Shown: piece by piece, positions 1-64,000 of the stretch
Numbering within the stretch: the first letter of the stretch is position 1
Layout of the letters: the number at the start of each line of letters is the position of its first letter
Source of the DNA: Candidatus Babeliales bacterium
Lineage (GTDB): Bacteria > Babelota > Babeliae > Babelales > JACPOV01
Reading direction: 5' to 3'
Assembly: GCA_050250855.1 (NCBI GenBank)
Contig: JBFWNW010000003.1
Coordinates: forward strand, 44,316 to 108,315
Length of the DNA: 64,000 nt
Program-made: the position numbers and the translations under genes
Notes under the pieces: generated by a model
What the model saw: the letters and a program-made list of their open reading frames with translations, nothing else
Databases searched by the model: none
Told to the model about the DNA's origin: nothing

Positions 1-9207: not shown

Positions 9208-9978
9208 TCAGAGAAATAATGCAACCAGAACAAGCGCTGCCGTATACCAAGCAAAAAGCCACAACCTTTCTGCTCGAGCAATTTTTTCAACATAATAAAA
9301 ACAAAAATAGGCAACACTACTCCCTATTAGCATAATAAACAGGAACGGTAAGTTCAATAAAACAGTTCCTTGAAGCTGATAAACCTTATAAACTCCTAAT
9401 AAAAATGCTGCACAATTTATGGGCCATGATATTAAAAATGAAAGCTCAAATGCTCTTTGTGCAGAAAACCCTAACCAACGTGCAGCAACAAAGGTACTAC
9501 CAAAACGTGAAATGCCGGGAAGCAGCGCCAATCCTTGTACAAGCCCAAGAAGCCATGCATTATAAATAGAATAGGAAACCGCCTTCTTTTTTTGAGGTAC
9601 AAAGCGTAAAGAAAAAAGCAAACAGGTTGTTATAAAGAATCCGTATGGCAAAAACTGTTTGGGTATAAGTAAGGTATCAAACAACAGCCAAAAGAAAACC
9701 GTTATCAACTCCGTAATAAACCCTGCAATACAAAGCTTAATAACGGTAGGCCATGTTCTGCGTATATGCCGCGCTATAAAAAACCAACGAGGGAAAAAGT
9801 ATACTGCTAGCGTAAGCGCTATAGCCCCATGGGAAAGATAATCAATAACGGTAAGCATTGTTTTTGAAAAGGTGTAACCGTACCTACTTAAAAACTCTGT
9901 CAGCAATATTATATTACCCGAGCTACTGATGGGAAAACATTCAAGAATAATGGAGAGGAATAAAAGTAATAAAAGCAT
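9208..9978 (-). CDS. uppP: undecaprenyl-diphosphatase UppP (BacA), divergent
   Basis: Polytopic membrane protein. Motif 1 reads ECFPISSSGN (canonical E-F-LP-x-SS-x-GH) and motif 2 reads LLPGISRFGSTF (canonical PGxSRSGxT). Confidence 0.75.
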   Translation of the reverse strand: MLLLLLFLSIILECFPISSSGNIILLTEFLSRYGYTFSKTMLTVIDYLSHGAIALTLAVYFFPRWFFIARHIRRTWPTVIKLCIAGFITELITVFFWLLFDTLLIPKQFLPYGFFITTCLLFSLRFVPQKKKAVSYSIYNAWLLGLVQGLALLPGISRFGSTFVAARWLGFSAQRAFELSFLISWPINCAAFLLGVYKVYQLQGTVLLNLPFLFIMLIGSSVAYFCFYYVEKIARAERLWLFAWYTAALVLVALFL

Positions 9979-9986
9979 GTATAGCC

Positions 9987-10529
9987 TTACCTATTTATAT
10001 TAGCAGCAATCCGTTCTTCAAGAATATCACACAACTCAAAAATTTTTTTCTTAGATAAAAAGGGAGAAGGTATTCTAATTTTTTTTATGCTGCCATCATA
10101 GTCAGAATGCTCAATTATTAACGTATACGTACCCTGCACTTTAGCAATCTCCATACCTTTAATATGCGTTAAGGGAAGGCGTATTCTTTTTTTCAGAAAA
10201 AAGCGACCGCTTGAAAACAGTCGAAAATAAGGATATTCAATATGCGTTGAGGTAACCGTAATTTTTTCCCTATAGAACATAACGCATACTATAAAAATAA
10301 TTAAAAACGCTAGCAAAAGAATTATGCCCAAGGATATCAGAAAAATCGTATGCCCTCGTACCGAAAGCATAATGGTTGGCAACCCTCTTATAAAAACTAT
10401 CTCAAGGGCTCTTGTATTACTATAAGCCTCATAAAAGGAAAATACTCCTAAAAAAGCACAAAATAGGCAAGCAAAAAGAAACCAGCCAATTTTATAGGTA
10501 AAAGTCACGGTATTATTATCTTTATTCAT
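9987..10529 (-). CDS. hypothetical membrane protein (2 TM plus small C-terminal beta-rich domain)
   Basis: There are two clear hydrophobic helices. The ATG at 10529 is preferred over the TTG at 10550. No motif recognised. Confidence 0.5.
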   Translation of the reverse strand: MNKDNNTVTFTYKIGWFLFACLFCAFLGVFSFYEAYSNTRALEIVFIRGLPTIMLSVRGHTIFLISLGIILLLAFLIIFIVCVMFYREKITVTSTHIEYPYFRLFSSGRFFLKKRIRLPLTHIKGMEIAKVQGTYTLIIEHSDYDGSIKKIRIPSPFLSKKKIFELCDILEERIAANINR

Positions 10530-10738
10530 GCTAGAAACCTTGCAAAACAAGCAATGTAAGCTGATTATTCATTTTTTTACCATATAGTATATACTTAATT
10601 ATATAAAAGATTAGGGTAAAAGTTTCTTTTTTAATGAAAGATTTAGCATATTAAATATATTTTTATTTCTATTAGAGATAAAGCCTTATTTAGGTATCTA
10701 TATATCAAGAAAAAAATAAATACTGAGGACACTTTTTT

Positions 10739-11638
10739 ATGAAAAAACATGCGAATACATCTTTTACCCATTGCCTCATAATAACCCTTAAGCCATTCCT
10801 TTACCTATTCGAGTTCATACTCACCATCGCAACACGAATAAAAGTAGAAATTTTATTACTTCTGGGTACTAATGCGACAAGAAAAAATCAAGAATTTATT
10901 AATGCAGCAAAATATAACCATGTCGCCATCTTGAAAAGATTACGTGCCCATGGTGTTGATAGTAATACCAGCAATAAAGATGGCAACACGGCGTTAATAA
11001 TTGCCGCTGCTTATGGGCACATAAAAACTATAGAATTTCTTATAAACAATGGCGCTGAGGTAAACCAGGTCAATAACTATGGACGCTCCGCATTAATACT
11101 TGCAGCTTTTAATAACCATAAGGAGTGTGCTCAACGTTTATTACAAGCACATGCTTCTCTTGCTACCGCTGATAATGACGGCAACACTGCATTAATGGCT
11201 GCTGCGGCTAATGGATGCAAAAACGCTACAGAACTACTCATACAGCATGGCGCCAATATCAATACTACCAATAAGTTTGGGTATACGGCTCTCATTTTTG
11301 CTGCTGCACAAGGTGATAAAGAAAGTGTACAGATGTTGCTTGAACATGGCGCTCAGGTAAATGCCACCACCAAGCATGGCTATACTGCTTTAATGGATGC
11401 TGCTTATTGGGGTGATAAAGATATTGTTGCATTATTGCTCAAGCATGGCGCTAACGTTAATGCAATCAATACCAATTGCCACACCGCCTTAACGCTTGCT
11501 ACGCACCAAGGCCATGAAGAAATTGTTGCTATGCTTTTAAAGCATGGCGCAGATAGTTCTATAAAAAACAATACGAGCAAAACAGTAAAAGATTCAACAT
11601 CCCAGCTGTTAGAAGACAATTTTGAATATTCTGAGTAA
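10739..11638 (+). CDS. ankyrin-repeat protein
   Basis: About 7 consecutive 33-aa repeats of the type GNTALIIAAAYGHIKTIEFLINNGAEVN, with a hydrophobic N-terminal segment. Confidence 0.85.
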   Translation: MKKHANTSFTHCLIITLKPFLYLFEFILTIATRIKVEILLLLGTNATRKNQEFINAAKYNHVAILKRLRAHGVDSNTSNKDGNTALIIAAAYGHIKTIEFLINNGAEVNQVNNYGRSALILAAFNNHKECAQRLLQAHASLATADNDGNTALMAAAANGCKNATELLIQHGANINTTNKFGYTALIFAAAQGDKESVQMLLEHGAQVNATTKHGYTALMDAAYWGDKDIVALLLKHGANVNAINTNCHTALTLATHQGHEEIVAMLLKHGADSSIKNNTSKTVKDSTSQLLEDNFEYSE

Positions 11639-11646
11639 AGGTGCCC

Positions 11647-13029
11647 ATGGAAACAACTAAGCAATTATTTGAAGCGGTAGAAAAAAATGACACCAGAAAA
11701 GTAAAAGAGTTATTGAAAAAAAATGCCCACGTGAATGCAACCGATGAACATGGCGGCACAGCATTAATGGCTGCAGCTGGAAAAGGATATACGAGCATTG
11801 TAAAAACTCTTTTGTCGCATGGCGCTCAGGTTAATACACACGGTGTTTTTGGTCTCACTGCTTTAATGTTAGCTTCTGCCAAAGGTGCTAAAAAAACAGT
11901 AGAACTTTTAATTAATCATGGTGCTGATGTTAATAGTTCTGCTGATTGTGGAGAAACAGCCTTAATGGAAGCCGCCGTAAGAGGAAAATATGCTGTTTGC
12001 ACCGTGCTTCTTGAACATAATGCTGACATAAATGCTCAAGATCACGAAGGTAATTCTGCTTTAATGAAAATAGCTCTTGAAAGTCATAAAGATTATATGC
12101 GCATCGTTCTTGATGCTCTGGATGATATTGATGATTGGAGTGAGGCTACTCGAAAAAAAATGAATATAATTCAGATATCTGACAATGAACGACACATACC
12201 TGAGGATGCAATAATCAAAGCACAAGCAAACCGTGCTGCTGCGCATAAAAAAATTGTAAAATTATTTTTAAAACATGGCGCCAATATAGCAATAAAAAAT
12301 AATGAAAAAGAAGAAGCTTTAGATCTTGCTCATGACAATGCTCTTAAAAAACTTCTTTTAGAAGCTACAAAGTCAGATACTCCCATAAAACAACTAGGAT
12401 ATTTTAAAGCGGCAGACCCAAATGACGAAAATGAGTTGATAGCTCATGATGCTGATGTTAATATCCCTTATGATGATTCTGATGGGTGGACTCGCTTGCT
12501 TGCCGCTGCCAGTGGGGGCACCAAAAACGAAGTAGAGTTTTTAATTAATCATGGTGCTGATGTTAATATGCCTAGTAATTTTGGCATTACACCGTTAATG
12601 GAAGCAGCTGTAAAAGGAAAATATGCTGTTTGCACCGTGCTTCTTGAACATAATGCTGACATAAATGCTAGAGATCGCAACGGTAATTCTGCTTTAATGA
12701 AAATAGCCCTTGAAAGTCAGAATTATTTTACGCGAATCATGCTTGATGCTCTGGATGATATTCGAGATTGGAGTGAGGCTACTCAAAAAAAAATGAATAT
12801 AGTTCAATCTAGCAATGAAAGCCTCATTCCTTGGGATGCAATGATCAAAGCGCAAGCTAACCGTGCTGCTGCGCATAAAAAAATTGTAAAATTATTTTTA
12901 AAACATGGCGCCGATATAGCAATAAAAAATAATGACGGTAAAACTGCTTTAGACCTTGCCCATGACAATGCTCTTAAAAAACTTCTTTTAGAAGCTCAAG
13001 CAAATAAAGGCTCTCATGAAAAACACTAA
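11647..13029 (+). CDS. ankyrin-repeat protein with internal ~150-aa duplication
   Basis: ANK repeats are present. The ATG at 11647 lies after AAGGTG (the track start at 11641 is a GTG). The two halves are nearly identical. Confidence 0.85.
   Translation: METTKQLFEAVEKNDTRKVKELLKKNAHVNATDEHGGTALMAAAGKGYTSIVKTLLSHGAQVNTHGVFGLTALMLASAKGAKKTVELLINHGADVNSSADCGETALMEAAVRGKYAVCTVLLEHNADINAQDHEGNSALMKIALESHKDYMRIVLDALDDIDDWSEATRKKMNIIQISDNERHIPEDAIIKAQANRAAAHKKIVKLFLKHGANIAIKNNEKEEALDLAHDNALKKLLLEATKSDTPIKQLGYFKAADPNDENELIAHDADVNIPYDDSDGWTRLLAAASGGTKNEVEFLINHGADVNMPSNFGITPLMEAAVKGKYAVCTVLLEHNADINARDRNGNSALMKIALESQNYFTRIMLDALDDIRDWSEATQKKMNIVQSSNESLIPWDAMIKAQANRAAAHKKIVKLFLKHGADIAIKNNDGKTALDLAHDNALKKLLLEAQANKGSHEKH
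11899..12996 (+). repeat. intragenic direct duplication: copy 1 at 11899-12366, copy 2 at 12532-12996, period 633 bp
   Basis: GTAGAACTTTTAATTAATCATGGTGCTGATGTTAAT... recurs as GTAGAGTTTTTAATTAATCATGGTGCTGATGTTAAT.... Both copies end in ...CATGACAATGCTCTTAAAAAACTTCTTTTAGAAGCT. The protein halves are roughly 80 percent identical by eye. Confidence 0.85.
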
Positions 13030-14797
13030 ACAATTATTTAAAGCACTAGAAGAACGTAATCTTGAAAAAGTAAAAGAATTAATAACACAGGGCGTTGATT
13101 TAGATCAGCGCGATAAAGAAGGCAATACGCCCTTAATACTTGCTTCATACTGGGGCAATAAAGAAATGGTAGAGCTTCTAATAACACATGGCAGCTCGGT
13201 CAATAGCACTAACCATTATGGCGATACTGCTTTAATGAAAGCTGCTGATCAAGACCAAGCCGATATTGTAAAAATTCTCCTAAAAAATGGTGCTACAGTA
13301 AATGTTGTTAATGAAGATAACAATACAGCTCTCATAAAAGCTGCATCATGGGCTCACAAAAAAGTTGTAGCATTATTATTAAAGCATGGCGCCGATATAA
13401 ATGCAGCTAATAAATATAATGAAACTGCTTTAATGTGTGCTAGTAAACGTGGAAATCAGGGCATTATAAATCTACTCCTAGAGCATGGAGCTCAACTTCA
13501 TGCAACCGATAAAGAAGGTCTTACACCTTTAATGCTGGCGCAAGGCAATAAAAAGGCTACAGAATTACTCTTAAAAAAAGGCGCTTCTAGTACAGGCTAT
13601 AAATTACTTGATGCGGTACGTGAAGGATATAAAGATATTGCAGAACAGCTTCTTAAAACTGGCGCATCTCCTAATCAAAAAAATAAAGATGGTAATCCTG
13701 CTTTAATAATTGCAACAAAACAAAATAATACAGAAATGGCAGCATTACTCTTAAAAAATGGCGCTACCATCAATGCTAAAGATGAAAATGGCACTACTGC
13801 CTTACTATTAGCAGTCCAACAAAATAATAAAGAACTTGTAGAGCTTCTTATAAAAAGTGGTGCCAATATAAATTTTGTAGATGAAAATAAAAATACTGCT
13901 TTAATGTATGCTGCACAGTATGATTATGCAACTATTGTAGAATTACTCATAAAAAATAAAGCTACCATAGATACTAAAGACCAAACTGGCCAAACAGCCT
14001 TAATGATTGCAGCAGCTAACGGCTCTCTACAAACTGTTACTTTATTACTACATCAGGATGCGTCTCTCGATGCTGATAATTATGGCAACACAGCCTTAAT
14101 GAAAGCAGCAAATGCAGGGCATCAAGCTATTGTAGCATTGCTCTTAAAAAATAATACTCACTTGGATAAAACTAATGAAGGTGACTGCTCTGCTTTACGC
14201 CATGCAGCCATTATGAACAATAAAAATATTGTAGAGTTATTGTTAAAAAGCGGCGCCACACTCCCTAAAACATTGATTGCTTCTTTATTTCATTCTTCAA
14301 ACATTTATAGTTTATTGAGCACAAAATATAATATTGATACTGCTTATATAACAGCAAAAGATACAAAGCTTATTAAAAAAGCTTACGAAGATAAAATTGC
14401 TCTTATTGAATTATTATTAAGCCATGGAGCGACCATAAATGCTCCTGACAATGAAGGCAACACTGCTCTCATAAATCTTATATGTTGGGTTTGGCCAGCT
14501 TCTTGGTGCCCTAAAGCTTATAAAGAACTGCTAGAATTCTTACTCAGAAATGGCGCCGATGTTAATGCTTCCAATAAAGATGGCACTACTGCTCTTTTAG
14601 AGGCTGCTTATAAAGGTGATGCTGATGCAGTGGCATTATTATTAAAACATGGTGCGAATGTACATACTACTGATGCATCTGGCAATACAGCTTTGATAAA
14701 TGTTCTGTATAATCCCGTAAAAAAAATTGTTGATTTACTTTTAAAACATGGTGCCGATATAACAATAAAAAATAAGGATTTTCATGAGAATGCCTAA
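13016..14797 (+). CDS. ankyrin-repeat protein, 593 aa
   Basis: More than 12 ANK repeats (GNTPLILASYWGNKEMVELLITHGSSVN and similar). It overlaps the upstream gene by 14 nt. Confidence 0.9.
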   Translation: MKNTKQLFKALEERNLEKVKELITQGVDLDQRDKEGNTPLILASYWGNKEMVELLITHGSSVNSTNHYGDTALMKAADQDQADIVKILLKNGATVNVVNEDNNTALIKAASWAHKKVVALLLKHGADINAANKYNETALMCASKRGNQGIINLLLEHGAQLHATDKEGLTPLMLAQGNKKATELLLKKGASSTGYKLLDAVREGYKDIAEQLLKTGASPNQKNKDGNPALIIATKQNNTEMAALLLKNGATINAKDENGTTALLLAVQQNNKELVELLIKSGANINFVDENKNTALMYAAQYDYATIVELLIKNKATIDTKDQTGQTALMIAAANGSLQTVTLLLHQDASLDADNYGNTALMKAANAGHQAIVALLLKNNTHLDKTNEGDCSALRHAAIMNNKNIVELLLKSGATLPKTLIASLFHSSNIYSLLSTKYNIDTAYITAKDTKLIKKAYEDKIALIELLLSHGATINAPDNEGNTALINLICWVWPASWCPKAYKELLEFLLRNGADVNASNKDGTTALLEAAYKGDADAVALLLKHGANVHTTDASGNTALINVLYNPVKKIVDLLLKHGADITIKNKDFHENA

Positions 14798-16499
14798 ACC
14801 ACTTTTTCAGGCGCTCTATAAAAATAATATTGAAAAAGTAAAAGAACTTATTGCTACTGGTGCCGATTGCAATGCAAAAGAGGATGGTCAAACAGCATTG
14901 ACGTTAGCAATCTTGCGAAATTCTCAAGAACTTGTGAACCTCTTATTGCAAGCTGGCGCTGATGTAAATTTAGCCAGAAAAGAAGACTTTTATACGCCAC
15001 TTATGGTTGCCGTAATCATGAAGAACAGTGATCTTGTAGCAACACTTCTTGCACATAAAGCTCAGGTTGATGTGCACAGTCCCGTTGATGGCATGACCCC
15101 GCTCAGATTGGCTATCAAGCGGGGCTTTAAAGATATTGCAGAGCTTTTGTTACATGCAAGCAATGATCTTGATAATCAACAAAAATATACTGCTCTATGC
15201 CTTGAGGCGCATCGCCACAACCGTCATGCTATGGTAGATTTGCTGAGTGCCAAAACAAATATTGACCCAACGCTCAAAGAAAAACTAAAAGAAAAACCTA
15301 CACAAGCCTTGTTTCAAGCAATAAAAGAAAATAATAAAGAAAAAGTGCAAGAAGCACTCTTACAAGGTGCTGATATAGAACACAGAAATGAAAAAGGTAA
15401 TACTCCGTTGCTAGAAGCCTATCACCATTATCAAGATACTATCATAAAACTTTTACTACAGCATGGAGCCGATACTCAGGAAATTAAAGAATCAATAGCC
15501 GTTTACTACACTAATATATTTGAATCATTTTGTTGCTATAGAGCTTTTAACCCCGTTGAAAATATAATAAAAGGATTAACAAGCTATGGCATTGACGCCA
15601 TAAATGAACCTGGTTGCGACAATGCCACCGTTCTTATGGAAGCATCAAATGCCGGTGAGACCAAATTGGTAAAACTTTTAATAGAACATGGCGCGCAGGT
15701 AAACCTTGTTGATAAGTATGGCAACACTGCTCTTATGAGGGCTGCAGATACCGGACACCTTGAAATTGTACAGTACTTACTCGAGCATGGCGCTGAAATA
15801 GATCACGTTGATGAATATGGTAATTCTGCACTACGAAAAGCAGCCAGAAACGGCCACACTCAGGTAGTAAAACTGCTTCTAGATCACGGCGCAGATATTA
15901 ACCAAAGAAATAGTTATGGTGGCACGCTTTTAATGGCTGCTTCCTATAGTGGCCATGCTGACATAGTCAAAATTTTGTTAGAACGTGGCGCAGATATACA
16001 TCTTACTGACAATGCTCATGAAACCGCTTTAGATAAAGCCGCACAACGCAAAAAAGTTGAGGTGATAAAAGTATTAGTAGAACATGGCGCACCGATAACA
16101 TCATCACTTTCTCTTGATGTGGCAACATTCTTCAAGAATATCAAGCGTGGCAACTTAGTAGAGATAGAATTAGCGTTATTCCTTAATAAAGACGCACACA
16201 TTAACGCTACTAATAATCAAGGAAATACTGCTTTACATATGACACTAGAGGCAGAAGGACATGCTGTGGTTATCAAGCTATTCCTTGATCATGGAGCTGA
16301 TATTAATCTCTGCAATAATGAAGGTTATTCAGTAATAATGCTTGCAGTGCAAAAACGCAGAAAAGATGTAGTAACACTTTTATTACAAGCTGGCGCTGAT
16401 CTCTCTTTACAAAGCAAAGAAGGAAAAACAGCCCTTGATTATGCACAGCATGAGGAAATAAAAGCAATGATCTTGCAAGCTCAAAAAAAATTAGGATAA
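14784..16499 (+). CDS. ankyrin-repeat protein, 571 aa
   Basis: ANK repeats (GNTALMRAADTGHLEIVQYLLEHGAEID and similar). AAGGA lies upstream of the ATG, and the gene overlaps its upstream neighbour by 14 nt. Confidence 0.9.
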   Translation: MRMPKPLFQALYKNNIEKVKELIATGADCNAKEDGQTALTLAILRNSQELVNLLLQAGADVNLARKEDFYTPLMVAVIMKNSDLVATLLAHKAQVDVHSPVDGMTPLRLAIKRGFKDIAELLLHASNDLDNQQKYTALCLEAHRHNRHAMVDLLSAKTNIDPTLKEKLKEKPTQALFQAIKENNKEKVQEALLQGADIEHRNEKGNTPLLEAYHHYQDTIIKLLLQHGADTQEIKESIAVYYTNIFESFCCYRAFNPVENIIKGLTSYGIDAINEPGCDNATVLMEASNAGETKLVKLLIEHGAQVNLVDKYGNTALMRAADTGHLEIVQYLLEHGAEIDHVDEYGNSALRKAARNGHTQVVKLLLDHGADINQRNSYGGTLLMAASYSGHADIVKILLERGADIHLTDNAHETALDKAAQRKKVEVIKVLVEHGAPITSSLSLDVATFFKNIKRGNLVEIELALFLNKDAHINATNNQGNTALHMTLEAEGHAVVIKLFLDHGADINLCNNEGYSVIMLAVQKRRKDVVTLLLQAGADLSLQSKEGKTALDYAQHEEIKAMILQAQKKLG

Positions 16500-16507
16500 C
16501 TTAACAC

Positions 16508-17164
16508 ATGGAAATAATCAGTGAATTATTTGATGCAATACTTACCAACAATATTGAAAAAGTAAAAGAATTATTACAAACCAAAAATAAATTATATGAA
16601 AATGAATTTTTGGATACCTATCTTGAAACACCTCTCATGCTGGCTTCCAGAAAAAAACATATAGAAGTTGTCAAACTACTTTTAGAGAATGGTGCCAATG
16701 CTGCAAATGAACATGGCAAAACCGCGTTAACAAATGCCATCTTCTGGGGACATAAAGAAATAGTAAAATTGTTATTAGAAAATGGTGCATTGATAGATGA
16801 TAATGACATGTTCGTACCAATAACACTCCAAGAAAAAGATGTTTTGGAGGTTTGTTTAAAAAATTGCACTACTCATGCTAAGAACAAAGCATTATGGTCA
16901 TCTGTACTATTAGACTATAAAGATGGCGCAGAGCTTTCTTTAAAGCATGGTGCAGATATAAATGCTCTACATGAAGATGTTAAAAATGGCGATACCCCTT
17001 TTATAGCTGCAGTCAGATGTCGACGCATAAATATTATAGAGTTATTAATTCAATATGGCGCTGATCAGTCAATAAAAAATAATAAAGGTAAAACAGCATT
17101 AGATCTTGCAAAAACTAAAAAAATAAAAAATATTCTTTTAAAACAAAAAGATGGTGACGCATGA
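16508..17164 (+). CDS. ankyrin-repeat protein, 218 aa
   Basis: ANK repeats (ETPLMLASRKKHIEVVKLLLENGANA and similar). Confidence 0.85.
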   Translation: MEIISELFDAILTNNIEKVKELLQTKNKLYENEFLDTYLETPLMLASRKKHIEVVKLLLENGANAANEHGKTALTNAIFWGHKEIVKLLLENGALIDDNDMFVPITLQEKDVLEVCLKNCTTHAKNKALWSSVLLDYKDGAELSLKHGADINALHEDVKNGDTPFIAAVRCRRINIIELLIQYGADQSIKNNKGKTALDLAKTKKIKNILLKQKDGDA

Positions 17165-18411
17165 CAACTATCAATGAACTATGCAAAGCCATACAAGAAA
17201 ATAATCTTGAAAAAGTAAAACAGTTGCTCGCTCAAGGAATTAATATTGACTTATACAGCGATAGTGAAGAAAATCCTATTTGGGTTGCAGTAGAAAATGG
17301 CTCCTTAAAGATAGTAAAGCTCCTTCTTGAAAATGCTCTTTTTGAAAATCACCTAAATAAACAAAAAATTGCTTTTAGTGCTTTGTGGCATGTAACTACC
17401 AAAGAACATTGCTCAATAATAAAATTTTTGCTAGAAGATACTGCTCTTGATCTAAAAAATCATCCCGATTATTACAGAAAACTTAACGATGCTCTTAAAT
17501 ATGCAGCTTCAGTTGATCGTTTTGATATTTTCAAACTTTTTATAGAATACCGAGCTCCTGTAACGGGAATAGATTCTAAGCTTATAAATAATTATATTTA
17601 TCGTAGTGGTATGCTGAATAACAAGTTCATCACCTTGGAACAAATAGTTAAGTATCATGTTGGCGTAAATCAAACCAATGAAAAAGGTATTACTCTTTTA
17701 ATGGCAGCAGCAGCCCATGGGCGTATTGCATTCATGAAAGAACTCTTAGAGCATTGCGCTGACGTTACTATGGTTGATAATCACAGCGACACTGCACTCA
17801 TTATTGCTGCTTTTCATGGCCAAGAAGAAGCGGTAAAACTTTTAATAGAACATGGTGCGCCGATAAACAGCGCTGACAATGAAGGCGATACCGCTCTCAT
17901 CCATGCTGCTCATGGAGGTCATAAAAAGATAGTAGAACTCCTTATTGCCAACGGGGCTCATACTAATCATGCCAATAGAGATGGCAATACTGCCCTTTTT
18001 TACGCTATAAAAATTGGGCATAAAAATATAGTAAAATTTCTCATTGCTCATGGTGCCGATGTAAACCAGGAAAATAAATTAGGAGCTACACCATTAATAC
18101 GGGCAGCTGTTGGCGGCCATTATCAAATAGTACAAATTCTTATTCAGAACAATGCGCAAATTAATGCTCAAATGGATGGTAATACTGCTTTAATGTTTGC
18201 ATCAATGCACAACAGAAAAAAAACTATACGTCTTTTGGGGGAAAATGATGCTTACATTCGTGCCTTTGAACGTAAATATGTTTTTTCGGACGCAAGAGCT
18301 ATAAGACACGAAACCGACGGTGACAAACTAAAAAAAATTTTCCTGCGCAGACGCTTTTCTACATTAAAATCAGTTTTTGATCGTAGTCATTATGCTAATT
18401 GGTTTTATTGA
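17161..18411 (+). CDS. ankyrin-repeat protein, 416 aa
   Basis: ATGA start/stop overlap with the upstream gene. The C-terminal half carries canonical ANK repeats (GDTALIHAAHGGHKKIVELLIANGAHTN). Confidence 0.85.
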   Translation: MTTINELCKAIQENNLEKVKQLLAQGINIDLYSDSEENPIWVAVENGSLKIVKLLLENALFENHLNKQKIAFSALWHVTTKEHCSIIKFLLEDTALDLKNHPDYYRKLNDALKYAASVDRFDIFKLFIEYRAPVTGIDSKLINNYIYRSGMLNNKFITLEQIVKYHVGVNQTNEKGITLLMAAAAHGRIAFMKELLEHCADVTMVDNHSDTALIIAAFHGQEEAVKLLIEHGAPINSADNEGDTALIHAAHGGHKKIVELLIANGAHTNHANRDGNTALFYAIKIGHKNIVKFLIAHGADVNQENKLGATPLIRAAVGGHYQIVQILIQNNAQINAQMDGNTALMFASMHNRKKTIRLLGENDAYIRAFERKYVFSDARAIRHETDGDKLKKIFLRRRFSTLKSVFDRSHYANWFY

Positions 18412-19397
18412 TTAACCATTTCTAAAACTTGTTTAAGATACAACTGTTTAATAAAATAATCTATCAGTGCGGGATCATAATCTTCTGGCAGCTCAGAGCG
18501 CTCTGCTGCCTGCTCTACTTTAGCCAACAGATCTTCAACTTCTTGAGTAACCAGTTTAAAATCTACGTTGCCCTGTTTTATGGCAAGCAGATGCTCTCGT
18601 TCTGGACGCGGAAATGTTATAGTATGGTGAGTAAAAAATTCTAGCGCCTGATTGCCAATGCGCACAGCATGAGATAATGCTTTCCAATCTGCACCATCAT
18701 TACGCGTTGCCTCCATTGCACGATTACCGTAGGCATCAATAATGTTTTGCACAATCAAGCGCGCGTTTTTCAATGTTGCATGAAAGGGAATTTTTTTACC
18801 ACATACTTGAAAGTAATGCTCCTCATTTCCATCAGGTTGCGTCATGGATGCAAAGCTCAGATGTTCATTGCTCTCTACAGCTTTTTTTAAATCATCAATG
18901 ATAGTTACTAATTTTGCGCACGTGCCATATTTTTTTTCCGCTTCAGATAAAAGCTCAAATGCCTTAGTAGCTTGCGCAAGCTTGGTGCCCTTTTGGCAAT
19001 ATTTATATGTTTGTTGTTTGCAATAACCAACAAATGCTGCTGCTTGTTTTGTTAATAACTTCATCCCTATTTGTTTTAGCTGTGACCACTCCGGCTCCAG
19101 GAGTTCAATAAGAGCATAGTCAGGCGCAAATAGCATTTCCAATGCAAATGATTGACCTTGTGCTACCGCCTGCAAAAATTTTACCGGACTATACAGTTCA
19201 TAATCAACATCAGTTGACTTGTTTCTTGCACCTGGTTCTTTTTTGCTTCCTTTAACTAATACCGGCTCAACACGCTGCAGCAATATATCATCTGCCGAGG
19301 GAATATAAACACCTTTAATATCAACATCTGATTGTGGTGTTGCCGTACCAAAAAGGTGAGAACCGTATTTTATAGTAACAATAATTTTTTCAGGCAT
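18405..19397 (-). CDS. Pol-beta superfamily nucleotidyltransferase (PF10127/RlaP-like)
   Basis: YGSHLFGTATPQSDVDIKGVY is the G-S...D-x-D nucleotidyltransferase motif. The downstream DVDYELYSPVKFLQAVAQGQSFALEMLFAP and DWKALSHAVRIGNQALEF match the layout I recall for this family. No HMM was run. Confidence 0.6.
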   Translation of the reverse strand: MPEKIIVTIKYGSHLFGTATPQSDVDIKGVYIPSADDILLQRVEPVLVKGSKKEPGARNKSTDVDYELYSPVKFLQAVAQGQSFALEMLFAPDYALIELLEPEWSQLKQIGMKLLTKQAAAFVGYCKQQTYKYCQKGTKLAQATKAFELLSEAEKKYGTCAKLVTIIDDLKKAVESNEHLSFASMTQPDGNEEHYFQVCGKKIPFHATLKNARLIVQNIIDAYGNRAMEATRNDGADWKALSHAVRIGNQALEFFTHHTITFPRPEREHLLAIKQGNVDFKLVTQEVEDLLAKVEQAAERSELPEDYDPALIDYFIKQLYLKQVLEMVNQ

Positions 19398-19409
19398 AGT
19401 ACACGCTCT

Positions 19410-19982
19410 TTATTGTTTCAACATCGTTAAAATATCTTCATCACCTAAACAGTTTGCATAATACAAAGCATTTTTGCCTGCAAAAGTACCCAGCGTACTA
19501 TCTGCCCCTGCTTTCAAAAGCAATTTTATTATCTGCTTATTTCTTTTTATTAAAGCACATAATAAAGGTGTTATTTGATTTTGACACATACTATTTACCT
19601 GAGCACCATGCTTGAGCAAGAGTTCTACAATTCCTGCATGACCACAAAATGCCGCTGCTGCCAAAGCAGTCCCACGATACTCACCAGGTTTATTTACATC
19701 GGCTCCGTGTGCAAGTAAAAGCTCCACAAGTTCCTTATGCCCAGCTTGTGATGCTGCAATTAAGGCTGTTTGGCCATCACGCTCAGAAGCATTGACATCC
19801 ATTCCCGCTTGCAGCAAAAGCTTTACTATCGTGCTATATCCTCGCGCACAAGGCCATATTAAAAGTTCTGCAGGAAGCTTTTCTTGCATCTCTTTACATT
19901 CAACAAGCAATGCCACAACTTTTTGGCTATCATTATCTTGAATAGTTTTAAAAAGATCAATAATTTTAGAATATTTATCCAT
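19410..19982 (-). CDS. ankyrin-repeat protein, 190 aa
   Basis: GQTALIAASQAGHKELVELLLAHGADVN and flanking repeats. Confidence 0.85.
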   Translation of the reverse strand: MDKYSKIIDLFKTIQDNDSQKVVALLVECKEMQEKLPAELLIWPCARGYSTIVKLLLQAGMDVNASERDGQTALIAASQAGHKELVELLLAHGADVNKPGEYRGTALAAAAFCGHAGIVELLLKHGAQVNSMCQNQITPLLCALIKRNKQIIKLLLKAGADSTLGTFAGKNALYYANCLGDEDILTMLKQ

Positions 19983-19991
19983 AGCTAAGCA

Positions 19992-20678
19992 TTACTCTTC
20001 TTCCAGTTCTCTAAAACTTTTTTTACCAGCTGGTCCATGCCACATTTCGTGTATTGGGCTATCAGAAAAATACTTCGATGATGTTATATCAGTTAAAATA
20101 GAACTTGATATCTCTGAATCTTCATTACATGACATTGTACAAATTGAGCCAAAAAAGTTTACCACTTCAAATGAAGGTATATCTAAGATATCCAATTTTT
20201 GAGCAAGTATTTTCCAGTTTTCTAAATTATAAGATGGAGATTCATATTCTCTGTTTGGATAGCTTTGAAAAGTATTATAATCATTATATCTATAAAATCT
20301 TTCTTTTCCATCTAGACCAAAAAAGTATTGCTGGCTTTCCCAACCAGGGCCCACTTCTCGTGAAGGATAAAAATATGAAAAACGATTCCAATAACAGGAA
20401 ACCGTTTCATGAGCACCCTGTACATCAAATCTACAAAATTCAACAAATTCACTATCAGCGATAATGTCATCCTCATCCCATGTTACATACTGTTTGATAT
20501 GCACCTTATCGGCAAGTGCTGCCAATTGAGGAATATGGGCAAATCTCTTTTTTAGCTTTTTATAAAATCGCGTTGCTAGCAGCTCCAACTTTAAAGCATT
20601 GAGCGTAGTGTCTATAGATTCTGGTGTTTCATCCTGCAGGGTTTCAAAAAAAGATTTTTTTAGATTTTCTATATTCAT
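19992..20678 (-). CDS. hypothetical protein, 228 aa (aromatic-rich, no recognisable motif)
   Basis: ATG ORF tightly spaced within the minus-strand gene string, with no motif recognised. Confidence 0.5.
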   Translation of the reverse strand: MNIENLKKSFFETLQDETPESIDTTLNALKLELLATRFYKKLKKRFAHIPQLAALADKVHIKQYVTWDEDDIIADSEFVEFCRFDVQGAHETVSCYWNRFSYFYPSREVGPGWESQQYFFGLDGKERFYRYNDYNTFQSYPNREYESPSYNLENWKILAQKLDILDIPSFEVVNFFGSICTMSCNEDSEISSSILTDITSSKYFSDSPIHEMWHGPAGKKSFRELEEE

Positions 20679-20703
20679 GGAGCATCCTTTGAATTTATTG
20701 TTA

Positions 20704-21189
20704 TCATAGAGCTGTATCAGAACAGGTTACGCCTACATGGCCAGCACTGATGCATAAAGAGTTATTATCTGGCCGCGAGAGCCACCAGCTCTCGTATGTC
20801 TTCTTAGTATACATGCAAAAGACCGTAATGGCCAACGAATCAGCAAACTCAAACTTAGTATCTAATGCATCATTTAAAACATGTATGGCAATCAATTCTT
20901 TGTCCTCAAATAATGCTAGCGATTTTTCAATTTTTTTATGACTATCCTCAGAACCACAAATAGGCTTACCCGCCTTATCATCTATGCGCCAGGCAGCTAT
21001 TTCTATAGCCAAGTACCAATCAGAAAATTTTTCAATAACCTTCTGCCCACAGCGCTTCACTGGTTTTAAACGAAAACCGCCAAATTCCATGCTCACGATA
21101 GAACCGTGAACACGCCGTACATTGCGCGCAGGCAATCCAAGAAGTTCTTTGGTAAAATGAAGAATACGCTCTTTATTATTTTTATGCAT
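20704..21189 (-). CDS. hypothetical protein, 161 aa
   Basis: ATG ORF overlapping the upstream gene by 8 nt. It looks small and beta-rich (SIVSMEFGG...WYLAIEIAAWRIDD...ICGSED). No family assigned. Confidence 0.5.
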   Translation of the reverse strand: MHKNNKERILHFTKELLGLPARNVRRVHGSIVSMEFGGFRLKPVKRCGQKVIEKFSDWYLAIEIAAWRIDDKAGKPICGSEDSHKKIEKSLALFEDKELIAIHVLNDALDTKFEFADSLAITVFCMYTKKTYESWWLSRPDNNSLCISAGHVGVTCSDTAL

Positions 21190-21841
21190 TCAATAACGTT
21201 TCTATAATCTGATAGCCTTTATCATGTGCAATCATACGTGGTGTATGCCCCGTTTTATTTTTTATGTTTGGATTTGCATCACGCGAAAGAAGTTTTTTTA
21301 CCATAGCCTCATCACCATAATAGGCAGCAAAGTGAAGTGCTGTCATACCATTTTTGTCCTGCAAATTTGGATCAGCACCAGCAACTAATGCTTCTCCGAC
21401 AGCATCAAGGTTTCTTTGTGCTGCTGCAATTACTAATAAAAGATTGCCATCTTTTGTCTGCTCATTTACTTTGTAGCCATAAAAATGGGTTGGTCCTCTG
21501 CCATACCGTCCTCTTCTTGTATCATTTTTTTCTATTATTTCTAAAAGATCACTTAAGGTAAAATCTGTTAATGATCTTTTTATAAGCGGCGCGCTACACA
21601 ATGCTACAACAATGAAGAAAGTTGTAAAACCATAAAACGTTGACCTACTCAACCATCCTTTATACCTGCCTATTTTATCGCAGAGATATAAAGAAACTAT
21701 AAAGCCAATAAAATAGATAGTTACATACCGGATATCATTAGAGGCAAATCCTAATTGCATCAATAGGAAAATACTGGCAATGGCGCCTAGAGCTACATAG
21801 CAAAAATCTTTATAGGTTACCTTATTATTTTTTTTATTCAT
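21182..21841 (-). CDS. membrane-anchored ankyrin-repeat protein (paralog A)
   Basis: Three N-terminal hydrophobic helices followed by ANK repeats (GMTALHFAAYYGDEAMVKKLLSRDANPN). About 60 percent identical by eye to the upstream ORF. Confidence 0.8.
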   Translation of the reverse strand: MNKKNNKVTYKDFCYVALGAIASIFLLMQLGFASNDIRYVTIYFIGFIVSLYLCDKIGRYKGWLSRSTFYGFTTFFIVVALCSAPLIKRSLTDFTLSDLLEIIEKNDTRRGRYGRGPTHFYGYKVNEQTKDGNLLLVIAAAQRNLDAVGEALVAGADPNLQDKNGMTALHFAAYYGDEAMVKKLLSRDANPNIKNKTGHTPRMIAHDKGYQIIETLLNA

Positions 21842-22410
21842 TCTAATAACTTCTCAATACGATAACGGCCTTTTTCATGGGCAAGCATAGAGGGTGTATA
21901 GCCGCGATTATCTTTGAGCTGTTTATTTGCACCATGAGCAATAAGTTCTTTTACTAAAGCCTCATCTCCATAATATGCCGCCATATGGAGCGCCGCCATA
22001 CCATTTTTGTCTTGTATATTTGGATCAGCGCCAGCACTCAAGAGCTCTTTAACGGCATTCAAGTTCGCTTGTGCTGCTGCAATTACTAATAACAGAGAGC
22101 CATCTTCTGACTGCTCATTTACTTTATAATCAAAAAAATGACTGAGCCCTTTGCCAAACCTTCCTCCTCGTTGGTCATTTTTTGTAATGATTTCACGCAG
22201 ATGCCACTGACTCAAAGAAGCTAATGACTTTTTTCGACGCGGGGGCAATAAAAATATTACGCAGCCTATGAAAATAAAAACTCCTAGAAAGATAAAAAAA
22301 GTTGACTTACGCCATGGAGTACCAAATTGTGCTCTCTGCCCAAGAGAGGTAAACAGTGCAAGAAAAACTGCCACCGTAACTAGAAATAAAATATCGGTAT
22401 ATGATATCAT
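21838..22410 (-). CDS. membrane-anchored ankyrin-repeat protein (paralog B)
   Basis: Two N-terminal hydrophobic helices followed by GMAALHMAAYYGDEALVKELIAHGANKQ. ATGA overlap with the downstream paralog. Confidence 0.8.
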   Translation of the reverse strand: MISYTDILFLVTVAVFLALFTSLGQRAQFGTPWRKSTFFIFLGVFIFIGCVIFLLPPRRKKSLASLSQWHLREIITKNDQRGGRFGKGLSHFFDYKVNEQSEDGSLLLVIAAAQANLNAVKELLSAGADPNIQDKNGMAALHMAAYYGDEALVKELIAHGANKQLKDNRGYTPSMLAHEKGRYRIEKLLE

Positions 22411-22427
22411 TTTTTATACTTTTTTAA

Positions 22428-24239
22428 TTATACAACAACGCCCTCTATCTCTTGCAATAAGGCAACTATCTTTTCATTCTTACGCTTTTTAGCATAATCA
22501 AGCGCTGTTTTTCCTTCAGTATCTTGCAGTCTATAATCAGCACCTGATGCCAGGAGAAATTGTACGTATGAAACATCATCACCATACCATTGAGCGGCTC
22601 TATGTAATACCGCTTCACCGCGATCATCTTGCGCATTAACCACCGCGCCATGCTGTATCAGCACCTTGGCAGCATCTTTACAGGCAAATTTTAACGGAAA
22701 ACCGCGATTGGGACAAGCGCCTGCTTGCAATAAATATTCAACTATTTCAAAATAGGAACTATTATCTTTAGACGCCGCATAACATAATGGCGTATCGCCA
22801 TGATTATCGCTACCATTAATATCTGCACCATGCTCAACCAATACTTTTATACAAGAAAAATAATCTATAGCACTATTATAATCATGACTATTACACATAA
22901 GGTGGAGCGCCGTTCGCCCTCTATTATTTCTATGGTCCACCATAGCACCGTGCTTTAAAAGAAGCTTGATAGTCTTTTCATCCGTTGCACAATGTAAGGG
23001 TGTATCACCCGCTTTATTGGGGTTTGAAATCTTGGCACCATGCTGTAAAAGCAGCTTTATAAGCTTTCTGCGATCTCTTTTGGTTGCTGCAAACAATGGC
23101 GTTTCACTACCGGTATTAACACAGGCTTTGTGATGTAATAATCGTTGAATTATTGCACTATTATGTTCATGAACAGCGCATGCCGTATAAAGAGCAGTAA
23201 CACCATCACTATCGAGCTCATCCAATGGTATCTTTTCTTGTACCAGAAAATCAATTACGGCACAAATTTGAGATGTATCGCTCTCATATTGACCCACGGT
23301 TGCAGCTACATGCAAAAGCGTTTGGCCGCGCTCATTACGCTCATTTTTTTGTGCACCATGAGCAAGCAAAAGTTTTATACTGTTTAAAGCAGCCCCACGC
23401 ACAGCCTTAAACAGTGGGGTTTCACCATCAAGATCTTTTTTATGAACTGATATCTTTTTCTCAATAAAAAATTTAATTAACTGCCCATTTCCCATAAGAG
23501 CTGCTTTATGCAATGGTGTTTGTTTCTTTTTATCTTCGACATCTAACGATGCACCAAGCTGTACCAGCAATTGCGCACAAAGAAAACCTTTTTGGACGTC
23601 CGTACAAGCTGCTGCAAAATGCAACGGCGTTTTGCCAGAATCCTTTATAGCTTCATGATAATCACCGTCATAGTAAAAATTCTTTGCAAAATAAGAGTGT
23701 TTTTCAAGCTTTGCACTGTACGTATACAAAAGCTGCACCATTGCAACGTCACCATGCCCTGCAGCACTATGCAAAGGAGTTTCCTTTTCATAACCAAGCT
23801 CGATATCAGATTTTCCGCGGCAAGCATTTACATCAGCGCCATGCTCAAGCAAAAGTTTAGCTGCTTTAAGATTGCCATACATAACAGCAACCAATAAAGG
23901 ATTTTTGCCATGTCTATTTTCGCACGCCAATGATGGCTTGTGGGCTAACAGCAAATTAAGCAATGAAAAATCATCACCCTCTAAAGCGCGGTCTAATGCA
24001 GCATGCAAAGAGGTATCGCCACCACAATCTCCTTTACGCATCTTAACATCACTGCGTGCACCACGCTTGAGTAGTGCTTCAATGGCAGAAAAATCTAATT
24101 CTTTTTGATGAACGGCCTCCCATAACTTATCATCAAGGGTTAGTTTAACTTCTTCCTGCGCTCTTATTTGAGTAAAAAAAAACAAGACCCCTACAAATAA
24201 TTTTAATGCGCACCATGCGCTAAAAGTTTTTTTGTCCAT
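22428..24239 (-). CDS. exported ankyrin-repeat protein, 603 aa
   Basis: Signal-like N-terminus (ALKLFVGVLFFFTQIRAQEE) and many ANK repeats (ETPLHSAAGHGDVAMVQLL and similar). Confidence 0.85.
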   Translation of the reverse strand: MDKKTFSAWCALKLFVGVLFFFTQIRAQEEVKLTLDDKLWEAVHQKELDFSAIEALLKRGARSDVKMRKGDCGGDTSLHAALDRALEGDDFSLLNLLLAHKPSLACENRHGKNPLLVAVMYGNLKAAKLLLEHGADVNACRGKSDIELGYEKETPLHSAAGHGDVAMVQLLYTYSAKLEKHSYFAKNFYYDGDYHEAIKDSGKTPLHFAAACTDVQKGFLCAQLLVQLGASLDVEDKKKQTPLHKAALMGNGQLIKFFIEKKISVHKKDLDGETPLFKAVRGAALNSIKLLLAHGAQKNERNERGQTLLHVAATVGQYESDTSQICAVIDFLVQEKIPLDELDSDGVTALYTACAVHEHNSAIIQRLLHHKACVNTGSETPLFAATKRDRRKLIKLLLQHGAKISNPNKAGDTPLHCATDEKTIKLLLKHGAMVDHRNNRGRTALHLMCNSHDYNSAIDYFSCIKVLVEHGADINGSDNHGDTPLCYAASKDNSSYFEIVEYLLQAGACPNRGFPLKFACKDAAKVLIQHGAVVNAQDDRGEAVLHRAAQWYGDDVSYVQFLLASGADYRLQDTEGKTALDYAKKRKNEKIVALLQEIEGVVV

Positions 24240-24874
24240 GCTCCAAATAACTCCTCATAATCATCTAACATACTATTACAATATAACGGAGACGGCCTGC
24301 CTTTATTAACACCCGCTCCATGCGCAAGTAAACAATCAAAGAGAAGCGGATCAAAAAGAGTATGCATAACCGTGTTACATAATGGTGTACAGTTACTATT
24401 ATCCAAAGCATTAATATCGGCACCATGTTGAATCAAAAATTCCACAAACTCTCGCTCTTCTTGCATAATTCTATAGTCGCTACTGCTTATTGTTTGCATC
24501 TGCTCTTTAGAAAAGTGGGATACTAGAATTATTTTGCCCTCTTGCTCAACATAACATCGGGGAGTTTCTGTTATCAGATGTAAAACTGTTTTGCCTTCAT
24601 TATTTCTTGCATTAATATCAGCGCCATGATCCAACAGAAACTGCGCTCTTTTTATATCGCGCGTTACATGCAAGGGCGCATTCCCCCAAAAGTCCACGGT
24701 TGCGGTAACTGCCATACAGCCATCTTTTACTTTTTCTATACATTCATCGTCTAATTTTTCAGCGGGCGTCCGAAATCGTTCTATAACTTTGCTTTGGCCT
24801 CTTTTTGATTTTTTATAAAACGCATGACTTGGCATATTAAAACATACAACAACCATAATAAGTAAAAAATTCAC
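24203..24874 (-). CDS. exported ankyrin-repeat protein, 223 aa
   Basis: GTG start 5 nt after GGAG, hydrophobic N-terminus MNFLLIMVVVCFNMPSHA, and ANK repeats (GKTVLHLI..., CTPLCNTVMH...). Confidence 0.75.
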   Translation of the reverse strand: MNFLLIMVVVCFNMPSHAFYKKSKRGQSKVIERFRTPAEKLDDECIEKVKDGCMAVTATVDFWGNAPLHVTRDIKRAQFLLDHGADINARNNEGKTVLHLITETPRCYVEQEGKIILVSHFSKEQMQTISSSDYRIMQEEREFVEFLIQHGADINALDNSNCTPLCNTVMHTLFDPLLFDCLLAHGAGVNKGRPSPLYCNSMLDDYEELFGAWTKKLLAHGAH

Positions 24875-24949
24875 CCAAACTCCTTTAATAAGAAGATTAA
24901 AACCTCAACCGGTTGAAGAAATTTCCCTATAGAGTAAACTTAATATGGT

Positions 24950-25552
24950 ATGAAAAAAAATGCTAATAAAACAATCCAAGCTTTATTCAAGGCCATAAAA
25001 AAAAATAATACCCAAGAAGTAAAATTTCTTCTTGGCCAAGGACTTTCTGCGTATACAAGAAACCGTAGCGGAAAAAGTGCTTTTGCTTATGCAATAAAGT
25101 ATGGAAATCTTGAAATTGAAGAGCTTCTAGAAGATTCGTTAGAAAAACCAGACCACTTTGATACAACACCGTTAATGTATGCCGTTCGGGGTAACAACAC
25201 CGTTCTTGTAAAACAACTACTGCACGCAGGCGCTAACCCAAACGCCTCAACGTATTCAGGACATACCGCTTTAATGTTTGCAGGAAATAAAGACCCAGAA
25301 ATAACTTCTTTATTGTTGCAGTATAATGCTCAGGTTAATGCAAAAACAGTTTTTGGCTGGACAGCCTTAATGGAAGCCGCTTATTATAATGATGCTGCCA
25401 TGGTACAGCAACTACTCCAGGCTGGAGCAAAGGTTGCTCTAAAAAATCACCTTGGTAGAACTGCTCTTATTGATGCTCAGCAACGTGGGCATACAGAGAT
25501 TGTTAAACTGCTTTTGGCGCATAGAGCAAAAAAAATTAAAACTCGCGTTTAA
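24950..25552 (+). CDS. ankyrin-repeat protein, 200 aa
   Basis: TTPLMYAVRGNNTVLVKQLLHAGANPN and following repeats. Confidence 0.85.
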   Translation: MKKNANKTIQALFKAIKKNNTQEVKFLLGQGLSAYTRNRSGKSAFAYAIKYGNLEIEELLEDSLEKPDHFDTTPLMYAVRGNNTVLVKQLLHAGANPNASTYSGHTALMFAGNKDPEITSLLLQYNAQVNAKTVFGWTALMEAAYYNDAAMVQQLLQAGAKVALKNHLGRTALIDAQQRGHTEIVKLLLAHRAKKIKTRV

Positions 25553-26354
25553 AAACAATATTCTCTGGATGTTCTTGGCAATAAAAAAGATAGATGTGTC
25601 CGACGCTTGTCCATTTATCCTCTTGTTCATAAGCGGCACTTATCTGAAACAGCAAATCCATAGTAGTATAACATGTGCGGCATGATGGAAATTTTTCAAG
25701 ATCCATGCCAAAAGGCATGCCCAAATACTTAGTACCATCAGGGCATCCGAGCGAACAACCTACTTTGCATCCGTATAAAGAAGCGCTTTGGCCAAGTTCA
25801 TTATAAAACAGTTCAACTTCTGTTTCATCAGAACTATCAGCAAGCTCAGCAAGGTTCTCGTAGGCATCGTCATCTAGTAGTTCTATATTTTTAAGTTGTT
25901 TTATTTTCGTAAACGTAATTCTACGAGGATTAGTTTCGTTTATATTTGATGAGGAAATCTCTTTCATTTTTGCAAGCGAAGGCGCAGCATATTTGCGCAA
26001 ACAGTACAGCTTTTCATAGCGAGTGATAGTATTGTTAAAACAGTTTTTACATATAAAAAAAGTATATAAACAGTTTTTTTCAATTGTTTTAGGAACCTCT
26101 GCCAAATCAAGTTCTGACGTATTTACTTGAAAGATAAAAAAAAGTTCTTTAGTGCACAATCCACAAACCGGCCACGGCTCACCCTCGCTATAGGGTTTGC
26201 CACCGAATTTTGAAACAACACTTTGTTCAATAACAAGAGGATCTTGATCTTCATACTCTTCAGGAAGCTCACCATGAAAGCGAAAGGTAATATCTAGATA
26301 GGTCGACAAAAATTTTTTAAGTTCATCATCTGTTAGCATGTTAGACCTCGACAT
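25536..26354 (-). CDS. DUF1963 / YwqG-like protein (paralog 2)
   Basis: SKFGGKPYSEGEPWPVCGLCTKELFFIFQVN and the C-terminal GHIYLFYC match the GG-P...WP-C..C...Q pattern I associate with DUF1963. An alternative ATG lies at 26339. Confidence 0.55.
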   Translation of the reverse strand: MSRSNMLTDDELKKFLSTYLDITFRFHGELPEEYEDQDPLVIEQSVVSKFGGKPYSEGEPWPVCGLCTKELFFIFQVNTSELDLAEVPKTIEKNCLYTFFICKNCFNNTITRYEKLYCLRKYAAPSLAKMKEISSSNINETNPRRITFTKIKQLKNIELLDDDAYENLAELADSSDETEVELFYNELGQSASLYGCKVGCSLGCPDGTKYLGMPFGMDLEKFPSCRTCYTTMDLLFQISAAYEQEDKWTSVGHIYLFYCQEHPENIVFKREF

Positions 26355-27163
26355 TCGTTATTTTCCGGATGCTCTGGACAGTAAAATATATATAATGCAC
26401 CAGCATCACCCCATGAAAAGCCAGCTTCAGCTTGCAACTGAAACAATAAAGCCATGGGTTTACTACACATTAAACACTCAGGAGTATCCATGTCGTTAAA
26501 AAAATTAGGAACACCTAAATATTTAGTGGCGTCACCATCATCATTAAAATCCGTCATGTTAAGCAATTCTTCACCAATTTTTTGATAAAGATCTTCTTCT
26601 TGATCTGGACTCTCAGCAATCAGGTCAAGTACTAACGATGATGCTGCATCACAATCTTCGAGTCTCAAAAAAGATATGCTTTTAATTAAATCTATTTTAC
26701 TAGGAATAATATTAGCCCCTCCTGCATAAAAATCCGCATAAAAATCCGACATTTCGGGTTGATGCATCTCCTGCGCTTTATCCAATGAAGGAGAATAATA
26801 TTTTCTTAGACAATAGGTAGTATTCGGCTTATCATCAACACCCTTAAAACATTCCATAGGACATATAAAAAAAACATATAAACAATTATTTTCAACATTT
26901 TTACCAAAATTATCAAGACCAGTATTATTACATTGAAATATAAAAGAAAGTGGTTCTTTACATGAAGTACAGAGAGGCCATGACTCACCCTCACTATAGG
27001 GTTTGCCCCCAAATTTTGAAACCGTAGTTAGTTTTGCCATATCTTCTGATGGTTGAACATCAAACTTAAATGATTTCTCTATACAAGCTGAAAAAATTTC
27101 TTTTAGTTCATCCATACTAAAAGAGCAATATTTTGTATTAATTTTAAGAGTATCAGTATTCAT
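26333..27163 (-). CDS. DUF1963 / YwqG-like protein (paralog 1)
   Basis: SKFGGKPYSEGESWPLCTSCKEPLSFIFQCN and the C-terminal GALYIFYCPEHPEN. It is a clear paralog of the downstream ORF. Confidence 0.55.
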   Translation of the reverse strand: MNTDTLKINTKYCSFSMDELKEIFSACIEKSFKFDVQPSEDMAKLTTVSKFGGKPYSEGESWPLCTSCKEPLSFIFQCNNTGLDNFGKNVENNCLYVFFICPMECFKGVDDKPNTTYCLRKYYSPSLDKAQEMHQPEMSDFYADFYAGGANIIPSKIDLIKSISFLRLEDCDAASSLVLDLIAESPDQEEDLYQKIGEELLNMTDFNDDGDATKYLGVPNFFNDMDTPECLMCSKPMALLFQLQAEAGFSWGDAGALYIFYCPEHPENNECRGLTC

Positions 27164-27186
27164 AAATCCTCACAGTTTAAAAAATA

Positions 27187-27999
27187 CTAAAAATTGTTAT
27201 TAAACATATCAGTTAGCTTCTTTTTATATATTCTTTTTTTATAAGCATCATCCTCTTCTGGCAAAACTATTACCACTCGTGCATCAACATTCAGATAATG
27301 CACGCCATTGATAACCGTATAAAAATCTGCATGATGACAATGGCCATAAATATGAATCTTTGGCTTATAGCTATCAACAAGTTCAAATAATTCGGCATTA
27401 CCAATCGATCGATTGCCTCTTTGATCAAAAACAGGAAGCGAAGGCGTTTCGTGCGTCATAAAAATATCAACTTCTTGCACAAGCATTTTCTGCGCCCATT
27501 GCATATAATTTTCATGCGGCATTTTGTGCGGATGCACTTTACTTGAAATGGTACCGTGAACACCACCCAAAGAACCTACCAACGTTTGTATTACTTTGCC
27601 ATGTTCTAACGCTGCATACTTTTCTTGTTTATTCTTCAGCGCCACGTGCTTATTTTCAGGATCTGGCAAATCATGGTTTCCCTGTACAAAATAAAACTCT
27701 CGAGCTCGTTGTGCCAAAAATTCATAGGATGGCGTTGGGTTATCATCAGAGCCATAGATATTTTTACCTGCCATATCACCAGCCGTCAAAACAACAAACT
27801 GATCTAGATGTAAAAAGCTATCAAGCATTTCTACTACTAAAGGGGTGTGGCCATGCATATCACTCATAAGAAAAGTCGGATGCAAAAAAAGAGATGATTC
27901 AACCACGATAACTTTTTTTATATCATGGGGCTTGTAAGCAATACCTCTTTTATTTTTTGAGGGAGGAAAATGCCAAGAATATTCATGTATAATACGCAT
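27187..27999 (-). CDS. calcineurin-like metallophosphoesterase
   Basis: The full motif set is present: SDMHGH (D-x-H), AGDMAG (GD), VQGNHD (GNHD), THETP (H) and YGHCHH (GH-x-H). Confidence 0.8.
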   Translation of the reverse strand: MRIIHEYSWHFPPSKNKRGIAYKPHDIKKVIVVESSLFLHPTFLMSDMHGHTPLVVEMLDSFLHLDQFVVLTAGDMAGKNIYGSDDNPTPSYEFLAQRAREFYFVQGNHDLPDPENKHVALKNKQEKYAALEHGKVIQTLVGSLGGVHGTISSKVHPHKMPHENYMQWAQKMLVQEVDIFMTHETPSLPVFDQRGNRSIGNAELFELVDSYKPKIHIYGHCHHADFYTVINGVHYLNVDARVVIVLPEEDDAYKKRIYKKKLTDMFNNNF

Positions 28000-28075
28000 A
28001 ATTTTTTATTTTCAGCTATTTTTGCAATAAATATTTTCTTTTAGAAATTAATAAAAAAATAACAATTTCGAGGGT

Positions 28076-28104
28076 CGACAAAATTATCACATAATTGTAT
28101 ACTT
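28076..28104 (+). promoter_or_regulatory. candidate sigma70-type promoter for the 28151-38519 ANK array
   Basis: TCGACA, then 17 nt, then TATACT, about 47 nt upstream of the AAGGA-preceded ATG at 28151. Confidence 0.35.
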
Positions 28105-28150
28105 TATTGTATCGATAATTATTCATAAAACAAGCTCCTTAAGGATCTTT

Positions 28151-29662
28151 ATGTCTAAAAAACAAGCGCTAACATCCCGTCTTTTTGATGCCATGGTGGA
28201 TAATGATATACCTAAAGTACAATCAATTCTTGCTCAAGGGGTTGCTATAAACCAAGGGGAACGGGACCAAACTCCTTTAATGTATGCAGCTTATTGGGGC
28301 AAAACTGAAATAGTGAAGCTTCTTTTAGTGCATAATCCTGAGATTAATAAACAGGACGATTCTGGCTGCAACGCTTTACTTTTGGCATTAAAATCATTGT
28401 ATAAGCAAGAGATCATAGAGATGCTTCTTGATGCAGGTGCTGACGTCAATATGCCGGATAAAGACGGCATGACCCCTTTTTTACAAGCTGCTTCTAGCTC
28501 TGATCTATCCCTGATTAAGCTCATGTTGAAAAAAGGTGCTCATGTGCACAGTCAAAGCAATGATGGCAAAACAGCTTTAATCTATGCAGTTTCTCGCACA
28601 CTCTACAACCCTGAAGATCAGGAAAAACAGGCACAATGCATCAAGCTTTTCTTGCAGCATGGCGTAGCAATAAACCACCAAGACAACAAGGGAAAAAGCG
28701 CTTTTTTGACTGCCGTTGATTATGATAACCCAAAAGTAGTAGAAATTTTACTTGCTGCTGGCGCAGATGTTTCTCAAAAAAATGCTGAAGGAAAAACAGC
28801 ACTCACACTGGCAAGCCTCTTTAATATGCATGAGATTGCAAAAATGTTAGTACAATATGGTGCTCCGCTTGAGACACTGTTGGATGCAGTTGTCGTCAAT
28901 GATTGCACCAAAGCAAAAGAGATGCTTGCCAAAAAGAAAAAAATCTCTCAAGCCGTTTTGCAAGATTATATACACAAAGCGGTAAAAAATGGTTTTTTAG
29001 AAATGGCAACATTACTTATCAACCATACTCCCGATTGTCTTACTGATAAAATTTTTGCACAAAAAACGCTATGGATTGCCATTGATAATAATGATAGCGC
29101 TCTGGTGCAAAAACTTATTGCATTAGGAGTACCAGCAACCGTACAGGATGAATATAAAACAACGTCACTATTACATGCTCTTGCTGCAAATAGATACAAC
29201 GAAAAAAATATTACTGATCTTATACATGTTTTGCTGAACGCTGGTGTGGATGTAAACAAACCAAACTATGAAGGATGGACTCCTTTAATGACCGCTGCTG
29301 AAAATGGCAATACTGAGCTTGTTACACTCCTCCTTGCACATGGCGCTACAGTTGATAAAAAAAATATGCATGCAAGTTCTCCTTTAATGCGTGCTGTTGG
29401 CAATGGCCATACCAACATAGCAAAAATTTTATTAGAAGCTGGTGCTGACATTAATCATAAAAATAGATATGGCGCTACGGCATTAATACTTGCTTCTGGC
29501 TCGCGGGGCTCAAAAGAGTTGGTAGAACTCCTACTTGAATATAAAGCCCTCGTTGATACAAAAGACAAAGAAGGTAAAAACGCTTTGTATTATGCTCAAG
29601 CAAATAATAAGCTCGATATCGTAGCTCTTTTAAAAAATCATACTACAGAGAGTTCTTTATAA
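28151..29662 (+). CDS. ankyrin-repeat protein, 503 aa
   Basis: Multiple ANK repeats (GWTPLMTAAENGNTELVTLLLAHGATVD and similar). Confidence 0.9.
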   Translation: MSKKQALTSRLFDAMVDNDIPKVQSILAQGVAINQGERDQTPLMYAAYWGKTEIVKLLLVHNPEINKQDDSGCNALLLALKSLYKQEIIEMLLDAGADVNMPDKDGMTPFLQAASSSDLSLIKLMLKKGAHVHSQSNDGKTALIYAVSRTLYNPEDQEKQAQCIKLFLQHGVAINHQDNKGKSAFLTAVDYDNPKVVEILLAAGADVSQKNAEGKTALTLASLFNMHEIAKMLVQYGAPLETLLDAVVVNDCTKAKEMLAKKKKISQAVLQDYIHKAVKNGFLEMATLLINHTPDCLTDKIFAQKTLWIAIDNNDSALVQKLIALGVPATVQDEYKTTSLLHALAANRYNEKNITDLIHVLLNAGVDVNKPNYEGWTPLMTAAENGNTELVTLLLAHGATVDKKNMHASSPLMRAVGNGHTNIAKILLEAGADINHKNRYGATALILASGSRGSKELVELLLEYKALVDTKDKEGKNALYYAQANNKLDIVALLKNHTTESSL

Positions 29663-30396
29663 TGAATAAAAGAATCCTTGAAACAAAACAATTCTTCGAT
29701 GCCATACAAGATGGTAACTATCAAATGGTAAACGATATGCTTGCGACTACTTCATTAGAAGAGAAAAATAAGGGTTTATTTTATGCTACCATAAAAGGAG
29801 ATCTTGCTCTGGTAAAATTATTAGTAGAGCATGGTGCTCAAATAGCTGAATCTGAGAGTTTAGAGAAAGCGATAGAAAGCAATGATGAAGCTATTGCTGC
29901 ATATTTGCTTTCTCAAGAAAAGATTGATCTTAATATCCCTGATCGTCACTTTTCACCATTAATGCGTGCTGTTTGTAAAAATAATGAAACCATGGCGCAG
30001 TTATTACTTGATCATAATGCTGACATAAATTATAAAAACAAAAACCAAAAAACTGCTCTTATGACTGCAGCAGGCTCATGCTGCTCACCCTATCGCGATA
30101 AAAAAGAATGCAATTATCAGGGCATCATAAAGTTACTCTTACGTGCTCAGCCAGCAATAAATATGGAAAATGAGGATGGAGAAACTGCTTTGCATTATGC
30201 TGTAGAGAATAGGTGCTTCAATACCGTAAAACTTCTATTAGAAGCTGGTGCTGATAGCTCTTTAAAAGATAAGTGCCAACAAACAGCACTTGATAAAATA
30301 CAAAAACAGATTCATGATTTTGCACAAAGAAAAGAAAAATTTACTGAGATACATACTATGTTAAACTCAAAAGCTTCTACGAATAACCATGAATAA
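29662..30396 (+). CDS. short ankyrin-repeat protein, family member 1 of 3
   Basis: ANK repeats. It shares its architecture and C-terminal helix (...EKFTEIHTMLNS) with the ORFs at 30389 and 33232. Confidence 0.85.
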   Translation: MNKRILETKQFFDAIQDGNYQMVNDMLATTSLEEKNKGLFYATIKGDLALVKLLVEHGAQIAESESLEKAIESNDEAIAAYLLSQEKIDLNIPDRHFSPLMRAVCKNNETMAQLLLDHNADINYKNKNQKTALMTAAGSCCSPYRDKKECNYQGIIKLLLRAQPAINMENEDGETALHYAVENRCFNTVKLLLEAGADSSLKDKCQQTALDKIQKQIHDFAQRKEKFTEIHTMLNSKASTNNHE

Positions 30397-31126
30397 CCAA
30401 GAATCTGCAGAAACAAAAAAGTTTTTAGATGCAATAAAACAAGGGCAGTATCAAATGCTCAAAGATATGCTTGAACAGCAAAGTATTTCTTTAGACGACA
30501 AAAATGAAGGTTTATTGGAAGCTGCAGAAAATGGCAATCTTGATATAGTACAATTATTGATAAAAAAAGGAGCACAAATTAATGAATCCCATATCTTGGA
30601 ATATGCCGTAAAAAAAGAATTTGAGCATGTTGTAGAATTTTTGCTCACCCAAGAAGGTGTCGATGTTGATAATCCAGACAATGATAAATACTGGTCAAAC
30701 TTAATGTTTGCTGCTTGGAATGGTAATCAAAAAATAGCACAATTATTGCTTGATCATGATGCTGATATACATCATGAAAATATCTTTGAACAAACCCCCT
30801 TGATATTTGCAGCACGAGAGTGCAAGCATAAAAAAAATAATTGTAATTATGACATCATGCAATCTCTCTTGCATCTTCTGCACAGTAACCTAGAAGAAAT
30901 AAATAGGCAAGATTACTATGGGTATAGTGCCCTAGCTTATGCCATAGGACATGCCTGCACAAAAACAGTAAAACTCTTATTAGAGGCCGGAGCAGACCCT
31001 TTTCTAGAATATAGAGACGGCACAGCATTTGAACATACAAAAAAGGCGCTCCATTTTGTAGCAAAAGAACAGGAAAAATTAAATCAGATATATACTATGC
31101 TTGCAACGCATACCAAGGAACTATAA
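30389..31126 (+). CDS. short ankyrin-repeat protein, family member 2 of 3
   Basis: ETKKFLDAIKQGQYQMLKDMLEQQSISL... is a close paralog of the ORF at 33232. Confidence 0.85.
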   Translation: MNNQESAETKKFLDAIKQGQYQMLKDMLEQQSISLDDKNEGLLEAAENGNLDIVQLLIKKGAQINESHILEYAVKKEFEHVVEFLLTQEGVDVDNPDNDKYWSNLMFAAWNGNQKIAQLLLDHDADIHHENIFEQTPLIFAARECKHKKNNCNYDIMQSLLHLLHSNLEEINRQDYYGYSALAYAIGHACTKTVKLLLEAGADPFLEYRDGTAFEHTKKALHFVAKEQEKLNQIYTMLATHTKEL

Positions 31127-33219
31127 TGAAAAATATCCCTTACACGCTCGTCAAAAACTTATTCGAAGCTCTTGAGAATAATAATCTTGAACTCGTAAAA
31201 CAACTTCTTGATCAAGGCATTTCTTTGGAAATATTAAATAGCGATAATGAAACACCTCTCATTACTGCTGTACGATGCGGGCATAAAGAATTAGTTGAAT
31301 TTTTAATTCATCGTGGCGCTTCCCTTAATAAACTGAGAGAGCCTCTTGATAAAAAACCAAGAGATCAAAAAACAGCTCTAATGCTTGCCTGTGAAAATAA
31401 GAGCGCTGATATTGCAGAGCTTCTTTTAAAAAACAATGCACCCGTAAATCAAACTAATGCTCGCGGGACAACAGCTCTTATGCTAGCAGCAGCACAAGCA
31501 AACGGTGAAGCTCTCATAAAACTCTTACTAGCTCATGGAGCATCTGTTAATAAAACTGATCTTAATGGTGCAACTGCTTTACATGAAGCAGCACAAGAAG
31601 GAAATACTCAGACACTTGAACTCCTTATAGAAGCCGGTGCAGAAATTGATGCTAAGGATTTGGAAGATTACACCGCTCTCCATCTTGCATGTGAGAAAGG
31701 ACATAATGACGCCGCAGCGCTCCTAGTAGCCAAAGGCGCTGACGTTCATGTACGTAGCTACCGAAGAACAACGCCTCTTATAGATGCTGCAAAACATCAT
31801 GATACAACTATTCTCAGGCACCTGCTTGAGGCTGGAGCAGAGGTCAATGCCAATGAAGATGAAAGGTGCGAAACACCGTTAACGGTAGCGGTGACACAAA
31901 ACAATATTGAAGCGGTAAAAATTCTACTTGAATATGGCGCTTTGGTGAATTACCCATCAAGAAGTAGCTATACACTTCTTATGCGAGCAGCAGAATCAAT
32001 AAATGTCCAAACAGATATCATAGAATTACTTTTGCAAGCTGGTGCTGATATAAACAAACAAGAAACTTGGGATGGCAGAACTCCTCTTATGATAGCTGCT
32101 GCAAATGGAGCACTTGATACCGTAAAAATCCTGTTAAAACACAAAGCCGATATTCATATAGAAGATTATAACGGCAAAACAGCATTGCATTATGCTGTTG
32201 AAAGTAGACTTGAAGATATGGTAACTATGTTGCTTGATGCAGGAAGTGCAATAAATCATCAGGATAATAAGGGCATTACCCCTTGGATACTGGCAGCAAA
32301 CCACAATTTCTCTGCTCTTTTAAAACTATTACTTACAAAAAATGCACAAATCAGTCTTAAAACCTATAATGGCGAAAGTGCTCTTTTTACTCCCTGCATT
32401 AATGGCGCTATAGAAACGGTTAAACTTTTATTGGCTGCTGGTGCAGATCTTAATACTATTAGCAAAGATGGCATTCACTGTCTTTTATTAGCAGCAAAAA
32501 ATAATTACCTTGACCTTGTGCAACTTTTGGTGGAGCAAGGTGCCAACATTTTTGAATCTGACAAAAGTAACAACACCGCTCTTGTTTATGCCAGCACAAA
32601 TAATAATACTGCCATGGTAAATTTTTTACTAAATGCAGATACATCATCAAAAAAAGAAGCGCAGCTGGTACAAAAAGCATTTATACGTGCTATTGAAAGA
32701 AATCATGCAGAAATCGTTAAACTTCTTACCCCTTATGTGGATCTTAATCTAGTTAATCATGATGACCCTTATTGTGATTCCTATGGCTATCAGTGGGACA
32801 AAACTGCTTTAATGATCTCCATTGAAAAAGGTTTTGAAATTACAAAAATTCTGGTAGAAGCTGGCTGTAACCTTGACATACAACATGCTAGAACGAAAGA
32901 AACGGCTCTTATTCTAGCAGTAAAATCTGGTCGCCTGCCGAGTGTAAAACTTCTTATAAAAGCCGGCGCATCAGTAAATATTCAGGATAGCTATGGCTGC
33001 ACTGCGCTTATGTATGCAGCAGAAAGCAACCGTATAGAAATGACAAAAATATTGCTTGAATCTGGTGCTGATGCAAACATTCACGATAACGAGAATCATA
33101 CCGCTTTAATGCATGCAGCTGAAAATGGTTATGAAGAAATACGGGAACTCTTAATTCCTGTCACAGCATCAGAAATAATGACCTGTAATAAAAAGTGTAA
33201 AGAATATAGTTCATTTTAA
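31126..33219 (+). CDS. ankyrin-repeat protein, 697 aa
   Basis: About 18 ANK repeats (GATALHEAAQEGNTQTLELLIEAGAEID and similar). Confidence 0.9.
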   Translation: MKNIPYTLVKNLFEALENNNLELVKQLLDQGISLEILNSDNETPLITAVRCGHKELVEFLIHRGASLNKLREPLDKKPRDQKTALMLACENKSADIAELLLKNNAPVNQTNARGTTALMLAAAQANGEALIKLLLAHGASVNKTDLNGATALHEAAQEGNTQTLELLIEAGAEIDAKDLEDYTALHLACEKGHNDAAALLVAKGADVHVRSYRRTTPLIDAAKHHDTTILRHLLEAGAEVNANEDERCETPLTVAVTQNNIEAVKILLEYGALVNYPSRSSYTLLMRAAESINVQTDIIELLLQAGADINKQETWDGRTPLMIAAANGALDTVKILLKHKADIHIEDYNGKTALHYAVESRLEDMVTMLLDAGSAINHQDNKGITPWILAANHNFSALLKLLLTKNAQISLKTYNGESALFTPCINGAIETVKLLLAAGADLNTISKDGIHCLLLAAKNNYLDLVQLLVEQGANIFESDKSNNTALVYASTNNNTAMVNFLLNADTSSKKEAQLVQKAFIRAIERNHAEIVKLLTPYVDLNLVNHDDPYCDSYGYQWDKTALMISIEKGFEITKILVEAGCNLDIQHARTKETALILAVKSGRLPSVKLLIKAGASVNIQDSYGCTALMYAAESNRIEMTKILLESGADANIHDNENHTALMHAAENGYEEIRELLIPVTASEIMTCNKKCKEYSSF

Positions 33220-33231
33220 AAAAGATATAGC

Positions 33232-33990
33232 ATGGATTACCAAAACCCAGTAACAAAAAAGTTTTTAGATGCAATAAAACAAGGGCAGTCTCAGGCTGTC
33301 AAAGATATCCTTGAACAGCAAAACATTTCTTTAAAAGAAAAAAACTGCGGGTTATTAGAAGCTGCAAGAAATGGCAATCTTGCTTTGGTAAAACTACTCA
33401 TAAGCCAAGGAGCTCAGATTAATGAATCCTGTAGCCTGGAATATGCGGTAGAAAAAGAACATGAGCATGTTGTAAAATTTTTGCTCAGCCAAGAAGGTGT
33501 TGAAGTCGATTATCCAGATAATGATAAAGGCTGGTCAGCACTCATGTTTACGGCGTGGAATGGTAACGTAAACATAGCACAACTATTGCTTGATCATGGC
33601 GCTGATATAGACCATGAAAATATATTTGAACAGACAGCCCTTATCCTTGCTGCAGAACGTTGCCCTTGCGGTGGATCTCGCTATAGAAGCGTTCCTGCAG
33701 ATTGTTCGCACCAAGGTGTTATAAAAATTCTTTTACAAGCTCATTTTGCACTAAACAAGCAAGATCAATATGGGCAAACAGCTTTGCATTATGCAGTAGG
33801 AAATGCCTGCACCCAAACGGTAAAACTTTTATTAGATGCAGGCACTGATCCGGATATAAAAAATCATAAGGAACAAACAGCAATTGAAAAAACAAAAAAC
33901 GCACTACGCTTTGTCGCGCAAGAACAGGAGAAATTAAATAAAATACATACCCTCTTAGAGCACTATAATGAATCAATCAAAAAAACTTGA
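33232..33990 (+). CDS. short ankyrin-repeat protein, family member 3 of 3
   Basis: VTKKFLDAIKQGQSQAVKDILEQQNISL... matches the ORF at 30389, and DNA identity to it is high over long stretches. Confidence 0.85.
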   Translation: MDYQNPVTKKFLDAIKQGQSQAVKDILEQQNISLKEKNCGLLEAARNGNLALVKLLISQGAQINESCSLEYAVEKEHEHVVKFLLSQEGVEVDYPDNDKGWSALMFTAWNGNVNIAQLLLDHGADIDHENIFEQTALILAAERCPCGGSRYRSVPADCSHQGVIKILLQAHFALNKQDQYGQTALHYAVGNACTQTVKLLLDAGTDPDIKNHKEQTAIEKTKNALRFVAQEQEKLNKIHTLLEHYNESIKKT

Positions 33991-35170
33991 TCCAGAAATC
34001 TTACATAATATACTCAATCAACTATGCAGGGATATTGAAACCTGGCTTAATCCTAATCCTGATGGATCTTTTGCCTGCTCGTTTGATTGCTGCATGGGAA
34101 ATTCTGCATTTGACTTCGATGACGTACTCGAGGAACACCCTCAAGAATTTGCAGACGTTATTGGTATTACTGGTATTGCCATGCTCAAACAACTGAGAGC
34201 TACAGTCGACATTGTTATATGGTTTGATAATAATGATAGCAAAAAGCTTGCCCAAAACCCTGGCTGGCAAGAAATTTGTGCATTTGGTCAAAAAGTACAC
34301 AAACATATCAAAGATTCATTAGAGGCCATTGAAACTAATACAAAAATTCTTAAAAAATATCCCCTCAGTTATACTGCCGAACTGATGAATTTAGTAAAAC
34401 AAATAGCCTCTGATAATAAAAATCCTAGCTCAAGGGATAGTGAAGGATCTCCCTTACATGGCCTTGAAGATTTTTTAACACGGTGCTGGTTTGTTTTACA
34501 AAACCCTGATGATTATAAAGGTATAACAGTAAGCGTTTATACGAACCTTGAAAATTTATATTTTTTAGTAAAAACGTATCATGAAAATCCACTTGAATCT
34601 GCTGACCGTTCAGCAAAAATAACGCAACGAGAAGGTTTTTTATCAAAATCTATCAGTCAATTAAAGTGGTATGAAATTACTCAATGCGCGCAACAAGCAT
34701 GGGACGCCTTTGAGCCAGATTCTAGAATTTTTGACCGAAACAAACTTATTAAACGATTGCAAGACCTTAATATTTATGTACGCCGTTGGGGAGCCGCTGG
34801 GCCAAGTGCTTTAGCGCAGCTTGAGCGCAATTTAGATCATACCTTCGATGATGAATCGCGCTCATTTATTGAAGAAATTGGTAATCTTGATATTGGAGAA
34901 TATCAAATCGAATTTACTCGTGATAAAGTTAAAGAAATACCTACTGCTCTAAAAAAAGTTCGCTCCGCAAATTCTTCTGACCATATTTTAACCATTATGT
35001 ATAAAAAATATGGTGATAGCACCTCTCAAGAAGACTGTTATTCTCTGCATGCTGATGGCACTATAAAACGTACACCATATCAAGATCCATCACGCCAGAA
35101 AACATATTCTTCATTATCTGTCCTCATTGAAAGCATTATAGAAGAAGAGCTAACATCACAAAAAAAATAA
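33968..35170 (+). CDS. hypothetical protein, 400 aa, possible C-terminal SUKH (SMI1/KNR4)-like domain
   Basis: No ANK repeats. The C-terminal ~120 aa (ALAQLERNLDHTFDDESRSFIEEIGNLDIGEYQIEF...) resembles the SUKH pattern. This domain call is weak. Confidence 0.5.
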   Translation: MNQSKKLDPEILHNILNQLCRDIETWLNPNPDGSFACSFDCCMGNSAFDFDDVLEEHPQEFADVIGITGIAMLKQLRATVDIVIWFDNNDSKKLAQNPGWQEICAFGQKVHKHIKDSLEAIETNTKILKKYPLSYTAELMNLVKQIASDNKNPSSRDSEGSPLHGLEDFLTRCWFVLQNPDDYKGITVSVYTNLENLYFLVKTYHENPLESADRSAKITQREGFLSKSISQLKWYEITQCAQQAWDAFEPDSRIFDRNKLIKRLQDLNIYVRRWGAAGPSALAQLERNLDHTFDDESRSFIEEIGNLDIGEYQIEFTRDKVKEIPTALKKVRSANSSDHILTIMYKKYGDSTSQEDCYSLHADGTIKRTPYQDPSRQKTYSSLSVLIESIIEEELTSQKK

Positions 35171-35177
35171 AATCGCT

Positions 35178-36155
35178 ATGAATAAATCTGCACACCATCT
35201 TTTTAATGCATTAGAAGAACGAGGTAATAAAAAACTCGTTCAAACATTACTCAATCAAGGCGTAGCACTTGAGCAAAAAAATGACCGGGGGCAAACACCC
35301 TTGCTTTTTGCAGCAAGCAATCCTTATATAGATTACGAAATTATAAAACTCTTGCTCCAGCATGGTGCACCGGTAAACAGCACAACCCCCGATGGTTGGA
35401 CGCCATTACTTGAAGCTGTCACTGCGGGCAGAGACGGTATTGTAGAACTTCTTTTGCAATATGGTGCGGATGTCAATGTAATGACGCATGATGGAACCGC
35501 ACTCATTATAGCCACCATCTATTGTCACAAAGAAATTGCTGAACTTCTTATACAGCATGGTGCTCATATAAATAGCGCTATGCATGATGGAACAACCGCA
35601 CTGCTTATTGCAGCACAAGGCACACTGCCACCACGAGCATTCACGCATACAAGTTATGCTACACAACGAGCCTATGGCAAATATCATGATTTAGAGCCTG
35701 AATATTATAAAGAAATGCTTGAACTCCTTCTGCTCTTAGGTGCTGATGGATCCCTACAAGATAATTCTGGTAAAACTGCATTTGATTACATTACTATTAA
35801 TCTTTTAGTCCTATTAGGCAGAACCATTAGCTGTTGGCTTAAGCCGGATTCTTCTTCTTTTTTTAATGATCATTTTACATACATAGAGGTTGTAAAACAT
35901 TCATTTAAAAACGTTTTTGATCAACTATTTGAATACAGTGATAATCTGCAAAAAATCATAGGAACAGAGGAACTCAAAAGAATTAAACAGCTAAAATCAC
36001 TAATAAAACAAATAAAAATAATTGATAAAAATATCAATACAACACTCAAAAAAAATCCTGATTGGCTTAACCTTTGTGATCTTGGGCAAGCTATAGAAAA
36101 TCATATAGCAAAATATGACAAAACAAGTGAGTGTATTGTTATTCCTGAACTATGA
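35178..36155 (+). CDS. ankyrin-repeat protein with non-ANK C-terminal domain, 325 aa
   Basis: ANK repeats (GWTPLLEAVTAGRDGIVELLLQYGADVN) followed by a helical C-terminal domain of about 120 aa. Confidence 0.85.
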   Translation: MNKSAHHLFNALEERGNKKLVQTLLNQGVALEQKNDRGQTPLLFAASNPYIDYEIIKLLLQHGAPVNSTTPDGWTPLLEAVTAGRDGIVELLLQYGADVNVMTHDGTALIIATIYCHKEIAELLIQHGAHINSAMHDGTTALLIAAQGTLPPRAFTHTSYATQRAYGKYHDLEPEYYKEMLELLLLLGADGSLQDNSGKTAFDYITINLLVLLGRTISCWLKPDSSSFFNDHFTYIEVVKHSFKNVFDQLFEYSDNLQKIIGTEELKRIKQLKSLIKQIKIIDKNINTTLKKNPDWLNLCDLGQAIENHIAKYDKTSECIVIPEL

Positions 36156-37525
36156 AAAATAAAAATATGGTAAAACTTCCTTTTGATAAAGCACTCCAAC
36201 TCTTTGATGCATTTCTTGCAAAGCATGCATTGCCGCAAGAAAAAATTTTTGTTCTAGGCAAACAAGTTCTATGGCTTGATACAGAAAATAACCCTCTGTG
36301 TCTCTACCTACCAAACGAGCAACAATGTTCTATACAAGATATACAAGAACTGTATGATTATTCTTTGGAAAAAGTCACTTCAGACTATTCCCCTATTGCC
36401 TTTCATGCTCTGGCGGTGCATAAAGGTAAAACTATCTGCAGCCTTGCTAACGATTTTTTTAGTTTTACGGACGAACCATGGGTTGAAACGCATCATGAAA
36501 ATACTCTTATCTTTTCTTCTCTGTTTACAAAAAAAGAATTAAAAATTATTCATGATAAAAACACATGGCATGCATTACAAAATAAAGAACGCCTGCTGAG
36601 TGACCTTGATTATCTTTTTTATATCACGCGCCAAGAAAAAAATAATTATAATTACTTATACAGAGCGATTCTGGCTGACAATACCGATACAATAAAAAAA
36701 ATTCTTTCCCGTGATAATTCGTTACTCAACATACACAATCAGTTTGGTTCTACCCCATTGGCAAATGCGTTTCTAGAAAAAGAATTTGTACCAACAAAAG
36801 AATTGATTGCCCTTCTTCTTTCTTACCATCTTGATGTTAATCTTACATCTCAAGGATCCACCTTATTGCACTTTGCTGCTGACAAGGGGTATTCAACTAT
36901 AGTAGCTCTTTTATTACAAGCTGGCGCACACATAAATATACAAAATAAAAGTGGCTGGACACCTCTTATGCAAGCAGCGGCAGCGGGGCACACAGAAATT
37001 GTAAAGCTACTACTTGATGCTGGCGCAAAAATAGATATCACAGGGAGCGTATTACTCTTAAAATCTTCCTATGATGCTGGCTATTACGACTTTGATAATT
37101 TTGCAAAAAAAACGGGTGATGAAAATAAACCTGACAATTTTACCGCACTTATGGCAGGAGCAAGCAGTGGCAATAAGGAAGTTGTTAAGCTTTTATTACA
37201 GCATGGTGCTGCAGCAATAATCAATCAGCAAGATATTCTTGGCCGAACAGCACTATATTATGCTACGTTTCTGGGTCATGAAGAGATTGTGGAACTTTTG
37301 CTTGCCTATAATGCTGACACCAATCTGAAAACATCTATGCATAAAACAGCTCTCATTACTGCCTCACGCAATGGTAATAAAAAAATTGTTGAACTCCTCC
37401 TTGCGCATGGTGCAAACATTGATGATAAAGATAAACATCACTGCTCCCCCTTACGAAATGCCATAATCAAAGGGCATACTGAAATTTATAAAATGTTATT
37501 AGAAGCAAAAAAGAATAATCAATAA
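36152..37525 (+). CDS. protein with unknown ~170-aa N-terminal domain plus C-terminal ankyrin repeats, 457 aa
   Basis: ATGA overlap with the upstream gene. ANK repeats include GWTPLMQAAAAGHTEIVKLLLDAGAKID. Confidence 0.85.
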   Translation: MKNKNMVKLPFDKALQLFDAFLAKHALPQEKIFVLGKQVLWLDTENNPLCLYLPNEQQCSIQDIQELYDYSLEKVTSDYSPIAFHALAVHKGKTICSLANDFFSFTDEPWVETHHENTLIFSSLFTKKELKIIHDKNTWHALQNKERLLSDLDYLFYITRQEKNNYNYLYRAILADNTDTIKKILSRDNSLLNIHNQFGSTPLANAFLEKEFVPTKELIALLLSYHLDVNLTSQGSTLLHFAADKGYSTIVALLLQAGAHINIQNKSGWTPLMQAAAAGHTEIVKLLLDAGAKIDITGSVLLLKSSYDAGYYDFDNFAKKTGDENKPDNFTALMAGASSGNKEVVKLLLQHGAAAIINQQDILGRTALYYATFLGHEEIVELLLAYNADTNLKTSMHKTALITASRNGNKKIVELLLAHGANIDDKDKHHCSPLRNAIIKGHTEIYKMLLEAKKNNQ

Positions 37526-37598
37526 AACTCTTTCTATTTTACCTGCAAAATCTCTAGGATTCTTTCTGAGCTATAACCTTAATAGAAAGAATTCTGTT

Positions 37599-38519
37599 AT
37601 GAAACATAGCAAAATCTATTTTATTATTTTTTTAAGTACTATAATTCCACCTCTAAAAGCAGCTGAAAATAAACCACTCATGCATGCTTGTAAAAATAAT
37701 GATACCACGAAGCTGCAAGAACTTCTTGGCAATGGGCACACCTGGGATCAAGAGCTCGATACAAAAGCTATTAATGAACGAAATCTTTATAAAAAAAATG
37801 TTAATGCTGATAATTATTTACAAGCCCTTGACCAAGAACAATATTATTTTGGCAATCCAGAAAACGTTCTTAATCGCTGCGCTGATGACTCTCCTTTGCA
37901 TTGGGCTATTGTGCACAAAAAATATAATCTCGCTCGCCTTTTAACATTATATGGCAAATTACCAAGTTTTAACCCCTGCAACGATCTTCTTCTTTCAAAA
38001 AGCCCTTTGCGGCTTGTCGCTCTACAAAGAATCATTACAAAACAAGAAACGCTTGATTTTGAAAAATTTCTCTTGGCCCATGAAGTAACAACGCCGCAAC
38101 CATTCCTAAAAACAAATGATGAGATTAATCTTTCAAAAGATCGCATAAAAACGTTTTTACTCTGCTGTAATAGATATAAAAATACTTTCCTAGAAATTCC
38201 GCGTGATATTATTTTTCATATACTTTCTTTTATGCCTGAAGAAGTTTTTTCTGTTTCTATGCTTGCAACCGTAGTAAAATATTGCAGCATGCTACCAGAA
38301 AGCTATGTAAAAAGTTTACACAAAACAGCACTTCTTGATGCTTTTAAAAAACTAGATAATCTTGAATTGAAAAAAAAGTATAAACAATCATGTAAAAATA
38401 TTCTTATTGAGCATGGAATGCAACACCCTTCAATACATTATGTACAAAAATCTTATAATGCAGAAACTCTAGAAGAATTTTTAGACAAACAACTAGAAGC
38501 TCTTTTTTATCTTTTTTAA
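37599..38519 (+). CDS. exported ANK-like protein with F-box-like motif (paralog of the ORF at 5890-6900)
   Basis: Signal-like N-terminus IYFIIFLSTIIPPLKAAEN, one clear ANK unit (SPLHWAIVHKKYNLARLLTLYG), and LEIPRDIIFHILSFMPEE. Confidence 0.75.
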   Translation: MKHSKIYFIIFLSTIIPPLKAAENKPLMHACKNNDTTKLQELLGNGHTWDQELDTKAINERNLYKKNVNADNYLQALDQEQYYFGNPENVLNRCADDSPLHWAIVHKKYNLARLLTLYGKLPSFNPCNDLLLSKSPLRLVALQRIITKQETLDFEKFLLAHEVTTPQPFLKTNDEINLSKDRIKTFLLCCNRYKNTFLEIPRDIIFHILSFMPEEVFSVSMLATVVKYCSMLPESYVKSLHKTALLDAFKKLDNLELKKKYKQSCKNILIEHGMQHPSIHYVQKSYNAETLEEFLDKQLEALFYLF

Positions 38520-38725
38520 CAAAAAAGTTATAAAAAATTAATTGCCATCCATCGCATTTTACGTTACATTTACCCTGTCTTATAAAAAAAGAATTCTTTC
38601 AACAGTAATGAACATTATTGCCGAAAGGGGGCATAAGTAAAGCGTAGCATTCAAAAACTATTTTCTTGTCTCTTTTTCATCGTTTTTATAAAAAACATAC
38701 TCATCTCTGGTTAAAGGGAGTTTTT

Positions 38726-40246
38726 ATGAACCAATTTTTTAAAGCACTTCTTGGCTGTTTACTTATTGCAGGAACAGCTCAAGCCTCTCTGCCGGTTTTT
38801 GGCAAAACATTTTATCATCAACGCTCGCAAGGAGCTAATTTAGCACGCTGGCTTTCTGGGCAGGCACATCACGTACATTTGTGTGATACTGATTGCGTTA
38901 ACGGTAGCTGGTTTATAGCACCATATTATGGTCAAACATATAACGATAAAGAACTCGGTAGCTGGTTCTTCTTTAATGGCACCAACACCATGCGCTTTGG
39001 GCCACAGGGTGTACAGGGCGTAGATGTTTTTGCGCGTAACTTCTTCTTGAATGATGACTTTGATGGTGCCGTTACCGCAAACCCTCGCGTCAAAAATTTC
39101 GTTGTTGACATCAACTTCTTCCTTGGTCTTGATGAATGGGTACGCGGTCTTTACTTCCGTATCGATGTACCGGTCAACTGGACTAGCTGGGATATGAAGT
39201 TAACACAAACAACAACAACACCTGGTACAATTATCGCAGCAAACACCTTAGGTAATGATATAGATCGCTCTTCTCCTTTGAACAATATTATTGCCGCATG
39301 GAAAGGCGATACCTTAGCGCCAACAGATTTTCCTGATTTAAAACAAAAAATGCGTTTTGCCCGTATTGACGGCAAACAAACAAAAGCAAGCGTTGCAGAT
39401 ATCACCTTCATGCTTGGTTATGACATTATTTGTAATGAATGCTCGCACTGGGGTGTTTACGTTAACGTTGTTGCTCCTACTGGCACACGCCCTGATGGCC
39501 AATTTGTCTTTGAACCTGTTGTTGGTAATGGCCGCTACGTTGAAATGGGACCTGGTACATCTGGTCATTTTGAACTATGGAATAATGGCTGTGATCAATC
39601 ATTTGGCATCTTCTTCCAGGGTTATGTTAACCATATGTTCCGCTCAAAGCAAAAACGTACGTTTGATTTAAAGCAAAATGGTATTGGTAGCCGTTACCTC
39701 TTGATTAAACGTTTTGACCCAAGCAGTGGCGATTATGCTAATGAGGTTCTTTTTGGACCAAACGTTTTAACGCGTAACTGCCGTGTAAAAAATGATATTC
39801 AAGGTGAAGGCGCCTTCATGTTTGATTATCAAAACTGCGGCTTTACCTTTGATGTTGGCTACGATATCTGGGGACGCACTAAAGATAAAATAACTATTAC
39901 GGAAACTATTCCTGCAAATACGTTTGGTGTACAGGGTACAACTTTAACGGGAAATCCTGTAGTAATAGGCAGCACGGATATGACCCAAAGCCAAGCTACT
40001 ATTGCTAATCCAAATAATGGTCCTATTGATAAAGTATTTATCACTACAGAGGATCTTAATATTGAATCAGCAGAACATCCAGGCGCTGTTTCTCATAAGA
40101 TCTTTACCCATATTGCTTATACATGGGAAAATTGTGATTACTTGCCTTTCATTGGCATTGGTGGTGAAGTTGAGTTTTCTGGCAGAGAAAACCGCGCTTT
40201 TGACCAATGGGGAATCTGGATTAAAGGTGGATTTACCTTCTTTTAA
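38726..40246 (+). CDS. putative beta-barrel outer-membrane protein / porin, Cys-rich
   Basis: The ATG at 38726 follows AAGGGAG. Signal peptide MNQFFKALLGCLLIAGTAQA, alternating beta-strand-like sequence, and C-terminal ...GGFTFF ending in Phe. There are about 12 Cys. The TTG start at 38666 was rejected. Confidence 0.65.
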   Translation: MNQFFKALLGCLLIAGTAQASLPVFGKTFYHQRSQGANLARWLSGQAHHVHLCDTDCVNGSWFIAPYYGQTYNDKELGSWFFFNGTNTMRFGPQGVQGVDVFARNFFLNDDFDGAVTANPRVKNFVVDINFFLGLDEWVRGLYFRIDVPVNWTSWDMKLTQTTTTPGTIIAANTLGNDIDRSSPLNNIIAAWKGDTLAPTDFPDLKQKMRFARIDGKQTKASVADITFMLGYDIICNECSHWGVYVNVVAPTGTRPDGQFVFEPVVGNGRYVEMGPGTSGHFELWNNGCDQSFGIFFQGYVNHMFRSKQKRTFDLKQNGIGSRYLLIKRFDPSSGDYANEVLFGPNVLTRNCRVKNDIQGEGAFMFDYQNCGFTFDVGYDIWGRTKDKITITETIPANTFGVQGTTLTGNPVVIGSTDMTQSQATIANPNNGPIDKVFITTEDLNIESAEHPGAVSHKIFTHIAYTWENCDYLPFIGIGGEVEFSGRENRAFDQWGIWIKGGFTFF

Positions 40247-40273
40247 TAGCATTTTCTAATTTCTCTCCTTTTG

Positions 40274-40298
40274 AGCCCGGTTTTAAAACCGGGCTTTT
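40274..40298 (+). terminator. rho-independent terminator
   Basis: AGCCCGGTTTT/AAAACCGGGCT is a perfect palindromic stem followed by TTTT. Confidence 0.75.
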
Positions 40299-40459
40299 CA
40301 TTTTACAGGTTCAAAATCATTCAATATTTTCAATATAAAATTAATTTGAAAAAACTATTGATTTTTTATTTCTATTTGTAAGAAACTATAGATAAGAAGG
40401 TATGAAAATACCCTCTAGATAGGAATAGTGTATTATTAACCCTAAAAAAGGAGAGTCTC

Positions 40460-40783
40460 ATGAAGAAACTCATGTTAGCTCTAGCTATTTTCGCTGCTGC
40501 AGCATCTGCAGAAGCTGGTTACCGTAATTGCTACACACGTGGCACATGCAAAACATCTTGTGTTGAGCGTGTTTGTGAACCTAAATGTTCACCTTGCAAG
40601 GTTGACAGAATTGTTGAACAACCTTGCCCTGAAGCTCCATGCTGTGTACGTTATGTTAAGGTTGAAGAACCTGCAATCATAACTAAGCACATCAGCTACT
40701 CTTGGGCATGTCCATCTGGATGTTCTGAAGAGAACAAAGCTGCTGGTATGATGAAAGCTGGCGAGCACGGTAATTTCAACTAA
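40460..40783 (+). CDS. small secreted cysteine-rich protein (11 Cys in ~87 mature residues)
   Basis: AAGGAG ribosome-binding site, signal peptide MKKLMLALAIFAAAASAEA, and a mature part reading GYRNCYTRGTCKTSCVERVCEPKCSPCK...PCPEAPCC.... Confidence 0.75.
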   Translation: MKKLMLALAIFAAAASAEAGYRNCYTRGTCKTSCVERVCEPKCSPCKVDRIVEQPCPEAPCCVRYVKVEEPAIITKHISYSWACPSGCSEENKAAGMMKAGEHGNFN

Positions 40784-40810
40784 GCTTCAATAGCTTACGT
40801 AGAAATACAC

Positions 40811-40844
40811 GCCTCCTGAGCTAAACTCAGGAGGCCCTTTTTTT
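40811..40844 (+). terminator. rho-independent terminator
   Basis: GCCTCCTGAG, loop CTAAA, CTCAGGAGGC (10-bp stem), followed by CC and T7. Confidence 0.85.
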
Positions 40845-40899
40845 GTCTAAAAATTCCCTCACACCCCCCCTTCTCCCCCCACCTGGAGCCCAAATCCGA

Positions 40900-40927
40900 T
40901 TGACAAACTGCAATTTTAGTTTAAACT
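40900..40927 (+). promoter_or_regulatory. candidate sigma70-type promoter for the HExxH paralog cluster
   Basis: TTGACA, then 16 nt, then TAAACT, about 75 nt upstream of the ATG at 41004. Confidence 0.4.
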
Positions 40928-40950
40928 AGTCTTTAAGATAGCGTTTTACG

Positions 40951-40974
40951 TATACCTGTATACCTGTATACCTG
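40951..40974 (+). repeat. 3 x 8-bp perfect tandem repeat (TATACCTG)3 in the 5' leader
   Basis: Read directly as tatacctg tatacctg tatacctg, lying between the candidate promoter and the ribosome-binding site of 41004. Confidence 0.9.
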
Positions 40975-41003
40975 AAATGACTATTTAAAATGGAGGAAAG
41001 ACT

Positions 41004-41765
41004 ATGAATACAACTAAAAAATACTATGGTATAGCCTTAATAGCCACGGTGGCTCTGGGTGCTCTAATAAGTTTCAAATATCCCTTTTTTAACAAAAATA
41101 CCCCAAAAACACATAATTTAGGGGCTACACAAAGCTTTTTTAAAGAAAAAATTGCTCAGGAAGAGAAAGAGCTTATAAATCGCCTAAAAGCCGAACTTGG
41201 CGTTGATTTAAGCTTAACAACACCGTCTCAAGACCATTGGCTAGGAAGCCCTACCAAGGCTCAAGGGACAGAAGATATTTACCAACTCGTTTTTGATGTA
41301 GCACAAAAATACAATTTTAATGCTGATAAGCTTTCTATTGTCTTGCAACATAGTGACCAGGGGTCACCGGCAAGTACAAATAGTGCAGGCCAGCTTCTTA
41401 TTGAAATGAACATCTTCCCGACACTACCCGTAAGCGTACAGCGCTTTATTATAGCGCATGAGCTCCATCATATTTTGCATAATGATTTTGAGGAAACAAG
41501 AGCACTTAATAAAACATTAAATCAAAAGCATGTGTCAGGAAAAGCTCAAGCTCTTCTTGACGAATATGGTCGCTTTCAAGAAAAACGTGCTGACGTTGCC
41601 GCTGCACTTCGTGGCGCTGAATGGGCACAAGGTTATCTAGATTTTGCTCATGAAGGTATTAAACGCTGTGCTCAGGATCCTGGCATTAGTCACCCGACGT
41701 ATAAAGAGCGTGCCGCACTAGCACAAACTATTATTGACCATATGCACGGTCTGCAAACAGTATAA
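41004..41765 (+). CDS. membrane-anchored HExxH metallopeptidase-like protein (M48/M56-like), paralog 1
   Basis: N-terminal TM helix, IIAHELHHILHND (HExxHxxxxD), a downstream RFQEKRADVAAA (E-x-x-AD) and ISHPTYKERAALA (HP...R). Confidence 0.55.
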   Translation: MNTTKKYYGIALIATVALGALISFKYPFFNKNTPKTHNLGATQSFFKEKIAQEEKELINRLKAELGVDLSLTTPSQDHWLGSPTKAQGTEDIYQLVFDVAQKYNFNADKLSIVLQHSDQGSPASTNSAGQLLIEMNIFPTLPVSVQRFIIAHELHHILHNDFEETRALNKTLNQKHVSGKAQALLDEYGRFQEKRADVAAALRGAEWAQGYLDFAHEGIKRCAQDPGISHPTYKERAALAQTIIDHMHGLQTV

Positions 41766-41782
41766 AACATATGGAGGTTATT

Positions 41783-42550
41783 ATGAATAAAAAATTACTT
41801 ATAACTATAGCAACTATTACCGCATTACTCACTGTTTTCTGGTACTTTAAAAAACCAGGTGCTCGCTTGAGTATTCAACAAGCTCAGACGGCTACACAAC
41901 CAATTTGTGCAAACCTTAACAAGCTTGAAGAAGAAGTATGGCAAGCTCTTTCTTCTGAAAAGAAGATAACAAAAGAGCAGGTTGAAGAAATGCGCCAAAA
42001 AAAGTATAGCGAATATAAAAAAGATCATACAAGGCCAGATAATGGGTTAACGCTATCTTCAGCGACCATTAGTTTTGTTCATAATATTATGGATGAATTC
42101 GGTGTAGATAAAAAAGAAATAATCCTTATTGCACAACCTTCAATGGTAGGTGCAGCACAGGTAATTGATGACTTTCACATGGAAGTTAATGAAAAAAATC
42201 TTGCTAAATTTTCACCTGAAGCTCAAGCGTTTATTATAGGCCACGAATTACAACATATTATCTTTAAAGATCACTCAACAGCCTATTTTATACGTACCTT
42301 GCTACCAGAGCCAGAAAAATATGAGCCTCTGTTTGCGCGTGAACATCCTATGATGCAGTTTTATCGCTTCAGAGAAGAACGCGCCGATGTTATGGCTGCA
42401 ACACGCAATGATATATGGGCACACAACTATGCCATATATGCACAAGAAAACCTTGCACTACGTGGTGATGCTGCCGTTGACTGGCACGTTAGAAGTTCAA
42501 AACGTGTAGTATTGGCACAAGAAATTAATAATGCTCTGCAAACAGCATAA
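41783..42550 (+). CDS. membrane-anchored HExxH metallopeptidase-like protein, paralog 2
   Basis: The ATG at 41783 follows GGAGG. N-terminal TM helix, IIGHELQHIIFKDH and RFREERADVMAA. Confidence 0.55.
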   Translation: MNKKLLITIATITALLTVFWYFKKPGARLSIQQAQTATQPICANLNKLEEEVWQALSSEKKITKEQVEEMRQKKYSEYKKDHTRPDNGLTLSSATISFVHNIMDEFGVDKKEIILIAQPSMVGAAQVIDDFHMEVNEKNLAKFSPEAQAFIIGHELQHIIFKDHSTAYFIRTLLPEPEKYEPLFAREHPMMQFYRFREERADVMAATRNDIWAHNYAIYAQENLALRGDAAVDWHVRSSKRVVLAQEINNALQTA

Positions 42551-42564
42551 TGGAGAAAAACAGT

Positions 42565-42765
42565 ATGAAAAAACAAATTAAACTTTTTGGTGTATTTATC
42601 CCTCTTTTTGTAGTGGCAGGAATATTACTTATACAAAGTTTTACTCATCACTTACAAAAGGTAGGAATAAAACAACAAGAACAAAAAGAACAAACAAAAG
42701 AAATAGAAACTGATAAAAAACAAAATGGAGAAAACAATGAAAACACTATTCAAAAAGAATCGTAA
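42565..42765 (+). CDS. small single-TM protein with K/E/Q-rich tail (possible remnant of a fourth paralog N-terminus)
   Basis: The ATG at 42565 follows GGAG. TM helix LFGVFIPLFVVAGILLI. It overlaps the next gene by 29 nt. Confidence 0.35.
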   Translation: MKKQIKLFGVFIPLFVVAGILLIQSFTHHLQKVGIKQQEQKEQTKEIETDKKQNGENNENTIQKES

Positions 42766-43534
42766 ACACTTAGCATTAGCTCTTCTTGCACTTGTTGCAA
42801 CGTTTGGTGCATACCGTTTTTACCAAGGGTTAACACAACAACAAGCAATTTATGAAGCACATGGTTCAAAACTTTCTGCAAAAGAATATTTTGGACAATT
42901 GCTTACACAAGAACTTGATTGTGTATGGAAAGCTTTTGAAAAAATAGGTATTACTAAAAAACGTTATGAAGATGCAAAAAATAATTACCGCAACCAGTAT
43001 CTTCGCTCAGATTTTCCCGGTGGTTCTATTCAAGTATCAGACCAAACAAAACAGTTTGTTAATGGTATCTTAAAAGAACTTGGCGTAGATCCAGCAACTA
43101 TAACTATTACAGGATGGGATGATATTTCACCTGCGGCAGCAACTGAACATATTATTTATATTAATGAAAAAGAATTTAGTAATTATTCATTGCCTGCACG
43201 CCGTTTTATTATCGGCCACGAGATTCAGCATATCTTGCATAAAGATAACTGGTCACGCTATTCACTTGAATTACTATGTAACAACGAAGTAGAAAAAATG
43301 GCTGGCAAAAAAGATCATCCATTGTGCCAATACAGTCGTTTTAAAGAAAAACGTGCTGACGTTACTATGGCAACAACAAGTAAGGAATGGGCTGAAGGTT
43401 ACTTAGCTTTTGCCAAAGAATGGCATAAACGCGCAGGAGATAATCCTGGTGTAACTCACCCGCTTAATAAAGATCGTGTTGCTTTAGCACAAGATATTGT
43501 TACGCATATGAAAAGATCTGTACAAAGCGCGTAA
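42737..43534 (+). CDS. membrane-anchored HExxH metallopeptidase-like protein, paralog 3
   Basis: The ATG at 42737 follows GGAG. TM helix, IIGHEIQHILHKDN, RFKEKRADVTMA and VTHPLNKDRVALA. Confidence 0.55.
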   Translation: MKTLFKKNRKHLALALLALVATFGAYRFYQGLTQQQAIYEAHGSKLSAKEYFGQLLTQELDCVWKAFEKIGITKKRYEDAKNNYRNQYLRSDFPGGSIQVSDQTKQFVNGILKELGVDPATITITGWDDISPAAATEHIIYINEKEFSNYSLPARRFIIGHEIQHILHKDNWSRYSLELLCNNEVEKMAGKKDHPLCQYSRFKEKRADVTMATTSKEWAEGYLAFAKEWHKRAGDNPGVTHPLNKDRVALAQDIVTHMKRSVQSA

Positions 43535-43539
43535 AAGAT

Positions 43540-43785
43540 TTATTTAGTTCTTAATGCATGAATAGCTTCAACAGCATCCCTGATTGAAGCTATTTTTGCT
43601 GCTTTATCATCAGGAATTTCAATACCAAATTCTTCTTCTATCTTAATAATAACTTCCATAACTTCTACAGAATCTATTCCTAGCTGTTCAAAAGTCATAG
43701 TTGGCTGAATATCTTTTTTATCAATCTTAACGGTTTGGGCAATAAGGGAAATTACTTTATCTTGCGTATCATTTTGTTCAAACAT
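43540..43785 (-). CDS. acpP: acyl carrier protein
   Basis: 81 aa with LGIDSVEVMEVIIKIEEEFGIEIPDD, which contains the DS(L/V) phosphopantetheine attachment motif. Confidence 0.85.
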   Translation of the reverse strand: MFEQNDTQDKVISLIAQTVKIDKKDIQPTMTFEQLGIDSVEVMEVIIKIEEEFGIEIPDDKAAKIASIRDAVEAIHALRTK

Positions 43786-43805
43786 ACTATCTTTAAACTC
43801 CGCTG

Positions 43806-44756
43806 CTATTCATTTTTTGTTTCTATACTTTGTGGCAAAACTATTTTTTTAAGTACATCAAGATCAACCGGCTTATTTACGGCAATAATTTTTTTATCAG
43901 GATATCGTTCAGCAAGGCCACGACTTAAGGTACTGCCCGGACCAACTTCAATAATAATATCGTATTTGCCCAGCTGATCAATAACACTATTCCAGTAAAG
44001 CGTTTGTTGAATTCTTTGCATACTGTATTCTTTGACAACATCTCCCTTACTTATCATTTTACCCGTAAGGCTACTAATAAGAGGTACTGACAAATCATGA
44101 AAATCTATTTTCTCTAAATAAGCTCTCAACTGATCAATAACAGGATCCATTAAAGAAGAATGCAATCCTGCGCCAAGAGGCATCTCTTTTACTTTTGCAC
44201 CCTCATCTGTCAGCGCCGTTTGGCAGCGCTCTACTGCGGCAGACGGTCCTGTAAGAATACCTTCTGCATCAGATATACGTATCGCTACAGAACATCCTTG
44301 ATCACGCTTAGCTGTTTTTTCAATAATTTTTTCAACACGATCTAATGCGAGCTTAGTAACTTTAATAATGCGCACATCAGCGTTTGTAAGAAATTCCTGA
44401 TAAAATTGTGCATACTTTGATAAAAAATAAAGACCATCAGGAAGATTAAGGCCACCAGTTGAAGATAAAGCGCTGTATTCCCCCAAGCCAAATCCTGCAA
44501 CAACTTCAGGCACAATACCTTCTTGTTTAAGATATGCTGCTATAGAAAAACTTACTAAGAAAATAGCTTCATAAGCATTATCAATTCTACTTAAATCTTG
44601 TTCAGATGAAGCAAAACACAACTTTACAAAATTAACATTCAGGCAGTTTGAAGCTTCTTCAAAATATTCTTGTATAAGCCTTGATTCATCGTAAAGCTCT
44701 TTTGCCATTCCTACAAACTGACTACCGTATCCCGGAAATACCATAGCTATCTTCAT
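43806..44756 (-). CDS. FabD-like malonyl-CoA:ACP transacylase homolog lacking the nucleophile Ser
   Basis: MKIAMVFPGYGSQFVGM, LHSSLM and EVGPGSTLSRGL align to FabD. The GHSLGE elbow reads GFGLGE, confirmed in the DNA as gga ttt ggc ttg ggg gaa. The ATG at 44756 follows GAGGG. Confidence 0.7.
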   Translation of the reverse strand: MKIAMVFPGYGSQFVGMAKELYDESRLIQEYFEEASNCLNVNFVKLCFASSEQDLSRIDNAYEAIFLVSFSIAAYLKQEGIVPEVVAGFGLGEYSALSSTGGLNLPDGLYFLSKYAQFYQEFLTNADVRIIKVTKLALDRVEKIIEKTAKRDQGCSVAIRISDAEGILTGPSAAVERCQTALTDEGAKVKEMPLGAGLHSSLMDPVIDQLRAYLEKIDFHDLSVPLISSLTGKMISKGDVVKEYSMQRIQQTLYWNSVIDQLGKYDIIIEVGPGSTLSRGLAERYPDKKIIAVNKPVDLDVLKKIVLPQSIETKNE

Positions 44757-44763
44757 ACTACCC

Positions 44764-46167
44764 TCATCTGGTATTTTTTTGGTCATTATACGTTACTAAA
44801 AACTGTTTAATACGGCTTATACTTTCAGTTTTACCAAGAACTTCTAATAATTCAAAAACTCCCGGTCCATTCGTGCTGCCAATTAATGCTAAGCGTATTG
44901 GTTGTGCACAAGTAACAAATTTTAAACCTTTTTGCTTTACATATGATTTTACAAAATCTGTTACACTCGAAAGAGAAAAATCCTGACATGAATCTAATAA
45001 TGCCATTATTTCTTTTAACGTATGCAAGGCTTCTGGAGTTGCCCATTGTGCAAGCTCTTGTTCTGTTGGCTGAGTGCTTTTATCATGCACTGCTTGCAGA
45101 TCATCAACAAGTTGTCGTAATGTTTTTACCCGTTCTTTATAGAGCCCTATAAATGCTCTAATCTGTTCTTCCGACCATAAACCAAGCAGATCAAAAAGAT
45201 TATGCTGAACATCTTGGACTGTGCAATGTAATAATTTTTCATTATTGGTTTCTTTTATATAGTGACTGTTAATCCAATCAAGCTTAGCCTGATCAAAAAT
45301 CGCACCACTTTTACCAACATGATCTAAAGAAAAAAGTTCAATCATTTGTTCTCGGGTGAAAATTTCTTGATCACCATGTGACCAGCCAAGACGTACTAAA
45401 TAGTTACAAAATGCATCAGACAAATATCCTGCTTTTTTATATTCTAAAACAGAGGTTGCTGCATCACGCTTACTTAATCGTTGACCAGAAGACCCGAGAA
45501 TAAGGGGAATGTGCGCAAATTGTGGCGCAGTAAAGCCAAGAGCTTCATATAAAATACATTGTTTTGGCGTATTAGAAATATGATCTTCACCGCGAATAAC
45601 ATGCGTAATATGCATTAATGCATCGTCAATAACAACCACAAAATTATATATGGGCATACCGTCTGAACGCGCAATAATAAAATCATCAAATTGATCTGAG
45701 GGAAAGGTAATAGTGCCACGAACCAAATCATGAAATGAAATGGTTGCACGCTCTAAAGGAAATTTTATACGAATCACATGCGGCTTCTTTAGATCTTCAT
45801 CGGTTACCTGACGCGATCTACAAGCACCATCATATTTATAAAACTCATCACCCTCTGATGCAGCACAAAAACAACGATAAGCCTTTTTTTCATCAAGAAG
45901 CTTTTTTATATATTTTTCATATTCAAACATACGTTCTGTCTGAAACACTAACGGTTCATCAGAACGAATACCCGCCCATTCAAGTGAAGCAAGTTGTGAT
46001 GCTACAAAATCTTTATGCGATCGCTCTCTATCAGTATCTTCTACACGAATAATAAAAGTACCTTTATTATGTCGTGCAAAAAGTACATTAAAAAGAGCAG
46101 TACGCAATCCACCTATATGCAAATGTCCTGTAGGAGATGGCGCAAAGCGTACGCGAACAGTATTCAC
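44764..46167 (-). CDS. gltX: glutamyl-tRNA synthetase
   Basis: RFAPSPTGHLHIGGLRTALFN (HIGH motif), RLSKRD (KMSKS-like motif), 467 aa. Confidence 0.9.
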   Translation of the reverse strand: MNTVRVRFAPSPTGHLHIGGLRTALFNVLFARHNKGTFIIRVEDTDRERSHKDFVASQLASLEWAGIRSDEPLVFQTERMFEYEKYIKKLLDEKKAYRCFCAASEGDEFYKYDGACRSRQVTDEDLKKPHVIRIKFPLERATISFHDLVRGTITFPSDQFDDFIIARSDGMPIYNFVVVIDDALMHITHVIRGEDHISNTPKQCILYEALGFTAPQFAHIPLILGSSGQRLSKRDAATSVLEYKKAGYLSDAFCNYLVRLGWSHGDQEIFTREQMIELFSLDHVGKSGAIFDQAKLDWINSHYIKETNNEKLLHCTVQDVQHNLFDLLGLWSEEQIRAFIGLYKERVKTLRQLVDDLQAVHDKSTQPTEQELAQWATPEALHTLKEIMALLDSCQDFSLSSVTDFVKSYVKQKGLKFVTCAQPIRLALIGSTNGPGVFELLEVLGKTESISRIKQFLVTYNDQKNTR

Positions 46168-46182
46168 TGATAATTTCCTTGC

Positions 46183-46842
46183 TTACTTAAGATGTTGTTC
46201 TGCCAGTCCAGACCATACTGAACGATCTTCTTTATTATCTTTGCTTCCTTGCTCAATAAGTGGCTGCCAAAGAGATTCTGCTTCCTTTTTTTGTCCTTTA
46301 CCAAAATAATAAAGTCCAAGATAATAACGGGCTTGATCCTGGTTTGCACCTTCTTGATCTGCATATTTTTGTAATAATGCTAAGCCATCTTTTTGCACAG
46401 CTTCATTATCATCTGCAAGAAGCATACGTGCATATTTAATACTATAAAGAGGATAGAGAGGAGAGTGTGAAGATAGTTTTTCAAGCATAGTTTTCATAAC
46501 AGCATATGCTTCTTCTTTTTTATCTTGCTCTAACAGGGCATCTGCCTGCAATCCCAAAAAGAATGGCGCTATTGATGCTGAGGAATATTGGCGATAACCT
46601 GTTTTTGCACCAACTTCTACATCTTGCCACAAATCAGCATTTTCATACGCGTGTTTATGTTCTGAAAGCACTTCAGACAATGCCTGCAATGCATTTTGAT
46701 TGCGAATTGCTTGTCCTTGATACCAATAGATAAAACCACCAAATCCAATGGCAGCAAATCCTAAAACACCCATAATATAATTTTTATACGTAACAATAAA
46801 ATCTTGAAAATCTAAGAAAAAATCACGATTTTGTATATTCAT
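46183..46842 (-). CDS. membrane-anchored TPR-like protein (YfgM-like?)
   Basis: The ATG at 46842 follows AAGGA. One N-terminal TM helix (IMGVLGFAAIGFGGFIYW) followed by TPR-like helices (ARYYLGLYYFGKGQKKEAESLW). Confidence 0.45.
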   Translation of the reverse strand: MNIQNRDFFLDFQDFIVTYKNYIMGVLGFAAIGFGGFIYWYQGQAIRNQNALQALSEVLSEHKHAYENADLWQDVEVGAKTGYRQYSSASIAPFFLGLQADALLEQDKKEEAYAVMKTMLEKLSSHSPLYPLYSIKYARMLLADDNEAVQKDGLALLQKYADQEGANQDQARYYLGLYYFGKGQKKEAESLWQPLIEQGSKDNKEDRSVWSGLAEQHLK

Positions 46843-46911
46843 GTACATCATCCTTGTTAAAGTTACAGCTCTGTGCAAAAACTATCATACCTTACAAAAA
46901 CTCTCAAGCTT

Positions 46912-47958
46912 CTAAATTGACGCGCTTTTAAGTTCCTGCTCTGAACCTTTCAGCAATAAACCATGTTCTTCAAGTAAGGCAACCACGCGCTTATTATACT
47001 CTTCATAAAAATTGCTTGAACCTACTGAATGAGCAAAATGAATAGCATCTTCTATAGCTTGTGCATTAGAAGAACCATGTGCAATAATTAACGGTTTTTT
47101 AAGGCCTAACAATAAAGCACCGCCACGCTGTGTTTTTTTTATATTTTTTTTCAATCTTCTAAAAATAGGAGCACCAAAAAGACCAACGCAACGGCCTAGA
47201 AATGATTTATTACCTTCATCTTTCAGCCATTGTGTAACAACTTGTACCGTTGCTTCCATAGATTTCAGCATTATATTACCAGAAAAGCCATCACATACCA
47301 CAACGTCAGCAGCACCATGCAAAACATCTTGCGGCTCACAATTGCCAATAAAATGTAATGAACTTTTAGTAAGTAATTCATACGTTTGTTGAACAAGCTT
47401 ACTTCCTTTTCCTGCTTCTGCTCCATTTGAAAGAAGCCCTATTCTTGGCTGCGCAATATTTTTGGTAAGTTGTACATAAGCAGAACCCATTAAAGCAAAC
47501 TGCTGCAAAAACTCCGGTCTACAATCAGCATTCGCGCCTAAATCGGTACAAAAAACTGAGTCTCGCTGCGTAGGCAAAAAGCCTCCTATAGCGGGACGCA
47601 AAACGTTTGGAAGTTTTCCTATTACGACCATTCCTGCAACAAGACAGGCTCCTGAATTACCCGCAGAAACAACAGCACGAGCTTTCCCAATAGCAACCCA
47701 TTCCATGGCCTGTATTAAAGAAGAATCTTTTTTTCGAACCGATTTTACTGGTTCATCATCCATAGTGATAACTTGAGAACAATGAATAAAAGAAATTGGC
47801 AACGAACGCCAATCTGCGCAAAGAGAATGTAAATGAGACTCTATAAGCGTTTCATCGCCAAAGAGGCATACTTTGATCCCGGTTCGGGCCGCTAAATAAG
47901 CACCTTCAATAATAGCATGGGGGGCATAGTCGCCCCCCATAGCGTCAATAGCTATCAT
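46912..47958 (-). CDS. plsX: phosphate acyltransferase PlsX
   Basis: MIAIDAMGGDYAP..., GNSGA and the C-terminal IIAHGSSN are typical of PlsX, as is its position downstream of rpmF. Confidence 0.9.
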   Translation of the reverse strand: MIAIDAMGGDYAPHAIIEGAYLAARTGIKVCLFGDETLIESHLHSLCADWRSLPISFIHCSQVITMDDEPVKSVRKKDSSLIQAMEWVAIGKARAVVSAGNSGACLVAGMVVIGKLPNVLRPAIGGFLPTQRDSVFCTDLGANADCRPEFLQQFALMGSAYVQLTKNIAQPRIGLLSNGAEAGKGSKLVQQTYELLTKSSLHFIGNCEPQDVLHGAADVVVCDGFSGNIMLKSMEATVQVVTQWLKDEGNKSFLGRCVGLFGAPIFRRLKKNIKKTQRGGALLLGLKKPLIIAHGSSNAQAIEDAIHFAHSVGSSNFYEEYNKRVVALLEEHGLLLKGSEQELKSASI

Positions 47959-47973
47959 ATAACCTTTTGAACC

Positions 47974-48231
47974 TTACTCTTGAGTTTCTTGAGTAGGTTG
48001 CTTTGCTGCTTTCACTTTTTTTAATTCTTCGCGTTTTTGGCCACGATCAGCTTTAGTAGCTATAACTTTTGCACCTTTGTAAAAGCCACATTTTTTACAT
48101 GCTTGATGAGGTAATAAAGGAAACCCACACTCTTCCTGCGCACAGCGAGCAATAGATGTTTCTTTAATTCCCTTATTTGCAAATCGTTTATCTCTACGCG
48201 ATCTGGATCGTTTTCGTTTAGGTACTGGCAT
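47974..48231 (-). CDS. rpmF: 50S ribosomal protein L32 with K/E-rich C-terminal extension
   Basis: MPVPKRKRSRSRRDKR..., and the Zn-ribbon cysteines C..EEC...CKKC. The ATG at 48231 is preferred over the upstream track start. Confidence 0.85.
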   Translation of the reverse strand: MPVPKRKRSRSRRDKRFANKGIKETSIARCAQEECGFPLLPHQACKKCGFYKGAKVIATKADRGQKREELKKVKAAKQPTQETQE

Positions 48232-48346
48232 CGTAAATCTCCGATAAAAAGAAGTATGGCGACAAGCGCCATGTAAATTCGTCAAATAGCTTTATCTATA
48301 GCAATTTTATTAAAAATTAAGGAAAAAAGCAAAAAAAGATATAAAC

Positions 48347-49459
48347 CTATCCCCGGCAAACCCACAATCCAGCAAAATCCTGGGTAATAACTCCCTCCAA
48401 CTGCAGGTTAAAAAGAGATTCCTGCACTTCATGCAGGCTTTTACCCGTCAATTGCACCAGCTCATCAATTGCCTTAGGTTTTTTGCATGATTGTATCAAA
48501 AGCCCTTCAGGTGTTAATGGCTGAGGACTTTCGAGCTCAGGACTCACTAATGAAAGCTGCTCGCTGACCTCTTGAACCTCATCCTGTCCATACTCAACCA
48601 AAATATCCTGTGCACTAGTAACCAATTTTGCTCCCTGCTGAATAAGGCGATGGCAACCGTGGCTTAAAGGATTATTCAGTAAACCTGGCACGGCAAAAAC
48701 GTCACGCCCCTGATCTAACGCACAATGTGCGGTGATTGATGCGCCACTTTTTTCGGCAGCTTGTACAACCAAGCACCCCCGAGATAATCCTGAAATAATA
48801 CGATTACGAGCAGGGAAATTTCCTGGCAACGGGTCACTCAACAAAGGAAAGGGGCTCACAACAGCCCCACCCTCTGTATATATTGTCTGAAATAAAGATT
48901 TATTCTTTGTTGGATATGGCCTCAAAAGACCTGAACCAAGTACTGCTACCGTGATACCTTTACTTGAAAGTGCTGCTTCATGAGCCATAGTATCTGCTCC
49001 AAGAGCACCGCCACTTACAATAGTCCACCCATGAGCAACTAAAGAAGGAACAATTGCTTTTATAGCTTCATGCGCATAATCATCAGCAGCACGAGATCCT
49101 ACTACAGCAAACGCCTGTTCTAAACATGATAAAGTTCCTTGTGCATATAGGACAGCCGGTGGCATATGAATATGGCGCAATAATGCCGGATATGATTCAT
49201 CAAACAACGTTACAATCTGTATACTATGTTTTTCAAGCAAAGCGCATTCACGCTCAAGAATAGCTTTATCCGCTAATCCTTGCACCAAGCGCTGGGCCTG
49301 AGACATAGTAAAGCCTGCTTTCAAAAAATCATCATGCAAAAACGTATAGAGCTGCGCAAGATCCTGATTTCCAAAAAGCTCATACAGCTTGTTTGTTAGT
49401 GTAGAGCTTAAACCGGCTATTAATGAAACGTGAAGTAGTACTAAGCGATTATCATTCAT
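48347..49459 (-). CDS. dprA: DNA processing protein DprA (Smf)
   Basis: VVGSRAADDY..., SGGALGADTMAHEAAL, Rossmann-like core and a C-terminal winged-helix-like tail. Confidence 0.85.
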   Translation of the reverse strand: MNDNRLVLLHVSLIAGLSSTLTNKLYELFGNQDLAQLYTFLHDDFLKAGFTMSQAQRLVQGLADKAILERECALLEKHSIQIVTLFDESYPALLRHIHMPPAVLYAQGTLSCLEQAFAVVGSRAADDYAHEAIKAIVPSLVAHGWTIVSGGALGADTMAHEAALSSKGITVAVLGSGLLRPYPTKNKSLFQTIYTEGGAVVSPFPLLSDPLPGNFPARNRIISGLSRGCLVVQAAEKSGASITAHCALDQGRDVFAVPGLLNNPLSHGCHRLIQQGAKLVTSAQDILVEYGQDEVQEVSEQLSLVSPELESPQPLTPEGLLIQSCKKPKAIDELVQLTGKSLHEVQESLFNLQLEGVITQDFAGLWVCRG

Positions 49460-49462
49460 ACG

Positions 49463-52096
49463 TTAAAACATCAACATTTCATCATCGTAAGCATCAGGCT
49501 GAGGATCTTTATATTCAGTATCTTGATCGCCATAAGGAATATCAAAAATACTCATTGCCTCATCATCATGCATATCATCAGCTTTTACTGCCGCTTTAAT
49601 GGGCTTATCAGCTCCACCAGAGCCACCTTCATCGCCGCCACCATTGTTACCATTGTTTTCTTCGACAAATGCAGCTACCGTTGCTAAGCGTTGATCATCA
49701 TCTAAGCGTATAAGGCGAACGCCTTTTGCTTGACGACCCATGGTACGAATTTCTTGCGGAGAAAGGCGAATCATTTTTCCAGCAGTATCAATGAGCAATA
49801 CATTTGAATCATCAGAAACTGCTGCAAGACCGATAACAAAACCATTACGCTCATCAACTGGAATAGTACGTACACCATAGCCGCCACGATGCGCTACGCG
49901 GAAATCTTCTGCTTTCACACGTTTTCCGTAACCACGCTCAGTAGCAAAAAGAATATCTTCTTCACCGGTAACAACTTCCATACCAACGACAGAATCTTTT
50001 GAACGCAAACGAATTCCCATGACACCAGAGGCTTGACGGCCCATTTGACGCACTTCAGTTTCTTTAAAGCGGATACCTTGTCCCTTTGCTGTCGCTATAA
50101 CAATAGTATCGGAGCCAGAGCTGAGTGCACAGAATACAAGCTCATCACCTTCACGCAATGTAACAGCACGAATACCGGAACTACGAATTTTTTCAAATAA
50201 GGTAGCATCCATGCGCTTGATAATACCATCGCGCGACAACATAACAAGCGATTTGCCCGCTAAATCACGCGCACAGAGTAATTTAACAACTTTTTCACCT
50301 TCTGTTAATGGCAGCAAATTAACAATTGCACGGCCTTTTGCAGTACGTGAACCTTCTGGCACCTCAAAAACTTGTAAATTATAAACGCGTCCCAAATTCG
50401 TAAAGAACAGAAGTTCATCATGATTTTTAGCAACAAAAAGATCTTGCATGATATCATCAGATTCATCTAATGACGCCATACCCATTTTACCTTTGCCACC
50501 ACGATGCTGTACGCCATATACCGTAAGTGGCACACGTTTTATGTACCCTTTTTTGGTAAGCGTTACCACAACCTCTTCATCAGGAATTAAATCGGCTTCA
50601 GTAAGAATATCAATCGCACCTTCAATTTTGGTACGACGAGGATCGGCATAACTTTCTTTTATCTGAACGAGCTCCTTAACAATTTCTTGTTTCAGTACTT
50701 CTTTATCGCTCAGAATCAATTTTAAATAGATTATAGTTTTTTTGATTTCTTCCATTTCAGCACGGATTTTATCTTGCTCCATTGCCGTTAAACGCTGCAA
50801 GCGCATTTCTAGAATTGCTTTACATTGCTCTTGTGAAAGCAAGAATCTCTTATTAAGTTTTGTTGTTGCTTCTTCTGCTGATTTAGAAGCTTTAATAAGT
50901 GAAACTGCTTCATCAATATTATCAAGTGCAATAATAAAACCAGCTAAAAGATGTTCACGCGCATGCGCTTTATTAAGATCATACACCGTACGACGATGAA
51001 CAATTTCTTGGCGATGCATTAAGAATTCACGAATCAGCTCACGCAAAGAAAAAACATTAGGTTTATTATCAAGCAAGCCAAGCATTAAAATAGAAATACT
51101 TGTTTGCAATGGCGTATATTTATACAGCTGATTTAAGGTAACACTTGGCATTTCTCCGCGTTTTAATTCAATAACAACGCGCATACCCTTTTTATCTGAT
51201 TCATCACGGATATTCGAAATGCTTTCAATAACTTTATTTTTTACAAGATCAGCAATTTTTACAATTAAATCTGCCTTGTTGACTTGATATGGTAATTCGG
51301 TAATAACAAGCGCATCACCTTTTTTTGATTCTTCGATATCAACAACACCGCGAACAATAACGTTACCGCGGCCAGTTCTATATGCTTTTACCACGCCAGC
51401 ACGGCCACAAATTATACCGCCGGTAGGAAAATCTGGCGCAGGAATCAAAGCAAAAAGTTCATCTTCCGTCATCGCTTCATTTTGCAAGAAAGCAAGACAC
51501 GCATTAATAACTTCACCAAGATTGTGAGGCGGCACCGATGTTGCCATACCAACAGCAATACCAGAAGCGCCATTAATTAAAAGATTCGGTAATCTACTTG
51601 GTAAAATTACTGGCTCAACAGTTGATTCATCAAAATTTGGTACAAAAGGTACTGTTTCTTTATCAAGGTCTGCAAGGATTTCTTGTGAAATTCTTTGCAT
51701 ACGAACTTCAGTATAACGCATTGCCGCTGCGTTATCACCATCTATAGAACCCCAGTTACCTTGACCATCTAGTAATGGATAACGTTTTGAAAAATCCTGC
51801 ACCATCCCAACCATAGTATTATAAACGGCTTGGTCACCATGTGGATGATATTTACCCATTACGTCCCCAACGATACGTACTGATTTGTGATATGGTCTAT
51901 TATAATAAAAACCAAGTTGGTCCATGGTGTATAAAATACGCCTGTGTACCGGCTTAAGCCCATCACGAATATCAGGAATAGCACGACTGACTACAACTGA
52001 CATCGCATAATCAAGAAATGAACTTTTTAATTCATCTTCAATTAAAACAGGTTTTAAACTTCCATCATTTTTTTTAATATCATTGGCCAATGCCAT
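49463..52096 (-). CDS. gyrA: DNA gyrase subunit A
   Basis: DGLKPVHRRILY, AAMRYTEVRM (active-site Tyr region) and the C-terminal beta-pinwheel repeats. The ATG at 52096 follows AAGGGA. There is an acidic Gly-rich tail. Confidence 0.9.
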   Translation of the reverse strand: MALANDIKKNDGSLKPVLIEDELKSSFLDYAMSVVVSRAIPDIRDGLKPVHRRILYTMDQLGFYYNRPYHKSVRIVGDVMGKYHPHGDQAVYNTMVGMVQDFSKRYPLLDGQGNWGSIDGDNAAAMRYTEVRMQRISQEILADLDKETVPFVPNFDESTVEPVILPSRLPNLLINGASGIAVGMATSVPPHNLGEVINACLAFLQNEAMTEDELFALIPAPDFPTGGIICGRAGVVKAYRTGRGNVIVRGVVDIEESKKGDALVITELPYQVNKADLIVKIADLVKNKVIESISNIRDESDKKGMRVVIELKRGEMPSVTLNQLYKYTPLQTSISILMLGLLDNKPNVFSLRELIREFLMHRQEIVHRRTVYDLNKAHAREHLLAGFIIALDNIDEAVSLIKASKSAEEATTKLNKRFLLSQEQCKAILEMRLQRLTAMEQDKIRAEMEEIKKTIIYLKLILSDKEVLKQEIVKELVQIKESYADPRRTKIEGAIDILTEADLIPDEEVVVTLTKKGYIKRVPLTVYGVQHRGGKGKMGMASLDESDDIMQDLFVAKNHDELLFFTNLGRVYNLQVFEVPEGSRTAKGRAIVNLLPLTEGEKVVKLLCARDLAGKSLVMLSRDGIIKRMDATLFEKIRSSGIRAVTLREGDELVFCALSSGSDTIVIATAKGQGIRFKETEVRQMGRQASGVMGIRLRSKDSVVGMEVVTGEEDILFATERGYGKRVKAEDFRVAHRGGYGVRTIPVDERNGFVIGLAAVSDDSNVLLIDTAGKMIRLSPQEIRTMGRQAKGVRLIRLDDDQRLATVAAFVEENNGNNGGGDEGGSGGADKPIKAAVKADDMHDDEAMSIFDIPYGDQDTEYKDPQPDAYDDEMLMF

Positions 52097-52286
52097 TTTT
52101 TTCCCTTTGCGCAATTTTTTTATGAAATCACACTGCTTAAAAAAATGGAGCGACTAGAAGCAGCTTTTCATTACATTTATAGAATACCTTAAATTAATGT
52201 AATAAACAAGTTCACAAAAAAGCTACCCTCTTGTAATTTTTTTTACTTTTTTACTATGCTTATAAAAAACTAGAGAGGAGAACTTT

Positions 52287-52790
52287 ATGAACTTAAAATA
52301 CCTATTCTTATATTTAAGCTTTTCTTGTTCACTCGTCAATATAATCCTACCCACACCACCGACTGAGACAAAGTGCTCCTACTCTCTCTTTGATTTTATT
52401 ATAGGGCTGTTTACCCCTGAAGAATCAGAGAATCACAATTCAACACCTCTGCAATCCATTAATGCTCAAAAACCTTATACCTATTATGATCTTGATGCAA
52501 AAAATACGCGACGCTATTTAAAAACACTCGTACAAGATGCACAAAAAAATACCATAACAAATGAAGAAATTGAAAAGAGATTAGAACCTCTCATGAATTT
52601 TACGGCAAACTGGGCATTTTTACCGAGTATTCTTATGAAGATCATTATGAAAGAAGAAAATATAGAGAAATTTACCTTATTAGCTGACAGCAAAAACCCT
52701 ACGGCTCAAAAGCTCAGTGCTGCCTATCGCACCACTGCTCTAAAGATTAATGAAAAACTGAAAAAGCACCAACCTATTCATTTTGATTAA
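52287..52790 (+). CDS. hypothetical exported protein, 167 aa
   Basis: GAGAGGAG ribosome-binding site and a hydrophobic N-terminus, with no motif recognised. Confidence 0.5.
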   Translation: MNLKYLFLYLSFSCSLVNIILPTPPTETKCSYSLFDFIIGLFTPEESENHNSTPLQSINAQKPYTYYDLDAKNTRRYLKTLVQDAQKNTITNEEIEKRLEPLMNFTANWAFLPSILMKIIMKEENIEKFTLLADSKNPTAQKLSAAYRTTALKINEKLKKHQPIHFD

Positions 52791-52862
52791 GTAACAGAAA
52801 CTCCTTGCTGAATTAAAAAATTTTATATACATTCTTGTGAAATATAAAAAATATCTCATCCG

Positions 52863-53200
52863 ATGCCAAAGCGTCTCATAAGTTTATACAAAAATTTCCA
52901 TCAAACGAAGATATTGATGTAATAAAAAGTGTTCTATCTCATAAGGAACGTCATTATTTTAATAAAATTGAAAAAAAGGCAAAAAAATACAACCTCATAC
53001 AACAATACTTACCCGCTCGTAAAAAAGAAAGATGTGCATATCTCATAGCAATTGCCAAATCTCCTCAAAAATGCTTAGCTTTTTTAGAACAATTTAAAAC
53101 CACAAAAGAGCTAAAGCTTATAAAAAGCATGCTATCTAAAAAAGAACAAAAATTATTTGAAAAAATTGAACAACAAGCAAAACAAGCAGCACAACTATAG
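52863..53200 (+). pseudogene. frameshift-disrupted small ORF (or sequencing error) at an A5 run
   Basis: The frame starting at ATG 52863 stops after 19 codons. A ~120-codon open frame lacking ATG, GTG or TTG runs from 52841 to the TAG at 53198-53200. Adding one A to the A5 run at 52890-52894 would join the two. Confidence 0.4.
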
Positions 53201-53303
53201 CACAAACTAGATTAGGGCTTAGAGATTATCTGTTTTTCTAAGCCCTCTATAAAAAATAATCTACCTAGCCTCTTTTCCCATCTTGTCCAATCAAACGATA
53301 CCC

Positions 53304-53331
53304 TTCATAAATTCTGGCACTATGCTATACT
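53304..53331 (+). promoter_or_regulatory. candidate promoter for lepA
   Basis: TTCATA, then 16 nt, then TATACT, about 43 nt upstream of the ATG at 53374. Confidence 0.3.
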
Positions 53332-53373
53332 CTCTAGTACATACCTAATCCTTTACTAAATAAAGATATAATC

Positions 53374-55197
53374 ATGAGTTTTAAAAAGAATCTTGCCAAT
53401 TTCACCCCTGATAAAATTAGAAATTTCTCTATTATTGCCCATATTGACCATGGTAAGTCAACCCTTTCAGATAGACTACTGGAAACAACCGGCACATTAA
53501 CAGATCGCACCAAAGCTGACCAGTTTTTAGACAAACTCCAGGTTGAAAAAGAACGCGGCATCACCGTAAAAGCACAAACTGCTTCCATGGTGTACACCTA
53601 CAATGGCCACGATTACCTCCTTAATTTAATTGACACTCCGGGACATGTAGATTTTAGCTATGAAGTTTCTCGTTCTTTATACGCCTGCCAAGGAGCTTTA
53701 TTGCTTACTGATGCATCCCAAGGCGTTGAAGCACAAACAATGGCAAACTTCTTTTTGGCATTCGAACAAGATTTAACTATCATTCCTGTTATTAATAAAA
53801 TCGATTTACCAACGGCTGACGCTGAAAAAGTTCAGAAAGAGCTGAAATCTCTTTTTGATTTTTCTCCTGAAGAAACAGTACTTGCTTCTGCTAAAGCTGG
53901 CTTAGGTATTGATGACATTTTACAAGCTATTATTAAACGCATTCCAGCACCACAAGGAAGTACTGAAAAACCACTCAAGGCTCTTCTTTTTGACTCGTGG
54001 TATGATGAATATAAAGGTGTTATGTGTCTTATCGCCCTTGAAGATGGTGCATTAAAAAAAGGTGATAGCGTTAGCCTTGCACAAACTGGTGAAAGTTATG
54101 AAGTTTTAGAACTCGGCCTTATGTACCCTAATGAAACCCCAACTGATGAACTCTATGCAGGTCAAGTAGGTTACGTGGTGACCGGTATGAAAACCGTTAA
54201 AGAAGCACGCGTTGGAGATACCATGTTTCACACCAAACAACCAGTCAAACCATTTCCTGGTTTTAAACCGGCAAAACCGATGGTTTTTGCAGGAATTTAT
54301 CCTATTGATAACTCTGAATTTGAGCAACTGCGTACGGCAATAGAAAAACTAACGCTTAATGATGCCAGTGTAACGGTAGAAAAAAAGTCATCTACTGCTT
54401 TAGGTTTAGGTTTTCGTTGTGGCTTTTTAGGCCTTTTGCATATGGAAGTATTTAAACAACGCCTTGAGCAAGAATATGATATTACCGCCATTGTTACCGC
54501 ACCAAGTGTGCTCTATAAAATAAAAATTAAAAATTCTGAAGAAATTTTAAATGTGGAAAGCCCTTCAGACTTTCCCGATCCTAATATTATAGAAGAAATA
54601 CGCGAGCCTATGATTAATGCCACCATAATTCTACCAAAAGAATATTTGGGGGCCATTTTAAAATTATGCCAAGAAAAGCGTGGTCAACAAAAGGATATGC
54701 GTTTCTTGACTGAAGATCGTGTTATTTTAAATTACCTTTTGCCGTTAACGGAAGTTGCTACCGATTTTTATGATCAATTAAAATCGATCAGTTCAGGGTA
54801 TGCAAGCTTTGACTATGAAGAATCTGGCTACCAGCCTTCAGATTTAGTCAAGATGGATATTCTGCTCAATGGTAAACCAATTGATGCACTTTCTTTAATT
54901 GTTCATAGAGATAAGGCGTATTATATCGGCCGCGAATTGGTAGAACGCCTTAAAAACGTTATAAAAAAGCAACTTTTTGAAGTTGTGATTCAAGCTGCTA
55001 TCGGTTCAAAAATCATTGCCCGCGAAACAATTTCTGCTTACCGCAAGCAGGTAATTGCTAAATGTTATGGTGGTGATATTACCCGAAAACGTAAGCTTTT
55101 AGAAAAGCAAAAAGAAGGTAAAAAGAAGATGAAGCAGCTTGGTTCTGTTGAAGTTCCGCATGATGCTTTCTTGGCAATCCTCAAGAAAACTGAATAA
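53374..55197 (+). CDS. lepA: elongation factor 4 (LepA)
   Basis: IRNFSIIAHIDHGKSTLSDRLL, DTPGHVDF, NKIDL and the LepA-specific C-terminal domain (...CYGGDITRKRKLLEKQKEGKKKMK). Confidence 0.92.
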   Translation: MSFKKNLANFTPDKIRNFSIIAHIDHGKSTLSDRLLETTGTLTDRTKADQFLDKLQVEKERGITVKAQTASMVYTYNGHDYLLNLIDTPGHVDFSYEVSRSLYACQGALLLTDASQGVEAQTMANFFLAFEQDLTIIPVINKIDLPTADAEKVQKELKSLFDFSPEETVLASAKAGLGIDDILQAIIKRIPAPQGSTEKPLKALLFDSWYDEYKGVMCLIALEDGALKKGDSVSLAQTGESYEVLELGLMYPNETPTDELYAGQVGYVVTGMKTVKEARVGDTMFHTKQPVKPFPGFKPAKPMVFAGIYPIDNSEFEQLRTAIEKLTLNDASVTVEKKSSTALGLGFRCGFLGLLHMEVFKQRLEQEYDITAIVTAPSVLYKIKIKNSEEILNVESPSDFPDPNIIEEIREPMINATIILPKEYLGAILKLCQEKRGQQKDMRFLTEDRVILNYLLPLTEVATDFYDQLKSISSGYASFDYEESGYQPSDLVKMDILLNGKPIDALSLIVHRDKAYYIGRELVERLKNVIKKQLFEVVIQAAIGSKIIARETISAYRKQVIAKCYGGDITRKRKLLEKQKEGKKKMKQLGSVEVPHDAFLAILKKTE

Positions 55198-55279
55198 GCT
55201 CGATTCTTGAAAAAAAGAATGCATATTGTTTACACTAAAAAAAAGAGCCTCGGCACAAACGTTAACATGTGGAGAAATC

Positions 55280-56392
55280 ATGGCAGAATCTGAGAATAAA
55301 CAAGGTAGCTTGGTGCTCAACCAACCCTTGGAATTTTCTGGTAATATTTTTATCTATTACGCCTTTGATATAGGTGATGATATCAATTTGGAAAAAATTG
55401 AAACCTTACCAGGAATTATTGCGCGCCCTTTAAAGATCTCTAAACATTTTAAGGGATACCATGTTCCTCTTGCCATTGATTTACCGCATCCTCATTCAAG
55501 CTCTCGTTGCATAGGGGTAAAAATCTATAATTTTGGTGTTATATCCCTTATTTATCAAATACCATTTTCTCAGACAACCCTCTTGAATTTAAGAACTAAT
55601 TTAAGTTTACTTGATTCTGAATTTAGCGAACAAAGTGTTGAAGATGCGCATTCTGTCTTCAAACAAATAAAAAATCATATAAAACAAGCGCGTTTTTTCC
55701 ATTTACGCACCTCATACTTTGTAGTCCAAGTTGATCAACAGCCAGAACTTGTTACCGTTTCTGACCTTAAAAAGAATAATGGTGGCGTTATAGCTTCTTT
55801 ACTTAGATTTGAAACAGAAAGTTTATCTGAGTACCAGAAAAATGAAATTCTAGATTCTGCTATGGGGTATTATCGTGGGGATTTAATTATTATCGATACT
55901 GATAGCGCCTTCGTTTACGATGATGAATATACAGAAATTTTGGACCTCTTTGAGTTTGCTAATATTCAGCATGTTGAGCTACAATATTATGACCGCGTCC
56001 TTGATCAGCAGCTTAATAAAGTATATCAACGCGAGCTAGGAGCTCCAGCACTCAAATCTTATATTCCTCTGCTGAGTATTTTCACTAAAGATCCCGTTAC
56101 CGCATTAGGACTCTTGCGCGTAGAAATTTCTGTTATTATTGAGCGCTTGGAAAGCACGTTAAAAGCAACTGCTGAAGCTTACGTTACTGAAACCTATGAT
56201 TTATTGGCAGAAAAGCTTGAGCTGAAAAGCTGGAAAGATTCTATTGATAAAAAATTAGAAATTATCAAAGATATTTATCAAGTTCATCAAAATAAGATCG
56301 ATGTTAACAAAGAAGATTTACTCTCTGTGCTGATTATTATTCTTATTTTCATTGAGCTCATTATTGGTATTTTGAGTTATATGAAGGGATAA
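55280..56392 (+). CDS. hypothetical protein with C-terminal TM helix (possibly RMD1/YagE, DUF155-like)
   Basis: The ATG at 55280 follows GGAG. The C-terminal LLSVLIIILIFIELIIGIL helix is preceded by a coiled coil. The family assignment comes from recalled architecture only. Confidence 0.55.
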   Translation: MAESENKQGSLVLNQPLEFSGNIFIYYAFDIGDDINLEKIETLPGIIARPLKISKHFKGYHVPLAIDLPHPHSSSRCIGVKIYNFGVISLIYQIPFSQTTLLNLRTNLSLLDSEFSEQSVEDAHSVFKQIKNHIKQARFFHLRTSYFVVQVDQQPELVTVSDLKKNNGGVIASLLRFETESLSEYQKNEILDSAMGYYRGDLIIIDTDSAFVYDDEYTEILDLFEFANIQHVELQYYDRVLDQQLNKVYQRELGAPALKSYIPLLSIFTKDPVTALGLLRVEISVIIERLESTLKATAEAYVTETYDLLAEKLELKSWKDSIDKKLEIIKDIYQVHQNKIDVNKEDLLSVLIIILIFIELIIGILSYMKG

Positions 56393-56417
56393 AAATAATC
56401 TTTAAAAAAGGAGAACC

Positions 56418-57191
56418 ATGAATAAACTTTCAATACTTGTAGGTGCCTGCTTTGTATGCACTGCATACTCTAGTGAGCTCTCTAATGAGTTATCGCAGCT
56501 TAATCAGCAGCTTACGCAGCTTACTGAGCAACTCGAAGATATAGAGATGGCTCCTCTTAGGGAAGAAATAATGCCATTTATTTTTCAAAAACAACCAATC
56601 CCGCAAGAGCTCATAACTAAAATCAAAAATACTGGTCTTTACAATGAACTCGAGATCGCTCTTTTAGAGGGAAACACGCAAACTGTTAAAGATCTTATTG
56701 CAAAAACACCAACCATGGTTAATACACCAGGTGATAAAGGCGGAACACCCTTAATGCTTGCAGCAGTATTAGGTAATCTAGAAATGGTCAATTTGCTCAT
56801 TGCAAACAAGGCTGACGTTAATGCTACAAGTGGGGATGGCATGACAGCATTACTGGCGGCTACTTGGCTAAATCATAATGATATAGTTAAGATTCTTCTT
56901 ACTGCAGGCGCAGACCCTAATATACAATCTGGGGGCATGACAGCATTACTGGTAGCAAGCTTCACGATAAACCTTGAAGGAGTTAAAACTCTTCTTGAGC
57001 ATAACGCCGACCCTTCCCTAAAAAACAACAATGAATATACAGCTCTTGATCTTGTGCAAGATGATGCTACAAAGCAAAAAAAGGAACTAACAAATATGGG
57101 GCTACCTGCAGAAGAAGTAGAAAAAAGAATACAAAACAAACCAGAAATAATTAAGCTCTTGCAAGAAGCTCTGCAAAAGCACCAGAAATAA
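56418..57191 (+). CDS. exported ankyrin-repeat protein, 257 aa
   Basis: AGGAG ribosome-binding site, signal peptide MNKLSILVGACFVCTAYS, and ANK repeats (GGTPLMLAAVLGNLEMVNLLIANKADVN). Confidence 0.85.
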   Translation: MNKLSILVGACFVCTAYSSELSNELSQLNQQLTQLTEQLEDIEMAPLREEIMPFIFQKQPIPQELITKIKNTGLYNELEIALLEGNTQTVKDLIAKTPTMVNTPGDKGGTPLMLAAVLGNLEMVNLLIANKADVNATSGDGMTALLAATWLNHNDIVKILLTAGADPNIQSGGMTALLVASFTINLEGVKTLLEHNADPSLKNNNEYTALDLVQDDATKQKKELTNMGLPAEEVEKRIQNKPEIIKLLQEALQKHQK

Positions 57192-57195
57192 TTAG

Positions 57196-57213
57196 AGGGC
57201 CCTTTGGGGCCCT
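57196..57213. terminator. shared hairpin between convergent genes (ANK on the plus strand, grpE on the minus strand)
   Basis: AGGGCCC, loop TTTG, GGGCCCT. It is GC-rich and sits in a 31-nt convergent gap. There is no long T tract. Confidence 0.5.
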
Positions 57214-57222
57214 TCTTATAAT

Positions 57223-57738
57223 CTAATAAGCAACCGCCACTTTTGCAGGACGCAGAACTTGGCCATTCAAAAGATACCCTTTTTGCAATACCTCAACAAT
57301 GGTTCCTGGCTGGCGGCCTTCTGCTTGCACCTGCATAACTGCTTCATGAAGTTCAGGATCAAAGGTTGTACCCGCTTGAATTTCTGAAACGCCATGTTTT
57401 TCTAAAAACTTATAAAGCTCTTTTGCTATCATTGAAACGCCTTGGCGCAACGTTTGGCACGTAGCATCTTCTTGTTCACTCTCTAATGCTCTTTCAAGGT
57501 TATCAATAATAGGTAAAAGATCGTATAAAATATCCGTTTTTACCATTCTATTCAGGTGAGCGCTATCCTTTTCTATCCTTTTTTTGTAATTCTGCAAATC
57601 AGCAATAGAACGCATATATTTATCTTTCCATTCTGCTGATTCTTGCTCACATTTTTTTAACGCTTCCTGAGCATCGGCTTGCTGGCCTTGCGCTTGCATT
57701 GCCACTTCTTCTGAAATATTTTTTTCTTGATTTTGCAT
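57223..57738 (-). CDS. grpE: nucleotide exchange factor GrpE
   Basis: DKYMRSIADLQNYKKRIEKD and C-terminal VLQKGYLLNGQVLRPAKVAV. The ATG at 57738 is preferred over the TTG at 57750. Confidence 0.88.
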   Translation of the reverse strand: MQNQEKNISEEVAMQAQGQQADAQEALKKCEQESAEWKDKYMRSIADLQNYKKRIEKDSAHLNRMVKTDILYDLLPIIDNLERALESEQEDATCQTLRQGVSMIAKELYKFLEKHGVSEIQAGTTFDPELHEAVMQVQAEGRQPGTIVEVLQKGYLLNGQVLRPAKVAVAY

Positions 57739-57906
57739 GTAAAACCTCAAGTAGTCTGCTTTTTAATTAATCTATATCTGTTTTTTTTAGTATACCATAT
57801 GGGCATGCGCTGACAACCAAATAACAACCTTTACTTGCCCAGAAAGAAAAAGTCGTTGTACACTAGAAAGAAAATTTATCTCATCTTCCCGTCAAAAAGG
57901 TATAGC

Positions 57907-59169
57907 ATGAAGCGTTTTAAAATTTTTTTAATATTGACAGCAACAATCCAGATTTCGTTGGCCATAGACAATCCTCATTTCTATAGAGCGCTCTACTTTT
58001 GGGGTGAACCACGCCTTGAATTTCCATGGCTTGCCAGCTTTGATATTTCTTTAGGAGGTGGCAATACCCATACAGCACGTAATAGTAATGGCAAAAAAAC
58101 ACCGCTTTTGAATATCTATGGGCCGCACAATATGCACAAACTTGGTGCTGATGTTCCTGGCTTGAATCCTGCAAATCCTTTAGATGCTATTCTTATAAAT
58201 CTTGATGCCATTCCAGATCGTCCAGGATTTGGGCAGCTTTTATTTTCTGGTAAATTTCAGATTATTGAAAGCTATTTAAATGTTTATCAAAACTTAATCA
58301 ATGGCTTTTTCTTACAGGCAAATATACCCATTCGTAAATTAAAAATAACCCAAATCGCGTATGAAGATCTTTCGCCCGATGATACAATATTTCCTAATAA
58401 AAATACCCCTGTTTGGCAGGAATTCTTAGCAAATTTTAATGCTATTTTGAACCAATTTGACCTCAAACTTAAAGGCGCTGACCGCACTGACGTTGGCGAT
58501 TTAGCCATTCTTGGCGGATGGACAACTAATTATGAAAACACTAAACATCTTGATTATATTGATGTTACGGCAAAATTGGGAGTGCTCTTTCCAACAGGAA
58601 AACGAAAAAAGCTCTCAAGACCCTTTGATATTCCTCAAGGATATGATGGATTTTATGGAGTTCCCTTAAAATTTGATATTTCTCTGGGTGCTCTTGAATG
58701 GTTAACGCTCGGATCGCACCTTGGTGCGCTTTTTTTTATTGAACGAGGCAGTAAAAATATCCGCATGAGAACCAATGAACAACAAAATGGTTTTATTAAA
58801 CTTACGTATGGTGATGCAAAAATTGACCAGGGAACCATTTGGGATTATTCGGGTTATATTAAAGCAGATCATGTTATACGCGGACTTTCTTTCCTGTGCG
58901 GCTATTCCTACAACAAAAAAGATCGCGATTGCTTAGAACCAAAAAACAGTATGGTCTTTGATCCCCTTGTTGTCAATAAAGATCGGGAATATCTAAGCTG
59001 GCGCATGCATACCATGCATTTTATTATTGAATATGATTTTGCCCAAAAGCCAACCCAGCCTGGTTTGCGGATAGCATTTTTCCACAACCGCATTGTTGGC
59101 GGCAAACGTATTTTTGATACCAATGTTTACGCGATAAATACTGGTGTTGATGTGGTATGGTGTTTTTAA
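57907..59169 (+). CDS. putative beta-barrel outer-membrane protein
   Basis: The ATG at 57907 gives signal peptide MKRFKIFLILTATIQISLA. Alternating beta-strand pattern, with a C-terminus ...GVDVVWCF ending in Phe. Confidence 0.55.
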   Translation: MKRFKIFLILTATIQISLAIDNPHFYRALYFWGEPRLEFPWLASFDISLGGGNTHTARNSNGKKTPLLNIYGPHNMHKLGADVPGLNPANPLDAILINLDAIPDRPGFGQLLFSGKFQIIESYLNVYQNLINGFFLQANIPIRKLKITQIAYEDLSPDDTIFPNKNTPVWQEFLANFNAILNQFDLKLKGADRTDVGDLAILGGWTTNYENTKHLDYIDVTAKLGVLFPTGKRKKLSRPFDIPQGYDGFYGVPLKFDISLGALEWLTLGSHLGALFFIERGSKNIRMRTNEQQNGFIKLTYGDAKIDQGTIWDYSGYIKADHVIRGLSFLCGYSYNKKDRDCLEPKNSMVFDPLVVNKDREYLSWRMHTMHFIIEYDFAQKPTQPGLRIAFFHNRIVGGKRIFDTNVYAINTGVDVVWCF

Positions 59170-59651
59170 CAATCTTTTATTTCTAAGTTGCAGGCAAGGA
59201 CCTTCTCTAAGGCCTTTTTAGTGTCCTCAACCATAGCACAGAACTCTGTTGCAAGCTGAGGTTCAGAGACTTCTATAAGTGTTATTAAAATCAAATTTTT
59301 TTGATGTATATGCTCAACAATATCAAGCAAATAGGTAATATCTTCAGGCAGGTAATTATAAGCCTCTTGTTCATTGCAAGCAAGAACCTCTGCCGCTCGA
59401 TATATTTTAGTATAAAGATCCTTTAGATAGTTTGTTTGCAAAGCATCATCCAGCACTTGATTATTTGAAAGTATAAAGTCAAGATCGTGGCACAGTTCCT
59501 TTGCAAGAACTTCTACGCGATAAAAGCAGGTCTGAGGATATAAATAATCAAGCGAAAAAAGATAGTTTTCACTCGAAAAATTAGTATGCTCAAGGCCTAG
59601 GCTACAAAGCAATAGATAAAGCTTTTTTTTAAAATTTTTAATCACCAGCAC
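59166..59651 (-). CDS. hypothetical protein, ~160 aa
   Basis: GTG start next to GAGGT, with an alternative GTG at 59645. Helical, with no motif recognised. Confidence 0.45.
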   Translation of the reverse strand: MLVIKNFKKKLYLLLCSLGLEHTNFSSENYLFSLDYLYPQTCFYRVEVLAKELCHDLDFILSNNQVLDDALQTNYLKDLYTKIYRAAEVLACNEQEAYNYLPEDITYLLDIVEHIHQKNLILITLIEVSEPQLATEFCAMVEDTKKALEKVLACNLEIKDC

Positions 59652-59809
59652 ACCTCACGTTTGTATCATGCTTTCTATATCTAGTCTCTCAATTATCTTT
59701 TCAGGTTGTCAATAATTGATGCGTAAATAAGTAGAAATTGTTACAAATTGAAAGGCTTGTGGCGTAAAAGTTAAAGTAAAGCTTTATGCTGCAGGGAATC
59801 TAAAATTAC

Positions 59810-60076
59810 CTACTTGTCACATAGGTGAGGAAAACAACAGGTCAAAAAGCAAAAAAAACAGCATGCTGCCCTGCGTTTTTCATTCTGCATCCTTGTATGT
59901 GCAGATTCTATCATTTGAGCATTTTGCTTAAGCTGCTCTGTCTTTTGCTCTACAGACTGTAAGTTGTCCGTCTGCTCAATAAAGTCACGTAAATTCTGAT
60001 GCTGTTGACCTTTATCCATGCTCTGTAATGATATAAAAGACGACTGCACTAATAAAAAAATAATTATTTTTTTCAC
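59810..60076 (-). CDS. small exported protein with Cys-rich C-terminal tail (paralog 2)
   Basis: AAGGA then GTG start, N-terminus MKKIIIFLLVQSSFISLQSMD, C-terminus AACCFFCFLTCCFPHLCDK. Confidence 0.65.
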   Translation of the reverse strand: MKKIIIFLLVQSSFISLQSMDKGQQHQNLRDFIEQTDNLQSVEQKTEQLKQNAQMIESAHTRMQNEKRRAACCFFCFLTCCFPHLCDK

Positions 60077-60094
60077 AATATTTCCTTTATCTGT

Positions 60095-60328
60095 TTACTC
60101 ATCACACAAATGAGGAAAACAACAGGTTAGAAAACACCAATAGCAAAAAACTTCTCTGCGCTCTTCGCCTATTAAAGCTTGCATTACATACTGCTCAGCT
60201 GAAGAAGTTATAAGATATGTCGGAGGAGTCTTTTTTTCTGCTATAGCAAGCATAAGCAATGGTGTCTGGTCCATACTCTGCAATGATATAAAAAATCCTG
60301 GTACTACTAAGAAAAACCTTTTTTTCAT
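60095..60328 (-). CDS. small exported protein with Cys-rich C-terminal tail (paralog 1)
   Basis: AAGGAG then ATG start, N-terminus MKKRFFLVVPGFFISLQSMD, C-terminus VFCYWCFLTCCFPHLCDE. Confidence 0.65.
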   Translation of the reverse strand: MKKRFFLVVPGFFISLQSMDQTPLLMLAIAEKKTPPTYLITSSAEQYVMQALIGEERREVFCYWCFLTCCFPHLCDE

Positions 60329-60377
60329 GCATACTCTCCTTTTTTACTATGCTATGAAAAAGTATCTTAATACGTTC

Positions 60378-60932
60378 TTAAAATGGTAATTCATCAGGAA
60401 AAGGAGGTTCATCTTTAAAATTAACTTCTCCGCTTACCTGAGAACCAGATGCCGCATCATCAAAATCTTCATCTGATTGCACTACTTCTTTTTTTTCAGC
60501 TTTTTTTGCTTTAGGTTTTGGCGCTTGTGATGCACCTAAAAACTCTTTTTCTAATTCTGAAGAAGCTGCTGCTTTATCTGCACCTTCTTCATCAGCTTGT
60601 GCTGAAGAAAGAAAGACTACACGATCAGCGACAATAGAATGTTTGCTGCGCTTTTGGCCTTCAGGGCTATCCCACATATCAAATTTCAAACGCCCTTCTA
60701 CTAAAACTGGTCTTCCTTTTTGCAAATACTGGTGACAACTTTCTGCTTGTGGCCCAAAAACATCAACGTCAACAAAACATACTTCTTGCACCATAGAGCC
60801 TGTTTGCTTATTGCGATATTGACGATTTGAAGCAAGCCCCAACTGGCAAACTCCTTGGCCAGAAGGCAACTGTCTGTATTCTGGATCACGCGTTAAATTA
60901 CCAACCATTACTATGCGATTATAGCTTGCCAT
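60378..60932 (-). CDS. ssb: single-stranded DNA-binding protein
   Basis: MASYNRIVMVGNLTRDPEYR (OB fold), an acidic disordered tail and C-terminal DELPF. Confidence 0.9.
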   Translation of the reverse strand: MASYNRIVMVGNLTRDPEYRQLPSGQGVCQLGLASNRQYRNKQTGSMVQEVCFVDVDVFGPQAESCHQYLQKGRPVLVEGRLKFDMWDSPEGQKRSKHSIVADRVVFLSSAQADEEGADKAAASSELEKEFLGASQAPKPKAKKAEKKEVVQSDEDFDDAASGSQVSGEVNFKDEPPFPDELPF

Positions 60933-61008
60933 AGTGTAATACCTTTCGTTTACGTTAAATTTTTCATGTTCGTATTATAGTACAAAAAGCCTTTGATTAA
61001 AGCAAAAT

Positions 61009-61383
61009 TTACTGAAGAACTGCTTGTACTTTGTTATAAGCTTGCATTATTTTCTTCTGACAATCAGTAAAAACTTCTTTAAATTCATGCAAAGCCGCAT
61101 CATACTCTTGTAATTTTTTACCTTCTGCCTTAGCAAAAAAGCTATCCGCGCATTGTTCCAATAACTCTGTTGTCATTTTTATTGCTTGCTTTTGCATGAG
61201 AGCGTTATTTTTTATTGCATCATTATGGAGGACAATAACATCTGCAAGACAAGGTGCTATATTTTTTTCTTTAATAGCAGTATTAGAAACCTTTTTTGCT
61301 TTTTTTGGTACAATAAATGGTTCTGTTGCCCATAAAGCTATGCTACTGCATAAAAAAACACCTAAAGCTATTTTATAATTCAT
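61009..61383 (-). CDS. hypothetical exported protein, 124 aa
   Basis: The ATG at 61383 (MNYKIALGVFLCSSIALWA) overlaps the pgsA stop. The longer track ORF would run inside pgsA. Confidence 0.5.
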   Translation of the reverse strand: MNYKIALGVFLCSSIALWATEPFIVPKKAKKVSNTAIKEKNIAPCLADVIVLHNDAIKNNALMQKQAIKMTTELLEQCADSFFAKAEGKKLQEYDAALHEFKEVFTDCQKKIMQAYNKVQAVLQ

Positions 61384-62018
61384 ACTTTTGTTCTCTGCGT
61401 TGAAACTATATAACGAATGCCAAGCCATATATAATGCGCTAACGATGCTAAGGCACAAAAAATCATAATGCCTAGCATGGTGTAATACGTTTTTACCGGA
61501 ACCCATGCAAAAAAGTAGCATGCAAAAAGCCACGTAATAAAAGCAATTTGCATAAACATGGTAAATTTGCCAAGCAATGAAGGATGAATTTCAAGGCTAC
61601 CCGTTTTATAGTAAATAATAAAAGCACCACCTATCAGTATCAATTCCTTTAAAAAAACAATCGCTACAAACCATAAAGGAATATGAAATAAAGGGGATTG
61701 TGCAAAAGCTAGCGTAAAAAAAACTGACAACACTAAAAATTTATCTGCTATAGGGTCAAGACACGCTCCTAGCTTTGTTTTCTGATTACAAAAACGAGCA
61801 ATGGAGCCATCAAGCATATCAGTTGCTGCTGCTATTAAAAATAATATGCATGCTGCTGGCCAATAATGCATAAGCATGGCGCCAACAACAAACAATGCTA
61901 AAACTATACGAAATAGTGTCAATATTGTTGGAATAGTCAGCCATTTTTCATGTGCTGAAAGTGATGAAAAAAACGGTTTAAACATTATCTTTCTTTTGAC
62001 TAACAAAGAACTAACCAT
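61380..62018 (-). CDS. pgsA: CDP-diacylglycerol--glycerol-3-phosphate 3-phosphatidyltransferase
   Basis: The CDP-alcohol phosphatidyltransferase motif D-x2-DG-x2-AR-x8-G-x3-D-x3-D is present exactly in DMLDGSIARFCNQKTKLGACLDPIAD. Polytopic membrane protein. Confidence 0.8.
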   Translation of the reverse strand: MVSSLLVKRKIMFKPFFSSLSAHEKWLTIPTILTLFRIVLALFVVGAMLMHYWPAACILFLIAAATDMLDGSIARFCNQKTKLGACLDPIADKFLVLSVFFTLAFAQSPLFHIPLWFVAIVFLKELILIGGAFIIYYKTGSLEIHPSLLGKFTMFMQIAFITWLFACYFFAWVPVKTYYTMLGIMIFCALASLAHYIWLGIRYIVSTQRTKV

Positions 62019-62072
62019 TGCAAAGTATTACTATGATGTTACTGATAATCTATATTTTTGCTAGTGCTTACT

Positions 62073-63131
62073 TTAAAAAGATTGAATAATACCACTACCA
62101 AGACACTGATCACCATCATAAAAAGCAGCAAACTGTCCTGCTGCAATACCTTGATCGTGTTCACGCAACTGCAAAGAAAGAGATCCATCAGCATTATAGC
62201 CTATAGAACAAGGGTATTTTTTTGCACCATGGCGCAACTTAACAAAAAGCTCATCTTTTTGTGGAGCTTTTCCAGAAATCCAATTGCACTCGCTCACTAG
62301 CAATGCATCACGCTTTTTTTCTTCTGAATAGTAATGACGAGAAATGTATACAATGTTGGCATTTGCGTCTTTACCCACAACGTACCAGGGCCCTCCTGCA
62401 AGGCGAATGCCTCTGCGTTGCCCAATAGTATAAAACCAAAAACCGTTATGTTTACCAACAACAGTACCTGTTTCTTGTTCTATAAGATTGCCTTCTTGAA
62501 TCCCTAAATGATGTTGCAAAAATTCATCAAAAGAAATTTTACCCAAAAAGCATATCCCTTGGCTATCTTTGCGATCTTTATTGGGCAAATTATATTCTTG
62601 CGCCAAAGCACGAACCTGCTGTTTATCTAAGTGCCCTATGGGAAACATAAGGCGCGATAACTGTTCTTGGCTCAAATAAGAAAGAAAATATGTTTGGTCT
62701 TTAATAAGATCTGGCGCTGTTTGCAAAACAGCTTTGCCATCTTGATGAATAACTTGCGCATAATGACCCGAAGCAATTTTATCAAAACTTGCATCAATAT
62801 GATCTAAAAAGGCACCAAACTTAACCTGTTGATTGCAGAGCATATCAGGATTTGGGGTTTTACCCTTTTTTACCTGGGCAATAGTATAGCTTACCACACG
62901 ATCCCAATATTCTTTTTGCAAAGAAACAACGTTAAGGGGAACCTGTAGTTGCTCACATACTGCCTTGACGTAGGCAAGGTCAGTCTCCCAAGGACAGTCG
63001 CCCATATAGGCCAATTCGTCCTCAAGCCAAATTTTAAGGTAAAAAGCGGTGACAGTATGCCCCTGATCCTTTAAAAGTTTAAGGGCCAGAGAGCTATCAA
63101 CCCCACCAGAAACCAATACTGCTATGTTCAT
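62073..63131 (-). CDS. mnmA: tRNA-specific 2-thiouridylase MnmA
   Basis: PP-loop MNIAVLVSGGVDSSLAL and ...DSQGICFLG..., 352 aa. Confidence 0.9.
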   Translation of the reverse strand: MNIAVLVSGGVDSSLALKLLKDQGHTVTAFYLKIWLEDELAYMGDCPWETDLAYVKAVCEQLQVPLNVVSLQKEYWDRVVSYTIAQVKKGKTPNPDMLCNQQVKFGAFLDHIDASFDKIASGHYAQVIHQDGKAVLQTAPDLIKDQTYFLSYLSQEQLSRLMFPIGHLDKQQVRALAQEYNLPNKDRKDSQGICFLGKISFDEFLQHHLGIQEGNLIEQETGTVVGKHNGFWFYTIGQRRGIRLAGGPWYVVGKDANANIVYISRHYYSEEKKRDALLVSECNWISGKAPQKDELFVKLRHGAKKYPCSIGYNADGSLSLQLREHDQGIAAGQFAAFYDGDQCLGSGIIQSF

Positions 63132-63297
63132 AAAAATACCTTTGTAAAGATTTACTGTACCTATTTTAGCATATTTTTAACCTGAACCCAACTCTACTTT
63201 AATGAATCTTTGATCCTCAAAGTATTGCTTTACAAGCCAATTCTTTGATAAAATTACAAATAGATATATTTTAAATATAAAATATTGAGAAATAATT

Positions 63298-64000: not shown

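What the first reader, a model, noticed from the sequence alone, without database searches (positions are those of the whole stretch)
10739..38519. 28-kb ankyrin-repeat super-island: 20 ANK ORFs in three coupled arrays between housekeeping blocks
Seen in the sequence:
- Between uppP and its membrane-protein neighbour (ending at about 10.5 kb) and the outer-membrane protein gene at 38.7 kb, 20 of 28 ORFs carry canonical 33-aa ANK repeats.
- Three more ANK ORFs lie at 4943, 5890 and 56418.
- The summed ANK ORF length is about 24.4 kb of the 64-kb window.
- They form a plus-strand array (10739-18411), a minus-strand array (18405-24874) and a plus-strand array (28151-38519), with start/stop overlaps or gaps of under 30 nt.

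Established knowledge: ANK repeats are eukaryote-type interaction modules, and dense expansions are a hallmark of intracellular or protist-associated bacteria, where they act as host-targeting effectors.

Inference: this is an effector-type accessory island, and the non-ANK genes embedded in it are the best place to look for new biology. Only 6 of the 23 have Sec-type N-termini, so export of the others is unexplained.
Basis: partly seen in the sequence, partly recalled or inferred. Interest (0 to 1): 0.6.

Follow-up and report, generated by a model that had tools for sequence, protein, structure and literature searches.

The report
Lineage-specific ankyrin gene island in Babeliales
A 28-kb block of ankyrin-repeat genes is real and is missing from the same spot in four related genomes, but such ankyrin-rich islands are already known in this group of protist parasites (Dependentiae), so it is a new example, not a new kind.

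Summary
Between 10739 and 38519, 20 of 27 ORFs carry Pfam ankyrin (ANK) repeats, and three more ANK ORFs lie at 4943, 5890 and 56418. Together they total 24,432 nt. The window comes from a Candidatus Babeliales (Dependentiae/TM6) metagenome-assembled genome. Four relatives keep the same housekeeping backbone, but there the outer-membrane-protein gene lies next to uppP, 156-323 nt away. The block 9979-38665 is therefore a lineage-specific insertion. Its base composition and codon usage match the flanking genes, it has no mobility genes, and it contains paralogue pairs and a repeated gene junction. This points to duplication and divergence on the spot. ANK expansions, and "genome islands enriched in ankyrins", are already described for Babela and Chromulinavorax. 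The effector reading is plausible but untested. Only 6 of the 23 ANK proteins have signal-peptide-like N-termini, 3 are membrane-anchored and 14 have no export signal. [quoted passage not shown] One embedded non-ANK gene (20704-21189) belongs to an undescribed family that elsewhere lies directly downstream of Rhs toxin tips, the position of an immunity gene. In another ANK array this domain is fused to ANK repeats. A polyimmunity-like role for the unexported ANK arrays therefore stays open as a minority reading.

The parts
9987..10550 (-). 187-aa hydrophobic ORF directly upstream of uppP. It is part of the insertion.
   Evidence: No Pfam family. tblastn finds no match in the four relatives. 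It is present in same-species contigs L001-L003.
10739..11638 (+). ANK protein of 299 aa with an N-terminal membrane anchor. First gene of plus-strand array 1.
   Evidence: Ank_2 8e-82. Hydrophobic segment at residues 12-44.
11641..13029 (+). ANK protein of 462 aa with no export signal. It contains an internal duplication of about 630 nt.
   Evidence: Ank_2 3e-50. Repeats D7 and D10 are 86-88% identical at the nucleotide level. For the duplication, dS is 0.20 and dN/dS is 0.68.
13016..14797 (+). ANK protein of 593 aa with no export signal.
   Evidence: Ank_2 3e-113.
14784..16499 (+). ANK protein of 571 aa with no export signal.
   Evidence: Ank_2 2e-82.
16508..17164 (+). ANK protein of 218 aa with no export signal.
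   Evidence: Ank_2 6e-28.
17161..18411 (+). ANK protein of 416 aa with no export signal. Last gene of array 1.
   Evidence: Ank_2 1e-58. The gene junction plus N-terminal cap (repeat D9) is shared by the five starts at 11633, 13002, 14770, 16494 and 17147.
18405..19397 (-). Pol-beta-type nucleotidyltransferase of 330 aa (RlaP-like). Last gene of the minus-strand array.
   Evidence: PF10127 8e-10, 39.2 bits against a cut-off of 23. The sequence carries a GS...DVDI motif. No PADLOC or PDB hit.
19410..19982 (-). ANK protein of 190 aa with no export signal.
   Evidence: Ank_2 1e-43.
19992..20678 (-). 228-aa protein of unknown function.
   Evidence: No significant Pfam, NCBIfam, PADLOC or PDB hit. 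It forms a singleton cluster.
20704..21189 (-). 161-aa member of an undescribed family predicted to be polymorphic-toxin immunity proteins. Here it is an orphan, with no toxin nearby.
   Evidence: 183 relatives with E<1e-3. None of 46 scanned family members matched any non-ANK Pfam family at E<=0.01; the only hits were ANK repeats in one member. The AF2 model has pLDDT 94.6 and no significant PDB neighbour. Homologues lie 1-18 nt downstream of Rhs toxin tips in L017, L019, L020 and L022. P0193 is a fusion of this domain with ANK repeats.
21182..21841 (-). Membrane-anchored ANK protein of 219 aa.
   Evidence: Ank 2e-15. Transmembrane segments. 57% amino-acid identity to the next gene.
21838..22410 (-). 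Membrane-anchored ANK protein of 190 aa, paralogue of 21182-21841.
   Evidence: Ank_2 4e-16. For the pair, dS is 1.0 and dN/dS is 0.39.
22428..24239 (-). ANK protein of 603 aa with a signal-peptide-like N-terminus.
   Evidence: Ank_2 2e-101. N-terminal hydrophobic region.
24203..24874 (-). Weak ANK protein of 223 aa with a signal-peptide-like N-terminus. First gene of the minus-strand array.
   Evidence: Ank_4 4e-10. N-terminal hydrophobic region.
24950..25552 (+). Single ANK gene of 200 aa with no export signal.
   Evidence: Ank_2 1e-32.
25536..27163 (-). Two tandem DUF1963 (TYPP/YwqG) proteins of 272 and 276 aa.
   Evidence: PF09234 9e-7 and 8e-13, both above the cut-off. GGKP, CxxC and Q motifs are visible in the sequence. 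The two are 38% identical. The family is known to be fused to ANK and to form tandem operons (PMC4275035).
27187..27999 (-). Calcineurin-like metallophosphoesterase of 270 aa.
   Evidence: PF00149 3e-13. PADLOC candidate PDC-S10 5e-14.
28151..33990 (+). Five ANK genes (503, 244, 245, 697 and 252 aa), none with an export signal. They form the first part of plus-strand array 2.
   Evidence: Ank_2 from 9e-72 to 3e-131. The genes at 29662, 30389 and 33232 are paralogues at 43-63% amino-acid identity, and repeat D6 is 82% identical at the nucleotide level.
33968..35170 (+). 400-aa protein with no relatives found. Its N-terminus resembles the C-terminus of the next ANK protein.
   Evidence: Only an identical sequence was found among 5.8 billion clusters. 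29% identity over 103 aa to the protein at 35178. SUKH_5 E=0.059, not significant. AF2 pLDDT 46, unusable.
35178..37525 (+). Two ANK genes (325 and 457 aa) that carry non-ANK C-terminal and N-terminal extensions respectively. Neither has an export signal.
   Evidence: Ank_2 1e-27 and 3e-50.
37599..38519 (+). 306-aa protein with a signal-peptide-like N-terminus, degenerate ANK repeats and a C-terminal motif IPRDIIFHILSFMPEE. Last island gene.
   Evidence: Ank_3 24.9 bits. 50% identity over 66 aa to the C-terminus of the protein at 5890. F-box E=0.64.
4943..6900 (+). Two ANK proteins with signal-peptide-like N-termini (315 and 336 aa), outside the island, in the variable slot between ftsK and the Mur ligase gene.
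   Evidence: An orthologous 313-aa ANK gene lies at the same place in L004.
56418..57191 (+). Isolated ANK protein of 257 aa with a signal-peptide-like N-terminus.
   Evidence: Ank_2 2e-28. N-terminal hydrophobic region.
38666..40246 (+). Right border: a conserved 526-aa putative outer-membrane protein. In relatives it is the direct neighbour of uppP.
   Evidence: 56-71% identical orthologues lie adjacent to uppP in L004/L010, L005, L008 and L009. No Pfam family.
9208..9978 (-). Left border: uppP.
   Evidence: PF02673 6e-30.

Best explanation
The block is a lineage-specific expansion of ankyrin-repeat genes in the genome of a Candidatus Babeliales bacterium (phylum Dependentiae/TM6, obligate intracellular parasites of protists). 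It fills what is a short divergent intergenic region between uppP and a conserved outer-membrane-protein gene in related genomes. It most likely grew on the spot, by repeated duplication of whole gene units and of internal repeat blocks followed by divergence. This produced tightly packed arrays that are probably polycistronic. The ANK proteins are protein-binding scaffolds. The most likely role is interaction with host proteins, as proposed for the ANK expansions of Babela and Chromulinavorax. The subset with signal peptides or membrane anchors (7 of the 20 in the block) would reach the cell surface or be secreted through Sec and type II secretion. Shown here: the ANK content, the taxon, the absence of the block in four relatives, native base composition, paralogy, and intact genes with dN/dS of 0.33-0.39 between paralogues. 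Inferred: polycistronic expression, host targeting, and any export route for the 13 block proteins that have no signal.
For: ANK domains in 20 of 27 ORFs. Taxon: the best named FtsK hits are 'Candidatus Babeliales bacterium' at 57-67% identity, and the window's own proteins are annotated as that in NCBI. Synteny: in L004/L010, L005, L008 and L009 the order plsX-gltX-fabD-acp-M48-like genes-OMP-uppP-ftsK-Mur ligase-rsmH-spoVG is conserved, the OMP gene and uppP lie 156-323 nt apart, and no island protein has a match there. Native composition: GC 0.369 against 0.390, GC3 0.267 against 0.280, and RSCU correlation 0.84 between island and housekeeping genes. No tRNA gene borders the block, and no integrase or transposase family was found. 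Local duplication: five consecutive genes share the junction plus N-terminal cap (repeat D9); there are paralogue pairs at 57-63% identity and an internal duplication at 86-88% nucleotide identity. All ORFs are intact, and paralogue dN/dS is 0.33-0.39. [quoted passage not shown] Chromulinavorax has 98 ANK proteins, 78% with a signal peptide (PMC6561590).
Against: There is no direct evidence of host targeting. Fourteen of the 23 ANK proteins (13 of the 20 in the block) have no Sec signal or membrane anchor. That share is far higher than reported for Babela or Chromulinavorax, and no secretion system for folded cytoplasmic proteins has been reported in the Dependentiae papers read here. The F-box-like motif is not statistically supported. 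An embedded gene belongs to a predicted toxin-immunity family, and elsewhere that domain is fused to ANK repeats. Only four relatives, at 49-67% FtsK identity, were compared, so the age of the insertion and any strain-level variation are unknown.
Confidence: 0.55

Rival explanations
1. Polyimmunity-like battery. The signal-less, tightly packed, same-strand ANK arrays encode cytoplasmic binders (Imm-Ank type). These would neutralise toxins from co-resident bacteria, from the host, or the parasite's own secreted enzymes before export. The embedded immunity-family gene would be part of the same function.
For: The arrays match the published description of polyimmunity loci: tandem genes in one orientation, with tiny or negative intergenic distances, no recognised toxin gene inside the locus, and variation between genomes (PMC3482391; junctions; synteny). 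Thirteen of the 20 block ANK proteins have no export signal. The gene at 20704-21189 belongs to a family that lies 1-18 nt downstream of homologous Rhs toxin tips in four loci. In P0195 a tip-like domain is fused to this domain. In P0193 the domain is fused to ANK repeats, inside another ANK array. Imm-Ank proteins, and ANK fusions to immunity domains, are documented. ANK-mediated self-protection is known in Bdellovibrio (cited in PMC6561590).
Against: Only one of the 27 genes has neighbourhood evidence for an immunity role. No toxin-tip homologue or Rhs gene occurs in the window. The SUKH_5 (E=0.059) and Imm49 (E=0.004, below cut-off) hits are not significant. Many of the ANK proteins are large (400-700 aa). 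The same arrays contain ANK proteins with signal peptides or membrane anchors. According to Zhang et al. [quoted passage not shown] A parasite with a reduced genome spending this much DNA on defence against other bacteria would be unexpected.
Confidence: 0.2
2. Horizontally acquired mobile island. The block arrived as one piece from another bacterium, a giant virus or the eukaryotic host.
For: The block is absent from four relatives at a precise site. ANK repeats are typical of eukaryotes, and horizontal transfer inside amoebae is widely proposed (PMC4378268).
Against: GC, GC3 and codon usage match the flanking housekeeping genes. There is no integrase, transposase, bordering tRNA gene or flanking direct repeat. 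The genes are paralogues of one another and of ANK genes elsewhere in the window. Scans of viral contigs with two embedded genes found nothing.
Confidence: 0.07
3. Functionally inert repeat proliferation. The ANK genes expand through slippage and unequal crossing-over, with little selective value.
For: There are many DNA-level ANK repeat families at 60-77% identity that could drive unequal recombination. The internal duplication in the gene at 11641 has dN/dS of 0.68.
Against: All 20 ANK ORFs are intact, up to 697 aa long, with no frameshifts. Paralogue pairs with dS of 0.8-1.8 still show dN/dS of 0.33-0.39. The arrays retain compact start/stop junctions.
Confidence: 0.06

Closest known systems
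ANK-enriched genome islands and ANK expansion of Babela massiliensis and Chromulinavorax destructans (Dependentiae)
   Same: Same order (Babeliales). ANK proteins are massively expanded and cluster in islands that also hold unrelated proteins of unknown function. Tandem gene duplication is frequent, and the presumed role is host interaction (PMC4378268, PMC6561590).
   Different: In this window only 26% of ANK proteins have signal-peptide-like N-termini, against 63% in Babela and 78% in Chromulinavorax. This island is shown to be an insertion into a backbone conserved in four relatives. It also embeds a predicted toxin-immunity gene.
Legionella/Coxiella Ank effectors (for example AnkB, AnkX) delivered by the Dot/Icm type IV system
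   Same: ANK repeats used as scaffolds that bind eukaryotic proteins in an intracellular bacterium associated with amoebae.
   Different: Those effectors are scattered through the genome and need a type IV secretion system. No such system is known in Dependentiae (PMC4378268), and none lies in the window. The F-box-like motif here is not supported, unlike the genuine F-box of AnkB.
Polyimmunity loci and Imm-Ank immunity proteins of polymorphic toxin systems (Zhang et al. 2012)
   Same: Tight same-strand arrays of functionally equivalent, mostly cytoplasmic binder genes that vary between genomes. ANK is a documented immunity module. An immunity-family gene sits inside this island.
   Different: No cognate toxins are present. 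The ANK proteins are much larger and more numerous. Some carry export signals. According to Zhang et al. 2012, extended loci of this type had been found only in certain lineages of four other phyla.
TYPP/YwqG (DUF1963) tandem operons and ANK-YwqG fusions (Burroughs & Aravind 2014)
   Same: Two tandem DUF1963 genes with the GGxP, CxxC and Q motifs lie beside ANK genes. This mirrors the reported tandem operons and ANK fusions.
   Different: Here the ANK and DUF1963 parts are separate genes on opposite strands, and the DUF1963 pair is preceded by a metallophosphoesterase gene on the same strand. The function is unknown in both cases.

Membership tests
Ankyrin-repeat proteins (Pfam Ank clan) | Repeats of about 33 aa scoring above the Pfam gathering cut-offs | tested here: met
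   20 of 27 block ORFs plus 3 outside the block. 99-nt periodicity in the DNA. The ORF at 37599 is marginal.
Accessory (lineage-specific) genomic island | Absent from the same site in related genomes that have conserved flanks | tested here: met
   In four Babeliales relatives the OMP gene lies directly next to uppP.
Horizontally acquired mobile island | Atypical base composition or codon usage | tested here: not met
   GC 0.369 against 0.390, GC3 0.267 against 0.280, RSCU r=0.84.
Horizontally acquired mobile island | Integrase or transposase, bordering tRNA gene, flanking direct repeats | tested here: not met
   No such Pfam hits. The only tRNA gene is at 1955-2028. There is no border repeat.
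Sec/type II-secreted ANK proteins of Dependentiae | N-terminal signal peptide | tested here: inconclusive
   The heuristic gives 3 signal-peptide-like N-termini and 4 membrane anchors among the 20 block ANK proteins, counting the ORF at 24203 as signal-peptide-like; 13 have neither. SignalP was not available.
Type IV-secreted Ank effectors (Legionella/Coxiella type) | Presence of a Dot/Icm-type secretion system and a C-terminal translocation signal | not testable with these tools
   The whole genome was not available. [quoted passage not shown]
F-box / PRANC ANK proteins | A C-terminal F-box or PRANC domain detectable by profile | tested here: not met
   Pfam F-box E=0.64, covering only 17 of 43 positions, and no PRANC hit. 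A profile search against PDB found no F-box protein. No wider family was found.
Polyimmunity locus (Zhang et al. 2012) | Four or more tandem genes in one orientation with small intergenic distances, not interrupted by toxin genes | tested here: met
   The arrays have 6, 8 and 9 genes, with gaps of at most 25 nt or overlaps, apart from one 73-nt gap. No recognised toxin domain is present.
Polyimmunity locus (Zhang et al. 2012) | Members belong to families shown or predicted to be immunity proteins | tested here: inconclusive
   Only the gene at 20704-21189 has neighbourhood evidence. ANK repeats alone do not identify an immunity protein. The SUKH_5 and Imm49 hits are below threshold.
Polymorphic-toxin immunity protein (for the gene at 20704-21189) | The gene lies immediately downstream of, and on the same strand as, the variable C-terminal toxin tip of an Rhs-type protein | tested here: met
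   This holds for the homologues, not for the window copy. Gaps are 1-18 nt in L017, L019, L020 and L022. The upstream protein in L022 matches RHS_repeat at 6e-26 and has the ...DPIG...NNPLKYIDLWG core end. The toxin tips are 39-83% identical to one another.
TYPP/YwqG (DUF1963) | Pfam DUF1963 above cut-off; GGxP motif, conserved Q, optional CxxC pairs | tested here: met
   29.9 and 49.6 bits against a cut-off of 23. GGKP, CxxC and LLFQ motifs are visible in the sequences.

The most novel reading that the evidence does not exclude
In this obligate intracellular parasite, the signal-less, tightly packed ANK arrays would not be host effectors. They would be a polyimmunity-like cytoplasmic battery of toxin-neutralising binders. 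The orphan immunity gene (20704-21189) and the fusion of that domain to ANK repeats in another ANK array would be traces of this function. Part of the well-known ANK expansion of Dependentiae would then serve protection, against co-infecting bacteria, host toxins or the parasite's own secreted enzymes, and not host manipulation.
Probability: 0.15. Interest if true: 0.7.

Novelty: new member of a known kind. Interest (0 to 1): 0.35.

Why it matters
ANK proteins take up 10% or more of Dependentiae genomes, yet none has a demonstrated function or export route. This locus is a clean example: a 28-kb ANK block dropped into a backbone conserved in four related genomes, made mostly of proteins with no export signal. 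It therefore sharpens the open question of how, or whether, such proteins reach the host. The embedded immunity-family gene, and its fusion to ANK repeats elsewhere, give a concrete and testable alternative role. In itself the island adds another example to a phenomenon already described for Babela and Chromulinavorax.

Tried and rejected
1. Searching GTDB genomes with FtsK as a single protein found nothing. An alignment of the outer-membrane protein was needed instead.

2. The F-box/PRANC idea for the C-terminal motif IPxDIxFHILSFMPEE (ORFs at 5890 and 37599) failed. Pfam gave E=0.64, there was no PRANC hit, the profile found no PDB hit, and no wider family exists. I keep it only as a lead seen by eye.

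3. I had recalled DUF1963 as an immunity family. Burroughs & Aravind 2014 describe it as a protein-interaction or chaperone-like domain (TYPP), so I dropped it as support for the immunity reading.

4. PADLOC and NCBIfam scans of the non-ANK genes gave only generic ANK matches and a hit to a metallophosphoesterase candidate, PDC-S10.

5. PDB sequence searches with the nucleotidyltransferase, a DUF1963 protein, the ORF at 33968 and the ORF at 19992 gave nothing. The metallophosphoesterase gave only a weak MPPED2 hit.

6. A single-sequence AF2 model of the ORF at 33968 was unusable (pLDDT 46), so the weak SUKH-like hit remains untested.

8. The promoter and terminator scan gave 70 promoter-like sites against about 68 in shuffled sequence, so it told nothing about transcription units; terminator-like sites were only modestly above shuffles, 24 against 15.1, sd 4.1.

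9. Scans of viral contigs for the families of the ORFs at 20704 and 19992 were negative.

Full report
**Observation.** Between 10739 and 38519 there are 27 non-nested ORFs of at least 80 aa, not 28. Twenty of them score above the Pfam gathering cut-offs for ankyrin (ANK) families, with E-values down to 3e-131. ORF 37599-38519 is marginal (Ank_3 24.9 bits against a cut-off of 22.3). The three outlying ANK ORFs at 4943, 5890 and 56418 are real. The 23 ANK ORFs sum to 24,432 nt, and the 20 in the block occupy 78% of it. DNA repeat families spaced at multiples of 99 nt show the 33-aa period directly.

Gene junctions are overlaps of 1-37 nt or gaps of 25 nt or less, except for one 73-nt gap and two divergent gaps of 75 and 151 nt. 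There are five strand blocks rather than three:
- six ANK genes on the plus strand (10739-18411);
- eight genes on the minus strand (24874 down to 18405), five ANK and three not;
- one plus-strand ANK gene (24950-25552);
- a minus-strand trio of a metallophosphoesterase and two DUF1963 genes (27999 down to 25536);
- nine plus-strand genes (28151-38519), eight ANK plus one gene with no known relatives.

**Source organism.** The flanks are housekeeping genes. On the left are maf, tRNA-Gln, spoVG, rsmH, a Mur ligase gene, ftsK and uppP. On the right are fabD, gltX, plsX, dprA, gyrA, lepA, grpE, ssb, a CDP-alcohol phosphatidyltransferase gene and a tRNA methyltransferase gene of the MnmA type. The best named hits for FtsK are 'Candidatus Babeliales bacterium' and 'Candidatus Dependentiae bacterium' at 48-57% identity (the closest hit, 67%, is the Babeliales MAG SW_22). 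The window's own proteins occur in NCBI as 'MAG... [Candidatus Babeliales bacterium]', locus tags AB7R69_*, on a 222-kb contig. The organism is therefore a member of the Dependentiae (TM6). All characterised members of that phylum are obligate intracellular parasites of protists (PMC4776705, PMC4378268, PMC6561590).

**Is it an island?** I fetched the FtsK and outer-membrane-protein (OMP) neighbourhoods of four relatives:
- MAG SW_22 (L004/L010), FtsK 67% identical;
- GCA_040879965.1 (L005), 57%;
- Dependentiae UR.bin19 (L008), 49%;
- CAZUJC01 (L009), 49%.

All four keep the order plsX, an unnamed gene, gltX, fabD, acp, two or three M48-like genes, a small ORF, the OMP gene, uppP, ftsK, a variable slot, the Mur ligase gene, rsmH and spoVG. 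In every one, the orthologue of window gene 38666-40246 (56-71% identical) lies next to uppP, 156-323 nt away. tblastn with all island proteins finds nothing there. Window 9979-38665 is therefore a lineage-specific insertion into the divergent uppP/OMP intergenic region. It comprises a 187-aa hydrophobic ORF upstream of uppP plus the 27 ORFs. Both borders are also seen in independent assemblies of the same species (L001, L006, L007), so the block is not a chimera.

**Origin.** The block has the genome's own composition. GC is 0.369 against 0.390, GC3 is 0.267 against 0.280, and the RSCU correlation with the flanking housekeeping genes is 0.84. It has no integrase or transposase, no bordering tRNA gene and no border repeats. 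Several features point to local duplication:
- Five consecutive genes of the first array share the same junction-plus-start segment, which begins about 14 nt upstream of the ATG (repeat D9).
- The genes at 30389 and 33232 are 63% identical in protein and 82% identical in DNA over 300 nt.
- The genes at 21182 and 21838 are 57% identical, and the two DUF1963 genes are 38% identical.
- The gene at 11641 contains an internal duplication of about 630 nt at 86-88% nucleotide identity.

Most other ANK pairs are only 25-48% identical. Paralogue pairs have dS of 0.8-1.8 with dN/dS of 0.33-0.39. The young internal duplication has dS of 0.20 and dN/dS of 0.68. The picture is long-running duplication and divergence on the spot, under relaxed purifying selection. 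It is neither a recent foreign acquisition nor decaying junk.

**What the ANK proteins are likely to do.** The literature already describes this phenomenon. Babela massiliensis has 126 ANK proteins, 79 with signal peptides, many tandem duplications and 'genome islands enriched in ankyrins' that also hold other secreted or membrane proteins. [quoted passage not shown] Chromulinavorax destructans has 98 ANK proteins, 78% with signal peptides (PMC6561590). The default reading, host-interaction factors, is therefore reasonable, and I adopt it as the best explanation.

It is not demonstrated, and this locus strains it. A hydrophobicity heuristic finds signal-peptide-like N-termini in only 6 of 23 ANK proteins (4943, 5890, 22428, 24203, 37599, 56418) and N-terminal membrane anchors in 3 (10739, 21182, 21838). 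The other 14 begin directly with an ANK capping helix. The ORFs are already maximal, so missed upstream starts cannot explain this.

By eye I saw an F-box-like motif (IPxDIxFHILSFMPEE) in the C-terminal parts of the proteins at 5890 and 37599, and in the L004 orthologue. It failed every test. Pfam F-box gave E=0.64 over 17 positions, there was no PRANC hit, a profile search found no PDB match, and no wider family exists.

**The embedded non-ANK genes.**
- 18405-19397 is a Pol-beta-type nucleotidyltransferase (RlaP family, 39 bits).
- 27187-27999 is a calcineurin-like metallophosphoesterase.
- 25536-27163 holds two tandem DUF1963 proteins with the GGxP, CxxC and Q motifs of the TYPP/YwqG superfamily. 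That superfamily is a predicted protein-interaction or chaperone-like domain, already known to form tandem operons and to be fused to ANK repeats (PMC4275035).
- 33968-35170 has no relative among 5.8 billion protein clusters. Its N-terminus resembles the C-terminus of the neighbouring ANK protein. A weak SUKH_5 hit (E=0.059) could not be tested because the single-sequence model was unusable (pLDDT 46).
- 19992-20678 remains unknown.

**The informative gene is 20704-21189 (161 aa).** A full HMMER scan of 1.84 billion representative proteins found 183 relatives of about 150-165 aa. None of 46 scanned family members matched any non-ANK Pfam family at E<=0.01. The AF2 model is confident (pLDDT 94.6), mostly beta-strand with two helices, and has no significant PDB neighbour.

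Gene neighbourhoods are telling. In L022 (the same contig as L015) the homologue starts 9 nt after a partial ORF of at least 1013 aa. That ORF matches RHS_repeat at 6e-26 and has the canonical core end ...DPIG...NNPLKYIDLWG. In L020 the homologue follows an orphan tip cassette that begins with the same motif. L017 and L019 show the same arrangement. The four toxin tips are 39-83% identical and end in IHGQNYGYWEIVEEG. In a high-GC organism (P0195) a tip-like domain is fused to the domain. This is the position of a cognate immunity gene in Rhs polymorphic toxin systems.

The window copy is an orphan, because no toxin-tip homologue exists in the 64 kb. In P0193 the same domain is fused to about 290 aa of ANK repeats, and that gene sits in another small ANK array (L011, GC 0.35).

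**The rival reading.** Zhang et al. 2012 define polyimmunity loci as tandem, same-orientation, tightly spaced arrays of immunity genes that are uninterrupted by toxin genes and vary between genomes. They list Imm-Ank and ANK fusions to immunity domains (PMC3482391). The signal-less ANK arrays here fit that architecture, and they contain one immunity-family gene.

Against this reading, only one gene has such evidence and there are no toxins. The ANK proteins are large, and exported ANK proteins sit in the same arrays. According to that paper, extended polyimmunity loci had been found only in certain lineages of four other phyla. I give this reading about 0.2 as an explanation of the block. About 0.15 goes to its stronger form, that a substantial part of the Dependentiae ANK expansion is protective rather than host-manipulating.

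**Verdict.** The feature is real, and it is an accessory, lineage-specific ANK island. It is a further member of a known kind of genome feature in Babeliales. The effector function is plausible but unproven. The unexplained lack of export signals, and the embedded orphan immunity-family gene, are the points worth following up.

Noticed in passing
window 20704-21189 (-); L017, L019, L020, L022; P0193, P0195: An undescribed family of about 160 aa, with 183 relatives, none of 46 scanned members matching a non-ANK Pfam family, and a confident AF2 model without a PDB neighbour. It lies directly downstream of Rhs toxin tips that carry an unannotated C-terminal domain of about 220 aa ending in IHGQNYGYWEIVEEG. 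This looks like a new toxin-immunity pair.
   Followed up: yes
window 4943-6900; L004 4514-5455; L005 12532-16513; L009 3676-6770: The slot between ftsK and the Mur ligase gene is a second variable site. The window has two ANK genes with signal-peptide-like N-termini, the closest relative has one orthologous ANK gene, and L005 has six ORFs with no Pfam family on record.
   Followed up: partly
window 6500-6700 and 38090-38300 (C-terminal parts of the ORFs at 5890 and 37599): A shared motif SKxRIKTFLL...IPxDIxFHILSFMPEE looks like the first helix of an F-box but is not statistically supported. It is also present in the L004 orthologue.
   Followed up: yes
window 41004-43534: Three tandem paralogues with weak M48 / YgjP-like metallopeptidase similarity. 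They are conserved as two or three copies in all four relatives, next to a small conserved ORF (40460-40783).
   Followed up: partly
L009 (CAZUJC010000005.1): The public record is titled 'uncultured Pseudomonadota bacterium', but its gene order and 49-81% protein identities (uppP lower, 37%) match the Babeliales backbone. The taxonomic label is probably wrong.
   Followed up: partly
window 59811-59881 and 60096-60166: Two copies of a 71-nt direct repeat (72% identical, 285 nt apart) just downstream of the ssb gene. The function is unknown.
   Followed up: no
window 33968-35170 and 35178-36155: The N-terminal 100 aa of the gene with no known relatives resemble the non-ANK C-terminal tail of the adjacent ANK protein (29% identity over 103 aa). 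This suggests a shared accessory domain or a past gene fission or fusion.
   Followed up: partly
window 27187-27999 (-): The metallophosphoesterase matches the PADLOC phage-defence candidate PDC-S10 (E=5e-14) and lies on the same strand directly upstream of the two DUF1963 genes (23-nt gap). The meaning of this trio is unclear.
   Followed up: no
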